Shown here: positions 1-64,000 of the stretch, in pieces
Layout of the letters: each line of letters starts with the position of its first letter
Numbering within the stretch: the first letter of the stretch is position 1
Source of the DNA: an uncultured Gemmatimonadales bacterium
GTDB taxonomy: Bacteria; Gemmatimonadota; Gemmatimonadetes; Gemmatimonadales; GWC2-71-9
DNA length: 64,000 nt
Direction of reading: 5' to 3'
Assembly: GCA_963739455.1 (NCBI GenBank)
Contig: CAVUAK010000001.1
Span: forward strand, 1,536,001-1,600,000
Program-made: the position numbers and the translations under genes
Notes under the pieces: model-generated
Seen by the model: only the letters and a program-made list of their open reading frames with translations
Told to the model about the DNA's origin: nothing
The model's database searches: none

Positions 1-2
1 GC

Positions 3-830
3 GGTCGTGGGGTCGCCTATCAGGAAGTTTTCGGGCCGCATCCCGCACAGGTGGACGAGAGCATGGCGGGCCTCAGGGCTGCGGTCGCGGCGCTGCGGCC
101 CCTGGAGTCTCCTGGTCGGCTGCGGATCGGTGTCTCGCCCCACGCGCCCTATACGGTGAGCGGTGATCTCTACCGCGAGGTGGGGAAGTGGGCCCGCGCG
201 GAGGGTCTGCCGCTCGCTGTGCACCTCGCCGAGTCTGCGGAGGAGTCGAGCCTGCTGCGCGACGGTACCGGTGGCTTCGCCGAGGCCTGGGCGAAGCGGG
301 ATATACCGATACCTGAACCGATCGGCGTGAGCCCAGTGGCCTTTGTCGATCATCACATGGGACTGGTCGATACCCTCTGCATCCACGCCGTACGTGTTGA
401 CGCATCCGATATCGATCTCCTCTTTCGCCGGGGAGCATCGGTGGCGCATTGTCCGCTCTCGAACCGCGCGCATCGTCATGGCGAAGCTCCGCTCGCCGCG
501 ATGCTGGAGGCAAAGATCCATGTCGGCGTCGGAACCGACTCGGTGCTGAGCGTCGGGCGGCTGGATCTCCTCGCCGAGGCGCGCGCGGCGCGGGCGCTGG
601 CCGGGCTCAGTGCCTTCGACACCATCGGTCTGGTCACCTGGTACGCCGCCGGTGCCATAGGCTTCTGGGACAGGCTTGGAATGCTGGTGGCGGGTGGTGA
701 GGCGGATATCGCAGTGATGAGCATGCCGCACGATACCTCCGAGCCCGAGGAGGAGCTGCTATCGGGCAGGGGCGCTGTGCTCGCTACGTTTGTGGGGGGC
801 AGGGAAGTTTACCGGAGGGGAAACGGATGA
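3..830 (+). CDS. Amidohydrolase family protein (MtaD/TRZ-ATZ deaminase-like), 5' truncated
   Basis: Frame is open from position 3. Motifs SPHAPYTV, VHLAES, IHAV, HCPLSN and GVGTDS match metal-dependent amidohydrolases. Confidence 0.85.
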   Translation, partial: GRGVAYQEVFGPHPAQVDESMAGLRAAVAALRPLESPGRLRIGVSPHAPYTVSGDLYREVGKWARAEGLPLAVHLAESAEESSLLRDGTGGFAEAWAKRDIPIPEPIGVSPVAFVDHHMGLVDTLCIHAVRVDASDIDLLFRRGASVAHCPLSNRAHRHGEAPLAAMLEAKIHVGVGTDSVLSVGRLDLLAEARAARALAGLSAFDTIGLVTWYAAGAIGFWDRLGMLVAGGEADIAVMSMPHDTSEPEEELLSGRGAVLATFVGGREVYRRGNG

Positions 831-1270
831 AGCTCCAGCGACACGCGGCGATTCTGCGACTGGTTCGGGGTCAGCGCATTGCCAGCCAGGACGAACTCAG
901 GCAGGCGCTCAAGGCTGCGGACTTCTCCGTCACTCAGGCGACGCTTTCACGCGACGTACGTGAACTGGGCCTGGCCAAGCTCACCGATGCCCAGGGCTCG
1001 TGGTACGCCCAACCAGGCGAGAGCGGGGTCCGTCCCGATTTTCAGGCGGTGCTTGGTGCGCTGCTCACTGGCGTTGACGGTGTGGGGCCGCTGCTCGTGC
1101 TGCGTACCGCAAACGGCTCGGCGGGTGCGGTGGCGGTCGCCATCGACCAGGCATCATGGGGGGAAATTATTGGTACCGTGGCTGGAGAGGACACCCTGCT
1201 GGTCATTACCCGCAGCGAGAAGGCGCGCGAGCGCGTAGCCGGGCGTCTGCGGGGGATCATCGGCCGCTAG
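827..1270 (+). CDS. argR: Arginine repressor
   Basis: SQDEL, VTQATLSRD and GTVAGEDT motifs; 147 aa; ATGA overlap with the upstream gene. Confidence 0.93.
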   Translation: MKLQRHAAILRLVRGQRIASQDELRQALKAADFSVTQATLSRDVRELGLAKLTDAQGSWYAQPGESGVRPDFQAVLGALLTGVDGVGPLLVLRTANGSAGAVAVAIDQASWGEIIGTVAGEDTLLVITRSEKARERVAGRLRGIIGR

Positions 1271-1285
1271 GGCCCTCGGCGCCCG

Positions 1286-2386
1286 TCAGCCGGTCTCGAG
1301 CGCCGCAACCACCCTTTCTGCTGCTTTCCCATCCCAGCCGGGAATTGCTCCACGGTCATGGTCTCCGCGTCCGCTCTTCATCGCGTCGTCGAACGCCTGG
1401 AAGATGCCATGCGGAGTCAGGGGCCAGGGGGCCAGTCGGTTGGTACCCTGTGTAATTGTCACCGGGCGTTCAGTCTGCTCCCGCAACGTCACGCACGGCA
1501 CACCGAGGCTTGTCGTTTCCTCCTGGAGCCCGCCTGAGTCCGTGAGTACCACGGCGCTCTGCGCTGTCAACGAAAGCATGTCGCGATAACCAAGAGGCTC
1601 GGTGACCCGAAGGGTATTGAGCAGGTGGTCGATCCCGAACTGCTCCGCATTGCGTCGCGTGCGGGGGTGCAGCGGCAGCACAACGGGCATGCGCGACGCG
1701 ACCAGCGCCATACCCTGTAGCACCGGGGTAAGCGTCGCTGGATCATCCACGTTGGAAGGTCGGTGAAGGGTGCAGACGGCGTACCCCGCCGCCTCGAGCC
1801 CCATTTGTCCCGGTACGTTCGCAGCGAGCGCGGCGGGCAACTGCTGTCGCAGTGTGTCGATCATCACGTTGCCGACGAACACGATGCGCTGCGGCGGTAT
1901 CCCTTCGCCAACCAGGTTGTCGAATGCATCGTGAGACGGGAGGAGCAGGAGGTCCGAGATGCGATCGGTGACCAGCCGGTTGATCTCCTCCGGCATTGAC
2001 CAGTCGCCGCTCCGAAGCCCGGCCTCGACGTGCGCCAGCCTCGATCCGAGTTTGGGGCGAAGCTTGGCCGTGACCAGCCCGCACGCCATGGTCGAATTCA
2101 CGTCACCAACCACGACCACCCAGTCGGGCTGACAGCTTTCGAGAACCGGTTCGAAAGCGAGCATCACCTTGGCCGTCTGGTCCGCATGCGTTCCGGAGCC
2201 GACTCCGAGGTGAAAATCCGGCTCGGGTATCTGGAGGTCGCGAAAGAAAGCGTCGGACATCTGCGCATCGTAGTGCTGGCCGGTGTGTACTAAGACACCA
2301 GTGTGCCCAGCCGCGGAGAGCGCACGGAGGATGGGTGCCACTTTCATGAAGTTGGGGCGTGCCCCAGCTACGACGAGCACCTTCAC
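1286..2386 (-). CDS. wecB: UDP-N-acetylglucosamine 2-epimerase (non-hydrolysing)
   Basis: GARPNFMK, HTGQHYD, HVEAGLRS, MPEEINR, TDSGGLQEE. Start moved to the GTG at 2386, which follows a GGAGG RBS. Confidence 0.93.
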   Translation of the reverse strand: MKVLVVAGARPNFMKVAPILRALSAAGHTGVLVHTGQHYDAQMSDAFFRDLQIPEPDFHLGVGSGTHADQTAKVMLAFEPVLESCQPDWVVVVGDVNSTMACGLVTAKLRPKLGSRLAHVEAGLRSGDWSMPEEINRLVTDRISDLLLLPSHDAFDNLVGEGIPPQRIVFVGNVMIDTLRQQLPAALAANVPGQMGLEAAGYAVCTLHRPSNVDDPATLTPVLQGMALVASRMPVVLPLHPRTRRNAEQFGIDHLLNTLRVTEPLGYRDMLSLTAQSAVVLTDSGGLQEETTSLGVPCVTLREQTERPVTITQGTNRLAPWPLTPHGIFQAFDDAMKSGRGDHDRGAIPGWDGKAAERVVAALETG

Positions 2387-2501
2387 GAAAACTCCTCCCT
2401 TGCTTGCGTGGCCGGCACCGTTTCGCCTCGACTGTTCCGCTCCCATGGCGGCAAGCCCGCGGGCAGATGCATGTTATGTGCTCCTTGGAAGGGTCCGCCG
2501 G

Positions 2502-3875
2502 ATGTCCAAGCCTTCACTGCGCGTTGCAGTCGTCGCATACCATTTTCCTCCTAGTCCCTCGGTCGGCGCACAGCGACCGGGGCGCTGGGTCGCGGAACTG
2601 CGGTCGCGCGGACATGAGGTCGAGGTCGTCACCGCTGGTCCCCCGGGCGCCACAGCTGATGGGAGCCGTCCTGGGGCGGAACCATGGATTCATGACGTGC
2701 CCGTGCGCTGGGACCCCAGGCGTATGTGGGCGAAGCTCAAGCGGACGTTGCGCGGGAAGCAGGCAGTCGCTTCCCGGCCGGTGCCATCCGCTGGGTATGG
2801 CAATGATGCTGCGCCGAGGAAGATGCCCTTCCTCAGGCGCCAGGTGGATGCCTGGTTCTGGCTTCCAGACGACCGTCAGGGATTCATCGTGCCGGCCGCG
2901 CGCAAGGTGATCGCATTGCATCGGGCAAGTCCCTTCGATGCGATCTACGCCTCTGGCCCCCCCTTCTCGGCACACGTCGCGGGGTTCATCGCCTCGAGCG
3001 TAACCGGTGTACCCCTCTGGGTTGAATACCGCGATCCGTGGCTGGAAGGCAAGGAGCAGCACACCGAATCGTGCAGCGCCCCCGCCACACAGGTTGAACG
3101 CATGCTGGAGAAACGGATCCTCGCACGCGCTCACGGCGCGGTAGTCGCGACGCCCGCCATTGCCACGATGCTGTACCCCAAGATCACGGCTACGCAGCAT
3201 ACCAAGGTCACCGTTACCTACAACGGCATTCCCTCGCTGTGCCCTCTCGAGGCTCAGCCGCGCATACGGCCGCAATCCAGGCTGACCTTCCTGTATGCCG
3301 GAACCCTGTACCTTGGGCGCGATCCGCGCGCACTCCTGGGTGGCTTGGCCTCGTTGCGTCGTGCGGGCCGCATCGACGCAGAATCCGTTCGCCTGCTCCT
3401 CGTGGGGCACTGCCGGCACTTTCGCGGTGCCTCGGTTCGGGCAATGGCCGACGAACTGAACCTGGAGGGCATCGTCGACTTGCAAGATCCGGTGAGTGTC
3501 GCGGCCGCCGGCGAACTCATGTACGGCGCCGACGTGCTCGTCCTGCTGGCCCAGGACCAGCCCGCTCAGATACCTCAGAAGCTGTTCGACTACCTCGGAA
3601 CTCGAAAGCCCATCCTCGCCTTCGCAGACCAGGGCGGTGAGGTCGATCGACTGCTGAAGGAGGTGGGCGGGCACGTTGTGGTTACCGGCGGCGCGAGCAA
3701 TGACGAAGTGGCAGAAGCCATCGCCAAGGTCGTCGACCTGGCGGCGCAAGGGGTGCAGCGAGGGTCCCCTGAAGTTCTTGAAGGGCTCACGTCGGAGCGT
3801 CAGCTGGGAGCCCTAGCGAACCACTTCATCAATGCGATGGACTCGGCGAAGAAGGCTACGAATGGGTCTGTCTGA
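2502..3875 (+). CDS. Glycosyltransferase family 4
   Basis: AYHFPP, SGPPFS, EYRDPW, YAGTLY, PQKLFDYL. Start placed at MSKPSLRVAVV (ORF track starts at 2283). Confidence 0.85.
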   Translation: MSKPSLRVAVVAYHFPPSPSVGAQRPGRWVAELRSRGHEVEVVTAGPPGATADGSRPGAEPWIHDVPVRWDPRRMWAKLKRTLRGKQAVASRPVPSAGYGNDAAPRKMPFLRRQVDAWFWLPDDRQGFIVPAARKVIALHRASPFDAIYASGPPFSAHVAGFIASSVTGVPLWVEYRDPWLEGKEQHTESCSAPATQVERMLEKRILARAHGAVVATPAIATMLYPKITATQHTKVTVTYNGIPSLCPLEAQPRIRPQSRLTFLYAGTLYLGRDPRALLGGLASLRRAGRIDAESVRLLLVGHCRHFRGASVRAMADELNLEGIVDLQDPVSVAAAGELMYGADVLVLLAQDQPAQIPQKLFDYLGTRKPILAFADQGGEVDRLLKEVGGHVVVTGGASNDEVAEAIAKVVDLAAQGVQRGSPEVLEGLTSERQLGALANHFINAMDSAKKATNGSV

Positions 3876-4596
3876 AATTACGGAGCAGGAGGCCCTCCGT
3901 ATTGATAGCCTGGAGGCCATGCTGCCGGCTGGAATTGCCGATCTGCTGGAAATTGGCAGCCGAGACGGTCGTGTTACCCGGATGCTCGTGAAGCACAGCA
4001 AGTCCATAACTGCGCTCGACCTCGAGCTCCCGAACCTCACGCTCCCGAGCGTGACATGCGTACAGGGGAACGTTACCGCACTCCAGTTTGCCGATCGGTC
4101 CTTCGATTGTGTCGTATGCACTGAGGTCCTGGAGCATGTCGTGGAGCTCGATCGAGCATGTTCAGAACTGGCCAGGGTCACGAGAAAGTGGCTCCTGGTT
4201 GGAGTGCCATTTGACCAGGACCTGCGGCTCGGCCGGATGACCTGCGCTGGGTGCGGTCGCGTAAATCCACCCTTTGGACACGTCAATCGGTTCAGTGAGG
4301 GGCGCCTCGAAGCCTGCTTCCCATCACTGAAGTTGGTGCAGGTCGCGAGGCTCGGCAGCACCAGTGGAGGAACAAACGGCATATCCGCCTGGCTTCTCGA
4401 TCGGAGCAGGAATCCCTGGGGAACCTACGGCCAGCAGGAACCCTGCATGCACTGTGGCGCCACGCTGACGCCGCCGAAGGCACGGTCGTTGCCTGAGCGT
4501 GTCATGTCGAAAGTCGCGGTGAGCATTAACAAGGTTCAGAAGCGGCTGGCGCACCCCAGGGCAATCTGGATTCATTGCCTGTTCTCCAGGGTGTGA
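3862..4596 (+). CDS. Class I SAM-dependent methyltransferase with two CxxC motifs
   Basis: LLEIGSRDG and FADRSFDCVVCTEVLEHV; CAGC and CMHC motifs. Confidence 0.8.
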   Translation: MGLSEITEQEALRIDSLEAMLPAGIADLLEIGSRDGRVTRMLVKHSKSITALDLELPNLTLPSVTCVQGNVTALQFADRSFDCVVCTEVLEHVVELDRACSELARVTRKWLLVGVPFDQDLRLGRMTCAGCGRVNPPFGHVNRFSEGRLEACFPSLKLVQVARLGSTSGGTNGISAWLLDRSRNPWGTYGQQEPCMHCGATLTPPKARSLPERVMSKVAVSINKVQKRLAHPRAIWIHCLFSRV

Positions 4597-4628
4597 GTGC
4601 TCGACTGTCGCCGACCCCTCGCGCGAGG

Positions 4629-5297
4629 TCACTCGTCCACAGGAAACTCAACCACGGCAAACGGCTTCGTGCTGCCAGTCATCTGGTGCGTCACGCGATG
4701 CTCCGCGGTCCATCGCATCAGCAGTTCCTGTTCCCCATCCCGTGCCGCATCGTCCAGCAGGATTACGCAGTCAGCCGCCAGTGAAGGCCGCAGCTCCGGC
4801 AGCAGCCCGTAGCGACCGCCCATGGTGGCCCCCGGCGGCCCGTCGCACAGCACGAGCGAGAAGTCTGAGGGGAAAGTGCCCGGCGCGTCGTACCAGGCGT
4901 ACCCATTGTGCACGATCAGCGGCGCCGAGATCACCCTGACCCGGCGCAACTGCAGGTAGTCGACCACCGCCACCACGCGTGCGTGCCACGCCTCATCGTG
5001 CTCGAGGCTGTACACGTCGTAACCCTGCCGCTCCGCGGCAACGCCGAGCAGCAGGGTCGAGAGGCCCGAGCCACATTCAAGCACGGGACCGCGCGTGTGC
5101 CAGGCCCGGTGCCAGAGTTCGGTGATCAACTCCTCACGCAGTGAGCAGTCGCTTCCCCAGCCGTACAGCAGGCTGTTGACCGCCTGGTCGCTTAGCGGCA
5201 CGTACTCGTCGTGCCTCCGGATATGCCGTATGGTCCGGCGCAGCACCACCTGCCGGTGCATTGCCCGCAGGCGGTGCCGTGTCTCCGCCGGTATCAA
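4629..5297 (-). CDS. Class I SAM-dependent methyltransferase (Methyltransf_24-like)
   Basis: VLECGSGLST, SLEHD, LVLCDGPPG, ILLDDAAR. Start uncertain, possibly 5318. Confidence 0.75.
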   Translation of the reverse strand: MIPAETRHRLRAMHRQVVLRRTIRHIRRHDEYVPLSDQAVNSLLYGWGSDCSLREELITELWHRAWHTRGPVLECGSGLSTLLLGVAAERQGYDVYSLEHDEAWHARVVAVVDYLQLRRVRVISAPLIVHNGYAWYDAPGTFPSDFSLVLCDGPPGATMGGRYGLLPELRPSLAADCVILLDDAARDGEQELLMRWTAEHRVTHQMTGSTKPFAVVEFPVDE

Positions 5298-5447
5298 CTG
5301 CCGAAGCTGGTCCAGGATGGTCGGGGTCCTCCCTCTCTTGCCGATACCCCAGCGGCCTCATTAGCATCCATGAGTGCTGTGTTGGCATGTAACGTTTTTG
5401 ACACAAACACCTTAGCGCGTGAAGTCGCTCCCATCAGGGAGGTGTAC

Positions 5448-5996
5448 GTGCGCTGTCTCGCCCTCAATGCGTCGTTCGAACCGCTGACCATGGTACCCAT
5501 GCGTCGGGCGCTTCGGCTCGTCATCGAGGGCAAGGCGGAGATCGTTGAAGCGGATGGACTCGACCTTGTTCGAAGTGCCAGGCTGGCGTTGCCCAAACCT
5601 GTCATCATCCGCCTCGTCAAGTTCATCCACGTTCCCCGCCGCTTCCGCCGCCAAGTCACGAATACTTTCCTTTTCGCTCGCGACAGTTACCGCTGCCAAT
5701 ATTGCCATCGCGGTCACATCGAGCTGAAGCCGCGAGAGTGCCTCACGCGCGACCACCTGATCCCGATTTCCCGTGGTGGTGGGAACGAGTGGACTAACGT
5801 GGTTACGGCGTGCAGTTCGTGTAATACCCGGAAGGGCAACCACCTTCCGCATGAAATCGGCATGTTCCCGCTGACGCAGCCGCATGAACCTCACTTCGTG
5901 CATCTGTCATGGGCAGTGCGTCGCCTGACGCCGATTCAGGCCAAGTACATCCGGCTCTTCTACGGTGAAGAGGCCTTGAGGGCGCTGGGCGGGTAA
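5448..5996 (+). CDS. HNH endonuclease (McrA-like, small stand-alone)
   Basis: LALNASFEPL N-terminus, RDSYRCQYC, DHLIPISRGG, NVVTACSSCNTRKG. GTG start follows GGAGG. Confidence 0.88.
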   Translation: MRCLALNASFEPLTMVPMRRALRLVIEGKAEIVEADGLDLVRSARLALPKPVIIRLVKFIHVPRRFRRQVTNTFLFARDSYRCQYCHRGHIELKPRECLTRDHLIPISRGGGNEWTNVVTACSSCNTRKGNHLPHEIGMFPLTQPHEPHFVHLSWAVRRLTPIQAKYIRLFYGEEALRALGG

Positions 5997-6027
5997 GTCT
6001 GTCGGGATTGCGGATAAGAGGCATTCT

Positions 6028-6052
6028 GGCCGCGCCATGCGCGGCCTTTTTT
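6028..6052 (+). terminator. Intrinsic terminator after the HNH gene
   Basis: GGCCGCGC-cat-GCGCGGCC hairpin followed by TTTTTT. Confidence 0.8.
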
Positions 6053-6151
6053 GTGTCCAGCTCACAGGCGCCCAGTGACCCGAACCGTAGGTCGATCATG
6101 GACGTTCCGTGCGAAAGCCATCTGAACTGTCGATTTTTCAATAGTGCGTAG

Positions 6152-6167
6152 TGTGATACCGCTCACA
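6152..6167. promoter_or_regulatory. TGTGA-N6-TCACA palindrome (CRP/FNR-family or TGT-N10-ACA activator-type site)
   Basis: TGTGA-taccgc-TCACA in the AT-rich region upstream of lipoprotein 1. Confidence 0.6.
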
Positions 6168-6352
6168 AAAATGTGTATAAATTGTTGAAATCAAAGCTGT
6201 TACACGAGTTTCAGTAGCGCGATATAACCCGTGCGTTTTATTGTCGCCCGTCGCGCAAGATTTCACGCGACCGACATTACGCGCCCGGGTTTCTCTGTTC
6301 TGCAGGTTGGTCGGGCCCTCCGTTTACGAAGTCCCAGAGGAAGCAAACTCCT

Positions 6353-9300
6353 GTGTCGACACTTCGAATTTGCCGCTTTAACGCGGCTGCGATTCTCATT
6401 ATGGGTGCCCTCGCCGGCGCCTGCTCCGATACGCCTAGCAGCCCAAGCGGTGACGGCCTCAACCCACCACCAGCGGCTTCGCAGTTCGACATGCTCAATC
6501 TGAGTCCCATGGCCGCCTCCTCGGAGGCAGGAGCTCCGATGGCGCTCCTGATTGCGCCGACAACCTTTTGGGGTGCGGGCATTGGTTCCACGGTGACATG
6601 GAGCGTTCAGTCTGTTGATGGCGCATCCTCCGCCACGCTGCGCGAGGCACAGGACACCGGCACGGTCATGGTTGCGACAACTCCCGGGATGTACCTGCTC
6701 AAGGCGTCGAGCGAAGGTCTCGAGGGCTACAGCTTGATTGAGGTCGTCGAACGCGCGGCGGGCGCCGCGCTCCCAGCGGCGGTTGACAACGATGTGGCGG
6801 CGGCGAAGCTGACTACCCTGCGCATTCAGCCGCGTACTGCTAGCGTTGCTCCGGGCGGCACGATTCAGTTCATGACCAGCTACTCATGGAGTGAACCGTC
6901 CGGCCTGCCGACACTGACCTGGTCGGCATCGGGAGGCACCGCAACAGGAACCTGGGTGCCGGCGGGTGACTGGTATGCTCCTGGTGGGCGCTATGTGGCG
7001 CCATCGACCCCAGGGACCTACCGGGTCGTCGTCAGCTATGGATACGTTGCCGATACGGCGTTGGTCACCGTGGGTGCGGCCTCCGTGAGCTCCGCGGCCT
7101 CGGGGAGCAGCGCGCGACGCTTGATCTCCATTTCGACGACGCCGAGTGCGGTAACGCTGGCGCCTAACGCCACTGTGCTCATTCGTGCGGACTACAAATG
7201 GAATGTCTCGGCCGGGCCCCCGACCCTGAGCTGGACCGCAAGTGGCGGCACAGTGTCGCGCACTTGGGTCCCTGCGAATGGCTGGTATGCGCCGGCTGGC
7301 TTTTACACTGCCCCGGCGCAGCCCGGTAGCTACAGAGTGATCGCGAGCTACTCCAACATCGCGGACACCACCATCGTCACCGTCACTGGCACGCCAGTGC
7401 CAGCCCCGCCGCCGCCGGCTCCTAAGCCGACGCTCACTTTCTCGGCGGTGGTGCTGACCCCGGCGTCCGTGTCGCTGGCGCGTGGCGCGACGCAGCAGTT
7501 CAGTGCCATCGGGCGGATGAGCGACGGGAGCACCTCGAGCGTGGCGGTGACCTGGTCGGCTACAGGGGGGACGGTGTCGGGGACGGGCCTCTATACGGCG
7601 GGGGCGACCGCGGGGACGTACCGGGTGATCGCGGTGCGGCAGGGCGATACGAAGGCGGATACGTCGGCGGTGACGATCACGGTGGCGGCGACGCCGACGT
7701 TGAGCGCGGTGGAAGTGACGCCGGGGAGCGCGTCGGTGGGGACGGGCGGCACACAGCAGTTCAGCGCGCTCGGGCGGATGAGCGACAACAGCACCAGCGC
7801 GGTGACGGTGACGTGGAGTGCGACGGGGGGCACGATCAGCACCGGGGGCCTGTATACCGCGGGCAGCACCGCCGGCGCGTACCGGGTCATCGCGGTGCAG
7901 CAGGGGGGCACGCGGGCGGACACGGCCGCGGTGACGGTGACCGCGCCGGTGACGGGCGGGTTCACGGTGACGATGCCGGAGGGGCCGCGCGTGGTGTTGA
8001 ACACGGCGTATACGGCGCCGACGGGGAGCTCGATCGCTGTGGCGGCGGGGGGCAACCTGCAGGCAGCGTTGAACGGGGCGAGCTGTGGCGATGAGGTGGT
8101 ACTGGCGGCGGGGGCGACGTTCACGGGCAACTTCGTGTTGCCGGCGAAGGGGTGTGGCGCGAGCAACCGGATCCACGTGCGCTCGGCGGGGACGTTGCCG
8201 GCGGAGGGGCAGCGGATGACGCCGGCGCAGGCGGGGAGCCTGGCGAAGCTGGTGTCAGCGAACAGCACCCCGGCGCTCCAGACCGCCTCGGCGGCGAGTG
8301 GGTATCGCGTGATGGGGGTGGAGATCACGGTGAGCGCGGGGGCGGGGACGAACTACGGCATCGTCGCGCTGGGGAACGGCGAGACGACGTTGAGTCAGGT
8401 ACCGACGGATCTGATCCTGGATCGGGTCTACATCCACGGGAACCCGTCGCAGAACGTGCGGCGCGGCGTCGCGCTGAACAGCCGGTCCACCGCAATCATC
8501 GATAGTTATATCAGCGAGATCCATGAGTCGGGGGCCGACAACCAGGCGATCTGCGGCTGGACGGGCCCGGGCCCCTTCAAGATCGAGAACAACTATCTGG
8601 CCGCCGCGGGCCAGAACATCATGTTCGGCGGGTCGGACCCGTCGATCGCGAACCTCTCGCCCTCGGACATCGAGATCCGGCACAATCACCTGTTCAAGCC
8701 GTTGGCGTGGCAGTCGCAGGGCTGGATCGTCAAGAATATCGTGGAGTTCAAGCACGCACAGCGGGTGGTGGTCGAGGGGAACGTGCTGGAGAACCACTGG
8801 GTGGGCGCGCAGGCCGGCTTCGCGGTGGTGATGTTCTCGGTCAACCAGGGCCAGACGGCACCGTGGACGGTGGTGCAGGATATCCTGTGGCGGAACAACG
8901 TGCTGAAGAACATCCCCGCGGGCTTCAACCTCGCGGAGACGAACAGTCACGACAACCAGATCGGACAGTCGGCGCGGCGCATCGCGCTGGTGAACAACCT
9001 GCTCGAGCGTGTGGGCGAGAGCGCGGTCGGGGGCGTGGGCCGCATGGTGCAGGTGCTGGGCGACATCAACGGGGTGGCGGATGTGACGGTCGAGCACAAC
9101 ACGATGGTGTTCTCGACGGCGGGGGGCGCCACGCGCAACTCGTTCCTCATGTTCAGCGGGCCCAAGGCGCCGCGCCTGACCTTCCGCAATAACATCGCGG
9201 AGATGGGCAGCTACGGCATCATCCGCGTGGATGACGTGGGCGGCAGCGGGACGGCGGGCCTCAACAACTCCGCGACGCCGTGGCAAGTCCTGGGCAACGT

Positions 9301-9508
9301 GTTCGCCGGGAGCACGAGTGGGAACGCGTACCCCAGCGGGAATCCCGTGGCGGCGAGCACCAGTGTGGTCGGCTTCAGCAACGCCAGTGGCAGCGACTAC
9401 AGCCTGAGCGCCAGTTCCAGCTATCGCGGGCAGGCCACCGATGGCACCGACCCCGGCTACAATCGCGCCGCCCTCCTCACCGCCACCCAAGGGGTCGTCC
9501 TCCCCTGA
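6353..9508 (+). CDS. Surface lipoprotein 1: about 5 Ig-like (BIG2-like) repeats plus C-terminal right-handed beta-helix-like domain
   Basis: Signal peptide ending ALAGA-C; repeats with WSATGG...YTAG...YRVIA...ADT; Asn-ladder-rich tip (IENNYL, IRHNHL, VEGNVLEN, VEHNTM). Confidence 0.8.
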   Translation: MSTLRICRFNAAAILIMGALAGACSDTPSSPSGDGLNPPPAASQFDMLNLSPMAASSEAGAPMALLIAPTTFWGAGIGSTVTWSVQSVDGASSATLREAQDTGTVMVATTPGMYLLKASSEGLEGYSLIEVVERAAGAALPAAVDNDVAAAKLTTLRIQPRTASVAPGGTIQFMTSYSWSEPSGLPTLTWSASGGTATGTWVPAGDWYAPGGRYVAPSTPGTYRVVVSYGYVADTALVTVGAASVSSAASGSSARRLISISTTPSAVTLAPNATVLIRADYKWNVSAGPPTLSWTASGGTVSRTWVPANGWYAPAGFYTAPAQPGSYRVIASYSNIADTTIVTVTGTPVPAPPPPAPKPTLTFSAVVLTPASVSLARGATQQFSAIGRMSDGSTSSVAVTWSATGGTVSGTGLYTAGATAGTYRVIAVRQGDTKADTSAVTITVAATPTLSAVEVTPGSASVGTGGTQQFSALGRMSDNSTSAVTVTWSATGGTISTGGLYTAGSTAGAYRVIAVQQGGTRADTAAVTVTAPVTGGFTVTMPEGPRVVLNTAYTAPTGSSIAVAAGGNLQAALNGASCGDEVVLAAGATFTGNFVLPAKGCGASNRIHVRSAGTLPAEGQRMTPAQAGSLAKLVSANSTPALQTASAASGYRVMGVEITVSAGAGTNYGIVALGNGETTLSQVPTDLILDRVYIHGNPSQNVRRGVALNSRSTAIIDSYISEIHESGADNQAICGWTGPGPFKIENNYLAAAGQNIMFGGSDPSIANLSPSDIEIRHNHLFKPLAWQSQGWIVKNIVEFKHAQRVVVEGNVLENHWVGAQAGFAVVMFSVNQGQTAPWTVVQDILWRNNVLKNIPAGFNLAETNSHDNQIGQSARRIALVNNLLERVGESAVGGVGRMVQVLGDINGVADVTVEHNTMVFSTAGGATRNSFLMFSGPKAPRLTFRNNIAEMGSYGIIRVDDVGGSGTAGLNNSATPWQVLGNVFAGSTSGNAYPSGNPVAASTSVVGFSNASGSDYSLSASSSYRGQATDGTDPGYNRAALLTATQGVVLP

Positions 9509-9567
9509 ACTCCCCGAACGGCGAACGCATGATCCCGGACCCCGCCACCCACATGGGTGCCGGGGTC
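7484..9567 (+). repeat. Direct repeat copy 1 (2084 bp), apparently identical to 12012-14095; 7915-9508 also matches 14627-16220
   Basis: Constant offsets of 4528 and 6712 bp. Translations of overlapping ORFs in several frames are identical between copies. Confidence 0.93.
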
Positions 9568-9568
9568 C
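9537..9568 (+). terminator. Stem-loop after lipoprotein 1 (no U-tract in this copy)
   Basis: GGACCCCG-c-CACCC-acat-GGGTG-c-CGGGGTCC. Confidence 0.5.
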
Positions 9569-9724
9569 GTAGGCTTCTGGACAGGTGGCCAATTGAACTT
9601 CCATGAGGAACCAAGCGGCAGTGTCACTTCACTGTAGCAAAGAAATGACACTAAAAGCATCCGTGAATTTGGGGAGTTGGCAGCCAGTCAAGATGCTACC
9701 GTGCAATAACTTTCGCAAAAATTG

Positions 9725-9740
9725 TGTGAGCTCCATCACA
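9725..9740. promoter_or_regulatory. TGTGA-N6-TCACA palindrome upstream of lipoprotein 2
   Basis: TGTGA-gctcca-TCACA with AT-rich flanks. Confidence 0.6.
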
Positions 9741-10007
9741 ATGTTTGGCGTCAAGAACTTAAACATTGCAAGCGACCCTGCAGTGCCTGTAGGTTTTCCC
9801 CGTTCGTAACGCCCAAAAACTGTTTTTCAGGCACGCTGCCTCAGAGCAAGGCCGTCGAAAGGCGGCTACGCAGAGCCACGGAGCTAAGGTGCTCAGTCGA
9901 GCACTAAGCCAGCCGAGCCGCCGGCGAGCCGATCTCATCGATTGAGGTCGTGCTGTCCGGCGGCTCGATCGTATTGACTGGTCAATCTGCGATCCCGTCG
10001 GGGTGCC

Positions 10008-13000
10008 TTGATGGTGACCACTAGCTTCGAGTCACGGCTGATTGCCCGGATCCAACGGGCGTGCGTTGCTGCGATCCTCGCGGCCTCAGTGTCATGCACC
10101 CTCCAGGAGCCGGTCGTAACTGACCCCCTTGATCCGCCGGACGCCACGGCTGATACACTCGCCATTTCGCCCCAGAATGCCTCGGTTGCCACAGGAGACT
10201 CCATCACCTTTGCAGCTCCTGGTGAGACTGTGGTTGGCACGCCCGTTTCTGGGCCAGTCGAATGGACAGTCTCAGGTGGCACCGGTGCCTCGGTTACGAG
10301 CGCCGGAACCTTCCGCGCTTCAGCGGGTGGCGACTATGTGGTGCAGGCGGCCCGCGCCGGCCACTCGGGTCGGTCACGAGTGCACGTTTCCGGCTCCTCA
10401 TCGGCGCTCTCCTCAGTCAGGATCGCGCCCAACGTTCTCACTCTGCAACCAGGCGCCGCCTTCACTCTTGCGGTGTCGGGCTTGCTGCCGGACGGGACGG
10501 TGGTCCCGGTCAGCGGCAATTGGACGGCGACGGGAGGAACGATCACTTCGGGTGGGCGCTATACCGCAGGGAGTGCTCTGGGCACGTTCCGCGTCGTTGT
10601 TACGCAGCAGGGCGGCACGCTCGCTGATACCTCTGCCATTACGATTTCGAGTGCTGCGCCCACACTCACCGCGATCGAGCTTTCCCCACCCACCGTCAGT
10701 CTGTTACCGAGTGCATCACAGCAATTCAGCGCGATTGCACGGATGAGTGATGGCAGCACCGGAACCGCATCAATAGCCTGGAGTGCAACGGGAGGTACCA
10801 TCAGCTCCTCGGGGCTCTATCAGGCTGGGGCGACGACCGGCACGTTCCGCGTTGTTGCAGCGCAGCAGGGTGGCACCAAGGCCGACACCGCCGTCGTCAC
10901 CATTACTGCCCCGCCGCCCACACTTCAGGCCATCGAGGTGAGTCCGGGCAGCGTGAGCCTCGCGCCGAGCGCGTCGCAACAGTTCTCTGCTGTCGGACGC
11001 ATGAGCAACGGAACGTCATCGAGCGTGACGGTCTCGTGGTCGGCCACGGGTGGCACAATCACTTCGACGGGCGCGTACGTCGCCGGTTCAATCGCCGGAA
11101 CGTTCCGAGTGATCGCGGCACAGCAAGGTGGCGCGAAGGCCGATACTGCAAACGTGACCATTACCGCCGTGACGCCTCCCCCAACGGTCACACTGCAGGC
11201 CGTCGTGGTCTCGCCGGTGAACGCGAGCCTGGAGACGGGCGACACGCAGCAATTCTCGGCGGCTGGCCGGATGAGTGACGGCAGTACTTCGAGTCTTGCG
11301 GTGGCTTGGTCTGCTACGGGCGGCAGCATCTCGAGCGCCGGGCTGTACACGGCGGGCAGCACGGCGGGCAACTATTCGGTAGTTGCGAGACAGCAAGGCG
11401 GCACGTTGGCAGATACGTCGCTGGTGACGGTTACGGTGCCGGCGCCTACGCTGCAGGCGATTGTCATCTCACCGGCATCTATCGCACTGACGACCGGCGC
11501 TTCACAGCAGTTTTCGGCGACGGGGCGGATGAGCGATGGAAGCACGGGGAGCGTGTCGGTCACCTATTCGGCCACCGGCGGCTCCGTGAATGCAGCCGGT
11601 CTCTTTACCGCTGGTACGGTTGCGGGCTCATACCGGGTTATTGCCGTGCAGCAGGGCGGGTCGAAGGCCGATACGGCGGCGGTGACGATTGCTGTACCGG
11701 CGCCGACCCTGAGCGCGATCGAGATCTCACCGGGTTCCGTGAGTCTGGTCACGGGTGGATCCCAGCAGTTCTCTGCCGTCGGCCGGATGAGCGATGGGAG
11801 TACGGCGAGCATCCCGATCTCGTGGAACGCCACCGGTGGCACCGTCAGCTCGAGCGGGGCCTATGTGGCTGGTAATACTACCGGGACGTTCCGCGTCATT
11901 GCCGGGCAGCAGGGCGGCACGAGGGCGGATACATCTGCCGTTACCATCACCGCTCCTGCGCCGACATTCACCGCAGTTGAGGTGACTCCAGCAACTGCTA
12001 CCGTCGCGGCAGGCGCGACGCAGCAGTTCAGTGCCATCGGGCGGATGAGCGACGGGAGCACCTCGAGCGTGGCGGTGACCTGGTCGGCTACAGGGGGGAC
12101 GGTGTCGGGGACGGGCCTCTATACGGCGGGGGCGACCGCGGGGACGTACCGGGTGATCGCGGTGCGGCAGGGCGATACGAAGGCGGATACGTCGGCGGTG
12201 ACGATCACGGTGGCGGCGACGCCGACGTTGAGCGCGGTGGAAGTGACGCCGGGGAGCGCGTCGGTGGGGACGGGCGGCACACAGCAGTTCAGCGCGCTCG
12301 GGCGGATGAGCGACAACAGCACCAGCGCGGTGACGGTGACGTGGAGTGCGACGGGGGGCACGATCAGCACCGGGGGCCTGTATACCGCGGGCAGCACCGC
12401 CGGCGCGTACCGGGTCATCGCGGTGCAGCAGGGGGGCACGCGGGCGGACACGGCCGCGGTGACGGTGACCGCGCCGGTGACGGGCGGGTTCACGGTGACG
12501 ATGCCGGAGGGGCCGCGCGTGGTGTTGAACACGGCGTATACGGCGCCGACGGGGAGCTCGATCGCTGTGGCGGCGGGGGGCAACCTGCAGGCAGCGTTGA
12601 ACGGGGCGAGCTGTGGCGATGAGGTGGTACTGGCGGCGGGGGCGACGTTCACGGGCAACTTCGTGTTGCCGGCGAAGGGGTGTGGCGCGAGCAACCGGAT
12701 CCACGTGCGCTCGGCGGGGACGTTGCCGGCGGAGGGGCAGCGGATGACGCCGGCGCAGGCGGGGAGCCTGGCGAAGCTGGTGTCAGCGAACAGCACCCCG
12801 GCGCTCCAGACCGCCTCGGCGGCGAGTGGGTATCGCGTGATGGGGGTGGAGATCACGGTGAGCGCGGGGGCGGGGACGAACTACGGCATCGTCGCGCTGG
12901 GGAACGGCGAGACGACGTTGAGTCAGGTACCGACGGATCTGATCCTGGATCGGGTCTACATCCACGGGAACCCGTCGCAGAACGTGCGGCGCGGCGTCGC

Positions 13001-14036
13001 GCTGAACAGCCGGTCCACCGCAATCATCGATAGTTATATCAGCGAGATCCATGAGTCGGGGGCCGACAACCAGGCGATCTGCGGCTGGACGGGCCCGGGC
13101 CCCTTCAAGATCGAGAACAACTATCTGGCCGCCGCGGGCCAGAACATCATGTTCGGCGGGTCGGACCCGTCGATCGCGAACCTCTCGCCCTCGGACATCG
13201 AGATCCGGCACAATCACCTGTTCAAGCCGTTGGCGTGGCAGTCGCAGGGCTGGATCGTCAAGAATATCGTGGAGTTCAAGCACGCACAGCGGGTGGTGGT
13301 CGAGGGGAACGTGCTGGAGAACCACTGGGTGGGCGCGCAGGCCGGCTTCGCGGTGGTGATGTTCTCGGTCAACCAGGGCCAGACGGCACCGTGGACGGTG
13401 GTGCAGGATATCCTGTGGCGGAACAACGTGCTGAAGAACATCCCCGCGGGCTTCAACCTCGCGGAGACGAACAGTCACGACAACCAGATCGGACAGTCGG
13501 CGCGGCGCATCGCGCTGGTGAACAACCTGCTCGAGCGTGTGGGCGAGAGCGCGGTCGGGGGCGTGGGCCGCATGGTGCAGGTGCTGGGCGACATCAACGG
13601 GGTGGCGGATGTGACGGTCGAGCACAACACGATGGTGTTCTCGACGGCGGGGGGCGCCACGCGCAACTCGTTCCTCATGTTCAGCGGGCCCAAGGCGCCG
13701 CGCCTGACCTTCCGCAATAACATCGCGGAGATGGGCAGCTACGGCATCATCCGCGTGGATGACGTGGGCGGCAGCGGGACGGCGGGCCTCAACAACTCCG
13801 CGACGCCGTGGCAAGTCCTGGGCAACGTGTTCGCCGGGAGCACGAGTGGGAACGCGTACCCCAGCGGGAATCCCGTGGCGGCGAGCACCAGTGTGGTCGG
13901 CTTCAGCAACGCCAGTGGCAGCGACTACAGCCTGAGCGCCAGTTCCAGCTATCGCGGGCAGGCCACCGATGGCACCGACCCCGGCTACAATCGCGCCGCC
14001 CTCCTCACCGCCACCCAAGGGGTCGTCCTCCCCTGA
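10008..14036 (+). CDS. Surface lipoprotein 2: 9 Ig-like repeats plus the same beta-helix-like tip
   Basis: Lipobox-like AASVS-C; nine repeats of about 85 aa counted; C-terminal part identical to lipoprotein 1. Confidence 0.82.
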   Translation: MMVTTSFESRLIARIQRACVAAILAASVSCTLQEPVVTDPLDPPDATADTLAISPQNASVATGDSITFAAPGETVVGTPVSGPVEWTVSGGTGASVTSAGTFRASAGGDYVVQAARAGHSGRSRVHVSGSSSALSSVRIAPNVLTLQPGAAFTLAVSGLLPDGTVVPVSGNWTATGGTITSGGRYTAGSALGTFRVVVTQQGGTLADTSAITISSAAPTLTAIELSPPTVSLLPSASQQFSAIARMSDGSTGTASIAWSATGGTISSSGLYQAGATTGTFRVVAAQQGGTKADTAVVTITAPPPTLQAIEVSPGSVSLAPSASQQFSAVGRMSNGTSSSVTVSWSATGGTITSTGAYVAGSIAGTFRVIAAQQGGAKADTANVTITAVTPPPTVTLQAVVVSPVNASLETGDTQQFSAAGRMSDGSTSSLAVAWSATGGSISSAGLYTAGSTAGNYSVVARQQGGTLADTSLVTVTVPAPTLQAIVISPASIALTTGASQQFSATGRMSDGSTGSVSVTYSATGGSVNAAGLFTAGTVAGSYRVIAVQQGGSKADTAAVTIAVPAPTLSAIEISPGSVSLVTGGSQQFSAVGRMSDGSTASIPISWNATGGTVSSSGAYVAGNTTGTFRVIAGQQGGTRADTSAVTITAPAPTFTAVEVTPATATVAAGATQQFSAIGRMSDGSTSSVAVTWSATGGTVSGTGLYTAGATAGTYRVIAVRQGDTKADTSAVTITVAATPTLSAVEVTPGSASVGTGGTQQFSALGRMSDNSTSAVTVTWSATGGTISTGGLYTAGSTAGAYRVIAVQQGGTRADTAAVTVTAPVTGGFTVTMPEGPRVVLNTAYTAPTGSSIAVAAGGNLQAALNGASCGDEVVLAAGATFTGNFVLPAKGCGASNRIHVRSAGTLPAEGQRMTPAQAGSLAKLVSANSTPALQTASAASGYRVMGVEITVSAGAGTNYGIVALGNGETTLSQVPTDLILDRVYIHGNPSQNVRRGVALNSRSTAIIDSYISEIHESGADNQAICGWTGPGPFKIENNYLAAAGQNIMFGGSDPSIANLSPSDIEIRHNHLFKPLAWQSQGWIVKNIVEFKHAQRVVVEGNVLENHWVGAQAGFAVVMFSVNQGQTAPWTVVQDILWRNNVLKNIPAGFNLAETNSHDNQIGQSARRIALVNNLLERVGESAVGGVGRMVQVLGDINGVADVTVEHNTMVFSTAGGATRNSFLMFSGPKAPRLTFRNNIAEMGSYGIIRVDDVGGSGTAGLNNSATPWQVLGNVFAGSTSGNAYPSGNPVAASTSVVGFSNASGSDYSLSASSSYRGQATDGTDPGYNRAALLTATQGVVLP

Positions 14037-14095
14037 ACTCCCCGAACGGCGAACGCATGATCCCGGACCCCGCCACCCACATGGGTGCCGGGGTC
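12012..14095 (+). repeat. Direct repeat copy 2
   Basis: Matches 7484-9567, including 59 bp of 3' untranslated sequence. Confidence 0.93.
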
Positions 14096-14103
14096 GTTTT
14101 GTT
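14065..14103 (+). terminator. Intrinsic terminator after lipoprotein 2
   Basis: Same hairpin as 9537-9568 but followed by GTTTTGTT. Confidence 0.6.
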
Positions 14104-14300
14104 CCTGCTCCACGATACGCTCCTATCACGGCGATTGTGGCCCCCCGAGCCCCATGACGGTACAGTGAATGCAACGTTGGAATGGGTTGGCCGTTGCTGC
14201 TCTAGCCCTCTCAGGCCTAATGCCGTGGCGCAGGCGGAATACAAGGGGCAACGGCGGCCAATGGCTATCTTGAACTGGATCTCCTCGGGGCGGAGGTGTT

Positions 14301-16220
14301 ATGAGTGCAGGAATCTTCACTAAGGTTGGGCGACCGGTGTGCATCCTGGCAGCCGTGGCCCTCATTGCCTGCGCGCAATCCGATGCACTATCGGATGGCC
14401 TCAGCCCACTTGTCTCCAGTGTTGAGATCACCCCTGCCTCAGTCAGCCTTGCCGTGAGCGGCGTTCAGCAGTTCAGCGTGCGCGCGACTTATGTCGATGG
14501 CTCGACGGGCGTCGAAACCGTCACCTGGTCCGCAACCGGCGGCACTATGTCGCAGTCAGGGTCTTACACGGCAGGCTCTGTCCCGGGATCATACTCCGCG
14601 ATTGCAGTGCATGCCGTGAGCGGGAAGGCGGACACGGCCGCGGTGACGGTGACCGCGCCGGTGACGGGCGGGTTCACGGTGACGATGCCGGAGGGGCCGC
14701 GCGTGGTGTTGAACACGGCGTATACGGCGCCGACGGGGAGCTCGATCGCTGTGGCGGCGGGGGGCAACCTGCAGGCAGCGTTGAACGGGGCGAGCTGTGG
14801 CGATGAGGTGGTACTGGCGGCGGGGGCGACGTTCACGGGCAACTTCGTGTTGCCGGCGAAGGGGTGTGGCGCGAGCAACCGGATCCACGTGCGCTCGGCG
14901 GGGACGTTGCCGGCGGAGGGGCAGCGGATGACGCCGGCGCAGGCGGGGAGCCTGGCGAAGCTGGTGTCAGCGAACAGCACCCCGGCGCTCCAGACCGCCT
15001 CGGCGGCGAGTGGGTATCGCGTGATGGGGGTGGAGATCACGGTGAGCGCGGGGGCGGGGACGAACTACGGCATCGTCGCGCTGGGGAACGGCGAGACGAC
15101 GTTGAGTCAGGTACCGACGGATCTGATCCTGGATCGGGTCTACATCCACGGGAACCCGTCGCAGAACGTGCGGCGCGGCGTCGCGCTGAACAGCCGGTCC
15201 ACCGCAATCATCGATAGTTATATCAGCGAGATCCATGAGTCGGGGGCCGACAACCAGGCGATCTGCGGCTGGACGGGCCCGGGCCCCTTCAAGATCGAGA
15301 ACAACTATCTGGCCGCCGCGGGCCAGAACATCATGTTCGGCGGGTCGGACCCGTCGATCGCGAACCTCTCGCCCTCGGACATCGAGATCCGGCACAATCA
15401 CCTGTTCAAGCCGTTGGCGTGGCAGTCGCAGGGCTGGATCGTCAAGAATATCGTGGAGTTCAAGCACGCACAGCGGGTGGTGGTCGAGGGGAACGTGCTG
15501 GAGAACCACTGGGTGGGCGCGCAGGCCGGCTTCGCGGTGGTGATGTTCTCGGTCAACCAGGGCCAGACGGCACCGTGGACGGTGGTGCAGGATATCCTGT
15601 GGCGGAACAACGTGCTGAAGAACATCCCCGCGGGCTTCAACCTCGCGGAGACGAACAGTCACGACAACCAGATCGGACAGTCGGCGCGGCGCATCGCGCT
15701 GGTGAACAACCTGCTCGAGCGTGTGGGCGAGAGCGCGGTCGGGGGCGTGGGCCGCATGGTGCAGGTGCTGGGCGACATCAACGGGGTGGCGGATGTGACG
15801 GTCGAGCACAACACGATGGTGTTCTCGACGGCGGGGGGCGCCACGCGCAACTCGTTCCTCATGTTCAGCGGGCCCAAGGCGCCGCGCCTGACCTTCCGCA
15901 ATAACATCGCGGAGATGGGCAGCTACGGCATCATCCGCGTGGATGACGTGGGCGGCAGCGGGACGGCGGGCCTCAACAACTCCGCGACGCCGTGGCAAGT
16001 CCTGGGCAACGTGTTCGCCGGGAGCACGAGTGGGAACGCGTACCCCAGCGGGAATCCCGTGGCGGCGAGCACCAGTGTGGTCGGCTTCAGCAACGCCAGT
16101 GGCAGCGACTACAGCCTGAGCGCCAGTTCCAGCTATCGCGGGCAGGCCACCGATGGCACCGACCCCGGCTACAATCGCGCCGCCCTCCTCACCGCCACCC
16201 AAGGGGTCGTCCTCCCCTGA
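14301..16220 (+). CDS. Surface lipoprotein 3: 1 Ig-like repeat plus the same beta-helix-like tip
   Basis: GGAGG RBS, lipobox ALIA-C, single Ig repeat, then an identical tip. Confidence 0.82.
   Translation: MSAGIFTKVGRPVCILAAVALIACAQSDALSDGLSPLVSSVEITPASVSLAVSGVQQFSVRATYVDGSTGVETVTWSATGGTMSQSGSYTAGSVPGSYSAIAVHAVSGKADTAAVTVTAPVTGGFTVTMPEGPRVVLNTAYTAPTGSSIAVAAGGNLQAALNGASCGDEVVLAAGATFTGNFVLPAKGCGASNRIHVRSAGTLPAEGQRMTPAQAGSLAKLVSANSTPALQTASAASGYRVMGVEITVSAGAGTNYGIVALGNGETTLSQVPTDLILDRVYIHGNPSQNVRRGVALNSRSTAIIDSYISEIHESGADNQAICGWTGPGPFKIENNYLAAAGQNIMFGGSDPSIANLSPSDIEIRHNHLFKPLAWQSQGWIVKNIVEFKHAQRVVVEGNVLENHWVGAQAGFAVVMFSVNQGQTAPWTVVQDILWRNNVLKNIPAGFNLAETNSHDNQIGQSARRIALVNNLLERVGESAVGGVGRMVQVLGDINGVADVTVEHNTMVFSTAGGATRNSFLMFSGPKAPRLTFRNNIAEMGSYGIIRVDDVGGSGTAGLNNSATPWQVLGNVFAGSTSGNAYPSGNPVAASTSVVGFSNASGSDYSLSASSSYRGQATDGTDPGYNRAALLTATQGVVLP
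14627..16220 (+). repeat. Direct repeat copy 3 (1594 bp), ends exactly at the stop codon
   Basis: Matches 7915-9508 and 12443-14036. Confidence 0.92.
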
Positions 16221-16245
16221 GCCCGCGGCGCCCGAGTGGCAATGC

Positions 16246-17583
16246 CTAGGTCGCCCCGCGTGCGAGATGCTGCCGTGCCGTCGCCGATTGCTGCTGGACC
16301 ACATCAGCGAGTACCAGCAGCAGCGCTAGATGAATGTAGAGATATGTGAGGAAAGCGAACGTCCCCCAGATCCCGGCAACAAGATATCCGAAGAGGCTGA
16401 ATTCCAGGAGCTGTAACCGCCGCCATTCCGGACTTCTCGATACGTTGCTCGCCTTCCTGCGCACACTGCGCGCTCTCAGAATGATCACCAGGACAATCGA
16501 GCCGAAGAGGATCAGGCCCGGGAAGCCCGTCTCGGCGAGGACCTCGAGGTACGTGTCATGCACATCGCGCGCGCCCAAGTGGGGACTGTACTCCTTGTTG
16601 GCCTTCTCGTAACGCCCGAGCCCGACTCCTAGCACCGGGTGATCACCGATGACCTGGAAGCTTGTCTGCCAAATTTCCCAGCGCTGGGTCGCCGAGCCTT
16701 CCGGGTCAACCTCTGCCAGGTTCTCGGTGTTCGTCGCATTCTTAAGTCCGGCCAGACGTTGCCACACACCGCTCGGCGCTACGAAGATTGCGACGAAAGC
16801 GACGGCGGCGGTAGCGAAAAGCAGCCGTCCCCGGTTCCGCTTCTCGCCTGAGATAACGAGCAAGACGAAGAGCGTGAGCCCGATAAAGACTGCGCGGGAC
16901 TGCGTCATGAGGATGACAATCGGAAATACCACCACCGCGGCGAGCGCGCCAAGCCGCACAAGCTTCGGGACGTCGCGGCGCACGTAGCTTGCCGCGACGG
17001 CGAGTGGGAGCAATGTCATTGCTGCCATATCATTAGCGTTGCCGAATGCGCCGCGCCAGGCGGGGCGGCCAAAGTCGGCATTGTGATAGATGGCGTAATT
17101 GAAGATCGTGCCTCTGGCAGGGTAGAGTGCAAAGAGCACAATCAGCATCAGCAGGAAGAGGTTTAGGACTCGTGGATCACGGAGGGCGTTGTAAGCCACG
17201 AGAAAGATGATGCCGACCTTGGCGAGATCCTCCACCGGGGCCATCGTTCCCGGCATTGTGCTGATCGAGTCGCCGATTGCCGCCCAGAAAATGAAGAGTG
17301 CAAGCAACCAGAAGGCGAGCGGCCACTTGAGGGCCTTTCCGCTGGTTACCAGTCCAACGACGGCGACGGCCATCGCGATGTACGCGATCGGGGCGATGAA
17401 CGTCGTGATGGCTATGAAGTACGCAAAGAAGCCGATGCGGTCCAGCGACCAGCGGACCTGCTTGAGCTGTAAAAAGCTCCGAAGTGATTGGTGCCGGGCA
17501 CTTGGCTCAACTCCTGTGACCGGGGGCGGTAACGGGGCGACCGCTGTACTGGGATAGCCGGAATAGCCCCTTTCGCGCTTCAT
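16246..17583 (-). CDS. O-antigen ligase / Wzy polymerase family membrane protein
   Basis: Multiple TM helices; FGNANDMA, TQSRAVF, RWEIW, GVGLGRY, HDTYLEVLAETG. Confidence 0.85.
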   Translation of the reverse strand: MKRERGYSGYPSTAVAPLPPPVTGVEPSARHQSLRSFLQLKQVRWSLDRIGFFAYFIAITTFIAPIAYIAMAVAVVGLVTSGKALKWPLAFWLLALFIFWAAIGDSISTMPGTMAPVEDLAKVGIIFLVAYNALRDPRVLNLFLLMLIVLFALYPARGTIFNYAIYHNADFGRPAWRGAFGNANDMAAMTLLPLAVAASYVRRDVPKLVRLGALAAVVVFPIVILMTQSRAVFIGLTLFVLLVISGEKRNRGRLLFATAAVAFVAIFVAPSGVWQRLAGLKNATNTENLAEVDPEGSATQRWEIWQTSFQVIGDHPVLGVGLGRYEKANKEYSPHLGARDVHDTYLEVLAETGFPGLILFGSIVLVIILRARSVRRKASNVSRSPEWRRLQLLEFSLFGYLVAGIWGTFAFLTYLYIHLALLLVLADVVQQQSATARQHLARGAT

Positions 17584-18425
17584 GCGACGAGCGCCTCAAT
17601 TTCGGAGCCATCACCAATGCGCTTCATGACATGCAGTGCGCGGCCGTGCTTGGTGAACGCCGTTCCGTGATTGATTCCGTCACTTCCGGTGCGCGCGACA
17701 ACCAGGACGCCATTGTTCCCCAGCCAGTCGCGTACGTTCGCAATTCCAGCCCGTAGCGTCGGTTCGTCGAAATACGAGCGATTCAGCAGGTTCGCCACCC
17801 GGATGACCCCGAAGCGGCCTTGCCACTCGGGTCGCGGAATGAAGATGTCGTGGGCAATCACGCTCACATTGGGATTGCCCGTCAATTGCCCACTGATCAG
17901 GGACACGACTCGTTGACGCCCGAAGGCCCGGCTGACAGTGCTCATGGCGCTCCCGGCGGCGAACGCCGCGTGCGATACCAAGTTCCGCAGCGACCCGTTC
18001 CAACTGGTCGGCCGGACGAGCAGCCTGCGACTCGTGCGGAGCAGCATTGCCCGTCCCCCCTCATCCGATAGCAACTCCACGCCGCCGATGCTGGTGAGTA
18101 CGCCGTTGAGCGTGCGATCGCACCCCACCACGCGCAGGGTCCGCACGATCGGCCTGAGGGCATCGACCAGCTCGGCGGTCGATATGCCACTCGAAATACC
18201 TACATCCAGCAGGTCGAAATCCGTGCGCCCATCCAGCATTGAGAGGATCAGTCGGTTCACGTCGTCCAGCCGGCGCGACGAAGTCATCTTCGTCGTGCCA
18301 TCACTCTGGTGCATGTGGGAAAGGAGGAACTCCCTGGCAAGCTCGTTCTCGGGATCGCTGACCCCGCTTTCGAGAATCTGCGCTAAGGAGCGATCAGTTC
18401 CCACGGCATCCTTCAGCGATGACAT
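17580..18425 (-). CDS. Hypothetical protein with a SAM-methyltransferase-like fold
   Basis: LLDVGISSG and IRVANLLNRSYF; coupled within the operon. Start could be 18446. Confidence 0.6.
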   Translation of the reverse strand: MSSLKDAVGTDRSLAQILESGVSDPENELAREFLLSHMHQSDGTTKMTSSRRLDDVNRLILSMLDGRTDFDLLDVGISSGISTAELVDALRPIVRTLRVVGCDRTLNGVLTSIGGVELLSDEGGRAMLLRTSRRLLVRPTSWNGSLRNLVSHAAFAAGSAMSTVSRAFGRQRVVSLISGQLTGNPNVSVIAHDIFIPRPEWQGRFGVIRVANLLNRSYFDEPTLRAGIANVRDWLGNNGVLVVARTGSDGINHGTAFTKHGRALHVMKRIGDGSEIEALVA

Positions 18426-18436
18426 GCCAAGCCCTT

Positions 18437-19759
18437 CTACCAGCAAATGCCCGTGTAGCGCGCGGCCCCCCAGGCGTCGCGCGAGGTCGCGCGGGCGAGG
18501 TCCAAGACCGTCTGGTGCTCCGTGAGCAGGGGGCCGAGGTTGCGGAATTCCCTTGAACTGTTGCCGATCACGATCACCTCGGACCGACTGGTGACCGCTT
18601 CGACCACCGGCTGCATGAGCGACCAGATGTGCGGAATCTCCTTCTCGATATACTCACGATTAGTTCCGATGAGCCTTGCCTGTGACACTTCGGCGTCGTA
18701 AATCGCGAGTTCGTAGCCCTTGCCCACGAGGCGCTCGATGAGCGCGACCATTGGTGACTCCCGAAGATCATCAGTTCCTTCCTTGAAGGCCATGCCCAGG
18801 ATGCCGATCCGCCGGTGGCCGAGTGCCGCGATCATCTCGAAGGCCCGGTCGATCTGCCGGGCGTTGCTCTCGAGTACCGATTGCAACACCGGGGTGGAGA
18901 TGTCGAGTTCCCGGGCGCGATAGGTGATCGCGCGGAGGTCCTTCGGGAGGCACGACCCGCCGAAGGCAAAGCCCGGCTTCAGGTAGGCCGCGGAAATGTT
19001 CAGTTTGCGGTCCTCGGAGAAGAGCCGCATCACTTCGTGGCTGTCGACGCCGACTGCCTTACAGATGTTCCCGATCTCGTTGGCGAATCCAACCTTCAGC
19101 CCGTGATAGCAGTTGGAGGCATACTTTACCATTTCCGCGACCGCGACGGGAACCACGTGAATCGGGGCGCCAACCGCGGCATAGAGTGCGGCCACCGCGT
19201 CACCCGCCGCCCGGTCGTCTGTGCCGACGATTGTAAAGGGCGGATCATAAAAATCCTTGATCGACGTTCCCTCGCGAAGGAACTCAGGGTTCATGCAGAC
19301 GTTGATGTTGTTGCCGGGGGCCCGGCCCAGGCCGCGTGAGATAGCTGGCCGCACGACACCCGCGATGGTTCCCGGGAGAACAGTGCTCCTGATCACCACC
19401 GTGTGGCGGCGGTCACCGACATCGCGCAGCGCTTCGCCGATCTGTTCACAGACGCGCTCGACATACTTGAGGTCGAGGCTCCCGTTCGGGCGGCTTGGTG
19501 TGCCGACGCAAATCAGCGATAGGGTAGATGCCTGAACCGCCTCGGCGGGACTGGTTGTGGCCCGCAGGCGCCCGCCGGCGCGCGCCGCGCCGATCAGTTC
19601 GGAAATACCGGTCTCGACGATCGTCGCCTCGCCCCGGTTGACCAGGTCCACCTTGAACGGACTGACGTCGACGCCGATGACATCGTGCCCGTCCTTCGCA
19701 AAGCAGGCGGCTGATACACATCCGACGTATCCCATTCCGAAAATGCTGATCGCTGTCAC
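18437..19759 (-). CDS. UDP-glucose/GDP-mannose dehydrogenase family (AlgD-like)
   Basis: GMGYVG, CVGTPS, NPEFLREG, FGGSCLPKD, FKEGTDDLRESP. Confidence 0.92.
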   Translation of the reverse strand: MTAISIFGMGYVGCVSAACFAKDGHDVIGVDVSPFKVDLVNRGEATIVETGISELIGAARAGGRLRATTSPAEAVQASTLSLICVGTPSRPNGSLDLKYVERVCEQIGEALRDVGDRRHTVVIRSTVLPGTIAGVVRPAISRGLGRAPGNNINVCMNPEFLREGTSIKDFYDPPFTIVGTDDRAAGDAVAALYAAVGAPIHVVPVAVAEMVKYASNCYHGLKVGFANEIGNICKAVGVDSHEVMRLFSEDRKLNISAAYLKPGFAFGGSCLPKDLRAITYRARELDISTPVLQSVLESNARQIDRAFEMIAALGHRRIGILGMAFKEGTDDLRESPMVALIERLVGKGYELAIYDAEVSQARLIGTNREYIEKEIPHIWSLMQPVVEAVTSRSEVIVIGNSSREFRNLGPLLTEHQTVLDLARATSRDAWGAARYTGICW

Positions 19760-20997
19760 GGGGCGCTCGAGATCGAGGTGGTGGAACGACGGCGGTCGAT
19801 TGTTGCCTCACACGCCGTCGCGAACGCGGAGGAGATGCTTGTCCAAGAGAAATGCTGCCGGACGTACGCCGTCGCGTGGGCGGCAAGTTCATTCGCCGTG
19901 ACACGGTTTCGGAGAAGCGAGATGCATGCCGCCGCCTGTTCTTCCGGGCTGTCGGCGCGCAGGAAATGCCGCCCGTCCTCCACCGGTAGGCCCTCGGCGC
20001 CGATGGCTGTGGATACCACGGGGCAGCCCATGGCCATGGCTTCAAAGATCTTGAGTCTGGTGCCGCCGCCAACACGCAGTGGCACCGCCATCAACGCCGC
20101 GGAGGCTAAATACGGTCGTACGTCGGGCACCGAGCCGGTTACCTCAACTCCCGGATGGCGGTCGGCAAGGCGTTGCACCCTCGTCCCGGGCCTTCGCCCG
20201 ACGATCTGGAAGCGCGCACCCGGGACTTCGGACTGGATCAACGGGAGGACGTCCTCGGCGAAATGCTCCACCGCGTCCTCATTGGGCATCCAGTCCATCG
20301 ACCCCACGAAGACAATGGCGTTTGCCTGTCTATCGGTACCCGGCTCCGGCCGGAAGTAGTCAGTATCGACGCCAGTGGCGACAGTTGACACGCTTGCCGT
20401 GCCGTACTGCTTCGTGAAGTACTCAGCATCCACGTCCGAGACCGCGACGACATGATCGAAGCGGCGGCAAGTTTCACCCTCGAAGCGGGCCATGCGCCGC
20501 CACTGCTGCTCAAAAAATGCTCCCCGCAGCCGGCTTCCCGGCACCTCCGCATGCCGGCGCCATATTTCCGCCTCGACATTGTGCTGAAAGAGGACGGACG
20601 GTACACCCACTGGGTGCGCCACATTTACTGCGGGAGCGAGGAAGTCGCATACGAGGACGTCCACGCCACTGGCCGCCGTCATGCGCGCGACCGCTTCGGA
20701 AAAGCCCCGCACCTTGTAGCGCTTGAGGGCGTACGGCAATGGCGAGGCCAAGCTCCTCGCGACGTCGACCGCAAATGCTGCGGTGCCTCGCGCCGGAGGG
20801 TGGAATGGCACGCGTACTACTTGCGTAGCATACTCGGAGCTCCGAGCCAAGGCATCCGGCGCGGCTGACCCATCGTCCAGGCAGACGTAGGTCACCTCGT
20901 GCGAACGAGCCAGTCCACGCAGCATTTCGTAGGTGCGGATGCGACCACCCTTGTCGACCGGATGCAGGAGCTCCGTCTTGAGCCACAGGATGCGCAT
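19756..20997 (-). CDS. Glycosyltransferase family 4
   Basis: HNVEAEIW, FVGSMDWMPNEDA, GGGTRLKIFEAMAMG. Confidence 0.88.
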   Translation of the reverse strand: MRILWLKTELLHPVDKGGRIRTYEMLRGLARSHEVTYVCLDDGSAAPDALARSSEYATQVVRVPFHPPARGTAAFAVDVARSLASPLPYALKRYKVRGFSEAVARMTAASGVDVLVCDFLAPAVNVAHPVGVPSVLFQHNVEAEIWRRHAEVPGSRLRGAFFEQQWRRMARFEGETCRRFDHVVAVSDVDAEYFTKQYGTASVSTVATGVDTDYFRPEPGTDRQANAIVFVGSMDWMPNEDAVEHFAEDVLPLIQSEVPGARFQIVGRRPGTRVQRLADRHPGVEVTGSVPDVRPYLASAALMAVPLRVGGGTRLKIFEAMAMGCPVVSTAIGAEGLPVEDGRHFLRADSPEEQAAACISLLRNRVTANELAAHATAYVRQHFSWTSISSAFATACEATIDRRRSTTSISSAP

Positions 20998-20998
20998 C

Positions 20999-22945
20999 CT
21001 ATGCGGCCCGGGTCGTGGCGAAGGTCGCAGGGGTGCCGGCTATGTCCTCGTGCGACTCGCCGTCCAGGAAGATGCGCTGCCAGATCTCCAGGTTTGCGAG
21101 CAACCACAGGCGCTCTCCATGGTTCACGCCCCCGGAATGCTCCGCGAGAAGGGCGCGGACACTTTCGGGCCGGAAAAAGCCCCGCGCGAGCGCCCGGTCG
21201 GAGCCCACGAATTCTTCCACCCAGTCCTGATAGGGCCCACGGAACCAGCTCGCGACAGGCACCGGGAAGCCCATCTTTTTCCGGTGCAGGATGCTGTGCG
21301 GCAGGATCCCCCGCATCGCCTTCCGCAGAACAACCTTCGTCGTCGCCCCATGGATCTTGAGACGGTCTGGTAGACGCGTGGCAAACTCCACGAGGGGGTG
21401 ATCGAGGAACGGTACCCGGCTCTCGATGGAGGCGGCCATGCTCATCTGGTCCTGCTTCATCAGGAGCTCATGCAGGTAGGTGCTCGAGTCCGCATACAGC
21501 AACTGTGTGAGGAGTCCCGATCCGGCGCGGCGGGCGAGCGCCTCACGCACGGTGGCATACGGATCTACATCACCCAGCACCTCCAGCATTCCACCCGACA
21601 ACAGCCATCGCTGCCGCGCTTGCCCGAACACCGCAAAATTATCGAGGTAAAGCGCGTCGAGATCGGGCCCCAGGGCCAGGAAGGTTCGTCCCAGGCGCCT
21701 ACCCACTGGACCCTTTCGACCGGAAACCAGTCGCTGCACGGCCTCGCGGAGTGACGCGGGAGTGCCGCGCGCCCAGAGGGCCCCAAGTTCCACGTTCGCG
21801 CGTGTCACGCGGTACTTGTTGTATCCCCCCAGCGTCTCGTCACTTCCCTCGCCCGTGAGCACCACCTTTACGTGCTCGGCCGCGAGCTCAGAGACAAAAT
21901 TCAGCGCAACGCTAGACGGATGCGCGATTGGTTCGTCCTCGTGCCACAGCAGGCGCGGGACTTGGCGGAAGAACGCATCGGGCGAGACCAGCACCTCATG
22001 ATGACGAGTGCGGAACCGTGTGGCGATGAGCCTGGCGAAGGCGAGCTCGTTGGCTTCCCGCTCCTGGAAGGCGACGGAGAACGTGCGCACCGGTTCGTCC
22101 ACCATCCCACTCATCAGCGCCGTGATCGCGGCAGAGTCGATGCCCCCCGAGAGGAATGCGCCCAGCGGCGCGTCAGCCATGAGTCGCAGCCGGACGGCCT
22201 CCGTCAGTCGCGACCGGTACTCCTCCACGAGTTCGTGATCGTGATCGGGGGATGGCGCCGCCTGATGGGAAGGCAGGTCCCAGTAGCGCCGCAACTGGAG
22301 CGCGCCGTCCCGCCATACCAGCAGGTGCGCCGGCGGTAGCCGTCGTACGCCTTCGAACATCGTCTCCTCGCCCATCGTGGCTCGATTCGCGAGAAAGTCC
22401 GGGACCGCTTTCCGATTTAGCCTTGCCGTCACGAGGCCTGATGCAAGCAGGCCCTTGATCTCCGAGGAGAAGGCAAGCGATCCGTCGGCAAGGTGCGCGT
22501 AGTACAATGGCTTGACGCCGAACCGGTCGCGGGCCAGGAACAACTGACGGTCACGCCTGTCCCAGATGGCGATGGCGAACATTCCGCGAAGCAGCGAGAT
22601 GGCTGCCTGGCCGCGCAGCTCGAAGAGCCGCAGCACCGTTTCGGTATCGCACCGCGTGCGATACACCGTACCGTCGCGCTCGAGGTCCCGCTGGAGCGTC
22701 GGGTGGTTGAACACCTCCCCGTTGTATACGATGACATAGCGACCATCGTCGCTGGTCATCGGCTGGGCGCCATGCGCCACGTCAACGATGCTCAGGCGCC
22801 GATGCCCCAGACCGACCCCCTCCTCCAGGAACGACCCTTCCCCATCGGGACCGCGATGCCGCATGACGTCGCGCATCACCTCTACGTCTCGCTGGCGTAT
22901 ACTGGGGCTGCCCGCCGGCCGAACGATTCCGCAGATGCCGCACAT
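20999..22945 (-). CDS. asnB: Asparagine synthase (glutamine-hydrolysing) family amidotransferase
   Basis: MCGI N-terminus, HRGPD, RDRFGVKPLYY, LSGGIDS, TGEGSDE, ESRVPFLD. Confidence 0.92.
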   Translation of the reverse strand: MCGICGIVRPAGSPSIRQRDVEVMRDVMRHRGPDGEGSFLEEGVGLGHRRLSIVDVAHGAQPMTSDDGRYVIVYNGEVFNHPTLQRDLERDGTVYRTRCDTETVLRLFELRGQAAISLLRGMFAIAIWDRRDRQLFLARDRFGVKPLYYAHLADGSLAFSSEIKGLLASGLVTARLNRKAVPDFLANRATMGEETMFEGVRRLPPAHLLVWRDGALQLRRYWDLPSHQAAPSPDHDHELVEEYRSRLTEAVRLRLMADAPLGAFLSGGIDSAAITALMSGMVDEPVRTFSVAFQEREANELAFARLIATRFRTRHHEVLVSPDAFFRQVPRLLWHEDEPIAHPSSVALNFVSELAAEHVKVVLTGEGSDETLGGYNKYRVTRANVELGALWARGTPASLREAVQRLVSGRKGPVGRRLGRTFLALGPDLDALYLDNFAVFGQARQRWLLSGGMLEVLGDVDPYATVREALARRAGSGLLTQLLYADSSTYLHELLMKQDQMSMAASIESRVPFLDHPLVEFATRLPDRLKIHGATTKVVLRKAMRGILPHSILHRKKMGFPVPVASWFRGPYQDWVEEFVGSDRALARGFFRPESVRALLAEHSGGVNHGERLWLLANLEIWQRIFLDGESHEDIAGTPATFATTRAA

Positions 22946-25113
22946 CAGGATTGACCTCGCGCCGACGCTGGCTCACGTGTAGCCGCCCGTCTGCGCCCGC
23001 TCGACAGGAGCACCGGGTCACCGAGGACGCCGTCATGCACCGGCATCCACACCACCCGTGTCTCAGCCAGTGTCGTTTTAGGAGTCTGCCAGCCAGTCTC
23101 AGGCCCAAGATCGAGACGGCCGCTGACACTGCCCATGCGGATATCCCAGGCTACGGAGGAATCGGCAGTGTCCGCGCGGACGGCGTAGGACGGCGTGTTC
23201 GCTGCACCGAGTACAGCTAGCAGGTATCCGGTCGGCCGTTCGGGCGGACGGAGGCAGATGACGGATGTATCCTCGAATCGGCCATAAGCAGGGGAGATTT
23301 TCGTGGCAAGCACGGATAGGTCGGTGTCCGAGGTGACGGTGAAATGACGTGAGGCGTCGTTCAGCTGGACGCTGCGAGGTCCCGTGAGTGTCGCGACGAG
23401 GTCGCTTGCCAGATGCAGCCGGGCTTCGACCTGCACCGCCGAGTCGGCGCTCCACTGATCGATGACAACCCAAATGTTCTCGAGCCGCACGAAGCGACGG
23501 CGAAGCCGTACTTGGTCCGCGCCTCGAGCGTAGCCATCGTGCTCGACCTCGAGGAAATCGAAGCTGGCATCGGAATGCCATTGCACGACATGTGTCGCAG
23601 GTGTCGCGGTCCAGCGGAATGGCCCTGCAGTTGCCCCGCAGGACCGCCCTTCGACGAGCAGCACATTGTGTGCGAAAGCGGCGCGGAGCTCTTCCCGCTC
23701 GGGGCCAACGTAGCGTCCGGTGCCCGAGTCGACCACCACAATACGGTCTTCAAGCGCAAGCTCAAACGTGGTTGGGTCGGCATGAGCGTGCGCGCCAGTC
23801 AGCGCGCCATGCGGGCCCGCGTCGACCAGCATCCAGGATCCTCCCTCACCGGCGAGACGGTAGATGCCGCCTTCGGCGAAGGCTCGTGAGGGCAGGGCCG
23901 GCGCCACGGCGTACTCGCGCAGCTGTGTGAATGCACCGAGGCCAGCGACCCAGGCGACGGATGCCGGAACTGGTTGGCCCTCGCGCGGAACCTTGGCCCA
24001 GCCAAGGTCCAGGGTGGCGAGACAGATGGTGCCGCGGTGATCGGCTGGATCGGCGAGATCGACTCCGCACAATCGCCCTCCATCGTCGTCACCGATACGG
24101 GCTACGTCACCACCAGGCCTGAGGTCGTTCAGCAATGCGAGAGCGGCCGCTTCAGACCTGTTGCGGAACGCCGCCGGTATCTCCAGCCCCGCCTGCGACG
24201 CCAGCCGTAGTCCGTGAAGCAGGAAGTCCACCGTGTATCCCTGATACCACATGGTCTGCTCGAAGTAGGTGCCGTCGTCGCGCAACTGCCGCCCGGCTTC
24301 CCGAGTGAGCAGGGCGAACCCCTTCCGTGACCACCGATGCGCTTCCGGCAGGGAGGGCAGCGTGGCCCCCAGATAAAGCAGCCCGAGGGCCTCACCGGTG
24401 AGGTGGGTGTTCGGACTGAAGTAGGTGGACAGGTGGCGCTCGATATGACGACCGTGTGCACGGAGGGACCCCGCAATGACGCTCCGCTCGGCGGACGTTG
24501 GCCGCGCGACGTCGCGCAGGAGGTGGAGTGTCCAAATCCAGGCAATCGTCCGCAGGGCGAGTTCAAGACTGCTCGCCCAATTGACGCCTTGACCCTCGGG
24601 GTTGGCCCTGATCCAGTCTAGGATCGCTGTGACCGCGCCCTCGGCGTACTGCGGCTCGGCGGTAAGGCACGACGCCTGACCAAGCGTCACCATCCATTGG
24701 TGCCGATTCAGCTCCCAGGTGACCTTGTGGTCACCCATCTTCTCGAAGTCGAGAAAGGGCACTCGACTCCAGTGGACGCTGGGCCCGCGACGGCCTGAAA
24801 TCGCGTCCCGTTGCCAGTCGATTGGCATCCCGACCGGGACGTCATGGTAGCCGAGCAGGTTGAAGTGACCCCCCAGGATTCGGTCCGCGCGCTGGATGAT
24901 CTCAACGACGTGCTTCGGATCGACTTCGCGGAGAGCCGTGACGTCGGAGTGCGTGAGCGATCCAAAGGGCATGACTGGTTCATGTGCGTCGATCGCAAAC
25001 GCCCGATTCGCGCGTGCCCCAAGCGCACGCTCCAGGGCTATCCACCCCGCTTGGTGAATGCGATCCAAGAGCTCGGCCGGGCTCCGTTCGAGGAACCGCA
25101 GCGACGCCAGCAT
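22945..25113 (-). CDS. Heparinase II/III-like protein
   Basis: WELNRHQW, SPNTHL, DGTYFEQ, GDDDGG, HAHAD, AHNVL. Confidence 0.85.
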   Translation of the reverse strand: MLASLRFLERSPAELLDRIHQAGWIALERALGARANRAFAIDAHEPVMPFGSLTHSDVTALREVDPKHVVEIIQRADRILGGHFNLLGYHDVPVGMPIDWQRDAISGRRGPSVHWSRVPFLDFEKMGDHKVTWELNRHQWMVTLGQASCLTAEPQYAEGAVTAILDWIRANPEGQGVNWASSLELALRTIAWIWTLHLLRDVARPTSAERSVIAGSLRAHGRHIERHLSTYFSPNTHLTGEALGLLYLGATLPSLPEAHRWSRKGFALLTREAGRQLRDDGTYFEQTMWYQGYTVDFLLHGLRLASQAGLEIPAAFRNRSEAAALALLNDLRPGGDVARIGDDDGGRLCGVDLADPADHRGTICLATLDLGWAKVPREGQPVPASVAWVAGLGAFTQLREYAVAPALPSRAFAEGGIYRLAGEGGSWMLVDAGPHGALTGAHAHADPTTFELALEDRIVVVDSGTGRYVGPEREELRAAFAHNVLLVEGRSCGATAGPFRWTATPATHVVQWHSDASFDFLEVEHDGYARGADQVRLRRRFVRLENIWVVIDQWSADSAVQVEARLHLASDLVATLTGPRSVQLNDASRHFTVTSDTDLSVLATKISPAYGRFEDTSVICLRPPERPTGYLLAVLGAANTPSYAVRADTADSSVAWDIRMGSVSGRLDLGPETGWQTPKTTLAETRVVWMPVHDGVLGDPVLLSSGRRRAATREPASARGQS

Positions 25114-25115
25114 CG

Positions 25116-26255
25116 TTACGCCTCCACCTCGCGCCCAAGACTTTCATAGCAGGCCACCCATCGGGCCGTCGCTGCGCGTGCAGTGAAGTGCTCCAGAACC
25201 TCAGCCCGCGCGTTGTCGCTGAGCTGGAGTGCCAGCTCCGGGCAATCGAGCAGTCGGCATGCTGAGTCGGCCAGCCCACTCGCATCACCGACCGTGACGA
25301 GGAGCCCAGTGTGACCTTCGTGGACCAATGAGGGGATGCCGCCCGCGTCCGTCGACACGACTGGTAGCCCTGCGGCGAATGCCTCAAGGATCGACAGGGG
25401 GACATTATCAATCGCCGACCCGTTCAGGAAGATTTCGGACTCGCCATAGAGGCCGTCCATGTCCTCGGGACGCACCGGACCGGTGAAGCGGACGTGCCTC
25501 AAGCCGAGAGCAGTGGCTTGGTGGCGCAACTGCTCACTGAGCGAGCCATGTCCGGCGACGATCATTTGTGCGTCCGGATGGCGCGTCTGAATCAGCGCAA
25601 AGGCGGATATCACATCTGCTACGCGATACAGGGACTCATGGTTACGGTTGACGATGAAGCGCGGCTGCACAGCGGCGCGACGCCGATAAGTGACGTGCTC
25701 AATCTCGACGAAGTTGGGCGCCACTTCCGCGCGGAAACCGAAACGTGCGAATACATCAACCAGGTATCCGGACGGAACAACGATGCAATCGGCCCATCGC
25801 AGCGCGCGACGCATCAGCCACTCCCATCGGGTGAGGTGATCCTCCGCCTCGCCGCTGTGATAGTTGAGGAGAACCCGCTTCCCATGGCGCCGCGCGGCCA
25901 GCATCGCTGGCAGGGGTGCCAGTACGAATGACCAGTAGCTCGCCGAATAGGCGTGGATCACATCGTACAGGGGCACCGACTCCCGAAGGGACCAGGCATA
26001 TGCCAAGCTACGGGCCGCAGTCCGGAGGTACTTGATCCTGCCCAGCGGGGCGAGCCAGCCAGTGAGGTCTGGATCGACTGGCAGAAAGCCGGCAGAGATG
26101 GCGCCCGAAGCCTCCAAGGCCCGTCGGAGCCGCTCGAGCTGCACCGCTTGGCCGCCGAGGTAGCGCAACGACGGCCCGACCAGCAGCACCCGGAGCGGCC
26201 GGTGATCGGCGCGACCGGTCAACCCTAGTGCCCCATCTAACTGCTTGTCAAGCAT
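25116..26255 (-). CDS. Glycosyltransferase family 4
   Basis: GGQAVQ, NYHSGEA, DNVPLSILEAFAAGLPVVSTDAGGIP. Start set at MLDKQ. Confidence 0.85.
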   Translation of the reverse strand: MLDKQLDGALGLTGRADHRPLRVLLVGPSLRYLGGQAVQLERLRRALEASGAISAGFLPVDPDLTGWLAPLGRIKYLRTAARSLAYAWSLRESVPLYDVIHAYSASYWSFVLAPLPAMLAARRHGKRVLLNYHSGEAEDHLTRWEWLMRRALRWADCIVVPSGYLVDVFARFGFRAEVAPNFVEIEHVTYRRRAAVQPRFIVNRNHESLYRVADVISAFALIQTRHPDAQMIVAGHGSLSEQLRHQATALGLRHVRFTGPVRPEDMDGLYGESEIFLNGSAIDNVPLSILEAFAAGLPVVSTDAGGIPSLVHEGHTGLLVTVGDASGLADSACRLLDCPELALQLSDNARAEVLEHFTARAATARWVACYESLGREVEA

Positions 26256-26323
26256 GGTGTTGCGCACGGTGCCCTGAGAGTGGCGAAGCTGTCGTAGGGG
26301 AGCAGGAAGTGTGCCCTCCATTA

Positions 26324-27376
26324 TCAGTCCGGGGTCGCAGAGAAGCTCCACCGCGGACGCCTCGCCAGGTGCGCGAGCCCATTTACCCATGCCCGGAATG
26401 CGCCCTCGGACTGTCGCATCGTGTCAATGAAGCGCGGGAGGAGCAACTGGGGATCGCCAGGCGTGCCCAAGCCGGGCACGCAGGTTGTGGCCGTCTCAAT
26501 CCCCTCGGCTTCGAGCCAGGGAAGGAACTCCGGGCGGTGCACTCCGCTGGGATAGCAGAAATGTCTCGCGGTTGCTCCCACGTTCTGCGTGAGCCAGTTG
26601 CGGTTGTCACGAATCTCACGGCGGAAGAGCTGTTCGTCCCTGGGCGTCCGGTGACGGTGTGTGTGCAGTTCCATCGCGTGCCCGGCGGCCACAACATCTC
26701 GCATCTCAGGTCCTGTCATCAGGTGAAAAAGGCGGTCGCGTAGCAGCTCGTCGTAGTCTAGCGAGAGTCGCCCGGCCAGCTGCGCGTTCAGCGAATCCTT
26801 CTCTTCCGCCGTAAGCGCTGACCGCTCCGCGTGCGACCGAAGGGTTGCCAGTACCACGGCCCGCCCGGCCTCGGACCGAAGGCTGGCCGCGGCCTCGAGG
26901 CCCACCTCGCGCCATGACGGAAGCGTCTGGCCTCGGCCCCGCCACAGGAGGTACGAGGTAGAGGGACCGAAAACCGGTCTCTGGTAACTGGCGTAGTAGG
27001 TGCTCGCGTAGTTGGTCGCCGGATAGTTCCGCTCCGCGAGAAGTGGTAGCGCCCTTGAATGAAAATCGAAGTTCCCATCGTCAAACGTGATCACGACGGC
27101 ACGCGGTGGAAGGGTTCCTGCCCGGAGCGCCGCCGCACCCTCGTCCAGCGACATGACATTCGCGTGCTCTTCCGCCAGGATCGTCAGGCGCCGCCGCAAG
27201 AACGTCGGCGAGATGTAGAGCTCTGGCGACCACTCATGCTCGTCGCGTTGCGAGACGCCATGGTAGCAGAGCACCAGCAGGCGCTGCGTTCGCCATGAAC
27301 TCCGGCCGATTGCCCGCGTCAGGCCCACAGCTTCGCCGATGGCAAAGGCGCCAGCCTTGATCCCGCCCATCGTCAC
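26324..27376 (-). CDS. Polysaccharide deacetylase (CE4/NodB-like)
   Basis: LCYHGV, ITFDDG, HTHRH, FCYPSG, LPRF. Confidence 0.88.
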   Translation of the reverse strand: MTMGGIKAGAFAIGEAVGLTRAIGRSSWRTQRLLVLCYHGVSQRDEHEWSPELYISPTFLRRRLTILAEEHANVMSLDEGAAALRAGTLPPRAVVITFDDGNFDFHSRALPLLAERNYPATNYASTYYASYQRPVFGPSTSYLLWRGRGQTLPSWREVGLEAAASLRSEAGRAVVLATLRSHAERSALTAEEKDSLNAQLAGRLSLDYDELLRDRLFHLMTGPEMRDVVAAGHAMELHTHRHRTPRDEQLFRREIRDNRNWLTQNVGATARHFCYPSGVHRPEFLPWLEAEGIETATTCVPGLGTPGDPQLLLPRFIDTMRQSEGAFRAWVNGLAHLARRPRWSFSATPD

Positions 27377-28524
27377 GTCGATCGTTCCATCGTCGCGCCG
27401 GTCAGCCTGGCGTACACTTCGGTAAGCGTGCCGATCGTCGCCTCGGCACGATAGCGCGCGAAGGCGACCGACCGACCGGTGGATCCAAGCTTCGCTCGCA
27501 GCATCTCGTCTCCAGCCAGCTCTCCCAGCTTTCGCGCGAGTTCGGCGGCATTCCCGGAGGCGACGAGCATGCCGGTCTCGTTGTCCGTCACGGCGTCTGC
27601 GACCCCGCCTACATCAGTGGCGATTGTCGGGCGACCGGCGGCCATGGCCTCGACAAGCGTATTGGGAAATCCTTCGCTCTCCGAGGTGAGGGCGGATATC
27701 TCCAGGAACTGGTGCGGGTTTGGCTGCTGTGGCAGCTGTCCCGTGAAGTGCACGCGGTCGCTGATCCCAAGCGCCGTGGAGCGGGCCTTCAACAGTGCAT
27801 GCTGACTCCCCTCACCCACGAGAACAAGGTGCAGACGCGGATCCCCCACGGCAGCTACCGCGTCCACTAGGCGCTCAAGTCGCTTGACCGGCTCGAGCCG
27901 GGCGACAGCACCCACCGCCACGGCATTGTCGGGAACGCCCCAGGACCGTCGGACACTCAATCGCTCCTGTTCGGTGACGCTGTCGAACGCGTGATCGTCC
28001 ACGAAGTTCTCCACGACCGCGATGCGCGCGTGCGCAACCTTGTCTTCGCGCTGGAGCAGGCCTGCGACCGCGGCACTGTTCGCGATCACACGGTGCGCGA
28101 AGCGATACGCTTGCCGGTTGATGTGTATGAGGCTGGGACGGGGAGCATGATGCCACCAGCGGCGGCTCGCGATGACACCTGGAACTCCGGCAACGCGTGC
28201 AATTGGGACCGCGAACACGTTCGAGTAGATATCGTGAGCGTGAAGAATCTGGACCCGCTCTCGTACCAGGTGACGTGCAAGGCCAAGCGCACGCACGCCG
28301 GTCGATGGTTGCATGAAGCCCGTAAGCCGGAAGCGAATGACCGGAATTTCCAGTCGTTCGTATCGTGCCAGCAGCGGACCATCCGGTCCAAGTACGAGCA
28401 ATTGGACCTCTGCGCCGGTACGTTGGATTCTCTCGGCCGTTCGCACGGCGTTCAGCTCCGTGCCACCCGGGCTCAGGCTGTCGACGCAGTACGCAATTCG
28501 GAGCGGCCGTCCCGAGTCATCCAT
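27373..28524 (-). CDS. Glycosyltransferase family 4
   Basis: GGTE, LHAHD, SEGFPNTLVEAMAAGRP, TDVGG. Start set at MDDSGRP. Confidence 0.88.
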   Translation of the reverse strand: MDDSGRPLRIAYCVDSLSPGGTELNAVRTAERIQRTGAEVQLLVLGPDGPLLARYERLEIPVIRFRLTGFMQPSTGVRALGLARHLVRERVQILHAHDIYSNVFAVPIARVAGVPGVIASRRWWHHAPRPSLIHINRQAYRFAHRVIANSAAVAGLLQREDKVAHARIAVVENFVDDHAFDSVTEQERLSVRRSWGVPDNAVAVGAVARLEPVKRLERLVDAVAAVGDPRLHLVLVGEGSQHALLKARSTALGISDRVHFTGQLPQQPNPHQFLEISALTSESEGFPNTLVEAMAAGRPTIATDVGGVADAVTDNETGMLVASGNAAELARKLGELAGDEMLRAKLGSTGRSVAFARYRAEATIGTLTEVYARLTGATMERST

Positions 28525-28580
28525 CGCGCGCCTACCCGACCTTCCAGTGAAGTTAGCTCGCAAAGTCGATCCGATATATT

Positions 28581-28596
28581 GGCAAGATCGGGACCG
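28581..28596 (-). promoter_or_regulatory. Candidate sigma54 -24/-12 promoter
   Basis: Minus strand CGGTCCCGATCTTGCC (GG-N10-GC with TTGC), 57 bp upstream of the start; near-identical copy at 62296-62311. Confidence 0.55.
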
Positions 28597-28642
28597 TTTG
28601 TGAAAGCTTTGCGGCAGTGATAGAAGCCACGGAAGTTGTTGA

Positions 28643-28658
28643 CGGCACAAGGCTTGCG
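28643..28658 (+). promoter_or_regulatory. Candidate sigma54 -24/-12 promoter
   Basis: CGGCAC-aaggc-TTGCG, close to the TGGCAC-N5-TTGC consensus. Confidence 0.55.
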
Positions 28659-28756
28659 CCCACAGTCACAAATCGAACCTGAAGGTGTGTTGCGGCGTCC
28701 TCTCGCGTGGTTGGGGCCGCAACGTAACCCATGATGGGGCCGCGGAGAGTGCGTCG

Positions 28757-30088
28757 ATGAACATCCTGCTCCTCACTGAAGTCTACCCTCCGGAGCCGGT
28801 GGTAGGATCATTTCGCGCTCAAAAGGTGGCCCTCGCGCTCGCACATGCCGGTCATCGGGTCTGGGTCGTTACCAACCATGCGGGAACGGGCGATGCGCTG
28901 CCGGAGCAGGAGGGCGTCACCCTGATCAAGGCCCCCCCCCGGCGCAGCCCGATTCAGGTAGCCGCGGCACTCCGCAGTCGTTTTCGAGCATTTCGCGGTC
29001 AGGTGCGTGGACGCTCGGAGAATACTGCGACTGGTCAAATGGCCAGTCTTGGTTCTGATCAGCAGTCCGCCCGGAAGCGGAGGGGACTCGTCGCTGAGCT
29101 GTTGAGTGTACCAGACGAGGCGCAGGGGCTCATTCCGTCACAGCTCGACGCGGTCACGTCACTGGATCGCACCGATTTCGATCTGGTGTATTCAACAAGT
29201 CCAAGCCATAGCGTTCAGATCGCGGCCCTGCTCGTGGCGCGGCGGCGTCGGCTGCCTTGGATCGCGGAGTTTCGGGATCCCTGGACTGACAACCCGGAGC
29301 TTCGCCTTGCGAGCCGGAGCGGTGTGGCGCAGGGGATCAATCGTTGGCTCGAGCGCTTGGTCTTTCGCAGGGCGTCGGCCATCGTCGCCGTGACCCGCGA
29401 TGCAGGCGACCTGTTCCGGCGGAAGCTCGATGGAGGCGATGTCAATAAGGTGCTGGTGGCGCTCAATGGCATTTCCCGTGTCGCGTCGTCCCGTCCGCCG
29501 CGAGAAGAGTCCGCGCCGTTGCGGCTCGTGTATGCCGGGTCGATTTATCCGCCGCGCACCGCCGTGCCGTTCATCGAGTCCCTGGCGCGAGTGCGGGATG
29601 CAGGGTTCACCGCCCCACTCGAATTGACTTTTGTCGGCGATTGCCGGATGTACGAGGGCATCAATGTGGAGGCGTTGTGCCGGGACCTCGGCCTCGGCGA
29701 CGTCGTCCGATTCCGGGATTGGCTGCCCCAGCAGGCCGCGCAGGAGCTCGTTGGTAACGCCGACCTGCTTCTGCTGCCCGCTCAGCGATGGGTGCATCAA
29801 ATACCGAACAAGGCTTTTGACTATCTCGGTTCGCGCGTACCGGTTATCGCCCTTTGTGAACCGGACAGCGAACTCGCAAGGCTGCTCAAGGCTGTCGGAG
29901 GCCATACTGTCGTGGAGCACCTTACTGATCTGGATACCGCCCTGCTCCACTCCCTGAACCGTGCGGGTGGTTCACGGGAGACGGTTGGGGATGACGCACT
30001 GCTGGCCGAGTTGACTGTTGAACTACAGATGCGGCGAGTGGTGGGACTCGTCGAGCGCGTTGCAGGGCGTTCAGGTGTCGGCATGTGA
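28757..30088 (+). CDS. Glycosyltransferase family 4 (paralogue of 2502-3875)
   Basis: TEVYPP, EFRDPW, YAGSIY, IPNKAFDYL. Confidence 0.85.
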   Translation: MNILLLTEVYPPEPVVGSFRAQKVALALAHAGHRVWVVTNHAGTGDALPEQEGVTLIKAPPRRSPIQVAAALRSRFRAFRGQVRGRSENTATGQMASLGSDQQSARKRRGLVAELLSVPDEAQGLIPSQLDAVTSLDRTDFDLVYSTSPSHSVQIAALLVARRRRLPWIAEFRDPWTDNPELRLASRSGVAQGINRWLERLVFRRASAIVAVTRDAGDLFRRKLDGGDVNKVLVALNGISRVASSRPPREESAPLRLVYAGSIYPPRTAVPFIESLARVRDAGFTAPLELTFVGDCRMYEGINVEALCRDLGLGDVVRFRDWLPQQAAQELVGNADLLLLPAQRWVHQIPNKAFDYLGSRVPVIALCEPDSELARLLKAVGGHTVVEHLTDLDTALLHSLNRAGGSRETVGDDALLAELTVELQMRRVVGLVERVAGRSGVGM

Positions 30089-30248
30089 GGACCCGGTCCC
30101 AGTATTTTGTGTTGCATGGCTGCAACAGGCCGCGTCACTTGTCGTCGGAGTTCCACCGGGGCGTGGATCTTGAATTGACCGTTCTTGGACACCGTATTCT
30201 TGGCCTCACAGGGGGGCCAGTGATTCGCTTACATCTCGGAAACCACTC

Positions 30249-31250
30249 GTGCCAAATACGGTGTCGACGGCGCAACTAGCAAAGCTTCCCGTCACGCGGC
30301 TATGGCTGTACGTCGGGCTTCTGGCGGTCGTGACGCTGGGCGCGGGGGCGTACGGATTGCGCCGTGACGGCATTTTCGCTTGCCAGGCCGCTGGCTACCA
30401 GTCGGGCAGGTATCTCTCGCTCTGCGATGCGGAGAGCTACGGGGACTACGATCATGGAGCCTTCTGGTTCGGGCTCGAGCCCGTCGCGAGTGCCCATGCC
30501 CAAGACGCCGAGGTGCTCTTTCTCGGGAATAGCCGCATGCAACTGGCGCTCTCAACCGATGTGACGGCTCGCTGGTTCGCCGGAGCGTCCGCCAGCTACT
30601 ACCTGCTCGGCTTCTCACACAGCGAAACCGTGAATTTCGTCGCGCCGTTGTTGCGCGCACTGCAGCCGCGTGCCAAGGTCTACGTGATCAACCTCGATCG
30701 CTTCTTCACCAAGGTGGTCACCGACCCTGCTCGCGTGGTCATGCGCGACGGTGCCGCGCCGGGGCGCTACAAGCAGAAGCGTGAGTGGCAGGTGCTGCAC
30801 CGCGCGACCTGCAGCCGGTTGCCTGCCATCTGCCGGGACGCGCCCGCCTTCTTTCGCTTTCCAGAGACCGGGGCGTGGATCGTCGCCGGCGGAGAGAAGC
30901 GCCCCAAGCCCACCTCCTACGCAGACGCGGTTGACGATGAGCTGCTCCAGGTCTATCTGGCAAACGGGGGGGATTTCATCTCGCATCTACCGGTACCTGA
31001 GGAATGTGTCCTCCTGACGATGGTGCCGACTGTTGGCACGCCGGTCGCAACCGGGGAGGCGTTTGCCGACTCCGTCGGGCGCCGCTTTGTCGCGCCGGTA
31101 CTCGACAGCCTCAACACCTTCGACCAGTCGCACCTCGACTCCGCCAGTGCCCAGCGCTGGTCCCAGGCCTTCTTCGACGCAGCAGGCCCGTTCATACAAA
31201 AGTGCCTCGCTGATGCGAGTGGGGTGCTGCCGACCCCGGATGCCCGCTGA
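30249..31250 (+). CDS. Membrane-anchored SGNH-like protein (DltD/AlgJ/AlgX-like)
   Basis: N-terminal TM helix, FLGNSR (GxS block) and FDQSHL (DxxH); coupled to the FkbH gene. Confidence 0.6.
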   Translation: MPNTVSTAQLAKLPVTRLWLYVGLLAVVTLGAGAYGLRRDGIFACQAAGYQSGRYLSLCDAESYGDYDHGAFWFGLEPVASAHAQDAEVLFLGNSRMQLALSTDVTARWFAGASASYYLLGFSHSETVNFVAPLLRALQPRAKVYVINLDRFFTKVVTDPARVVMRDGAAPGRYKQKREWQVLHRATCSRLPAICRDAPAFFRFPETGAWIVAGGEKRPKPTSYADAVDDELLQVYLANGGDFISHLPVPEECVLLTMVPTVGTPVATGEAFADSVGRRFVAPVLDSLNTFDQSHLDSASAQRWSQAFFDAAGPFIQKCLADASGVLPTPDAR

Positions 31251-33142
31251 TGCAGTGGCTGCCCCCATGTGCCGACGTGCGATCCGCATTGCACGAAGCA
31301 ATGGCCGCCCCGGAGGTCAAGCGTCTTGCCAAGCTCGCAGCATTGGCCGGCCACCGACTTAGCTACTTTGAGATTCTTCAACTCGACCGCGCAGTGTCGC
31401 GACTCGTTGCTGATCCGCCGACGGGCTGGGCGAGGGTTCGCTTGGCGATCATCGGATCGGCGACGCTCAATCATCTGGCGCCGGCCATCCGTGTCGCTGG
31501 ACTCCGGCGGCAGGTGCTCTTCGACACCTTTGTCGGCCACTATGGACAGTATCGGCAGGAGGTACTCGACCGCACGTCCGAGTTGCATCAGTTCGCGCCC
31601 GAGGTAGTGCTCCTGTCGCTTGGCGCGGGGCAGCTCGTCGGTAGCGTACCACTAGGAGCGACGTCGAGTGAGGCGGAATGTGCGCTGGGCACCGCGCTCG
31701 ACGAGTTGGGCCAGCTCTGGCGAAGCATCCAGCAATCACTGGGCGCCGATGTCATTCAACAGACATTCCTCGACGTGGCGGAGCCGGTGTTCGGCAGCTT
31801 CGAGGCGCGCGTGCCGGGGTCGGCGGCAAGCCTTACGGCACAATTGAATGCCCGGATCGCGGCGGCGTCGGCCACGGCGGGGGTACATCTCCTTGATATC
31901 GCTCGGCAGGTCCAGCGGGACGGACTGTCACGGTGGTACGACCTGTCCCGCTGGCTCCAGGCAAAGATGGAGATTGCGCCGTCTGCCACACCGATGTTTG
32001 GCGAGCTGGTCGCCCGTGTGATCGCGGCCCAGCGAGGCCTGTCCAGGAAGTGCCTCGTCCTCGACCTCGACAACACCTTGTGGGGTGGTGTCATTGGTGA
32101 CGATGGGATCGGCGGCATCGTGCTCGGTGAGGGGAGCGCGGCTGGCGAGGCACACCTCGCACTGCAACGCTACGCACGTCAGCTGGGCGAGCGCGGCGTC
32201 ATCCTGGCCGTTTGTTCGAAGAACGATCCCGCCATCGCAGAGGCAGCTTTTCGCGATCATCCAGAGATGGTGCTCCGGCCGCCAGATATCGCGGTCTTCA
32301 TCGCCAACTGGGAAGACAAGGCGGTGAACCTGAAGCGCATTGCGTCTCGACTTAACATCGGCGTAGACAGCCTGGTGTTTGTCGACGACAATCCGGCGGA
32401 GCGCGACCGGGTCAGGCAGGCCCTGCCGGGAGTAGCGGTGCCAGAATTACCGGGCGACGTTGCGGGCTATGTGGGGTGTCTCGCCGATGCAGGCTACTTC
32501 GAGGCGATTGCCTTTACCACCGAGGATCGGCAGCGCGGCGAACAGTATGCGGCCAACGCAGCTCGAGAGGCCCTGCTGGAAGCATCAGGCGGCATGGATG
32601 AATACCTGCGCAGCCTGGGCATGGTACTCGATCATGCACCCTTCCAGGATGTGGACCAGGCGCGCGTTACGCAGCTCATCAACAAGACGAACCAGTTCAA
32701 CCCCACGACGCGCCGCTACACCCAGAAGGAGGTATCCGCGGTGAGCACGTCGCCCGTTTGCCTCACACTGCAGCTTCGGCTCGCTGATCGCTTCGGTGAC
32801 AACGGGCTCGTGAGTGCACTCATCCTGCAGCCAGTCGAGGGACGGGCGGATCAACTCGAGATGGATACGTGGGTAATGAGTTGCCGCGTCTTCGGGCGCC
32901 AACTCGAGCACGAGGCGCTCAACCTGGTGGTGGAAGCGGCCCGTTCGCGCGGCGTAACGTCACTGCGGGCGGACTACCTGCCCACCGCAAAGAACGGCGT
33001 CGTCGGCGACCTTTACCCCCGTCTCGGGTTCCGCGCCGCGGAAGAGGTCGCGTCCGTCCCCGGGGCGACCCGGTGGGTCCTGGATCTGGCGGACTATGCG
33101 CCGCTGTCCAGTCACATTGTTCGCAAGGGAGGCTCGGCATGA
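31250..33142 (+). CDS. FkbH-like HAD-IIIC phosphatase / glyceryl transferase
   Basis: VLDLDNTLWGG, CSKND, FVDDNPAER, KTNQFN, DRFGDNG, MSCRV. Confidence 0.92.
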   Translation: MQWLPPCADVRSALHEAMAAPEVKRLAKLAALAGHRLSYFEILQLDRAVSRLVADPPTGWARVRLAIIGSATLNHLAPAIRVAGLRRQVLFDTFVGHYGQYRQEVLDRTSELHQFAPEVVLLSLGAGQLVGSVPLGATSSEAECALGTALDELGQLWRSIQQSLGADVIQQTFLDVAEPVFGSFEARVPGSAASLTAQLNARIAAASATAGVHLLDIARQVQRDGLSRWYDLSRWLQAKMEIAPSATPMFGELVARVIAAQRGLSRKCLVLDLDNTLWGGVIGDDGIGGIVLGEGSAAGEAHLALQRYARQLGERGVILAVCSKNDPAIAEAAFRDHPEMVLRPPDIAVFIANWEDKAVNLKRIASRLNIGVDSLVFVDDNPAERDRVRQALPGVAVPELPGDVAGYVGCLADAGYFEAIAFTTEDRQRGEQYAANAAREALLEASGGMDEYLRSLGMVLDHAPFQDVDQARVTQLINKTNQFNPTTRRYTQKEVSAVSTSPVCLTLQLRLADRFGDNGLVSALILQPVEGRADQLEMDTWVMSCRVFGRQLEHEALNLVVEAARSRGVTSLRADYLPTAKNGVVGDLYPRLGFRAAEEVASVPGATRWVLDLADYAPLSSHIVRKGGSA

Positions 33143-33381
33143 CGGAGGAGGAGATCCTTGAACGTTACACCCGGCTCTTGCGCGACCTGCTCTTGGATGA
33201 GTCGATCGTGCTGGGGATGGACACGCGCCGCGATGAAGTCACAGGCTGGGATTCCTTCACCTACGTGAACTTCATTGTCACAGCGGAAATGGAGTTCGGT
33301 GTCAAGTTCGGGGTGGCGGAGATCGAGTCCTTTGAGAATGTCGGTGCGGTCGTTCGCCGCACCAAGGCATTGCTCGGCTGA
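33139..33381 (+). CDS. Acyl carrier protein
   Basis: 80 aa acidic protein with GWDSF phosphopantetheine motif and EMEFGVKF; GGAGG RBS; ATGA overlap. Confidence 0.88.
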   Translation: MTEEEILERYTRLLRDLLLDESIVLGMDTRRDEVTGWDSFTYVNFIVTAEMEFGVKFGVAEIESFENVGAVVRRTKALLG

Positions 33382-35009
33382 TGCTCTTCAACAGCTACGA
33401 GTTCATCTTCGTCTTCCTGCCGCTTACACTGGCGTGCTACTTCTTGCTTGGTCGCCGGTCCCGGGGTGGGGCGCTGCGATGGATCATCCTGGCGTCGCTC
33501 GGCTTCTATGCCTGGTGGCGGCCGGTCAACGTACTGATTATCGCGCCTTCCATCCTCATCAATTTCGCCCTGGCGCGGATGCTTCAGCGCTTGGTGCGAG
33601 ATGGGCACGCGAGCAGGGCGCGGGCCGTGCTGATAGTCGGGCTCATCTTCAACGTGGCCTTCCTGGGCTACTTCAAGTACGCCAATTTTGCGACGGACGT
33701 CGTGAACGACGTGACGGGTACGAACTTTGTCTTGGCCCGAATCATCCTGCCGCTCGGCCTCTCGTTCATCACCTTCCAGAAGATTGCCTTCCTCATCGAC
33801 GTGCACGCCAGGCGCGTTGAGGAATTTTCGCTGCAGGATTACTGCCTGTTCGTCCTGTTCTTCCCGCAGCTGATCGCGGGTCCGATCGTGCACTACCGCG
33901 AGATGATGCCGCAGTTCCAGAAGCTTTCTGGGCGGCCCGAGCCGATGGACTTCGCGGTCGGCCTGACCCTCTTTGCCTTTGGTCTCTTCAAAAAGGTTGT
34001 TCTCGCCGACCGCATCGCACCGATGGTCAGCGAGATCTTCGGCCATGCGGCGACGGGGGCTCCTACCACGCTTCTGACGTCCTGGCTGGCGGCGATCGGG
34101 TTCACCTTCCAGATCTACTTCGATTTTGCCGGCTATTCCGACATGGCGCTCGGACTTGCCCGCCTCTTCGGCGTGCGATTCCCGCCGAACTTCGATTCCC
34201 CCCTCAAGGCGTCGAACATCGTCGACTTCTGGCTGCGCTGGCACATGACGCTGACGCGGTTCCTGACGGGCTACCTCTACAACCCGCTGGCGCTGGCGCT
34301 CACGCGGCGGCGGCTGGCGGCGGGACATGCTGGTCTGTTGGGCGGTCGCACGTCGGTCTGGGCGTTCATGCAGTTGCTCGTATTCCCCACATTGCTGACG
34401 ATGCTCGTCTCGGGGTTCTGGCATGGCGCGGGGTATCTGTTCCTGCTGTGGGGACTCCTGCACGGCGTCTACCTGTCCATCAACCACGCGTGGCGAATGT
34501 TTGGGGTCAGGCAATTCCGTGACAAGGCGCGCTATCTCCGCATCATGAAGCCCATCGGTTTCGCGCTCACATTCGGCTGTGTCGTTGTCTCGATGGTGAT
34601 CTTCCGGTCCGACAATCTTTTGTCAGCGCACTCGATGCTCATCGGGATGACGGGCCTGAGTGGTATCGCACTGCCCGATGCCATCCACAGCCGGCTCGGT
34701 CCACTGGCCGGCATCATGGACAAGCTCGGGGTAACGGGCAAGCTCGAAGTCGATGTAGACCTCCGGCTCATGGTGGTAAAGGTCGGCCTCCTCGGCTTCA
34801 TCGCGCTGCTTTGTCCGAATACCCTGCGCCTCATGGCGCGCTACGAGCCGGCGCTCGGCATCGGACCTGAGCCCACCGAGCGTCTGTTACGTTCGGGTCG
34901 CTTCGCCTGGCGCCCGTCCCTGGCCTGGGCACTCGTGGCGTGCGCGGTGATGGCGCTTGGCGTAATGCGGCTGGGCGGTCGGAGCGAGTTTCTCTACTGG
35001 CAATTCTAG
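33381..35009 (+). CDS. MBOAT family O-acyltransferase (AlgI/DltB-like)
   Basis: MLFNS, YFKY, LPLGLSFITFQ, FPQLIAGPI, QIYFDFAGYSDMA, FWLRWHMTL, SGFWHGA. Confidence 0.93.
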   Translation: MLFNSYEFIFVFLPLTLACYFLLGRRSRGGALRWIILASLGFYAWWRPVNVLIIAPSILINFALARMLQRLVRDGHASRARAVLIVGLIFNVAFLGYFKYANFATDVVNDVTGTNFVLARIILPLGLSFITFQKIAFLIDVHARRVEEFSLQDYCLFVLFFPQLIAGPIVHYREMMPQFQKLSGRPEPMDFAVGLTLFAFGLFKKVVLADRIAPMVSEIFGHAATGAPTTLLTSWLAAIGFTFQIYFDFAGYSDMALGLARLFGVRFPPNFDSPLKASNIVDFWLRWHMTLTRFLTGYLYNPLALALTRRRLAAGHAGLLGGRTSVWAFMQLLVFPTLLTMLVSGFWHGAGYLFLLWGLLHGVYLSINHAWRMFGVRQFRDKARYLRIMKPIGFALTFGCVVVSMVIFRSDNLLSAHSMLIGMTGLSGIALPDAIHSRLGPLAGIMDKLGVTGKLEVDVDLRLMVVKVGLLGFIALLCPNTLRLMARYEPALGIGPEPTERLLRSGRFAWRPSLAWALVACAVMALGVMRLGGRSEFLYWQF

Positions 35010-37138
35010 TGGCGAGTGCTCCCCGGACCCGGGATATCAAAGACGAAGAGCACCGATCCCGCTGCGATGGCGAGGCGCAACCTCCCGTCAACGCGGAAGA
35101 CAATTGGCGCGCCGCGGATGGGTGCACCGAGGTTGGCATGCCAGACCCGCTCCCCGCTCAGGGCATCGAGGGCGAAGAAGGTGTGACTCTGGCCCCCGAG
35201 GACAATCCGGTCCCCGATGGCGAGAAGGCCACCGGTGGTTTCGGCTCGATTCTCGAACGCGGGCGTTCTCCATCGAATGCGCCCCGAGGCGAGGTCGAGG
35301 CCTACGACCGAGAGCGGGCGGTTCTCACCCGGAATCGGCTGCGTGCGTCCGCCGGCGTACTGGCCGTCCTCGGTGAGGATCGTGGAGTCCCTAAAGAAGA
35401 TGGATCCACCCTCCTGGATGGCCACGAACATCAGGCCGAGTCGGCTGCTGTAGGTCGCTGGCCACCAGCTGGTCGCGCCGGCAATGCCGGGGTACACCGC
35501 GGCGCCCCGGATCGTTGGCCGTGATGAAGGACGGACCTTCGGTCGGCCCGATGGCTCGAAGCCGTAGTTCCAGGTCTGGCGCGTGAAGGGAGTCGCCCGG
35601 AGAAACTCTCCCGTCGTGCGGTCCAGGACGTAGAAGAACCCGTTCCGGTTGGCCCAGAGAAGCAGGGCACGGTTCTGGCCCTGCCAAGGAGCGTCCACAA
35701 GAATCGGGATCTGGCTGGCATCCCAGTCGTTCGCATCCGACGGCGTGAACTGGAAGGCCCAGCGAAGCTTGCCCGTGTCGATATCCAGGGCGATGGCGGA
35801 ACTGGTGTAAAGATTGTCGCCAGGGCGGACGTCGGGTGCGAAGCCGGGCGCGGGATTCCCGACGCCCCAATAGAGGAGCCGGCGCACCGGGTCGTACGCA
35901 CCGGGCACCCAGGTGGCTCCGCCGCGTGGCGCTGCGGCAGCCGGAGGCCAGGTCTCGCGCCCCGGTTCGCCTGCCTGGGGAAGGGTGTGAAAACGCCAGA
36001 GGCGTTGGCCGGTCCGCGGTTCGTAAGCATCCAGGAATGCGCTCGCTCCGAGGTCACCGCCCCCGACGCCGACTATGAGGTGGCCATCCACGACGAGTGG
36101 GGCGCTTGTGATGCTGATTCCGTCGGCGGCTTTGCCGACGGCCACATCCCATTGCTTACGCCCGGTGGCAAGGTCCAAGGCTATTAGGTGGGCATCCAGC
36201 GTGCCGACGAAGACGAGCGTGTCCAGCACGGCGACACCGCGATTACTGCGCGTGCAGCAGAGGCGTGGTGAGGCCATCGGCTCACGAGCGAACCGCCACA
36301 CGACGTTTCCGGTTCGCTGGTCGAGGGCAAGAACTTCCTGTGCCGAGGTAACGATCAGGAGCCCGCGTATCGCGAGGGGCGTTGTCTGTGATGGGGAAGG
36401 ATCGGCGGAGAACTGATGAGCCCAGAGGAGATGCATCTGACCCAGGGACTCGGTCGTGAGCTCTGGCACGTCGCGATTGCGCTGACCGGAAAATCCACCG
36501 GTGTAGCTCAACCATTCCGCTGTGTTGGTGTCCGCGCCGGCGAGCTCAAGCATGGTCACCGGAACCGCTTTCCGTCGGCCAGCCCCCGCCTCGCGGCCGC
36601 CGGGGTCGCGCTGCAGTTCGCGAAGGTAGGCGATGACCTTCCAGGTGTCGATGAACGAGAGGCCGGTCGGCGCCATGGCAGTCGACGGAATGCCGTCCTG
36701 CAGCACACGGAACACGGCCCAGTCATTTGCGCTGCGGTGTCGCGGACCCTCTGCGAGGGCCGGCCCATGACCGCCTTCCCCGCTCGAGCCATGGCACTGG
36801 GCGCAATGCGTCGCGAAGATCTGCCTGCCGGCGTCGGTTTCGGATGCCAGTTGGTCGGGCAGGGAGAGCGCGGCGCTCGGGTTGAGGCTATTCTCCAGAG
36901 CGGCCAGGTCAAAGCCACGCCGGGTCGTGAGGAGCTCGAGCAGTTCACGCGGGCGCACGCCGGGGAGTTGGCCCGCGAGCTTCAGGGCACCGAGATGAAT
37001 TCGGAGGCGGACTTTGGTTGGCGCTGCCCATCCGAGGATCGCGATGATCGCCAGCGCGAGCATGACCCAGCGCAGGCTCCGGAGTTGACGCTTGGGGCCA
37101 GAAAAAGTCGCCAGCGAACGGTCTCCGGTCTCGGTCAC
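35006..37138 (-). CDS. PQQ-dependent dehydrogenase with N-terminal cytochrome c domain
   Basis: TM anchor, CAQCH heme motif, LCC..NRG, GNPAP, GDNLY, DWDA, NRNGFFYVLDR. Start uncertain (37063-37246). Confidence 0.85.
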   Translation of the reverse strand: MTETGDRSLATFSGPKRQLRSLRWVMLALAIIAILGWAAPTKVRLRIHLGALKLAGQLPGVRPRELLELLTTRRGFDLAALENSLNPSAALSLPDQLASETDAGRQIFATHCAQCHGSSGEGGHGPALAEGPRHRSANDWAVFRVLQDGIPSTAMAPTGLSFIDTWKVIAYLRELQRDPGGREAGAGRRKAVPVTMLELAGADTNTAEWLSYTGGFSGQRNRDVPELTTESLGQMHLLWAHQFSADPSPSQTTPLAIRGLLIVTSAQEVLALDQRTGNVVWRFAREPMASPRLCCTRSNRGVAVLDTLVFVGTLDAHLIALDLATGRKQWDVAVGKAADGISITSAPLVVDGHLIVGVGGGDLGASAFLDAYEPRTGQRLWRFHTLPQAGEPGRETWPPAAAAPRGGATWVPGAYDPVRRLLYWGVGNPAPGFAPDVRPGDNLYTSSAIALDIDTGKLRWAFQFTPSDANDWDASQIPILVDAPWQGQNRALLLWANRNGFFYVLDRTTGEFLRATPFTRQTWNYGFEPSGRPKVRPSSRPTIRGAAVYPGIAGATSWWPATYSSRLGLMFVAIQEGGSIFFRDSTILTEDGQYAGGRTQPIPGENRPLSVVGLDLASGRIRWRTPAFENRAETTGGLLAIGDRIVLGGQSHTFFALDALSGERVWHANLGAPIRGAPIVFRVDGRLRLAIAAGSVLFVFDIPGPGSTRH

Positions 37139-37233
37139 TTTGGCCGTGCCTGCAAGTCCTGTTCCCGGTGTTTGTCGAATGGCATGCTGTTGAGCCCATC
37201 GTCCCGCCGTGCTGCCCGTGGGAGTGCGCACTA

Positions 37234-38460
37234 GTGCGCATCGCAATCCTCACGGCCGGATTTCCGGTGCTCTCCGAGACATTTATCGTTGACCACATTG
37301 TTGGGCTGTCGCAGCGTGGGCACTCCGTTGACGTCTACCCGTCGGAGCTGGTGCCCCATCAGGAAAGCGCGTGCGATGCGCAATGTACGGCCGCGATGCG
37401 GCTCGTTCGTCGGCCATCAAACGAAAACCTCCCTCCACATTCAAGGGCGGCCCTGGTTGGCCGTGCGTGGCTGAGTTGTTCCGCGTCCGAGCGGCGTGCC
37501 TTGACTTCTACGATCATGGAGGAATGGCGCGTTGGCGGTCGTGTGCAACTGCGAATCGCGACGCGGGCGGTCGCTTTCCTGCCGAGGCGCCGGTTCGACG
37601 TGATACACTGCCACTTCGGTGACATTGGAGAGAGGGCGGCCCAGCTCGCGCGCTTGGGCGTGCTCGATGGCCCGATCGTGACCTCCTTTCATGGCTATGA
37701 TGTCTCGTCGTTGCCTCGTGCTGTGGGTCCGAATCTCTATCGAGAGTTGTTCGTGCGAGGTGCCGCCTTTGTCGCGGTGAGCGGTCATGTGCGCAACAGG
37801 CTACTGCAGCTGAACGCGCCTCCGGATAAGACTCTCGTCATTCGGCTTGGGATTGACCTCGAGCGATTTCGTGTCACCGATACTCCGGGGAACGATGCTC
37901 GGCCGACGCGGCTGGTGAGCGTGGGGCGCATGGTTGACAAGAAGGGGCATGACACGGCGATACGTGCCGTGGTGCGGGCCCGCGCGCTGGGCGCCGCTGT
38001 CGAGCTCACGGTAATCGGCGACGGCCCCAAGCGCGCGGAACTGGAGGCGCTGATCGCGGAGCTCGACTGCAGTTCAATGGTGTCACTCCTCGGTGCGGCG
38101 CCGCGCGCCACCGTGCAGGAGGTGTTGGGTCGCTGCCATGCCTTCCTCATGGCCAGTCGGACCGCCGCCGATGGTGATCAGGAGGGGCTACCCGTCGCCC
38201 TGATGGAGGCTATGGCGCGAGGCCTGCCTGTGGTGGCAACGCGGCACGGTGCCATTCCGGAGCTGGTCGAGGACGGGGTCTCGGGTCTCCTCGCCGATGA
38301 AGATGATGTCGAAGGCCTGGCAACGAGCATTGCCAGACTGGCACGAAGCCCAAGTGAGCGCCGGACCATGGGGCGTGCCGCGCGCGTCGCGGTTTCACGT
38401 CAGCACGACGCGACCCGGCAACTCGACGAGCTGGAGCGCTTGTACCGGACTCTCGCATGA
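37234..38460 (+). CDS. Glycosyltransferase family 4 (WcaL-like)
   Basis: FPVLSETFI, HCHFG, SFHGYD, DGDQEGLPVALMEAMA. Confidence 0.88.
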   Translation: MRIAILTAGFPVLSETFIVDHIVGLSQRGHSVDVYPSELVPHQESACDAQCTAAMRLVRRPSNENLPPHSRAALVGRAWLSCSASERRALTSTIMEEWRVGGRVQLRIATRAVAFLPRRRFDVIHCHFGDIGERAAQLARLGVLDGPIVTSFHGYDVSSLPRAVGPNLYRELFVRGAAFVAVSGHVRNRLLQLNAPPDKTLVIRLGIDLERFRVTDTPGNDARPTRLVSVGRMVDKKGHDTAIRAVVRARALGAAVELTVIGDGPKRAELEALIAELDCSSMVSLLGAAPRATVQEVLGRCHAFLMASRTAADGDQEGLPVALMEAMARGLPVVATRHGAIPELVEDGVSGLLADEDDVEGLATSIARLARSPSERRTMGRAARVAVSRQHDATRQLDELERLYRTLA

Positions 38461-40037
38461 TCTCGAAACGCGACCGACTGGACCATGCGTTCCTTTCGGG
38501 CGTCGCCTGGCTCGGCACGCTTCGTTGGGCAAGCCAGATGTCGTCCTGGGTCATCACGATCTGGGTTGCGCGGCTCCTCGGTCCCTCTGCGTATGGGATC
38601 GCGGGGATGGCCATGGTCGTCATCGGCCTTGCCGCGGTGCTGGTTGACTTCGGGCTCGGTGCGGCCGTGATCGCGTTGCCCGAGCAGCAGCGTCGGGCCC
38701 AGCAGCAGCTGCATGGCGCCGCGATCATGCTCGGTGTGTTGGGGATGGGGGCGGTGGCTGCAGCAGGTCCGGCCGTGGGGCGCTTCTACGGTGACTCGCG
38801 CGTCACGAGCGTACTGGTATGGCTCAGTCTCACCTTCGTTGTTGATGGGCTGCGCACTGTCCCGGCCGCCATCCTGACGAAGCAGCTGAAATACCGTGCT
38901 GTTGCCATCTCCGAGCTCGCGCGAACACTCGTGGCCAACATCACCACGCTGGCCTGGGCGCTCTTCCATCCAACATACTGGGCGCTGGTCGCAGGTGCCC
39001 TGGCCGGCTCGGTCGCCGCCACCATCTCCATTCTCTTCCGAGACCCCATCAGGCCGCGCTGGCCTGACCTTCACGAAGCTGAGGAGGCGTTGCGGTACAG
39101 CCGGCGCCTGCTGGTCGGTCGCTTGGCATGGTACGGCTATACGAGCTCTGACGCACTGATCGCCGGCAAGCTGCTGGGTGCACCCGCACTCGGTTCCTAT
39201 TCCTGGGCGATGAACGTGGCCCTGCTCCCCTCGGAAAAGATTACGGCGATTGTCACGAGCGCCTCACTCGCCGCGTTTGCGGCCGTCCAGGATGATGTCG
39301 CGCAGTTGCGTCGCTACTTCAGCGGGCTAACGGCCGGGCTCTCTCTCGTGATGTTCCCGACGTGTGCTGGCCTCGCCTTGGTGAGTCCCGAACTCGTGCG
39401 CACCCTTGTTGGCGCGAAATGGGACGCGGCGATCGTCCCGCTGCAGTTGCTCGCGGTTTACTCCATCTTCCGTTCAGTCACGACATTGCTGTCGCAAGTG
39501 CTCAACGTATCCGGGCAGGCAAGGTTTACCATGTGGAACGGCTTGGCCATTCTCGCGGTGCTGCCTCCATGCTTTCTGGTCGGGTCACGACTGGCAGGAA
39601 TCAATGGCATCGCCGCGGCATGGCTCGTCACGTTTCCGCTGGTCGTCGGGCCAATCCTGTTTCGCACACTACGGACTGTAGAGATGCCGCTCTTGGGCTA
39701 CTTGGTCCTCTTCCGGCCTGCGGCGCTCTCCACCCTCGTCATGGCCATAGTCGTGTGGGTTGCTGGGCTGGCCCTCGCGACGCGGCTTGCCGAAGCGCCG
39801 CGACTCTTGGCCCTGTCTTCCCTCGGTGCCTTCACGTACGCGGCGTTCCTGTGGGGCGCCTTTCCCAATACCTGGCGCACCTACGCTGGCGTCGCTCGCC
39901 GGATGATCGGGTCCCTGCGCCCATCGGCGACACCGGGGCGTGTTCCCAATGAGGTGGGAGTACCGGGGTCAAGCGAACTCACATCTGGTCTCAATGTGGT
40001 GGGCGACACCGGGAAGGCAGAACAACCAGCAGCGTGA
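38457..40037 (+). CDS. wzx: Wzx-type oligosaccharide flippase
   Basis: ARLLGPSAYG, DFGLG, about 12 TM helices, GAKW; WzxC-like architecture. Confidence 0.8.
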   Translation: MISKRDRLDHAFLSGVAWLGTLRWASQMSSWVITIWVARLLGPSAYGIAGMAMVVIGLAAVLVDFGLGAAVIALPEQQRRAQQQLHGAAIMLGVLGMGAVAAAGPAVGRFYGDSRVTSVLVWLSLTFVVDGLRTVPAAILTKQLKYRAVAISELARTLVANITTLAWALFHPTYWALVAGALAGSVAATISILFRDPIRPRWPDLHEAEEALRYSRRLLVGRLAWYGYTSSDALIAGKLLGAPALGSYSWAMNVALLPSEKITAIVTSASLAAFAAVQDDVAQLRRYFSGLTAGLSLVMFPTCAGLALVSPELVRTLVGAKWDAAIVPLQLLAVYSIFRSVTTLLSQVLNVSGQARFTMWNGLAILAVLPPCFLVGSRLAGINGIAAAWLVTFPLVVGPILFRTLRTVEMPLLGYLVLFRPAALSTLVMAIVVWVAGLALATRLAEAPRLLALSSLGAFTYAAFLWGAFPNTWRTYAGVARRMIGSLRPSATPGRVPNEVGVPGSSELTSGLNVVGDTGKAEQPAA

Positions 40038-40067
40038 AGCTGGCTACGACGCGCCGCTGGCGCCGAC

Positions 40068-41312
40068 CTATCGAACGCGGGCGAGCAACTTGTTGCGATA
40101 CCTGTTGAAAGCATCGTGCCATGTGAAATCGCTCGTGACCCGCTCCCTTGCCTTAAGGGCCAGGTCGTGCTGTAGCGGTGGATCTGTCAAGAGCTGCAGG
40201 ATGGCGGCGGCCATGGCATGGGGATCCTCCGATGGAATGAGCACCCCCGTAACGCCGGGCACGATAATCTCGGGGATGCCTCCCACACGTGTCGCGATGA
40301 CGGGCACTGAGAAGTAGCCGGCCTCCAGCAACACGATTCCGAAGGGCTCCTGGCGGGAGCTCAGGACCATCAAAACCGCGCCCCTGATGGTGGCGAGAGC
40401 ATCGGGATGTTCGGCGTCCAATATGAATTCAACGGCATCGGTGAGTCCGAGGTCGCCCGCGAGCCGCCGCAATGCCTCAAGCTCAGGTCCGGACCCGCCT
40501 AGCATCGCCAGCCTGAGCTCGGTCTGCGTCTTCCGAACCTCAGCAAACGCGTTCAGGAGGATGTCGAGTCCCTTCTTTCGCTCAAACTTGGCCACGCTGA
40601 CGAGATAGCGGCTCCCTGCCAGGCGCGACGAAAGGCGCCCGCGCTCCACCTCCGCGTCCAGGCGCACGGGATCGATGCCGTTGTGAACAACTTCTACATC
40701 GTATTCGCGCCCCGCCGCCTCGAGGAGACGGCGACGCAAGTTGTCTGAACAGCAGGTAATACCATCTGCCGAGTGCAGGAGGAGCCGCCACCAGTACCGA
40801 ATAATGGCAGATCCAGTCTCGAGTTCCGTGAGGTCTGCTCCATGAAACGAGAGGATGAAGGCTCCCGCCGGGCAGGCGAGGCGGTAGGCCCAAAGCAGCG
40901 TGAGCGCGGACAGGTCGGGGAAATGCACATTGACCGCGGCGGGTCGGCTCGCCTGCAAAAGGCGAAAGAGCTTCCACCCTGCTACCGGGAGTCGGATGGG
41001 AAGCGTCAACAGGTGCCGCAGTGTCCGAGCGCTGTGCCAGGGGCTCACCCATCGTAGGTGCACATGTTCAACGCCATCATACCGCGAATGGACCGGATGT
41101 CCTGCTTCCCACTCGTTGAACAAGACGACGACCGTGGTGTCAGAGGCCCGCAATGCCTGTACTATGAGGTTGCGAAGCACCTCACTGACCCCACCCGGAA
41201 CATTCAGGCTCCATGGCGCGACGAGAAAGATGGTGGGTGGCTGCTGTGCGGTGCCTGGGCGGTTGTCCTGCGCGGGGACCGTACTGGAGCGCTCGTTGCT
41301 GGGCTGGGTCAA
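40068..41312 (-). CDS. Glycosyltransferase family 4
   Basis: PGGVS, SFHGAD, HNGID, EPFGIVLLEA, TRVGGIPE. Confidence 0.88.
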   Translation of the reverse strand: MTQPSNERSSTVPAQDNRPGTAQQPPTIFLVAPWSLNVPGGVSEVLRNLIVQALRASDTTVVVLFNEWEAGHPVHSRYDGVEHVHLRWVSPWHSARTLRHLLTLPIRLPVAGWKLFRLLQASRPAAVNVHFPDLSALTLLWAYRLACPAGAFILSFHGADLTELETGSAIIRYWWRLLLHSADGITCCSDNLRRRLLEAAGREYDVEVVHNGIDPVRLDAEVERGRLSSRLAGSRYLVSVAKFERKKGLDILLNAFAEVRKTQTELRLAMLGGSGPELEALRRLAGDLGLTDAVEFILDAEHPDALATIRGAVLMVLSSRQEPFGIVLLEAGYFSVPVIATRVGGIPEIIVPGVTGVLIPSEDPHAMAAAILQLLTDPPLQHDLALKARERVTSDFTWHDAFNRYRNKLLARVR

Positions 41313-41593
41313 ACAAGAACTCCTCTCACAGGCACCTGGCAGTCACGAACCCCTCGGATCTCGGTATACTATCGGGGATCGTCAGACCAAGCCAAACACT
41401 AACAGGGCGATGAGCTTAGGTCATGATCCGTGCCGTTGCTCCCCGTCCGTGCGCGGACCCAGTGACCGTCGGAGTTCCGTCTTGGCTGCCGTTTGGATGC
41501 ATCAGTTTTCGTGCCATACGTGGCGCATCCGCGGCATCTACCCATGACCGGGTTTCATTACCGATTTTTGCTGTGCCAAGGTCAGGTACTGAG

Positions 41594-42604
41594 GTGGCGC
41601 TGATTACCGGGCGTGCGGCACGCCGGCACCGCATGGCGCTTCTCGCGCTCCTCCTTCTCGGTGCTTGCCGTGGTCGTGGGGAAACCACTGCCGCCCCCCC
41701 GAACAACGTGCTGTCCTTGGCGCCGTTCCGCGCGGTCATCTTTACGCGGGATTCGCTGCAGTACCACTCGGACGGCTTCAAGGAGGCTGGGGCCGACGGT
41801 GCTGAGCGCCCGCGGTACAGAGTGACCGGGGGCGGGGTTACGGGGACTGGCCTGTATTCGGCACCGGATTGGGAGGGACATTTTCTGGTTATCGCCACGC
41901 TGGCCGGGACCGGGCAAGCCGATACCAGCCACATCATGGTTGTTAAGCGAGGAAAGCACAGCTATCAGAGTGCCTTCCCATCTACGGAAGAGGTGCTCTC
42001 TGACGGTGGTCGCTGGGCAAACGGAGGCCTGATCGGCCTCGAGTGGTCGAACGTGGCGACTAGGCCCGGTCGAGTGTTTGGCCTTCAAACCGGTCGGAGC
42101 TACAGTGATGCGACGGCGTTGCTGACAGGGGAATGGTTGCCCAACCAGATGGTGGCCGCCACTGTCTACGTCGTGTCAGCTCAGTGGGAGGAATGCTACC
42201 CAGAAGTAGAACTCCGTCTGCGAAGTACACTGTTTCCGCGCTGGAATGCGGGTTACGAGGTCAGTTTCGAGGTATCGAGTGATCATGAGGCGTATCTGAT
42301 TGTCGTGCGCTGGAACGGGCCATTTGGCAACTTTACCTACTTGCTGAAGCGGAAGGGCCCCGAATTCGGGGTGCGAGACGGGGACGTGGTGAGCGCCAAG
42401 GCACAGGGTGACACAATCTTTGCTTACAAGAACGGTGTAGAATTGGCCCGGGTAACGGATGCTGCATACGCCGGCGGCAACCCAGGGATCGGATTCAATC
42501 TCGAGAACGCGCGACTGGCGTGTAGGGGCACGAACAGTCGGTACGGCTTTTCGAGCTTTCTGGCGACCGACGAAGAGCTTGAGCCACGCGGAGTCGCTCA
42601 CTGA
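41594..42604 (+). CDS. Surface lipoprotein 4: 1 Ig-like repeat plus beta-sandwich-like tip B
   Basis: Basic n-region, LLLLGA-C lipobox, one degenerate Ig repeat (VTGGGVTGTGLYSAP), C-terminal domain homologous to that of 47183-50059. Start uncertain. Confidence 0.72.
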   Translation: MALITGRAARRHRMALLALLLLGACRGRGETTAAPPNNVLSLAPFRAVIFTRDSLQYHSDGFKEAGADGAERPRYRVTGGGVTGTGLYSAPDWEGHFLVIATLAGTGQADTSHIMVVKRGKHSYQSAFPSTEEVLSDGGRWANGGLIGLEWSNVATRPGRVFGLQTGRSYSDATALLTGEWLPNQMVAATVYVVSAQWEECYPEVELRLRSTLFPRWNAGYEVSFEVSSDHEAYLIVVRWNGPFGNFTYLLKRKGPEFGVRDGDVVSAKAQGDTIFAYKNGVELARVTDAAYAGGNPGIGFNLENARLACRGTNSRYGFSSFLATDEELEPRGVAH

Positions 42605-42610
42605 CGCGCC

Positions 42611-42626
42611 GGGCATCAACCTTGCT
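42611..42626 (+). promoter_or_regulatory. Candidate sigma54 -24/-12 promoter
   Basis: GGGCAT-caacc-TTGCT, 48 bp upstream of wzm. Confidence 0.55.
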
Positions 42627-42673
42627 CGTAGCGTGAGTTTGTACCGTCGCCTTTCCTGGGAACCCATGGAGCC

Positions 42674-43468
42674 ATGCTAGGCATCGTCCCTCAACTTCGC
42701 GAAGTCTTCGATCGTCGCGACCTGCTGTACATCCTCACTTGGCGTGAGATTGCGCTGAAATACAAGCAATCAGTTATGGGCCTCCTCTGGGCAGTCCTGA
42801 TGCCGATCGTGGTCATTGGCGCCGGAGTGATTGTCCGGTACGCGATAGCGAGCACCTCCGGCACGCCATTGGCTAAGGCTGACATTGCTGCGGTTGCCGT
42901 AAAGGCTGCTCCATGGGCCTTTTTCGTGGCGGCGCTTCGGTTCGGGACGAACAGCCTCATCGCGAGTGCCAACCTGCTCACGAAGATCTACCTGCCGCGG
43001 CTCATCTTCCCCATGGCAGCCGTGCTGTCACAGCTCTTTGACTTCGTTGTGGCCTCAGGGGCCATACTCATTCTCCTCGCACTACTCGGCGTTGGGGTCA
43101 GTTTCCAACTGTTGTGGCTCCCCGTGCTGCTCGGGCTGCTTTTCCTCCTCGCAGTGAGCTGCGCGATCCTCTTGTCTGCCGGTAGCCTCTTCTTCCGCGA
43201 CGTGAAGTACATCGTGGAAATCATCCTCACCTTTGCCATTTTCTTCACGCCGGTGCTTTACGAGGCTTCCATGATGGGCAAGTGGCAGCCCTTGATCCTG
43301 CTCAACCCAGTGGCGCCCATTCTGGAGGGCCTTACCACGACCGTCATCAAGCATGGCGCGCCATCGCTGCCATGGCTCCTGTACAGCGGCGTCTGGGCGT
43401 GCGGCCTGCTGCTGATCGCATTGACCATGTTTCGCCGGCTTGAGCCCTACTTCGCCGAGAGCGTCTGA
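42674..43468 (+). CDS. wzm: Polysaccharide ABC transporter permease
   Basis: REIALKYKQSVMGLLW, KIYLPR, FRDVKY, TPVLY, LNP. Confidence 0.9.
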   Translation: MLGIVPQLREVFDRRDLLYILTWREIALKYKQSVMGLLWAVLMPIVVIGAGVIVRYAIASTSGTPLAKADIAAVAVKAAPWAFFVAALRFGTNSLIASANLLTKIYLPRLIFPMAAVLSQLFDFVVASGAILILLALLGVGVSFQLLWLPVLLGLLFLLAVSCAILLSAGSLFFRDVKYIVEIILTFAIFFTPVLYEASMMGKWQPLILLNPVAPILEGLTTTVIKHGAPSLPWLLYSGVWACGLLLIALTMFRRLEPYFAESV

Positions 43469-43470
43469 TC

Positions 43471-44706
43471 GTGACCAACACGGTGCTGGAGGTGAATGCG
43501 GTCTCTAAGCGTTTTCGGCGTGGCCAGCTGCATGACTCGCTGCGTGACCTGCTTCCGTCGCTGGGACGCAGGCTGATACGCGCTGGAGCGGCGCCAGAGC
43601 ACAGCGTGCTCGACTTCTGGGCACTACAGGATGTGTCATTCACTGTTGAAGAGGGAGAGGCTTTTGCGATCGTCGGCGGTAATGGGGCGGGCAAGAGCAC
43701 CATGCTCAAGCTATTGTCGCGTATCATGCGGCCGACCAGCGGGGCTGTGAGCGTTGAGGGACGCCTTTCGGCGCTGATTGAGGTGAGCGCCGGCTTTCAT
43801 CCTGACCTGACCGGAAGAGAGAACATCTACCTCAACGGCGCGATCCTCGGGATGAGCCGTTCCGAGATTGCGCGTCGGTTCGACGAGATTGTCGCGTTCT
43901 CAGGCCTGGAGCAGTTCCTGGACACCCAGGTCAAGCGCTATTCCTCCGGCATGTACGCCCGGCTCGGGTTCTCGGTCGCCGCACATGTTGATGCCGATGT
44001 CCTGCTGATCGACGAGGTGCTTAGCGTGGGCGATTACTTGTTCCAGAGGAAGTGCGTTGAGCGGATGAACGAAGTCATTCGCGGTGGCACGACGGTCGTA
44101 TTCGTGTCTCACAATCTCAAGGCGGTGACCGAGCTCTGCCACCGGAGCCTCTTGCTTGAACGGGGCCGGGTTGGAATGATCGGCCCGACCACGGACGTTG
44201 TTCGCACTTACCTCTCCCGCGGCGGTGTACGGCATGACGTCAAGCCGGGCCAGCCAGTCAGCATTGTCAGTGTGACCGTGGAGGGACCGGACGGGACTGC
44301 GATCGGGTTGCCCTCCGGGGGGCGTGCTCGGGTGACGGTCGACGCTCACGCTCTGACGGACATCGACGACGTAACGCTGTTGATCCAGGTCGCTGACGAG
44401 CAGCAGTATGCGCTGTTCGACACGTGCAGTCAGCGGCTCGGGGCGGGACCCCTATCAATACGGCGTGGTGAAACCGCGAAGTGTGTCTTCGATCTCGATC
44501 TCGAGCTGGCCGAGGGCACCTACTACATCAACGCATATATCCACCAGTATGTCACAGGCACCACGTATGACCGGTGGGACACGGCAGCGACGTTCTTTGT
44601 GCGCGGAACACCGTCCATGCGGGGCGTCGTCAATCTGCACCCAAGGCTCACGAGCTGTGCGGTGTGCGCCGCGAGTGCAATTCAGGCCCCGGTGTCGGCT
44701 GGGTGA
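43471..44706 (+). CDS. wzt: Polysaccharide ABC transporter ATP-binding protein with C-terminal Wzt domain
   Basis: GGNGAGKST, YSSGMYARL, IDEVLSVGD, VSH, plus a C-terminal extension. Confidence 0.92.
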   Translation: MTNTVLEVNAVSKRFRRGQLHDSLRDLLPSLGRRLIRAGAAPEHSVLDFWALQDVSFTVEEGEAFAIVGGNGAGKSTMLKLLSRIMRPTSGAVSVEGRLSALIEVSAGFHPDLTGRENIYLNGAILGMSRSEIARRFDEIVAFSGLEQFLDTQVKRYSSGMYARLGFSVAAHVDADVLLIDEVLSVGDYLFQRKCVERMNEVIRGGTTVVFVSHNLKAVTELCHRSLLLERGRVGMIGPTTDVVRTYLSRGGVRHDVKPGQPVSIVSVTVEGPDGTAIGLPSGGRARVTVDAHALTDIDDVTLLIQVADEQQYALFDTCSQRLGAGPLSIRRGETAKCVFDLDLELAEGTYYINAYIHQYVTGTTYDRWDTAATFFVRGTPSMRGVVNLHPRLTSCAVCAASAIQAPVSAG

Positions 44707-45959
44707 AACCGTTCCAGCCAGATCTCCCTCCAGAAGATCCACTCGTTCTCGGGGTTGAAGTCCCGGAACTCTCCTGTCGCGGTCACACCTTCGAGGATGA
44801 TGGATGGCCTGCTTAGGTGCACGAGCTGTCCCGTCGCCTCGACCATCGTCAGCTCCACACGGTCGCGGACACGATAGATCCCGCCGCAATACCGAAGCAT
44901 GTCAGGGTCAAATCGCAGCCCTCGATTTCGCGACGCGTCGTTCAAGGTGGCTTCAATTTCTGCCTTGGTACGCACGCGAACGAACTCCCCCGGGCGGAGA
45001 TTGAGGGAGAGCTCCGGCGTTGAGTGCCCGGCCGCCGGGGTGTAGAACGGGGACTCCACGCCACTGCGGAGGTTCTGAATTCGATTGAACGCGGCGAGTG
45101 ACAATCCCGCGAGGAACGCTCGCGGCGGAACATTGCCGTTGAGCAGGTCCCGGAAGTAGCGCCCATAGATGCCGCTGCTCATCGGAGTGGTGCCGGCGGT
45201 AAGTTCGGTGGCCTGGCATCGCATCCTATTGCCACGGCGAGTGTGCATCACAAGCCGATTGCGATCGTACTGCTCCGTGGCGTAATGAACCGCTGCAGCC
45301 GCACTAGTGCGCTTCGCAGCGGCAATGTTCGGCCTCGTGGTTCGCACAAGCCAGGATTCGTTCCATCGAATGTGACAGTTTGCCTGGCAGCCTTGATGAG
45401 CGGATCCATCACATCGGATGTCCACTAGCTGCACCGTTGAGCGCACGCGGCGCAAGCCAGTCTTGCCGATCCAGTCATGCAGTTTGTCGATGCGACGTGC
45501 GACCTGGGCTGTGCGCCCGCACCAGCCAGCCATTTCAGGCATGAACGGCAGTCCGCCGAGCGCACCGTCCTGGTCGAGCGTGGAGGCAATCTCGGCGAGG
45601 GTCCTGACCTGCACCCAGTCACCGGCGCGAAGGCCGCGCGATGACGCGGCTGAACGAAGGACCGAGAAGATCGGCGCCGGAAGCCACTCGCGGGGCCGGT
45701 CGGTGTGATAGGGAAGGCCTCGTGCTTCCATCGCATCTCGACGCAGGGCAATCACGCCACCCAGCACCACAAGCGCGGCGCTGCTCGCCAGCCAGAGCAG
45801 TGCCAGGAAGAGCAACACGAATAGGAGCGGCCCGGCGTGGGAAGCGCCATGCACCTCGGGCGGCGCCAGTGCAACGGCCACGCATGCGGCGCTCGCCAGG
45901 CCGCAAATGGCACCTGCAGCGACGACGGTCTTCAGGTAGCTAGTGCGCAATCCGGACAC
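44682..45959 (-). CDS. Conserved hypothetical membrane-anchored protein with an internal duplication
   Basis: Two N-terminal TM helices. Two homologous units (LRAGDWVQVRTLAEIASTLD..LPFMPEM and LRPGEFVRVRTKAEIEATLN..LRFDPDM). Confidence 0.7.
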   Translation of the reverse strand: MSGLRTSYLKTVVAAGAICGLASAACVAVALAPPEVHGASHAGPLLFVLLFLALLWLASSAALVVLGGVIALRRDAMEARGLPYHTDRPREWLPAPIFSVLRSAASSRGLRAGDWVQVRTLAEIASTLDQDGALGGLPFMPEMAGWCGRTAQVARRIDKLHDWIGKTGLRRVRSTVQLVDIRCDGSAHQGCQANCHIRWNESWLVRTTRPNIAAAKRTSAAAAVHYATEQYDRNRLVMHTRRGNRMRCQATELTAGTTPMSSGIYGRYFRDLLNGNVPPRAFLAGLSLAAFNRIQNLRSGVESPFYTPAAGHSTPELSLNLRPGEFVRVRTKAEIEATLNDASRNRGLRFDPDMLRYCGGIYRVRDRVELTMVEATGQLVHLSRPSIILEGVTATGEFRDFNPENEWIFWREIWLERFHPADTGA

Positions 45960-45998
45960 TCGACCAATTCATCCTGCGATAGGTGAGATTGCGCAAAA

Positions 45999-46014
45999 TG
46001 GCATGAAAGTCGCA
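45999..46014 (+). promoter_or_regulatory. Candidate sigma54 -24/-12 promoter
   Basis: TGGCAT-gaaag-TCGCA upstream of the GT2 gene. Confidence 0.45.
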
Positions 46015-46132
46015 CAGCAAGGTGGCCCTAAGATAGCTTCCTAAACCTTGATAGGGCTTCAGGTTGGGTCTGCGCTGTGACGGTGTGGCAACAGACCAGC
46101 GGACGCGACCTCCCGTTGGCGAGTGACAACAA

Positions 46133-47131
46133 ATGAGACCATCCATGACCGAATCTAGAATGCCGTTGGTAAGCGTCGTCATTCCGGTCTACAATGGGGC
46201 CGAATTTCTCGCCAACGCGATCGACAGTGTTCTGAAGCAAACCTACTCCAATTTCGATCTCACGATCGGCAACAACTGGAGCACAGACCGGACCTTGGAG
46301 ATCGCGCAGGAGTATGCCGCCCGCGATTCACGAATTCGCGTTGTCACGTATCCAAAATTCGTGTCTGTGGTCGATAGCCACAACACGGCATTTACCCTGA
46401 TCTCACCGGAAGCAGAGTATTGCAAGATCGTTGGGGCAGACGACTGGATATTCCCTGATTGCCTGCGGTGCATGGTAGAAGTCGCTGAGGCGTATCCCAG
46501 TGTCGGAATGGTCTCATCGTATGTCTTGCACGGGACAAATGTAGGCCGCGTTGGTATGCCATACCCGAGACAGTTTGTGCGGGGTCGGGAGATATGCCGC
46601 ATGCGCTTCCTGGAGGAGGTAAAGCCGTTCGGAGGGCCCTCGGCGTCACTCATTCGGGCAACCATTCTCAAGACGCAGCGGCCGTTCTACAACCCACTGA
46701 ACTACCATGGTGACATCGAGGCGTACCTGGAATTGCTGAAGGATCACGATTTTGGCTTTGTTTTTCAGGTCCTTTCTTACAACAGGAAAGGCGAGAAGTC
46801 ACGTACCACCGCCTACCTCGATCGAGTCGAATCATCGTACGCTGCCGAAGTAGATGAACTGACGAAATACGGCCCAGTCTACCTCACGCCCGAGGAACGG
46901 GAGCCGCGCCTGCAGGCGGCTTGGCGGCGGTACTATCGATTTCTGGGCGAAAATGCCCTCAAGTTCCGGAACAAGGAGTTCTGGGACTATCACTTCAAGC
47001 ACATCAAGGCGATGGGCTACTCCCTCAGTCGCGGCAGGATTGCGGCCAGTGCCCTCCAACGGGTTCTGGAGCTCGCCTTGAATCCTCTCAATACGGCCCG
47101 CGCGATCCTGCGAAGGCTGGCAGCAACCTGA
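46133..47131 (+). CDS. Glycosyltransferase family 2
   Basis: VSVVIPVYNG, NWSTD, GADD. Confidence 0.9.
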   Translation: MRPSMTESRMPLVSVVIPVYNGAEFLANAIDSVLKQTYSNFDLTIGNNWSTDRTLEIAQEYAARDSRIRVVTYPKFVSVVDSHNTAFTLISPEAEYCKIVGADDWIFPDCLRCMVEVAEAYPSVGMVSSYVLHGTNVGRVGMPYPRQFVRGREICRMRFLEEVKPFGGPSASLIRATILKTQRPFYNPLNYHGDIEAYLELLKDHDFGFVFQVLSYNRKGEKSRTTAYLDRVESSYAAEVDELTKYGPVYLTPEEREPRLQAAWRRYYRFLGENALKFRNKEFWDYHFKHIKAMGYSLSRGRIAASALQRVLELALNPLNTARAILRRLAAT

Positions 47132-47182
47132 GCCGTCTTTCGTCAGCGTTCAGGTGCCAGCCCTTGCTGCCTTGCGAGCCAC

Positions 47183-50059
47183 TCAGGGGGTATCTGTGGC
47201 CACAAAGCTTGTAAATCCATAATCCCCATTGGTGCCGGAGCAACCGGCCGGCGCGTTCTCCAGGTTGAACCCCATGCCAGGGCTTCCGCCTGTGTATGTA
47301 TTGTCGACCGCCGTTGCCATCTGGACGCCGTTCTTGTAAGCCGTTATCTGGTTGCCCACGACCTTTGCGCTGATCACATCGCCCTCCTTCACGCCATACT
47401 GGGCGCCATTCTGGTTGAACAGGTAGGTGTAGTTGCCCAGCGGCCCGTTCCATCGAACGATGATTAAGTAGGCGTCGGAGGACGACGACACCTTGAAGCT
47501 GATCTCGTACCCGTTGTTCAAGTGTGCCGCCACGGTGCTCCGCAGGCGCAATTCAACTTCCTGGTAGCAGGCGTCCTTAGGGTTCACCGCGTGAACGGTT
47601 GCCGTGACCGACTGGTTGGTGCCCCATTGGCCATTGAGCAGCGCTGTTGCGTCCGTGTAGCTGGCGCTAGCTTGGCGGCCGATCGCGAGTCCCGGCGTGG
47701 TGGAGACATTGCTCCAGTCGAGGCCAACGCTCCCGCCGTTGATCCAGCGCCCGCCCTCAGAAATCGGGTTCTCGTTGAGCGCGAAGCTCGTGCTGTAGTC
47801 ATGTCCCACCGGGCTGGCGGCCGCGACTGTCACCAACGAGGTGTCCGCCTTCGCGCCACCTTGCTGCAGGGCGATCACCTGGTAGGCCGTGCCAGCCGTC
47901 GCGCCAGCCGTATAGAGGCCTCCACCCGAGATCGTGCCGCCCGTCGCACTCCAGGTGACCGTGACTGCCTGGCTGCTGTTATCAGTCATCCTGCCGATGG
48001 CGGTGAATTGCTGCGTCGCGCCCGCGACCACCGTGGCGGTCGCTGGGGTCACCACGACGGCGGACAGCGTCGGCGCAGGCGCCGAAATCGTGATGGACGC
48101 TGTATCCGCCTTGGAGCCGCCTTGTTGCAGCGCGATCACCTGATAGGAGGTGCCAGCCGTTGCTCCAGCCGTGTAGAGCCCTCCACTCGAGATCGTGCCA
48201 CCCGTCGCACTCCAAATGACCGTGACCGGCTGGGTGCTATTGTCACTCATCTTGCCGACCGCAGCGAACTGCTGTGTCGCGCCCGCGGCCACTGTGGCGG
48301 TCGCAGGGGTTACCACGACCGCGGATAGTGTCGGAGCAGGCGCCGAAATCGTGATGGACGCTGTATCGGCCTTGGTGCCACCCGCCTGGGTCGCAATGAC
48401 CCGGAAGGATCCGCCAGTGCCGCCAGCGGTGTAGAGGCCGTTGCTGCTGATCGTGCCGCCCGTTGCGACCCAGCCAGCGCCGACGGCGGCGCTGCTCCCA
48501 TCACTCATGCGGCCGACCACGGAAAATTGCTGAGTCGAACCCGTAAGCAGGCTAGCCGAACCGGGGGCGATCTCGACCGCGGTGAGGGTGGGTGCAGTTG
48601 CAGCGATCGTCACCGCTGCCGTGTCAGCCAGCGTGCCTCCCTGCTGGACTGCGATCACTCGGAATGACCCTGCGCTAGCGCCCGCGGTGTAGAGTCCTGC
48701 AGCGCCTATCGAGCCACCTGTCGCGGTGTAGTTGACTGGCACGCTCACCGAGCTGCCATCCGTCATCTGGCCGGTAACGGTGAACTGCTGTGTGTTACTT
48801 GCCGAAAGTGTCACCGACGCTGGAGTCAGGATCACCTTCTGCACGGTTGGTGGAGGCGGCGCGATGGTGATGGTCGAGGTATCCGCCAGTGCACTGCTCT
48901 GGTGAGTGGCGATCACACGGTATGTGCCCGCGGCGCTGCCGGCGGTATAAGCCCCGTTGCTGCTCACCGTCCCGCCCGATGCGGACCAGGTCACGGCGAC
49001 GGTCGACACACTCCCATCACTCATCCGCCCCGTAGCCGAGAACTGCTGCGTGCCTCCCGCTGCGAGGCTGGAACTGCCGGGTGCAACGACGATGGCTTGC
49101 AGCGTGACGGACGGCGGTGTGCTCGCAACGGTAACCGCTGCGGTGTCAGCCTTGGTTCCACCCTGCTGCGTTGCGATAACTCGGAATGCGCCGGCCATGG
49201 CGCCGGCGGTGAAGAGACCAGCCGGACTGATGCCTCCTCCGGTGGCAGACCAGGTGACGGAGACACCCGCAGTGCTTCCATCACTCATGTGACCCACCGC
49301 AGCAAACTGCTGCACTGTACTTGGGGCGAGCGAGACCGTACCGGGTGAAATTTCGACTGTCTCTAGCGTCGGCGTGGCCGCGGTAATTGTGACGGATGCG
49401 GTGTCGGCCAGGGTCGCGCCGCTCAGCGTCGCAATCACACGATACGTTCCGGTCGCTGTCCCCGCGGTGTAGCTGCCTCCACTGCTCACGGTGCCACCCG
49501 TCGCACTCCATGTGGCAGTGATCGCCACAGTGGTGCTGTCGGCCTTCACGCCCACCGCAGTGAACGTGAAAGCGGCGCCCGGCTTGAGCGACACCGTGTT
49601 CGGTGACAGTCGAAGTCCTACGGCGGCCCCACTGCTTCTCGGAACATGCACTCGACCCCGCCCAGCGCGACTGGCGCGGCTCGCTTGCACGACGAAGTCA
49701 CCAGGCTCAGCGGCAGTGAACACGCCATTGCCGTCGATGGTACCGCCGATGCCAGCAACGAGCGTCCACTCGACAGGGCCATCGACTGGCTTGCCAAGAA
49801 CGGTCGTATCGGGCACTCGGAACGCAACTGAATCGCCTACGGCAGCGGCAAGCTCCGTTGGCGAAAGCAACAGGGAATCCTGGACTGCGGGAGGGCTTGT
49901 GGGGTCGAGAGGCTCGAGACTCGCTGGCTGTCGCATGTCGCACGCCGATAGCAGCAGCGGGAACAGGAAACCGGTTGCGAGCGCAGCGTGCGTGACCTTC
50001 AATGCCTTCAAGGGAACCCCACAATGTTTGTTTGAACGAGACCACCATGCTTGCGCCAC
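47183..50059 (-). CDS. Surface lipoprotein 5: 8 Ig-like repeats plus tip B
   Basis: LLLSA-C lipobox; eight repeats counted; C-terminal domain of about 205 aa shared with lipoprotein 4. Start uncertain. Confidence 0.82.
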   Translation of the reverse strand: MAQAWWSRSNKHCGVPLKALKVTHAALATGFLFPLLLSACDMRQPASLEPLDPTSPPAVQDSLLLSPTELAAAVGDSVAFRVPDTTVLGKPVDGPVEWTLVAGIGGTIDGNGVFTAAEPGDFVVQASRASRAGRGRVHVPRSSGAAVGLRLSPNTVSLKPGAAFTFTAVGVKADSTTVAITATWSATGGTVSSGGSYTAGTATGTYRVIATLSGATLADTASVTITAATPTLETVEISPGTVSLAPSTVQQFAAVGHMSDGSTAGVSVTWSATGGGISPAGLFTAGAMAGAFRVIATQQGGTKADTAAVTVASTPPSVTLQAIVVAPGSSSLAAGGTQQFSATGRMSDGSVSTVAVTWSASGGTVSSNGAYTAGSAAGTYRVIATHQSSALADTSTITIAPPPPTVQKVILTPASVTLSASNTQQFTVTGQMTDGSSVSVPVNYTATGGSIGAAGLYTAGASAGSFRVIAVQQGGTLADTAAVTIAATAPTLTAVEIAPGSASLLTGSTQQFSVVGRMSDGSSAAVGAGWVATGGTISSNGLYTAGGTGGSFRVIATQAGGTKADTASITISAPAPTLSAVVVTPATATVAAGATQQFAAVGKMSDNSTQPVTVIWSATGGTISSGGLYTAGATAGTSYQVIALQQGGSKADTASITISAPAPTLSAVVVTPATATVVAGATQQFTAIGRMTDNSSQAVTVTWSATGGTISGGGLYTAGATAGTAYQVIALQQGGAKADTSLVTVAAASPVGHDYSTSFALNENPISEGGRWINGGSVGLDWSNVSTTPGLAIGRQASASYTDATALLNGQWGTNQSVTATVHAVNPKDACYQEVELRLRSTVAAHLNNGYEISFKVSSSSDAYLIIVRWNGPLGNYTYLFNQNGAQYGVKEGDVISAKVVGNQITAYKNGVQMATAVDNTYTGGSPGMGFNLENAPAGCSGTNGDYGFTSFVATDTP

Positions 50060-50190
50060 GCATCGAGATCAACTAGTCAGAAGCGTGTGTCGCAATCAAA
50101 TACCCTTGTTCCGGGCATTCGGCTCGAAAGCGATGATAGCGTTGCGATTAGGTCTTCAGCAATGCGCATAGAACATTGACAGTCTCTCTT

Positions 50191-50206
50191 CGTGACGACG
50201 GTCACA
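50191..50206. promoter_or_regulatory. Near-consensus TGTGA-N6-TCACA site upstream of lipoprotein 5
   Basis: CGTGA-cgacgg-TCACA (9 of 10 matches) in the divergent intergenic region. Confidence 0.45.
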
Positions 50207-50420
50207 CAGTGGCACCGATGTGAAGGCCTATGGCTTCGCTGTGTGGCACCGTAGCAACAGTACCGACGGCCGTGGGACACGGCCCGTGCGAGGGGTTGTA
50301 TTCTTCTCCAACTCGTTGTCTGGCTGGGCTTAGCGGCTCAGGTCCCGGAGCACTTGCGAGTCCGACTCTTGCAGTGTGGCCTTAAGGATTCCAATCCAGC
50401 GCTGATAGGAACTCTGCCGC

Positions 50421-50981
50421 ATGCACTTCCGCTATACCGAGATCCCGGGCGCGATGGTCATCGACCCGACGCCGCACGGCGACCATCGTGGGCGCTTCAT
50501 GCGCGCATGGTGTTGCAATGAGATGTCGGATCAGGGAATCGACTTCGTGCCACTGCAGGCCAACATGGGGCGCAGCAGCCAGGCAGGCACGGTCCGCGGA
50601 CTTCATTATCAGGTGGGGCCCAGCACCGAGGCGAAGCTGGTACGTTGCACGTCGGGATCTGTTTTCGATGTGCTGGTGGATCTCCGTCGAGGCTCGACCA
50701 CCTTTGGCCAGTGGACTGCCGCCGAACTTTCGGCGGACAACGGCCGCATGCTATATGTCCCGCCAATGTGCGCTCACGGCTACCAGACGCTGACGGACGA
50801 CGCCGAGATCTACTATCTCACGTCGGCCGTGTATGCACCGTCCTCGGTCCGCGGCCTCCGATTCGACGATCCAGCCGTCGGCATCGCGTGGCCATTGCTG
50901 GTGAGCTCAATTTCCGATCAGGATGCAGCCTGGCCCTTGCTTGGTCACCTCGAACAGGAAAGAAGCGACGTGTCGCGATGA
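50421..50981 (+). CDS. rfbC: dTDP-4-dehydrorhamnose 3,5-epimerase family protein
   Basis: DHRGRF, GTVRGLHYQ, DLRRGS, AHGYQTL, DDPAVGIAWP. Confidence 0.88.
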   Translation: MHFRYTEIPGAMVIDPTPHGDHRGRFMRAWCCNEMSDQGIDFVPLQANMGRSSQAGTVRGLHYQVGPSTEAKLVRCTSGSVFDVLVDLRRGSTTFGQWTAAELSADNGRMLYVPPMCAHGYQTLTDDAEIYYLTSAVYAPSSVRGLRFDDPAVGIAWPLLVSSISDQDAAWPLLGHLEQERSDVSR

Positions 50982-52324
50982 ACATTGACCTTGCACTCAG
51001 GCAGCGCGCAGCTGAGGGACGGCCGATTCGAGTGGCCATCATCGGCGCCGGCGCGACTGGCCGCGCCATTGCGCTGCAGCTCGGCACCCCGGTGCCGGGA
51101 TCTCGCCTCGCCGGCATCGCCAACCGCACGCCGAGTCACGCCGAACGCGCCCTTCGCGAAGCCGGGATCGGTCAGTGGGCAAGCTCGAGTTCGCCCGGTG
51201 CCGTCGCGGACTCGATCCGCGCGGGTGTTCCCGTCCTGACGGACGACCCCGAGTTGCTCGTGCGCTCGCCCGCCATCGACATCGTCCTGGAGGTCACGGG
51301 CACGATCGACTTCGGTGCGCAAGTCACCCTCGACGCGATCGCTCACGGCAAGCACACCGTGATCGTCAACGCAGAACTCGACTCGACCATTGGACCGATT
51401 CTCAAGACCAGCGCTGACCAGGCCGGGGTCGTCCTGACGAACACGGACGGCGACGAGCCTGGCGTGGCGATGACGCTGTTTCGCTACCTGCGTACACTCG
51501 GGCTGCGACCGGTCGCGGCAGGAAACATCAAGGGCATGGTCGACTACTACCGCAACCCGGATACACAGCGGGCGTTTGCGGAGAAGAACGATCAGGATGC
51601 GTGGAAGGTCACTTCTTTTGCCGACGCGACCAAGCTCTCGATGGAGACGACCGTTCTCGCCAATGCGACTGGATTCGGGGTCGGAAAGCGGGGGATGTAC
51701 GGACCCGCCTGCTCCAACGTCAGGGAGATGGCCAGCTTTGCTTCCTGCCTCGGACATGCTGTCGGGCGGCATCGTGGACTACGCTCTCGGTGCTGCGCCG
51801 CACACCGGAGCCTTCGTCGTGGTCCACGAGGACAATACGCTGAAGCAGGCCCAGCTGGCATACTACAAGATGGGCGACGGTCCGTTCTACGTGTTCTACA
51901 CGCCGTTCCACCTTCCTCACCTGCAGATCGCATCGACCATCGGCCGAGCAGTGCTCTTTGGCGACGCGACGGTCACGCCGCAGGACGGACCCCGGTGCGA
52001 GGTCGTCGCGATGGCCAAGAGGGACCTGAGGGCGGGCGACCGCATCGATGGCATCGGCGGTTTCACCGTCTACGGCCTGATCGACAATACCGACCACGCA
52101 CGCGCCGGCGAATGCCCTGCCGATGGGGCTTGTCCGAGGGATGCATCGCTCGAGCGCGATGTCGCGAAGGACAGCGTGTCATCACGGTCAGTGACGTCGC
52201 GATGCCGGCCGAGCGCCTGAGCGACCGGCTCTGGGCCGAGCAGCAGTCTCGCGCTGGGCACCGCGGGTGCGGCCACGCTCGCGGGACGTCCGCGCCGGCC
52301 TCGGGTGCCGCGGTGCCGTCATGA
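50978..52324 (+). pseudogene. NAD(P)-dependent oxidoreductase, homoserine-dehydrogenase-like with SAF domain; frameshifted (likely sequencing error)
   Basis: GAGATG, DGDEPG, SFADATKLSME. Continues in another frame after about 51735 (YYKMGDGPFY, AKRDLRAGDRIDGIGG). Confidence 0.75.
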
Positions 52325-53122
52325 AGGTCGTTCTCTTCTGCGGCGGCCTCGGCACGCGGCTCCGGGACTACGACGAGAACGTCCCCAAGCCGATGGTCAG
52401 CATCGGGTACCGCCCGATCATGTGGCACCTGATGAAGTACTACGCCCATTTCGGGCACAAGGACTTCATCCTCTGCCTCGGCTACAAGGCCGATGTGATC
52501 AAGAAGTACTTTCTCGAGTACAACGAGTGCCTCTCGAACGACTTCGTCCTGGTCCGGCGGCGGGCAGAAGGTCGAGCTGCTCAACAGCGACATCCACGAC
52601 TGGCGGATCACGTTCGTGGACACCGGCCTGGCCTCGCCCATCGGTGAGCGGCTGCGCCGGGTGACGCGAGCACCTCGCCGGGCGAGGAGATGTTCCTGGC
52701 GAACTACACCGATTGCCTCACCGACCTGGATCTGGACGGCCTACGTGGATGCAGTTCAAGGCTCGAAGAAGCATCGCGGGCATGGTGACGGTTCCGCCCA
52801 ACGTGAGCTTCCACTACGTCGCGGCGCAGGGGGGCATGGTCACCAGTCGATCGACGATGCGCGGAGTACGCCCCTCCGGGTCAACGGCGGATTCTTCGTC
52901 TTCCGACAGGAGATTCTTCGACTACCTCAACGAGCGGCGAGGAGCTGGTTGAACGCGCCGTTCCATCGGCTGATTGAACGAGCACCAGCTCCTGGCCTAC
53001 GAGTACAACGGGTTCTGGAAGGCGATGGACACCTTCAAGGACAAGCAACAGCTGGACGCGCTGCTGGCCAAGGGGGCTCCCCCTTGGGAAGTCTGGCGTC
53101 GCTGGCGGCCGGTGCCGAATGA
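52321..53122 (+). pseudogene. rfbF: Glucose-1-phosphate cytidylyltransferase-like; frameshifted (likely sequencing error)
   Basis: FCGGLGTRL, PKPMV, LGYK, VNGGFF, GFWKAMDTFKD split across frames. Confidence 0.8.
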
Positions 53123-54274
53123 CCGAGCTAGCCTGCGATTCTGGACCCGGGCAGCTGTCTGGTGCCCTCGATCGCGTCGTTCTGGCGCGGTCGTCGCGTC
53201 TTCGTGACCGGTCATACCGGCTTCAAGGGCAGCTGGCTCTCCCTCTGGCTCGAGTCTCTCGGCGCCGACGTCACCGGCTACGCGCTGGCGCCGCCGACAT
53301 CGCCCAGCCTCTTCGAGCAAGCCGGATGTCGGCCGGGCGGTGCGATCGATCACCGCCGATGTCCGCGACTTACCGACGGCTGACCGCGGCGCATCGGGAA
53401 TGCCGGCCGGACGTCGTCCTCCACATGGCCGCCCAGTCGGTGGTGAAGCAGGGTTACGCCGATCCGGTCGAGACCTATCGCCTCGAACGTGATGGGCACG
53501 GTGCACCTGCTCGAGGCGGTCCGGCCGCTCGGGCGTCCATGCTGCCGTCGTGAAGTGACGAGCGACAAGTGCTATGCCCATCGCACGTCCGGCGCCGCCC
53601 TACCGCGAGACGATCCGATGGGCGGGCGATGATCCCTACTCCAACTCCAAGGGGTGCGCGGAGCTGGTCACGACTCGCGTACCGCCGTCGTACTTTCCGC
53701 CGCGGACGCTCGCGCGGCACGGCGTGGCGCTCGCGAGCGCGCGAGCCGGCAATGCCATCGGCGGCGGCGACTGGACGGCCGACCAGCTGATTCCCGACCT
53801 GATCCGCGGCGTTCAGCTCCGGCAATGCCCTGCCTCATCCGCAGCCCGGCGGCGATCCGGCCCTGGCAGTTCGTGCTCGAGCCGCTGCGAGGCTACCTGA
53901 TGCTCGCGGAACGCTGGCAGCAGGACGGAGCCGACTTCGCGTCGGCGTGGAACTTCGGTCCGGCCGACGACGGATGCCAAGCCGGTGTCGTGGATCGCCG
54001 ACCGGCTGAGCAGGCTGGGTGGGGAAGTGGTGCGGCGTGGACCCGGGATGCCGCACGCCCATCCGGCCGAAGCGGCCGTCTTGCGGCTCGACACGACCAA
54101 GGCGACGACCGCGCTGGGCTGGAGGCCGGCGCTGCCGCTCGCCGAGCGCTCGACTGGATCGTGGAGTGGTATCGGGGGTGGCACCAACGGGCGTGACCTC
54201 GGCAGCTCACGATGGCGCAGATCGAGCGGTACGAGCAGCTGCTGTCACCCGGTCGCATGGCCCCAACCGACTAA
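53119..54274 (+). pseudogene. rfbG: CDP-glucose 4,6-dehydratase; frameshifted (likely sequencing error)
   Basis: VTGHTGFKGSWL, HMAAQ, DPYSNSKG, ARAGNAIGGGDW, RPWQFVLEPL, WNFGP split across frames. Confidence 0.82.
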
Positions 54275-54289
54275 CGCGGAGATTGCTCG

Positions 54290-55609
54290 ATGGAGAACAT
54301 CGTCGTACTCGGCAGTGGCATGGGCGCGCTGGGGCGCGGCCTACCGCCTGCAGCGGGGAGGGCATCCGGCCGGTCCTGTACGACCAAGAACTCCTATCAT
54401 GGCGGCCACACCGCCTCGTTCGCGCATGACGGGCGGGTTCCTCTTCGACATCGGACCGCACATCTCGTTCACCAAGGACAACCGGATCCAGGAGCTGTTC
54501 GCCGACGAACGTTGACCACCAGTTCGAGACGATCCAGATCCACCTGAACAACTACTGGCGAGGATACTGGCCGACACATCCGGTGCAGCTGCATCTGCAC
54601 GGCCTGCCCGAGGACGTGATCATCAAGGTCATCGCGGACTTCGTGGCGGCGAGACAAGGCCGAGGACGCGCGAGATCAAGAACTACGCCGATTGGCTGCT
54701 GGCGAGCTTCGGCCGGACCTTCGCCGAGCTGTTCCCGATGCAGTACACCCGCAAGTACCACCTGACGACGGCCGAGAACATGAGCACCGACTGGCTGGGA
54801 CCGCGGATCTACCGCCCCAGCCTCGAGGAGGTACTGCGTGGGCGCCATCTCACCGGCGGCGCCGAGACATCCACTACATCACGCATTTCCGGTATCCGAC
54901 GCGGGGCGGCTTCGCCGCCTACCTGCAGCAAGTTCCTGCCGCTGGGTGAGCTCAAGCTGCAGCACGAGCTCGTCGACGCTCGATCCACGGGCCCGGGAGA
55001 CTCACGTTCGCGCAACGGGATCGGTGACCGGATACGACGAGCGTGGTGTCCTCCGGTCCCGCTACCGGAACTGGTCCCGATGATCGCAGGAGCGCCTGCG
55101 CACGTGATCGCTGCCGCGGCGACGGCTCGCCTGTTCGACCTGCGTGCTGGTCAATGTCGGCGTCGATCGAGCGGATCTGTCCGAGGCGCACATGTCATAC
55201 TTCTACGACGAGGACATCTGCTTCACGCGCCTGAGCTTCCCGCACATGCTGTCGCCGGAACAACGTGCCTCCAGGGCGCCGGCAGCATTCAGGCAGAGGT
55301 CTATTTCTCGAGCAAGTACCGACCGCTCGACCGTCTCTCCCGACAGCCTCATCGAACCGGTCATCAGCGACCTCCGCCGCTGCGGCCTGATTCGCGAGGA
55401 CGGACACGATCCTGTTCAGGAACGCCATGCTGGTGCCTTATGCCAACGTGATCTTTGACCTTGAACGGGCCGAGGCGCTCAAGACGGTCCACGGCTACCT
55501 GGATGAGCTCGGGTCGGCATATTGCGGCCGCTACGGCGACTGGGGCTACATGTGGACGGACGAGAGCTTCATCAGCGGTGAGCGGGCGGCCGGGACGGCC
55601 CTGGCATGA
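54290..55609 (+). pseudogene. FAD-dependent oxidoreductase (protoporphyrinogen oxidase / UDP-galactopyranose mutase-like); frameshifted
   Basis: VLGSGMG, FDIGPHISF, YPTRGGF, CGRYGDWGY split across frames. Confidence 0.72.
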
Positions 55610-56271
55610 ACGCAGCTGACCCTTCGCGACGGACCGGCCGCGAGCCGCTGACGGTGCTTTGCCTCGGGGCGCACTCCGATGACATCGAGATCGGCTGCGG
55701 CGGGACCATCATGCGGTTGCTCGCCGAGCGGCCCGGAACGTCGGTGTTCCTGGGTCGTATTGAGCGGGGCAGGGCGAGCGTGCGCGCGAGGCGCGGCGGA
55801 GCGCCCGCCGCTTGCTCCGGGGGGCGCACGCAAGCGAGGTCCGGATCGACCCTTTCCGGGACGGATTCCTGCCCTACGTAGGCGTGCAGGTGAAGGAAAT
55901 GTTCGAGGAGCTGAAGCAGGAGGTCCAGCCCGACCTGATCTTCACACACTACGGCCACGATCGGCACCAGGACCATCGCCTGGTCAGCGAGCTGACATGG
56001 AACACGTTTCGAAGCCACCTGATCCTGGAATACGAAATCCCGAAGTACGACGGTGATCTCGGGCAGCCGAACCTGTTCGTCTCACTTCCAGCCGGTGTCA
56101 GGCGGCGGAAGGTCCGAATCCTGATGTCGGCCTTCCCGAGTCAGCGCGGGCAAGTCCTGGTTTTCAGCGGCGACCTTCGAGGGATTGATGCGCCTGCGAG
56201 GAATCGAGAGCGCGGCACCTGATGGCTATGCGGAGGGATTTCATGCGAGGAAGATCATGCTGACGCCGTGA
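55606..56271 (+). pseudogene. PIG-L/LmbE family deacetylase; frameshifted
   Basis: GAHSDDIEIGCGG, HQDH, YEIPKYDGD, FPSQ, AEGF. Confidence 0.78.
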
Positions 56272-56285
56272 GGTAAGATGCGTTA

Positions 56286-57404
56286 TCAGTGCCAGACGTC
56301 CCATTGCCGCCGCATGCCCAGCACCACGCCAATGCCCGCCGCCGAAACCATGTAGGCTCCCCACACAACCGCCTCTCGGAGCACCCTGAGCGGCGGAAGC
56401 AGCGCAATGGCCGCGATGATGAAGACCACCGCGAAGGCGACGACCAGAAAGTTGCCAGTGCCGACATGCTCCCAAGCGAGCGCCGATAGCCACAGTGCCG
56501 TGACCATGGCCAGCATCGGCGTGGCAAGTCGCATGAGCTTGTGAAAGACAAACTGGAACCAGATCGGATTCTTGTCCGGCCGCAATACTCCGGGAAGCCA
56601 CATGCAGAGCTGAACGTTGCCTGCGAGCGTCCTGACTTTTCGCTGATACTCGAGCTTTGGCGTGGTCTGACGCGTTTCGTGCACCACGGCATCCGGGCAG
56701 AACATGACGCGCTTGCCCTCGAGCACGAGGCGCATTGGAGTATACAAGTCGTCGAGGATGAGCCCGGCGGGCAGGGGTGCCCAGAGGGCACGCCGCATCG
56801 CGTAGAGCGACCCACTGACGCCGACAGCGGAATGCCACCGCGCTTCCGCGGCTCGTAATCCCACCTCCAGGTTCCAGTACCAACGGATCGGCGAGCTTCG
56901 CCGCTCAGCGCCAAGGGCGAGCGCCCCGGAGATAGCGCCGACGGTCTCGTCGAGTAACGGCAACACGAGCTCCCGGATCGTGTCGAGCGCAACACCCTGG
57001 CGCGTGTCGGTGAAGACGATCACGTCCCCGGTGGCCTGCCTCACTGCCGAATTCAGGGTGGCGGCCTTTCCGCCAGGGCCGTCTCCAAGCACGGTCACGA
57101 TGCGCGCGTCGGGCCCGTTACGCAGTACAGGGATCTGATGGTACGTCGACCAATCGAAAGCCACGACGACCTGCAGGCGATCCGCTGGATAGTCAGATGC
57201 CAAGACGGAGTCGATCTTCGAATCGATGAGCGAGACGTCGTCACGGGTTGCAATCAGGACGCTTACGGTTGGCGTGTATGGGCGAATGGGGATCGAGCTG
57301 CGGCGCGTGAGACGCGCCATGGAATGCGCAATAAGCGGATACCCCAGCCAAGTAACAATGAGCAGGGCAAATGCTGCGGAACCGAGGACAGCGAGCGTAT
57401 TCAT
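56286..57404 (-). CDS. Glycosyltransferase family 2 with TM helices
   Basis: GYP, GKAATLN, FTD, SGSLYAMRR, DDL, RKVR. Confidence 0.88.
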   Translation of the reverse strand: MNTLAVLGSAAFALLIVTWLGYPLIAHSMARLTRRSSIPIRPYTPTVSVLIATRDDVSLIDSKIDSVLASDYPADRLQVVVAFDWSTYHQIPVLRNGPDARIVTVLGDGPGGKAATLNSAVRQATGDVIVFTDTRQGVALDTIRELVLPLLDETVGAISGALALGAERRSSPIRWYWNLEVGLRAAEARWHSAVGVSGSLYAMRRALWAPLPAGLILDDLYTPMRLVLEGKRVMFCPDAVVHETRQTTPKLEYQRKVRTLAGNVQLCMWLPGVLRPDKNPIWFQFVFHKLMRLATPMLAMVTALWLSALAWEHVGTGNFLVVAFAVVFIIAAIALLPPLRVLREAVVWGAYMVSAAGIGVVLGMRRQWDVWH

Positions 57405-57589
57405 TTGCTCCTAGGTCAATCGTCCTATGATGCGCAAACCCTTCAACCCCATCAGGCAGCTGCAGCGCCGACCCACAACTTGCCACCTTGGTATCGCGCA
57501 CAGCGCTGAGCCAAACTATTGCATGGTAATGATTTACGACTTCTGTCCTGAGGGATAGTCTCGGACGCAGCTATCCAGAGCCCCAGAAG

Positions 57590-57605
57590 GGCAATAATCC
57601 TGCCG
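57590..57605 (-). promoter_or_regulatory. Candidate sigma54 -24/-12 promoter
   Basis: Minus strand CGGCAG-gatta-TTGCC upstream of the GT2 gene. Confidence 0.45.
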
Positions 57606-57666
57606 GATGATCCTGAATTGCAGTTCGGAAGAGGTTTATGCGGCGTCCTGGCGTGCGGGGGCGATG

Positions 57667-59457
57667 TCAGTGCACCTGGACCTCCCACACAGCTGTGCTT
57701 CGCGCCTGACGGCTTGCCAGTTCCATGACCGGCGTCAAATACCATCTCCAGCGAGGTGCCCATTGGCGGACCCTGCTGGCTCGAAAGGCGAGCCGCCCCT
57801 TGGGGGTCAGCAATTGGCTCAGCGCATGGTCTGCCCCTTCATGGCTGATCTCTCGACGCAGCTGCTGCTGGCAGGCCGCGCTGTGGGCCTTTTCCGTAGC
57901 GACCATTTCGGGCCGCAGTCCGGCAGGAATGTCACGCGTGCCTGGATACTGGGCAAAATTCGGCCAGAACTCCCGAAGGCAGGAGCGTTGGATGTCGGCG
58001 CTGTGCTTGTCGCTTGACGATATCGACAGCAGAAGGGACAGGTAGTCTGGATCCAGGTATGGGTAGAGCGGCAGCACGCCGGGCGGAGGCAGGTGCTGCG
58101 ACCACAGGGCCACCGCCCGTCGCTGCCGCAACAGCAGGAAGGAGAGTTCGCCTGCGTTCGGACGGTCGGTAAAGCGACTGAGGTAGTTGCGCAGGTCCTC
58201 GCGCACCTGCTCGGCACTGTGCCACGCGCCTTCCGGTAGGACGCTGTCAAACTCCGTCCCAATCGCGTGGCTCGCCACTTCGTCCATTTCACCGTGGGTC
58301 AACGTACCTGGAGCGGAGACCCCAAGCTGCTCCGTCCATCCAACGGGATCACCCAGAACATCGCCCGCAATGCCATCGAGGATCGCGCGATATTGGGTCG
58401 GCGCTCCATGGAGGACTCGAATGGCCCACGTGTGCTCGACTGATTCGCCGTCCAGAAGCGTGCGGCGCATCAGGTCATCGGCCAGATAGCGGTCCTCCGC
58501 CGCCTCTACCACGGCGTGGTCGAAGTTGAAGTCTCGGGCCATCGCACTGGCAAACCTGGCGTCGAGGTCCATGCGTTCCGACTGGATGAGCCGGCAGGTG
58601 ACCGCAGTAAACGGTGTTTGGCGTTGCACCAGCCCTGCGAGTATGCGCCGGCTGTCGAACCCGCTGCTCAACGGGAGCATCAGCTTGTCGTCACTGAGCC
58701 GAACGCATCGCGTCAGTGCCTGTTGGAATACCTCTTCGATCTCCCTGAGGGTTCGACTGTCCATCCGTCGGGTGCCAGGGGGAATGGTGTCGAGGCGCGA
58801 CTGATCGATCGTGACTCCCGCCGCTGTTACCCGTACTGCTTGGCCGGCTGGGACGCGGCGAATCCCTTGTGTAAGGCTGCGATCTGCTGCAATCCACGAC
58901 GACTGGATCAGGCAGCGCCAGGCGAGCCGGTCAGGCGCGTCACCGGCGCACGCGAGGAAACGCGGGTTCGTGGAGAACAGCACAGTGGAGTCCAGCTCGC
59001 GCCAGTACAGCGTGCCCATGCCGAGCAAGTCGGCGTCCAGCGTGAGCGCGTCGCCTCCTCCCTTGATCGTGGCCACTGAGAAGACGCCATCGTGACGTCG
59101 ACTCGGCCCTTCGAGCCAGTAGCACGCGATGGCGGCGGACGATGAATAGCTTTGGATGTCAGGCAGGACGTAGCCCCGGAAAGCGACGGCACCGCCGCTG
59201 CCATCGGCATGGACCAGTCCGAGGTGCTCGGGGGAGACGGCACTCGCCAGGAACCAGTTGCGCCCTCGCAGCGCAGTTATCGGAAACCCGGGTGCTTCTG
59301 CCCACGACACGTGGAGCGATCGGCGAGCATCGAAGACGCCAAGAAAGAAGTTGTCGGAGCCGCCCTCCGGCTGCGCCGGCGGCCAGTGCACCCGGAAGTG
59401 GCGCGCGCCCTCGGGCGACACCAAGGCTTCCTCGCTCATGGCCGCTTGCCGCGCCAT
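57667..59457 (-). CDS. Asparagine synthase-related protein (lacks N-terminal Cys)
   Basis: DLLGMGTLYW, LSSGFDSR (PP-loop), DGIAGD, PYLD. Start may be 59439. Confidence 0.72.
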   Translation of the reverse strand: MARQAAMSEEALVSPEGARHFRVHWPPAQPEGGSDNFFLGVFDARRSLHVSWAEAPGFPITALRGRNWFLASAVSPEHLGLVHADGSGGAVAFRGYVLPDIQSYSSSAAIACYWLEGPSRRHDGVFSVATIKGGGDALTLDADLLGMGTLYWRELDSTVLFSTNPRFLACAGDAPDRLAWRCLIQSSWIAADRSLTQGIRRVPAGQAVRVTAAGVTIDQSRLDTIPPGTRRMDSRTLREIEEVFQQALTRCVRLSDDKLMLPLSSGFDSRRILAGLVQRQTPFTAVTCRLIQSERMDLDARFASAMARDFNFDHAVVEAAEDRYLADDLMRRTLLDGESVEHTWAIRVLHGAPTQYRAILDGIAGDVLGDPVGWTEQLGVSAPGTLTHGEMDEVASHAIGTEFDSVLPEGAWHSAEQVREDLRNYLSRFTDRPNAGELSFLLLRQRRAVALWSQHLPPPGVLPLYPYLDPDYLSLLLSISSSDKHSADIQRSCLREFWPNFAQYPGTRDIPAGLRPEMVATEKAHSAACQQQLRREISHEGADHALSQLLTPKGRLAFRASRVRQWAPRWRWYLTPVMELASRQARSTAVWEVQVH

Positions 59458-60902
59458 CCGCGCAGCAATCCTAGCACGTCACTCACCGCCGGGCGAAGGG
59501 CCACCAGGGCGAGGGCGATATATGTCGCAACGCCAACCAGGATCGCGGCCGCCATTCTCAACACCTGGCCCACTTCCAGTGTCGGCGTCCACCTCCTGAA
59601 CACACTGACCACAAGCAGCATGGTCAGGCTCGAGAGGAACGGTCCGATCATGCTGCGTGCCACCGACGATGCCTTCATGCCCAGGTGAGGTACCGATCGC
59701 AGTACAGTGGAAAGGAAGTAGATCGGATACGCGACAACCCATGTGAGCGCGAGACCCGTCACCCCCCATCGCACGCCGACGGCGAAACCAGCGAGCATGA
59801 TCCCTGCCCCGAGCAGCACATTCCTAAGGCTAACGTCGGCCCGGCCAACGGCCTTGAGAGCGGAGAGGAGCACGCCGCTGACCAGCCCCAGCGGCAGCGT
59901 TACGGCGTACGCACTCAGGGGTAGTGTTGCGCCATTCCAGCGCGAACCCAGTATCAGCGGTATCAGATCACCCGCAACCGCGGCTAGGCCAAAAAAAATT
60001 GGAAATGCGATGAAGCTCATGACACCAATGCCCTGCCGCAGTCTTGCGCCCAGTTCAGGTCGATCCTCCTGAATCCGCGCCAATGCGGGCAGCACTACCT
60101 GCTGCATGCCCGGGGCGAGTTTCTCGGCTGGCAGTTCCGCGAGTTCCTTGCCGACGACGTACAAGCCTGTCGCTTGACTGCCAAGCACACGGCCGGCGAT
60201 GAAGACGTCGGCCTGTGAGTACAGGTACCAGATGACCCGCTCCGTCGTTACTGCTCCTCCAAACCGTAGCGCGTCGGCAAGGCCGCGAACGGAAAAAAGC
60301 GGCCAGCCGGGTGGCGGGCTGGCTACGTTGAGCCCGGTTGCACGTACCACCGACTGCACCAGGGCGCCGACGACCAGTGCCCACACGCCAGCGCCCCTGA
60401 GTGCGAGGGTCAATGTAGCCGCCGAAGCTAGCAACGCTCCCGCGATCTCTGCGGCCGCGATCCGCCGAAAAGCCAGCCGCCGCTCGAGCAATGATCGCGG
60501 GACCACGATGAGCGAACCCGTCACGAGCAGTATGGCCAGCACGCGCAGTAGTGGGGCCACGGCCGCATTCCCGAGGGCGCTAGCCAACGTCTTAGCGGAG
60601 GCGAGCATCGCGCCGCATAAGACGACGCCCAGGACAAGCACCAGCCCAAAGACCTTACGAACCAGTATGTCGTCCAGCTGTGGTGCGCGCACAATCATGG
60701 TGCCGAGTCCACCCTCCTCGAAGAGCTGGAACGCAGAGACGGCTATCATGGCCATGGCCATCACGCCGTAGTCCGACGGCCCCAGCAGGCGCATCACCCA
60801 GATGGTGGCGACCCACGCGATGCCCTGTGCCGCCAGCCTTCCGGCGCTCGCCCACGCGAGCGTGTGCAGCAGGCGAGGAGCTTCCGGGAGCGCGGAAGTC
60901 AA
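59436..60902 (-). CDS. wzx: Second Wzx-type flippase
   Basis: RLLGPSDYG, GAGVWALV, GSRW, many TM helices; similar to 38457-40037. Confidence 0.8.
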   Translation of the reverse strand: MTSALPEAPRLLHTLAWASAGRLAAQGIAWVATIWVMRLLGPSDYGVMAMAMIAVSAFQLFEEGGLGTMIVRAPQLDDILVRKVFGLVLVLGVVLCGAMLASAKTLASALGNAAVAPLLRVLAILLVTGSLIVVPRSLLERRLAFRRIAAAEIAGALLASAATLTLALRGAGVWALVVGALVQSVVRATGLNVASPPPGWPLFSVRGLADALRFGGAVTTERVIWYLYSQADVFIAGRVLGSQATGLYVVGKELAELPAEKLAPGMQQVVLPALARIQEDRPELGARLRQGIGVMSFIAFPIFFGLAAVAGDLIPLILGSRWNGATLPLSAYAVTLPLGLVSGVLLSALKAVGRADVSLRNVLLGAGIMLAGFAVGVRWGVTGLALTWVVAYPIYFLSTVLRSVPHLGMKASSVARSMIGPFLSSLTMLLVVSVFRRWTPTLEVGQVLRMAAAILVGVATYIALALVALRPAVSDVLGLLRGWRGKRP

Positions 60903-61064
60903 CAGCCCCCCTGGCTGATCGCTAGTGCCCTTCTGTAGCCCCCCACGCGGGCGGCGACAAGGGCAGGCAATATCACGCGCGTTGTACGTTGATGATCACG
61001 TTCGGATGGTAAGGCAGGGGCCGGGGATCGCGCTAGCGTGGATCACCTTCCCGGGGCATTCGAC

Positions 61065-62240
61065 CTATCCCGCAATTCGCTCCAAGTCGGGTACAGCCAG
61101 AGGCACGAGCATCGCAGAGCGCATCACGAGTGATTCGACGATGTCCCCGATTCGCCCTGCGATCCCGTTCCAGTCATGGGCGCGTGCCACCGCGAGCCTC
61201 CGACTGCGGTCCCGCTGAGTATCTCCTGAAGCAAGAACTTGGCTGAGTGTGGCGCTCCATGCCTCCTCGCCGTTCGCGAGGCGAACGACGTCCGGAAAGT
61301 GTCGCAAGGTCTGAATCGGTGATCCCACGACTCGGATGCCGGCGGCCAGATATTCGTGCAGCTTCGTCGGGTAGATACAGTTGGTGTATTCGCTGATCGC
61401 ATACGGCAGCATGCCAATATCGAGGTGCTGCATGTACGGTGGCAGTGCTGCCGCCGGACGACCACCGATGAAATGCACGTTCGGCAGCTTGCCAATGCGA
61501 CTCAGTGTATCCTGCAAGCCCTCCTGCGGTCGGGCAGCACCGACGTACACAAATGACCACGCCGGATGCCGCAATGCCAGGCGCTCGAGCAGCGCCCAAT
61601 CCAGTTGCGTCTTGAGGTAGCCGACATAGCCAAGGCGTGGACGCGGAATGCTGGCGTACTCAGTTGGCTCTGGAAGTGGCGCGGCGAACGCCTCGAAGTC
61701 CACGCCGTTCGGAACCTCGTGGGCCTGCTGCGCATGCTGCGCCTTCCGTTCCCACAATCGCCGCGAATGGATGATGCAGGCGTCGGCATCCCGCATCAGC
61801 GCCTCTTCTTGGGCCCTAAGGGCCCACTGGTCGTCCCCGAACTGGTAGTCATCGTCAATGTGATAGAGGCTCGCGTCATGCGCGACCTGATCGAGCGCGT
61901 CGGCGTACTGTGGCCTCCAGAGGTAGAGCAGGATCTTGTTACAACCCCGTTGAAGCAATGCACGCCTCGCCGAGCTCAGACGTGCGGACTGCACAGCGCT
62001 GGAAAGGAAGCGCGGCACGGCGAAGCCGAAGCGTGGGGCTTCCTGAACGTCGAGGCCATCCGGTGCCTTCGTCGCGTCCGCCCACGGCTCGCGCCACTCG
62101 CCGATTGGTTCGACCCATGCCACCGGGAAGCGCTCCGCTAGTCGTGCCAGAACATGATGACGCGGCTGCCACGCAAGCCCCCAGGCGTCGGGCACGAGCG
62201 CCAGAATGCCGATTCGCGTGTCAGGTGTTCTCGTCAGCAT
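61065..62240 (-). CDS. Glycosyltransferase (TuaH-like, GT-B fold)
   Basis: QPRHH, YHIDD, PNGVDF, GYVG, PTKLHEYLAAG. Confidence 0.85.
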   Translation of the reverse strand: MLTRTPDTRIGILALVPDAWGLAWQPRHHVLARLAERFPVAWVEPIGEWREPWADATKAPDGLDVQEAPRFGFAVPRFLSSAVQSARLSSARRALLQRGCNKILLYLWRPQYADALDQVAHDASLYHIDDDYQFGDDQWALRAQEEALMRDADACIIHSRRLWERKAQHAQQAHEVPNGVDFEAFAAPLPEPTEYASIPRPRLGYVGYLKTQLDWALLERLALRHPAWSFVYVGAARPQEGLQDTLSRIGKLPNVHFIGGRPAAALPPYMQHLDIGMLPYAISEYTNCIYPTKLHEYLAAGIRVVGSPIQTLRHFPDVVRLANGEEAWSATLSQVLASGDTQRDRSRRLAVARAHDWNGIAGRIGDIVESLVMRSAMLVPLAVPDLERIAG

Positions 62241-62295
62241 GCAGGATGTGGCTCCAGAATCGAGGGCTGGGGCATGGAGAATTCAGCGTTACTTC

Positions 62296-62311
62296 GGCAA
62301 GATTGGGACCG
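62296..62311 (-). promoter_or_regulatory. Candidate sigma54 -24/-12 promoter
   Basis: Minus strand CGGTCCCAATCTTGCC, 56 bp upstream of the start; 15/16 identical to 28581-28596. Confidence 0.55.
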
Positions 62312-62629
62312 CGCGCACCGGTTTCTAGGCCCGAGGCATCTCGTCGTGGAACTCATTGACAGTGAAGTAGTTGACTCGTGTTAAGTCGGCGAATGCGCCA
62401 TTTGAAGTGCGACGCTCTGCCACTCTTGAGGTTCACGGCCAGTGGAAGCGCGCAGGGCCAAGGTGCGCCCACAAGCTCGGCGGCGCCCAGGGCGGTGGAC
62501 GGACACCGCTGCGGTGCCACCGCAACAGGCCTCGGCTTTGATGTGGTGGACACTGGCGTGAAAACCTGAAGGGCACGAAGCTTCGCAGTGAAAAGCGTCG
62601 CGGAAACCGGCGGTTTTATTGGGGTTGGG

Positions 62630-62645
62630 CGGCAGGCTTTTTGCC
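62630..62645 (+). promoter_or_regulatory. Candidate sigma54 -24/-12 promoter
   Basis: CGGCAG-gcttt-TTGCC, 53 bp upstream of the ATG at 62698. Confidence 0.5.
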
Positions 62646-62697
62646 CGGATAGTTGAGCGGATCATAGATCAAGAGTACGCATCCCGGGAGGCCGCAG

Positions 62698-63504
62698 ATG
62701 GAACGATTCGAGAAGGGTGAGCCGACCGGCGCCTCGCCGCGGGATTCATTCTCGGTCTTGGTCCTGGGTTTGCTGATCATCGGGCTCCTCGCCATGGTCG
62801 CCCTCAGGTCTGGTGACGCAATCCTTGTTCGCGCTTATCATGGCGACATGGGTCTCGCGAGCCGGATACTTGCGGGCAGGGCAGTTACACCAATCGAGCG
62901 CTATCTCGCGTACTGGGACCACATCGTTCGACAGAGCGCTATTATCGCGGGATTCTGCGTTCTTGCCGTTGCGTTGGCATCCAGCAGCGCCATGCAGCGG
63001 TTCCTTGAACGCAAGCTGGCCAGTGCGCCGAAGGAAATCGAGGTCACGAGCACAGCGCGCGCTCGCTTGCCATTCATCGTCGCCACGATTTTCCTCTTCC
63101 TTCAAGGGCTGGCCATTCTCACGGAGCAAGAGCTCTGGCCCTTCAGTCCCTACCGGATGTACGCGGAGATCCAAACTAGCCAGCTTGAATCGTTCCAGGC
63201 CTGGGCCGTCACGGACTCGGGTGAGAGACCGCTTTATGCTGACGACTTTCTCCCGCCGTTCAACAATGCACGCCTGTCGCAGGCTATCGAACTGCTGGGC
63301 GCCGAGGGTGATTCAAGTGATGTCAGGCGTGGTGCCCAAAATCTGCTGCAACTGTACGAGCACGCACGGGTGGCAGGGCTTCACGATGGACCGCCGATAG
63401 AGGGTATTCGAATGTACGCGGTTCGATGGACGATTGAACCCGAGCTGAGGAACGTCACGACTCCTGACGCCCGCCATCTGGTCGGCGAGTACAAGTCCCC
63501 GTGA
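62698..63504 (+). CDS. Hypothetical membrane protein (ELWPFSPYRMY motif), probable partner of the HTTM protein
   Basis: GGAGG RBS, three hydrophobic segments, GTGA overlap with the next gene. Confidence 0.65.
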   Translation: MERFEKGEPTGASPRDSFSVLVLGLLIIGLLAMVALRSGDAILVRAYHGDMGLASRILAGRAVTPIERYLAYWDHIVRQSAIIAGFCVLAVALASSSAMQRFLERKLASAPKEIEVTSTARARLPFIVATIFLFLQGLAILTEQELWPFSPYRMYAEIQTSQLESFQAWAVTDSGERPLYADDFLPPFNNARLSQAIELLGAEGDSSDVRRGAQNLLQLYEHARVAGLHDGPPIEGIRMYAVRWTIEPELRNVTTPDARHLVGEYKSP

Positions 63505-64000
63505 ACGCTACAGCTCCCTGGAGTGCGGCCATTCAAGGTTCCAGGTGGATCCGCGCTCGGTTCGGCGAGTACCTCCTCGCGCCCATGTCAGTTGCCGAAA
63601 CCGGATGGTTTCGGATGGGGTTCTTCGCGATTGTTCTGAGCAGCTCCTTTATCGGCCAGCGGTACGTGACCCTGTGGAGCGAGGTCGACGAGGTATTCTG
63701 GCGACCGATGCTTCTGGGCCGCATGCTGCACATCCACCCTGGGTCAGCAGGGCTGCTCGCTATCCTGCTCGTCGTATGGAGGGTGGCACTGGGACTCGCG
63801 GCGATTGGTCTCTTCACCAGCTTCAGCACTCGCATTGCGGCACTCCTCGGCGTCTATCTCTTGGCACTTCCTCACACCTTCTCAAAGGTAGATCACGGCG
63901 ACACCATGGTTGCCCTGGGCCTCCTGCTCTTCGCCATCGTGCCGAGTGGCGGCGGATGGTCTTTCGATTCGCTGATCCGTCGTGCGAGACATCCGGAACC
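63501..64000 (+). CDS. HTTM-domain-like membrane protein, 3' truncated
   Basis: Not in the ORF track; read manually from GTG 63501: WFRMGFF, FWRP, AAIGLFTSFS, FSKVDHGD, GGWSFDSLIRR. Open to the window end. Confidence 0.65.
   Translation, partial: MNATAPWSAAIQGSRWIRARFGEYLLAPMSVAETGWFRMGFFAIVLSSSFIGQRYVTLWSEVDEVFWRPMLLGRMLHIHPGSAGLLAILLVVWRVALGLAAIGLFTSFSTRIAALLGVYLLALPHTFSKVDHGDTMVALGLLLFAIVPSGGGWSFDSLIRRARHPE

Follow-up and report, generated by a model that had tools for sequence, protein, structure and literature searches.

Predicted stalk-and-head lipoproteins with homogenised, probably polysaccharide-active heads in an exopolysaccharide locus of a Gemmatimonadales bacterium

The DNA analysed here (the window) is a 64,000-nt stretch of contig CAVUAK010000001.1 in the assembly GCA_963739455.1 (G000) of an uncultured Gemmatimonadales bacterium. 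It harbors five genes whose products combine a predicted lipid-anchoring signal, a stalk of Ig-like repeats and one of two heads, designated tip A and tip B. A first-pass annotation had reported them as one five-member family, and all five open reading frames were recovered at the positions it gave:

6353..9508, + strand: A1, predicted lipoprotein of slot 1, with 4-5 Big_2-type repeats and then tip A (7943-9505)
10008..14036, + strand: A2, predicted lipoprotein of slot 2, with 9 repeats and then tip A (12471-14033)
14301..16220, + strand: A3, predicted lipoprotein with 1 repeat and then tip A (14655-16217)
41594..42604, + strand: B1, predicted lipoprotein with 1 degenerate repeat and then tip B (41957-42571), not homogenised
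47183..50059, - strand: B2, predicted lipoprotein with 8 repeats and then tip B (47186-47824)

B1 begins at a GTG codon (41594) inside a longest frame that opens at 41423. The N-termini of all five show positive charge and a hydrophobic stretch closing in Cys (LAGA-C, ASVS-C, ALIA-C, LLGA-C, LLSA-C), compatible with the lipid-anchor motif previously ascribed to every member, and this Cys is conserved among the congener orthologues of the stalked genes; by inspection, the strict lipobox is fitted by two of the five only (LIAC and LSAC). B2 carries Asp at +2. The C-terminal PEP-TM-basic tail is absent from the five proteins, and both TIGR02595 matches of the genome lie elsewhere. One more gene of the stalk type, the sixth, bears a third kind of head and is located on a different contig (G000:C3:374272-376194).

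With a profile built on the window's own repeats (~85 aa each), four repeats were counted in A1 (plus a probable degenerate first one), nine in A2, one in A3, one in B1 and eight in B2, which agrees with the earlier estimates of about 5, 9 and 1 under tip A, and 1 and 8 under tip B. Pfam Big_2 (PF02368) scores exceeded the gathering cut-off of 22.8 bits in A1 (34.6), A2 (95.5) and B2 (55.2); A3 and B1 gave no Pfam Big_2 match, and their repeats were detected solely by the local profile.

Tip A (520 aa) had been described as beta-helix-like, and the model obtained for the A3 copy (pLDDT 94.5) is indeed a right-handed beta-helix with an N-terminal cap, close to PL31, AlgE and RbmB structures. 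It aligns with the PL31 alginate lyase 6KFN (Z 29.2, rmsd 2.2, 274 aligned) and with RbmB (Z 27.8, rmsd 2.9, 316 aligned; identity 17%), at 15-20% sequence identity to solved lyases. Sequence matches in the PDB were restricted to 6KFN and BcAlyPL6 and spanned just the ~55-residue N-terminal cap, no Pfam family was fitted at E<=0.1, and full-length sequence membership of any named PL family was not found; by these sequence criteria, tip A is a family separate from the named PL31 and PL6 families, with at least 1,590 relatives. Some homologues bear a precomputed PF13229 assignment, and the fold is also common to epimerases, hydrolases, adhesins and tailspikes. Seven residues are invariant (D199, Q201, D242, K264, E268, K270 and R274); two positions occupied by Glu in 94-95% of 84 homologues are Ala220 and Gln224 in the window copies, and with those Glu residues missing, tip A of A1-A3 could be inactive or retuned. 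Tip A was also found in 52 viral contigs, one of them with a fusion to a tail protein (L246). From the model, we lean towards an RbmB/PL31-like lyase that would trim or release a uronic-acid EPS, and see a role in binding only as a plausible if less expected function.

Tip B spans 211-218 aa (previously put at about 205), and the B1 and B2 versions share 58% amino acid and 62% nucleotide identity. The B2 model (pLDDT 94.1) is a ConA-like beta-sandwich (jelly-roll), for which a VIA-align wide search returned the phage baseplate chain 8zdo (Z 19.1) and the CBM66 structure 4b1m (Z 17.3, rmsd 2.6, 157 aligned). No match was obtained in a Pfam scan, a PDB sequence search gave a single chance-level ferredoxin match, and language-model leads pointed to PelX_N and 3keto-disac_hyd clusters (0.93, few shared features). 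This family has at least 1,318 relatives, and the model makes a lectin- or CBM-type anchor its most likely function. Comparison of the models indicates unrelated folds for tips A and B; as modelled, the five genes are two head families on a shared Big_2 scaffold. The first-pass annotation had named non-carbohydrate folds as an outcome that would speak against glycan-active tips; modelling and structure search predicted carbohydrate-active folds for both.

Further heads occur on the same type of stalk. Head C matched TolB only (E 0.17), and its designation as propeller-like derives from weak PD40 and PL22 matches; head D, described as PL26-like, has a PcRGLX-like feature lead; others gave weak to moderate Pfam matches to PL14, PL20-type, PL22 and PL6 families. 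Similarity between heads A and C, and between D and C', was not significant, and none of tips A to D has a counterpart family in PHROGs.

The five genes were said to be embedded in a glycan locus, and profile scans confirmed an EPS cluster with the following components:

5412..5996, + strand: HNH-domain gene (94-98% aa identity in four congeners) at the conserved left-hand edge of the variable EPS island
16246..28650, - strand: EPS module A, tracked by tip A (profile scans and linkage counts)
42674..52324: EPS module B, tracked by tip B (wzm/wzt ABC transporter, 425-aa hypothetical, GT2, rmlC and DRL oxidoreductase)

Module A comprises genes for an O-antigen-ligase/Wzy_C-like protein, a hypothetical protein, a nucleotide-sugar dehydrogenase, a TIGR03087-like GT4, an asparagine-synthase-like amidotransferase, a heparinase II/III-like protein, a GT4, a deacetylase and a further GT4. 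Exosortase, EpsI, a PEP-CTERM gene and TIGR03087/03088/03108-like genes are present in the locus; TIGR02602 and TIGR02914 scored above cut-off, and so did PF09721 (G000:C1:1617371-1618126) and TIGR02595 (1618425), ~18 kb beyond the window end. On this gene content, the array sits in a PEP-CTERM/exosortase EPS locus.

Heads and modules travel together among relatives. Module-A genes adjoin 40 of 73 tip-A loci vs 1 of 79 tip-B loci, and module-B genes adjoin 7 of 79 tip-B loci vs 1 of 73 tip-A loci. These counts exaggerate the linkage, since the tip-B loci are short, with 401 kb of flank in all vs 1,082 kb, and relatedness makes the genomes non-independent. GT4b accompanies tip A in 10/13 tip-A genomes (6/187 of the others), its match being missing in the remaining 3/13, and the 425-aa gene accompanies tip B in 3/3 tip-B genomes (6/197 of the others). 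A search for a module peculiar to tip C gave no clear candidate, and in the 60 kb examined, G007 shows module-B-like genes but no tip B. Each head family is linked to one biosynthetic module, which makes the polymer of the cell itself the likely substrate; we consider this probable, the association being observed and the function being what we infer from it.

The most unusual feature of the array, overlooked by the first-pass annotation, is that its heads behave in sequence comparisons as exchangeable modules homogenised inside a genome. The tip-A sequences of A1, A2 and A3 match letter for letter in the assembled DNA, over 2,084 bp between A1 and A2, of which 1,594 bp are shared with A3:

7484..9567, + strand: tract copy 1, comprising the last ~1.8 repeats, tip A and 59 bp downstream; four-fold GC 0.97, G-biased
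12012..14095, + strand: tract copy 2, 100% identical to 7484..9567
14627..16220, + strand: tract copy 3, opening 32 nt inside the single repeat and terminating precisely at the stop codon

The remaining stalk repeats align at only about 63-73%. In congeners, the copies retain 2-3 differences, mainly at third positions; left ends of tracts scatter from -23 to +463 nt around the tip start, and right ends coincide with the stop codon, which itself varies among copies (TAG/TGA/TAA). Mosaic tracts were also detected: the longest stretch of identity measured 649 nt in G007 and 563 nt in G029, vs permutation maxima of 185 and 78 (2,000 shuffles). Together with these tracts, paralogues within a genome are closer than orthologues between genomes, the pattern of concerted evolution. 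This homogenisation is not universal by sequence identity, because most multi-copy loci beyond the genus are only 60-90% identical.

Stalk slots are orthologous between species and keep the same order. Their heads, propeller-like or PL26-like in congeners, are by contrast unrelated from one species to the next, with 99-100% identity among the copies of each congener genome. The slot-2 stalk has nine repeats in all four complete genes, and the slot-3 stalk five in 3/3. The A1 N-terminus clusters (100/100) with a G008 gene bearing another head, and for the A2 N-terminus the best matches come from G003 and G006, in 9-repeat genes that bear other heads. In two contig sets of G006, the flank is 98.6% identical over 5,965 bp and the slot-2 stalk 94.9% over 2,653 bp, and the heads are unrelated. 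G003 holds module A with a lone, unconverted tip A, and its four converted genes carry tip C. Short and long carriers of one head, as noted previously for both tips, recur in relatives, with stalk length kept per slot.

Base composition marks the homogenised heads. Their four-fold-site GC was 0.96-1.00 in 17/17 cases (6 genomes), vs a median of 0.83 in 41 other heads (22 genomes), only one of which reached 0.96; four out-of-frame heads were dropped beforehand, and the groups omit the G008 head (GC 0.98, no paralogue assembled) and three heads at 90-95% paralogue identity. In this genus, the homogenised heads show a strong sense-strand G bias that fades toward the stalk: four-fold G climbs over the final 2-3 repeats of converted genes, whereas B2 and G161 stay flat. 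The Gly codon ratio GGG:GGC is 42:43 in converted heads vs 56:347 in G000 core genes. The G202 heads are GC-rich but biased to C, and GC is not raised in the G029 tract (0.65 vs 0.65). Translational selection for high GC was considered and rejected, since converted heads favour GGG, GCG and ACG far beyond core genes and the stalk of the same ORF is unaffected; a high-GC donor was likewise discarded on the ordinary composition of unconverted copies (G003 tip A, 0.78; G006 divergent D, 0.83). Long-running biased gene conversion fits this composition, and assembly error is an unlikely source of it.

The mechanism that we regard as very likely on these patterns is one in which a new head would enter alongside a new EPS island and be fitted to the stalks through recombination within their similar Ig repeats. 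Recurrent RecA-type conversion among the paralogues would then hold the heads identical, with shared homology stopping at the stop codon, and biased heteroduplex repair likely pushes four-fold sites to G/C. The tracts ending at the stop codon led us to consider cDNA or retro-homing, which was rejected given the lack of RVT_1 and the internal or 5'-sided tracts of G029, L095 and L143; reverse transcriptase (PF00078) went undetected in the 5/5 genus genomes searched (60-99% complete). A diversity-generating retroelement was rejected on the same absence and on tracts that, being 1.2-2.1 kb long and identical, are unlike a short TR/VR pair with adenine-specific differences. With regard to a shufflon, left junctions vary over about 490 nt and no recombinase was found among the window proteins scanned.

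Integrating these findings, we read the locus, with a probability of about 0.6, as an array of predicted lipoproteins whose conserved Ig stalks carry an exchangeable polysaccharide-active head, gene-converted between stalks and acting on the EPS of the neighbouring module; an EPS-type-matched array that would trim or bind its own polymer is thus our best reading. One Ig domain is ~4 nm long, and stalks of 1, ~5 and 9 repeats (~4, 20 and 36 nm) would set one activity at several EPS depths. A more elaborate version, which we put forward tentatively, would have serotype-matched cassettes in Gemmatimonadales, with a fixed stalk ladder beside an EPS island that can be swapped, the whole ladder being re-tipped when the polymer changes. 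Replacement heads, lyase or lectin, would come from the same pool as phage tail depolymerases and would groom or cross-link self EPS through the matrix depth as strain-level kin recognition, and the strand-biased conversion keeping them identical would have driven synonymous sites to G/C saturation.

Other explanations share part of this evidence. Were all heads non-catalytic lectins that tether EPS or cross-link same-EPS cells in the manner of Bap1/RbmC, the evolutionary account would be the same, and flocs and kin-selective aggregation would be expected. The top structural matches of tip B (CBM66, phage receptor-binding domains and lectins) are binding modules, its domains occur two or three times in single stalked proteins, suiting avidity, tip A is without the two family-conserved Glu, and floc formation is tied to PEP-CTERM/exosortase loci in the accessible part of one report (10.64898/2025.12.21.693542). 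However, the invariant residues of tip A resemble an enzyme site and unrelated heads are repeatedly lyase-family-like, and we find an anchor-only array unlikely. Heads directed at foreign polysaccharides for foraging or offence, with the EPS island merely a recombination hotspot, are improbable. In their favour, the stalk is a general-purpose scaffold, present in 115 of 201 family genomes and bearing many heads including Kelch repeats, and alginate lyases are among the close structural matches, but tip A keeps the same dehydrogenase-GT4-amidotransferase neighbours in Gemmatimonadota, Acidobacteriota and Methylomirabilota records, and no TonB-dependent transporter or catabolic operon was found among the neighbouring proteins scanned.

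We give very little credence to the ruler role proposed by the first-pass annotation, in which stalk length governs EPS chain length or capsule thickness. The constancy of stalk length per slot despite head change is what one would look for, but several lengths coexist within one cell, tip-B domains lie part-way along stalks in three relatives, many tip-A paralogue pairs are without any stalk, and N-terminal regions differ by >=150 aa in just 7 of 23 multi-copy tip-A loci. Wzz and WbdD are chain-length rulers working at the inner membrane, and no domain is common to them and the stalked proteins. Of the proposal of a glycan-active head displayed on the cell's own capsule or EPS, the own-polymer target is made likely by the module linkage. 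The same annotation named assembly artefacts among the outcomes that would refute it; in that case, a long-read assembler or polisher would have stamped diverged or fewer copies to one consensus, or duplicated them. G000 is 84% complete in 4 contigs with frameshifts at 50.4-56.3 kb, and the three copies show zero differences. Against this, N-terminus and downstream DNA are peculiar to each gene, congener orthologues stand in the same order, with copies that keep their few differences and distinct stop codons, the 200-contig assembly G008 breaks at the stalk-to-head entry, and consensus calling would not plausibly bring four-fold GC to 0.97-1.00 and make it change by degrees along the stalk. 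We judge an artefact highly improbable. In an exact look-up for independent copies, A3 was found on the window's own contig only, and A1 and B2 were not found as given.

Several known systems offer partial parallels. The Leptospira lipoproteins LigA and LigB are encoded by tandem Big_2-repeat genes with a long block near-identical by inferred gene conversion, which in the accessible text covers the promoter and the first 6.5 domains while distal parts diverge (PMC7821625). The arrays are alike in their tandem Big_2 lipoprotein genes with a near-identical long block; on that description of Lig the arrangement is reversed here, where identity is C-terminal and N-termini vary, the C-terminus is a predicted beta-helix or lectin fold instead of a Lig extension, unrelated folds replace the head between species, and the setting is an EPS locus of an environmental bacterium. 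In Vibrio cholerae, according to the parts available of two reports, the beta-helix lyase RbmB trims the cell's own amidated uronic-acid polymer and Bap1 cross-links it (PMC12993940, PMC11695861). Tip A resembles RbmB in fold, and module A includes a sugar dehydrogenase and an amidotransferase, a match to the polymer as characterised in those parts. To our knowledge, neither RbmB nor Bap1 has an Ig stalk, a lipid anchor or a homogenised multi-copy array. PL31 6KFN, AlgE epimerase A-modules and PL6 lyases share the right-handed beta-helix of tip A, and differ in that its sequence match is restricted to the cap. Phage tailspikes have a conserved proximal part and a swapped glycan-specific C-terminal depolymerase domain, a likeness extended by the occurrence of tip A in viral contigs; here, in contrast, the carrier is a chromosomal lipoprotein array with a likely self target and one head on all copies. 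PEP-CTERM/exosortase EPS loci are a known system (PMC1569441; 10.64898/2025.12.21.693542), whose marker genes, as listed in the accessible sections, recur here; those sections describe no such array, and the stalked proteins, tail-less in the PEP-CTERM sense, are apparently lipid-anchored. Full-text literature searching, with most subscription papers outside its coverage, found no description of a stalk-and-head array. GC-biased conversion in bacteria has been reported as GC enrichment of recombining DNA irrespective of optimal codons (PMC4450053); as far as the available text goes, that signal concerns recombining genes across clade genomes, unlike the present one, which is intragenomic, confined to a tract within one ORF, near-saturating (A+T 0-4% at four-fold sites) and sense-strand G-biased in the genus.

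The array may represent a way for an abundant, little-studied soil and sediment phylum to match surface enzymes or lectins to fast-changing EPS, and it is a source of many uncharacterised candidate polysaccharide-active families for which, in the case of tips A and B, the likely substrate is readable from adjoining biosynthetic genes. It also makes testable a debated point, namely whether bacterial gene conversion is biased to G/C independently of codon selection, because converted and unconverted sequence share one frame and the same head family exists in both states, each in different genes. The composition contrast is repeated over four unrelated head sequences in one genus, and the sense-strand G excess may expose the strand polarity of heteroduplex repair; if the cassette version holds, these genes would amount to a natural experiment on biased conversion in bacteria, run within single genes.

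Finally, a promoter scan found no sigma-70-like site, and one candidate regulatory element lies downstream of A1:

9530..9575, + strand: GC-rich hairpin 3' of A1, mostly repeated 3' of A2 (14037-14095)

It was not scored as an intrinsic terminator by a terminator scan; its folding energy is -33 kcal/mol (z -2.1), with equally good folding in 5/200 shuffles, and it is possibly a terminator or mRNA stabiliser.

All five reading frames proposed by the first-pass annotation are present in the window. Each encodes a signal-like N-terminus ending in a Cys that is kept in orthologues, a stalk of Big_2 repeats (Pfam scan) and one of two C-terminal heads, tip A or tip B. Stalk length varies, as had been claimed, the repeats being counted with a profile built on the window's own repeats.

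6353-9508, plus strand: A1, predicted lipoprotein, 4 repeats and a probable degenerate fifth before tip A
10008-14036, plus strand: A2, predicted lipoprotein, 9 repeats before tip A
14301-16220, plus strand: A3, predicted lipoprotein, 1 repeat before tip A
16246-28650, minus strand: module A, an EPS gene set
41594-42604, plus strand: B1, predicted lipoprotein, 1 repeat before tip B
42674-52324: module B, an EPS gene set
47183-50059, minus strand: B2, predicted lipoprotein, 8 repeats before tip B

Source-named homologues were mostly from Gemmatimonadaceae or Acidobacteria, which makes the source organism probably a member of Gemmatimonadales. The proposed glycan-locus setting also holds: the five genes lie inside an EPS island of ~80 kb, bounded at one end by wecB (window 1286) and at the other, ~18 kb beyond the window end, by an exosortase, EpsI and a PEP-CTERM gene; the A array occupies the island's left edge. 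Its left border (amidohydrolase, argR, HNH) and its right border (exosortase and a PKS/NRPS-like cluster) are conserved in congeners, mostly at 70-95% aa, and most interior genes at 35-60%; the island behaves like a serotype locus. The PKS/NRPS-like cluster (L064:2332-12348, ~1,620-1,630 kb of the contig) adjoins the exosortase and includes a luciferase-like monooxygenase domain. A protein combining cytochrome c and a PQQ-type beta-propeller (window 35006-37246) lies within the island, and its homologues occur in loci of genomes G202 and G007 that also contain module-B genes. Relative to G202 and G108 homologues, a DRL oxidoreductase and the next sugar-nucleotide genes (window 50421-56300) show a series of frameshifts, so that either the assembly is locally wrong or module B is decaying; reading frames before 50 kb look intact, and the stretch L063 also contains split genes (asparagine synthase, sugar dehydrogenase).

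Tip A is letter-identical in A1, A2 and A3. A1 and A2 share a tract of 2,084 bp, its last 59 bp lying past the stop codon; the tract shared with A3 is 1,594 bp long, and the remaining stalk repeats align at ~63-73%. The B1/B2 pair, at 62% nt, is old. The stalk was found in 115/201 family genomes, and neighbouring regions were examined in those with the strongest stalk matches. In congeneric genomes the array occupies the same place with recognisable slots (orthologous stalk positions), and the heads differ. Genome G003 has four genes (3, 9, 5 and 1 repeats) all carrying head C at 99.7-100% nt, and in addition a single ordinary tip-A gene. On the G006 chromosome, 9-, 1- and 5-repeat genes carry head C' (99.1-100% nt; 33% aa to C), with a frameshifted copy at 96% in slot 1, and on small contigs of the same assembly 4-, 9- and 5-repeat genes carry head D (99.8-100%), with a further copy at 79%. 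No significant similarity was detected between heads A and C, or D and C', and the A1 orthologue of G008 (tree support 100/100) carries a C-like head. The two G006 versions are 98.6% alike in the flank and 94.9% in the slot-2 stalk; they are probably co-assembled strains with different EPS types, in which case head replacement can happen within a species. The small contigs C2 and C3 (L026, L027, L066) overlap each other at 98.3% and hold an EPS island alternative to the chromosome's. The flank identity stops at the HNH-domain gene directly upstream of the A array (window 5412-5996; 94-98% aa in congeners); nothing was found to support this gene as a driver of exchange, its IscB match spanning the HNH domain only. 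In other genera, heads within one genome range from ~60% to 99% identity; at least 2 copies occur in 23 of the 73 tip-A loci of the genome collection, with an identity of 66-79% in most of these, 82-90% in a few and 99.5% in one. Concerted head replacement is highly probable.

Near-identical 3' blocks could arise from gene conversion or from faulty assembly. The left end of a tract falls at different points of the last repeats, and for most pairs the right end is the stop codon; the copies themselves can be told apart by their stop codons and by a few differences close to the 3' end, mostly at third positions. Conversion that continues and is bounded by homology predicts this pattern. Mosaic pairs contain identical stretches of 649 nt in G007 and 563 nt in G029, lengths that none of 2,000 permutations reached; each of the six pairs put to this test, which ignores conserved regions, exceeded every permutation. 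In G008, a fragmented assembly, contigs break at the points where a stalk would lead into the head. Composition is the strongest evidence for conversion over artefact: four-fold-site GC is 0.96-1.00 in 17/17 homogenised heads (6 genomes), against a median of 0.83 in 41 other heads (22 genomes; one at 0.97), the count excluding 4 out-of-frame heads, the G008 head (GC 0.98) and 3 heads at 90-95% paralogue identity. Within the genus it is chiefly sense-strand G that is enriched (0.64-0.82 vs 0.33-0.40 in same-strand neighbours); its share climbs across the final two or three repeats and stays level in unconverted stalks, and the tip-A genes hold the joint-highest G window of 2,242 reading frames in the genome. 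Other genes with strongly G-biased four-fold windows (0.73-0.81) lie on the same contig at 28-33 kb, 759 kb, 835 kb and 2.31-2.40 Mb. Translational optimisation was rejected as the cause of high GC, since core genes also reach high GC yet prefer GGC. Two counter-examples are a G029 tract lacking the GC rise and the C-biased heads of G202. We infer that tract identity stems from conversion, long-running and biased, rather than assembly; strand-polar heteroduplex repair, a guess from mismatch-repair hierarchies, might underlie the G bias. A search of 5 genomes of the genus revealed no reverse transcriptase.

Tip A, described earlier as beta-helix-like, is predicted to fold as a right-handed beta-helix (pLDDT 94.5), its best structural matches, tied or almost tied, being PL31 alginate lyase 6KFN (Z 29.2), AlgE A-modules (29.1-28.8), RbmB (27.8) and the Sf6 tailspike (27.2). 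Eleven residues are invariant in 84 homologues (D199, Q201, D242, K264, N265, E268, K270, R274, W286, Q290, W308). Our tip A has Ala220 and Gln224 where 94-95% of these homologues have Glu; Gln224 recurs in 3 of its 5 closest homologues among the matches listed. Tip B is unrelated to tip A. Its predicted fold is a ConA-like sandwich (pLDDT 94.1), for which the nearest structures are baseplate/receptor-binding chains of mycobacteriophages (Z 19.1, 17.1), the lectin domain of galactocerebrosidase (18.3) and CBM66 (17.3). The Pfam scan returned no match for either tip, both large families. Different heads borne by this stalk type resemble, for the most part weakly, PL14, PL20-type, PL22, PL6 and PL26-like families.

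Genes homologous (38% or more) to module A (dehydrogenase-GT4-amidotransferase-heparinase-like) adjoin tip A in 40/73 loci from several phyla (at least 2 genes in 25), and tip B in 1/79; module-B genes occur in 1/73 tip-A vs 7/79 tip-B loci, tip-B contigs being shorter. Among 200 family genomes, an orthologue of GT4b, a module-A glycosyltransferase, was present in 10/13 genomes with tip A vs 6/187 without, and a module-B gene for a 425-aa protein in 3/3 with tip B vs 6/197 without; Fisher values overstate these associations, because related genomes are not independent. The 425-aa protein (window 44682-45959) has no Pfam or NCBIfam match; its gene, a candidate marker of polymer B, is shared by all three other genomes that have tip B and adjoins several metagenome loci with this head. 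Among viral contigs, 52 carry tip A and 4 tip B; one (L246:3156-6509) has a tip-A domain as a fusion with a tail protein (phrog_376), and in others tip-A relatives stand alone or after Ig repeats (L243, L255). The simplest reading of the gene neighbourhoods is that each head would recognise the polymer made by the adjoining genes, and self EPS is the likelier target. The nearest functional model is RbmB, a beta-helix lyase that uses Lys as its base and takes an amidated uronic-acid self polymer as substrate (PMC12993940); RbmB trims the cell surface, and Bap1 cross-links (PMC11695861).

The first-pass annotation had also proposed heads displayed at different heights, as a ruler, anchor or trimming system. 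Slot lengths stay constant while heads change, which suggests selection on reach, and display at several depths is plausible. The ruler itself is unsupported: G202, G043 and G108 repeatedly have tip-B domains in mid-stalk positions, and N-terminal regions differ by at least 150 aa in only 7/23 multi-copy tip-A loci. Stretches of G108 contig C149 (L032:8436-17775) and G202 contig C4 (L036:12306-15395) include a 17-repeat stalk (1,684-aa frame) and proteins with 2-3 tip-B domains along one stalk.

The stalk-and-head array is real and its components are individually known. Phage tailspike domains are exchangeable, and self-polymer lyases in EPS loci are a familiar element. PEP-CTERM EPS loci (PMC1569441; epsSMASH preprint 10.64898/2025.12.21.693542) and GC-biased conversion (PMC4450053) are likewise described, and conversion between tandem Big_2 lipoproteins has been inferred for LigA/B, with a polarity opposite to this array (PMC7821625). 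Our literature search, which mostly covered papers outside subscription, found no description of the combination. For the whole account, head replacement by conversion together with a self-EPS target, we estimate a probability of roughly 0.62. A sixth predicted stalk lipoprotein (contig C3, 374272-376194; L018:9309-11198) carries 4 repeats and a 160-aa head lacking a Pfam family; it is of ordinary composition, apparently single-copy, and has 48-60% relatives in at least 5 congeners.

Follow-up and report, generated by a model that had tools for sequence, protein, structure and literature searches.

The window analysed here, a stretch of 64,000 nucleotides, holds a cassette of four genes encoding an SGNH-fold protein (gene 1), an FkbH enzyme (gene 2), a stand-alone carrier protein (ACP, gene 3) and an MBOAT (gene 4), followed by a convergent quinohemoprotein gene. 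The cassette is embedded in a region of glycan genes covering at least window positions 16000-62000. A sequence-only reading of this DNA had described the four genes as coupled through overlapping stop and start codons, and the open reading frames and junctions are as it claimed. The gene 1/gene 2 and ACP/MBOAT junctions both read TGATG (31248-31252 and 33379-33383), and the FkbH/ACP junction reads ATGA (33139-33142), with GGGAGG immediately 5' of it. Promoter and terminator scans performed no better than chance. Coordinates are collected in Table 1.

Table 1. Features of the cassette and its surroundings (window positions).
Feature	Position	Strand	Remarks
Upstream glycan genes (candidate acceptor pathway)	16246-30088	.	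O-antigen-ligase-like protein, UDP-sugar dehydrogenase, GT4s, AsnB amidotransferase, heparinase II/III-like protein, polysaccharide deacetylase
Gene 1 (SGNH-fold protein)	30249-31250	+	333 aa; GTG start is a candidate
Gene 2 (FkbH)	31250-33142	+	630 aa
Gene 3 (stand-alone ACP)	33139-33381	+	80 aa
Gene 4 (MBOAT)	33381-35009	+	542 aa
FLYWQF hexapeptide (residues 537-542), FxYxxF motif	34989-35006	+	MBOAT C-terminus
Quinohemoprotein, convergent with cassette	35006-37246	-	Actual start probably lies downstream of 37246, with GTG 37138 as a candidate
Downstream glycan genes	37168-47131	.	GT4s, Wzx flippase, ABC-2 permease and ATPase with Wzt_C, GT2
DRL oxidoreductase, RfbF-like cytidylyltransferase, CDP-glucose 4,6-dehydratase piece, PIG-L protein	50645-56153	.	

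Gene 2 was identified as FkbH by TIGR01686 (292 bits against a cut-off of 147). It is of the long form, with an N-terminal SGNH-like FkbH_N domain (PF21211) that is probably non-catalytic because it has no conserved His; the long form could use another substrate. The HAD domain carries D272-x-D274-x-T276, K324 and D379-D380, and the C-terminal domain carries C545 within MSCRV. Among homologues SCRV is found in 64 of 64 and the HAD motifs in nearly all, and we take the Cys of SCRV to be the acyl-carrying residue. Profile matches of the ACP are weak (PF00550, E 0.005; PRK12449, E 5e-7) and no DltC model matched it; its Ser39, in WDS, is conserved (at least 97% of 68 sequences). The genome carries two PPTase genes.

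Gene 1 encodes one N-terminal TM helix (residues 13-37) and six conserved Cys. Pfam and NCBIfam searches returned no match for it, alignment against PDB sequences gave no genuine match, and Foldseek gave none at E <=0.001 (the rows were weak, the best at E 0.018). A structure model and fold search placed the CE3 esterase 2vpt first (Z 12.3, rmsd 2.8, 154 aligned), with matches also to OatA (Z 10.9) and PatB (Z 9.8) and SGNH/GDSL titles on nearly all of the best 50 rows. The best of these SGNH matches are esterases, and the fold does not tell a transferase from a hydrolase. The triad Ser95/Asp292/His295 (G93-N-S95; D292-x-x-H295), behind the single membrane helix, is invariant across 119 close homologues; among distant representatives S95 stands in 122, D292 in 120 and H295 in 121 of 123 rows. 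The fold, the block I Ser and the block V DxxH of the SGNH superfamily are all present. The SGNH fold supposed earlier is borne out by model, fold search and conserved triad. The DltD (at E 0.01) and AlgX profiles gave no match, and DltD, AlgX and AlgJ do not figure in the 50 best rows that the wide fold search gave, a result still compatible with kinship. The family comprises about 990 clusters at 50% identity, with no member among 150 other genomes sampled from its own phylum or in the plasmids searched. We predict that gene 1 is an extracytoplasmic acyltransferase, and the analysis gives a fold and a probable function to an unnamed family.

The MBOAT belongs to the DltB/AlgI/PatA group (PF03062, E 6e-24; 180 bits with the DltB model TIGR04091, below its cut-off of 375). 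His348 is conserved in at least 97% and Glu7 sits in the first helix. The earlier assignments of FkbH, ACP and MBOAT all stand, with catalytic motifs intact in the three proteins. The FLYWQF tail had been compared with a PatA-type shuttle, and it does match FxYxxF, a motif-level resemblance that extends to the ends of 59 of 62 MBOATs (EFLYWQF in 55 of 62). In PatA the Tyr of this motif gets acetylated (PMC12148441, section 4), and the tail serves an SGNH acceptor (PMC12148441). The MBOAT-SGNH complex model scored 0.81, the best of three controls 0.15; the mark used for such scores is reached by 116 of 157 solved pairs and by 2 of 215 mismatched ones. Model runs share at least 83% of contacts, with a partner pLDDT of at least 85. 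In the model the SGNH protein touches the MBOAT at its first and last helices, matching the published PatAB model; neither the catalytic residues nor the FLYWQF tail take part in confident contacts. This model may score well through likeness to known MBOAT complexes.

We gathered 80 loci by gene 1 alone and then scanned them for partners. FkbH was found in 72, MBOAT in 72 and ACP in 69; where at least 4.5 kb of downstream sequence was available (64 loci), 57 had the complete set. The linkage of the four genes, for which a co-occurrence analysis had been proposed, exceeds chance and holds across phyla. Many uncultured bacteria from soil and water carry the set, and by their titles the 80 loci include no cultured isolate. 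Pairwise distances of SGNH, FkbH and MBOAT proteins correlate at rho 0.69-0.78, equalled in 0 of 199 shuffles (kin are not independent), FkbH-MBOAT giving the strongest value (rho 0.78). By tblastn, FkbH is absent from 7 of the 64 loci and ACP is absent too in four of those seven. One locus without FkbH, L082, shows by eye a divergent ACP-like ORF with no Pfam match, and four of five tested genomes whose locus is without FkbH carry it elsewhere.

These results are consistent with an acyl relay. By analogy with the family's chemistry, FkbH would take 1,3-bisphosphoglycerate in the cytoplasm and hold the acyl group on Cys545, its HAD site would strip the phosphate, and glycerate would be loaded onto the phosphopantetheine of the ACP. 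Glyceryl-ACP would dock on the MBOAT, where His348 would pass its acyl group on to the Tyr in the C-terminal FLYWQF of the same protein, in the manner of PatA and DltB-DltX. The SGNH protein, which the complex model tethers to the MBOAT's first and last helices through its membrane helix, would accept the acyl group on Ser95 and form an ester with a hydroxyl group of a glycan that the surrounding locus produces, an acceptor suggested by gene context. The acylation proposed by the sequence-only reading is supported, and we infer glycerate as its cargo and a polysaccharide as its acceptor. An ACP-fed MBOAT-SGNH chassis is highly probable; that the cassette puts plain glycerate onto a polysaccharide is the reading we favour, with moderate confidence. 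Our search for literature pairing FkbH with MBOAT returned aeruginosin-type peptides only.

Like Dlt, the cassette has a carrier-protein thioester donor, a Tyr shuttle motif and a membrane-anchored SGNH acceptor, and its MBOAT matches PDB 6bug (E 4e-33). It differs from Dlt in its loader, FkbH, with no AMP-binding domain (DltA ligase) in the four genes, in its shuttle, fused to the MBOAT where Dlt has DltX, and in its Wzx/ABC-type glycan locus. FkbH does take the place of DltA, as proposed, but with its shuttle fused to the MBOAT the pathway is better called a Dlt/PatAB hybrid than DltABCD-shaped. With PatAB, AlgIJFX and WssHI it shares the fused FxYxxF, the catalytic His and a TM-anchored SGNH protein placed by modelling at the MBOAT's first and last helices. 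Systems of that type use acyl-CoA donors and, as the Discussion of PMC12148441 states, no carrier protein, whereas the cassette encodes its own ACP and loader (ACP in 69 of 80 loci). If the relay is as proposed, it would be a widespread exception, outside Dlt, to the carrier-less MBOAT-SGNH rule (PMC12148441, 2025), combining a fused shuttle with exchangeable loaders drawn from polyketide starter chemistry.

The MBOAT-SGNH-ACP chassis comes with different loaders in other loci. A homologue of MaoC-SDR (MaoC dehydratase-SDR) occurs in 14 of 80 loci, 13 of them also with FkbH, and in L032, L075 and L078 its gene sits between those of ACP and MBOAT, a placement that ties the ACP cargo to glycerate chemistry. 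A DH-KR route leads to lactyl, the cargo we predict for the MaoC-SDR loci; a literature search on this route found no paper. The second set in the same genome as the window has an acetoacetate-CoA ligase, and locus L082 carries PDH E1/E2. Because the loader is exchangeable, glycerate is predicted for the window copy only.

The convergent quinohemoprotein gene had been overlooked earlier. Its product comprises a TM anchor, a family-specific helical domain, a cytochrome c (CxxCH at 148) and a PQQ alcohol-dehydrogenase propeller with vicinal CC and a D-W-D motif; it scores 436 bits with TIGR04528 (acido-empty-quinoprotein group A), below the cut-off of 650. The propeller, the vicinal Cys-Cys and the D-x-D metal motif are shared with PedH and type II quinohemoproteins; here, unlike in those proteins, the cytochrome c is N-terminal, behind the anchor and helical domain, and the gene is linked to glycan loci. 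The genome has pqqC, as do, above cut-off, two of five other genomes with cassette and PQQ gene (incomplete genomes). In 28 of 80 loci the PQQ gene is no more than 1.2 kb away from the cassette, and it is commoner with the CDP-sugar/DUF4910/PIG-L set (16/20) than without it (18/60). Its distance correlations are weaker (rho 0.16-0.37; against MBOAT, 15 of 199 shuffles were as high). We considered it as an obligate fifth member and rejected this, since 22 of the 49 loci that have flanks of 3 kb lack it and its co-inheritance is looser. A specific action on glycerate gained no support either, as MaoC-SDR loci are not avoided (6/14 against 28/66). The gene is also present at four loci without FkbH (L006, L052, L076 and L082). 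Among the 50 long loci, 34 have the PQQ gene, a GSDH-type or a GMC oxidoreductase. Tentatively, and we consider it doubtful, the cassette may belong to a modular ACP-fed envelope chassis for glyceryl, lactyl, glycolyl/acetyl and acetoacetyl-derived groups and, in this lineage, have a dedicated membrane-anchored PQQ/cytochrome c dehydrogenase as its partner. That enzyme would act extracellularly on the glycan or its glyceryl ester, oxidising it and handing the electrons on to respiration, with GSDH-type or GMC enzymes substituting at loci without the PQQ gene. The surface polymer would then be oxidatively tailored by a quinoprotein.

The other loaders, the nearness of the PQQ gene and an FkbH_N domain without known role would all fit a relay with another cargo in the window itself: phosphoglyceryl, lactyl or another short hydroxy-acyl group supplied by the long FkbH or by trans enzymes, or a transferred glyceryl ester oxidised by the PQQ enzyme to a tartronate half-ester or hydroxypyruvate. 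We regard this as unlikely, however, since the phosphatase motifs of the FkbH HAD domain are intact, the window's own genome (84% complete) has no MaoC-SDR homologue by tblastn at E 1e-8, and the PQQ gene is indifferent to MaoC-SDR and occurs where FkbH is missing.

Plain glycerate would in our favoured reading be transferred to a polysaccharide. The genes at 50645-56153 come from the sugar-biosynthesis set that accompanies the PQQ gene; the RfbF-like cytidylyltransferase gave two matches and is probably a frameshifted gene. Ten of the 80 loci have a DUF4910/DUF2172 gene; Cj1295, from the Campylobacter jejuni flagellin glycosylation locus, presumably belongs to the same family. Export genes of both the Wzx and the ABC type are present in the window and point to no single acceptor. 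The relay could serve a glycolipid, a lipid-linked intermediate, peptidoglycan or a protein glycan instead, and 11 of 50 loci of at least 15 kb are without a glycan cluster from the gene list used. Peptidoglycan and lipoteichoic acid are likewise among the polymers acylated by MBOAT-SGNH pairs (PMC12148441), and excerpts of PMC13122637 propose an MBOAT that acylates a hexose of the small molecule suomilide. The glycan genes in the other 39 of these 50 loci, the Wzx in 19 of 80 and the glycan region around the window cassette make such acceptors distinctly improbable.

A third possibility is that two unrelated pairs adjoin, FkbH-ACP feeding an NRPS-PKS (or a cytoplasmic sugar N-acyltransferase) and MBOAT-SGNH carrying out acetylation from acetyl-CoA. 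By motif scan the window has no PKS/NRPS, as had been stated, and such a motif appears in just 1 of 80 loci; a hybrid NRPS-PKS does exist outside the window, 50-60 kb downstream of the cassette (about G000:C1:1621600-1632600). L006 and L052 have adjoining SGNH and MBOAT genes with no FkbH or ACP, and FkbH-ACP pairs without MBOAT also occur, beside a WcbI-type acetyltransferase or a methyltransferase. Yet FkbH and ACP lie between SGNH and MBOAT with overlapping codons, the set is complete in most loci, and FkbH-MBOAT distances correlate best, which leaves this alternative very improbable. That gene 1 is an esterase editing or removing the acyl group, with the MBOAT acylating the acceptor directly, fits the carbohydrate esterases at the top of the fold search and the absent DltD/AlgX profile matches, but is scarcely credible given the membrane anchor, the modelled docking on the MBOAT and an FxYxxF tail that in PatA serves an SGNH acceptor.

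The cassette is a gene-level candidate for the glycerate substituents of bacterial glycans. Excerpts of PMC9104527 describe gellan as bearing O-glycerate in the L form, and excerpts of PMC5378307 call the genetic basis of N-glyceroyl groups a major challenge; a literature search for gellan acylation genes or a Sphingomonas glyceryl acyltransferase found no paper. Characterised FkbH enzymes belong to polyketide clusters in the excerpts of PMC7489565 and PMC4979870. As in those tetronate and methoxymalonate systems, a TIGR01686 protein with HAD and Cys motifs stands beside a stand-alone ACP; the cassette differs in having FkbH_N, no FabH-like or dehydrogenase partners and an MBOAT as the next gene. 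The Campylobacter jejuni flagellin glycosylation locus has an fkbH-domain gene, cj1302, and a glycan carrying a glycerate derivative, dimethylglyceroyl-pseudaminic acid, but the group is an amide on a nucleotide sugar, and the excerpts of PMC7099621 and PMC3068675 name no MBOAT or SGNH protein there. Bacteroides fragilis BF1531 (PDB 3slr), an uncharacterised protein, is an FkbH homologue over residues 56-423 (E 7e-67) with FkbH_N plus HAD; its structure lacks the Cys domain. For Sinorhizobium meliloti we take the locus tags to be those of L167, with passing mentions only in the literature. Its related set on pSymB (MBOAT, a protein of unknown function for which alignment to the gene 1 family failed, at a probability of 0.5%, ACP and FkbH) adjoins K-antigen export genes.

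The four genes of the cassette lie on the + strand as the sequence-only reading had drawn them, and are joined by overlapping stop and start codons (TGATG at 31248-31252 and 33379-33383, ATGA at 33139-33142). Gene 2 scored 292 bits against the FkbH model TIGR01686 (cut-off 147) and also matched FkbH_N (PF21211), gene 3 is an ACP with a low profile score, and gene 4 is an MBOAT that scored below the DltB equivalog cut-off (180 vs 375). No match to gene 1 was found in Pfam or NCBIfam. Genes for GT4, GT2, Wzx, ABC-export, AsnB, UDP-sugar dehydrogenase and O-antigen-ligase-like proteins surround the cassette, and the source genome contains one FkbH and three MBOAT genes.

Features of the source genome (G000, 84% complete; window at G000:C1:1536001-1600000) and of related loci (L numbers)
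Feature	Window	G000:C1	Locus	Remark
Gene 1, SGNH	30249-31250 (+)
Gene 2, FkbH	31250-33142 (+)
Gene 3, ACP	33139-33381 (+)
Gene 4, MBOAT	33381-35009 (+)
PQQ gene	35006-37246 (-)			convergent
Lipoprotein-like orphan	41423-42604 (+)
Protein without Pfam or NCBIfam match	44682-45959 (-)
Big_2 repeat protein	47183-50059 (-)
Further Big_2 proteins	6353-9508; 10008-14036
Sugar-biosynthesis set, parts	50645-56153
Second carrier-fed set		1602408-1607149	L085:3409-8150	~30 kb past cassette, just beyond window
Hybrid NRPS-PKS		1621584-1632585	L176:4585-15586	past window, inside extended glycan region
Third MBOAT		1640920-1643255	L086:4690-7256	spread over several frames
Tandem gene 1 family			L007:10001-12213; L012:5075-7258	upstream of FkbH
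Acyltransferase-3 gene			L013:10995-12158	between SGNH gene and FkbH
PDH-type set			L082:10915-15784
S. meliloti pSymB set			L167:4669-9866; L170

A word-indexed search returned 912 homologues of gene 1; an exhaustive one, with E 0.001 as the cut-off, gave 987 representatives. Aligning the query with 118 of the other 119 hits listed showed G93, S95, D292, H295 and six Cys to be invariant. A second set of 123 rows comprised the query plus the listed representatives of 280-400 aa (122 of 150); there S95 was retained in 122 rows, D292 in 120 and H295 in 121. The single N-terminal helix (13-37) of the AlphaFold model (pLDDT 94) scores as transmembrane. Foldseek matches were all weak and included several SGNH esterases, and a wide structural search gave SGNH/GDSL proteins nearly throughout its ranking, headed by 2vpt (Z 12.3, rmsd 2.8, 154 aligned), with OatA at Z 10.9 and PatB at Z 9.8. 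This search and the conserved S95/D292/H295 triad thus establish the SGNH fold earlier assigned to gene 1, and we infer that the protein is a transferase. Tandem copies of the gene in two loci recall two-SGNH systems such as AlgJ/AlgX; another locus has an acyltransferase-3 gene inserted.

A complex of the MBOAT with gene 1 was predicted with a score of 0.81 (best control 0.15), the benchmark mark being reached by 116/157 solved complexes and 2/215 mismatched pairs. The runs shared at least 83% of contacts, with partner pLDDT of at least 85. In the model, MBOAT residues 2-10, 188-199 and 512-536 contact the membrane helix of gene 1, with the same helix 1 and last-helix contacts as in a PatAB model; the passing score may stem from resemblance to known MBOAT complexes. 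The confident contacts do not include the MBOAT tail or the active sites.

Near-full-length homologues from related loci (64 FkbH, 68 ACP and 62 MBOAT, including the window's own and leaving out partial and frameshifted copies) were aligned. The HAD motifs and C545 of FkbH, Ser39 of the ACP and His348 of the MBOAT are conserved at 97% or above. The FkbH_N domain is probably non-catalytic, because no conserved His was found in it among the 64 homologues. The MBOAT ends in EFLYWQF in 55/62 copies and in FxYxxF in 59/62, so that the suggested likeness of its tail to the PatA shuttle motif holds; the Tyr of FxYxxF is acetylated in PatA (PMC12148441). According to the same article, there is no carrier protein in MBOAT-SGNH pathways apart from Dlt. 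In polyketide clusters, FkbH is described as converting 1,3-bisphosphoglycerate to glyceryl-ACP (passages of PMC7489565, PMC4979870).

A species-level genome scan with the gene 1 alignment gave 123 relatives, the best 80 of which were analysed. These loci, all from MAGs and including near-duplicates (L008/L009, L080/L081) and pairs from one genome, come from Acidobacteriota, Gemmatimonadota, Nitrospira and alpha-, beta- and gamma-proteobacteria. The co-occurrence check proposed earlier gave FkbH in 72/80, MBOAT in 72/80 and ACP in 69/80; of the 64 loci long enough downstream to hold them, 57 have all three. Order or orientation changes in L027, L034, L055, L059 and L063, where the set nevertheless stays together, and pairwise distances correlate (SGNH-FkbH rho 0.69, SGNH-MBOAT 0.69, FkbH-MBOAT 0.78). 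The cassette is real and conserved. Of the 50 loci that span at least 15 kb, 39 contain glycan genes; a PKS/NRPS motif was found in 1/80. No member of the gene 1 family turned up in a sample of 150 other genomes of the same phylum; the distribution is therefore patchy, and the cassette probably moves with glycan loci.

The sequence-only reading had also argued from the absence of PKS/NRPS genes in the window, an argument weakened by a hybrid NRPS-PKS past its end (about C1:1621600-1632600; formyltransferase, adenylation, luciferase-like monooxygenase, PKS and thioesterase over several frames, with a PPTase gene nearby). That this cluster is the partner of the ACP is disfavoured, since the co-occurrence data favour the MBOAT. 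An MBOAT-SGNH-ACP chassis, presumably charged in the window by FkbH, is highly probable; glycerate on a polysaccharide, as in the Dlt-like acylation first proposed, is reasonably likely. Three rival readings were also weighed: a different cargo is unlikely, and a different acceptor or an esterase role for gene 1 is less likely still. Searches of open-access full texts turned up no account of an FkbH-ACP-MBOAT-SGNH pathway for glycan acylation.

The loader appears exchangeable. In 14/80 loci there is a MaoC dehydratase-SDR homologue; 13 of the 14 also have FkbH, and in L032, L075 and L078 the homologue is encoded between the ACP and MBOAT genes. DH-KR-FkbH starter modules turn glyceryl-ACP into lactyl-ACP, and by analogy the homologue would do the same; our literature search found no paper on this DH-KR lactyl route. 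The MaoC-SDR homologue was not found by tblastn in the source genome (84% complete), where glycerate would therefore be the default cargo. In L082, a fused PDH E1 and an E2 replace FkbH, so that the chassis is kept but its loader differs; here a gene 1 homologue is followed by these two PDH genes, and then come a divergent MBOAT and an ORF resembling an ACP gene.

The second carrier-fed set of the source genome comprises an MBOAT ending in FIYAQF, an 86-aa ACP, an SGNH-like protein and an acetoacetate-CoA ligase that scores above the two NCBIfam cut-offs, and adjoins a Wzx-like gene; its predicted cargo would be acetoacetyl or 3-hydroxybutyryl-type groups. The third MBOAT is divergent from a GDSL-like gene, and no ACP was seen there. 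FkbH-ACP pairs without MBOAT occur on plasmids of Paroceanicella and Niveispirillum (L168, L169), next to a methyltransferase, a VOC protein and mprF in one and a WcbI-type acetyltransferase and an SDR in the other. The C. jejuni flagellin glycosylation locus holds an fkbH-domain gene, and its flagellin glycan bears dimethylglycerate (passages of PMC7099621, PMC3068675). On S. meliloti pSymB, an MBOAT, a 409-aa protein of unknown type outside the gene 1 family, an ACP and FkbH are flanked by the lsr operon on one side and by K-antigen export genes on the other, making this species a testable model organism.

The PQQ gene, overlooked by the sequence-only reading, codes for a protein that combines an anchor, a helical domain and cytochrome c with a propeller of PQQ dehydrogenase type, nearest to PedH; pqqC is present in the source genome. 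Homologues occur in 34/80 loci, on either side and strand, and within 1.2 kb of the cassette in 28 (the L056 distance was read from gene co-occurrence data, a second FkbH hit having distorted it) and in 22 of the 49 whose flanks both cover 3 kb. In a quick tree, with only the source genome's four other PQQ proteins as outgroup, the 32 long copies group together as a single branch (SH-aLRT 98). In a reverse test of 79 metagenome loci (best 80 of >600 matches to the PQQ alignment; many contigs short, some possibly from the same organisms as the first set), 11 had the family-specific N-terminal domain, and cassette genes were found in 5 of these vs 0/68 without it. As an obligate partner the PQQ gene was rejected: its co-inheritance is weaker (rho 0.37, 0.34, 0.16), it occurs in four loci without FkbH, is indifferent to MaoC-SDR and is tied to a CDP-sugar/DUF4910/PIG-L set (16/20 loci with the set vs 18/60 without). 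Some of the loci without the PQQ gene have GSDH-type (5 loci) or GMC (4 loci) oxidoreductases. Membership of the same glycan pathway is the best reading, with extracellular oxidation of a sugar or substituent as a possible role of the enzyme.

The sugar-biosynthesis set that travels with the PQQ gene (RfbF-like, PIG-L, DUF4910/DUF2172, C-methyltransferase, DRL oxidoreductase, epimerase) recurs in L005, L007, L016, L026, L032, L062, L072, L117, L123 and L162. The protein without Pfam or NCBIfam match has homologues in 7/80 cassette loci, and one adjoins a PQQ gene in L088. The lipoprotein-like orphan has a C-terminal domain 48% identical to part of the downstream Big_2 repeat protein, and two further Big_2 proteins are encoded in the window.
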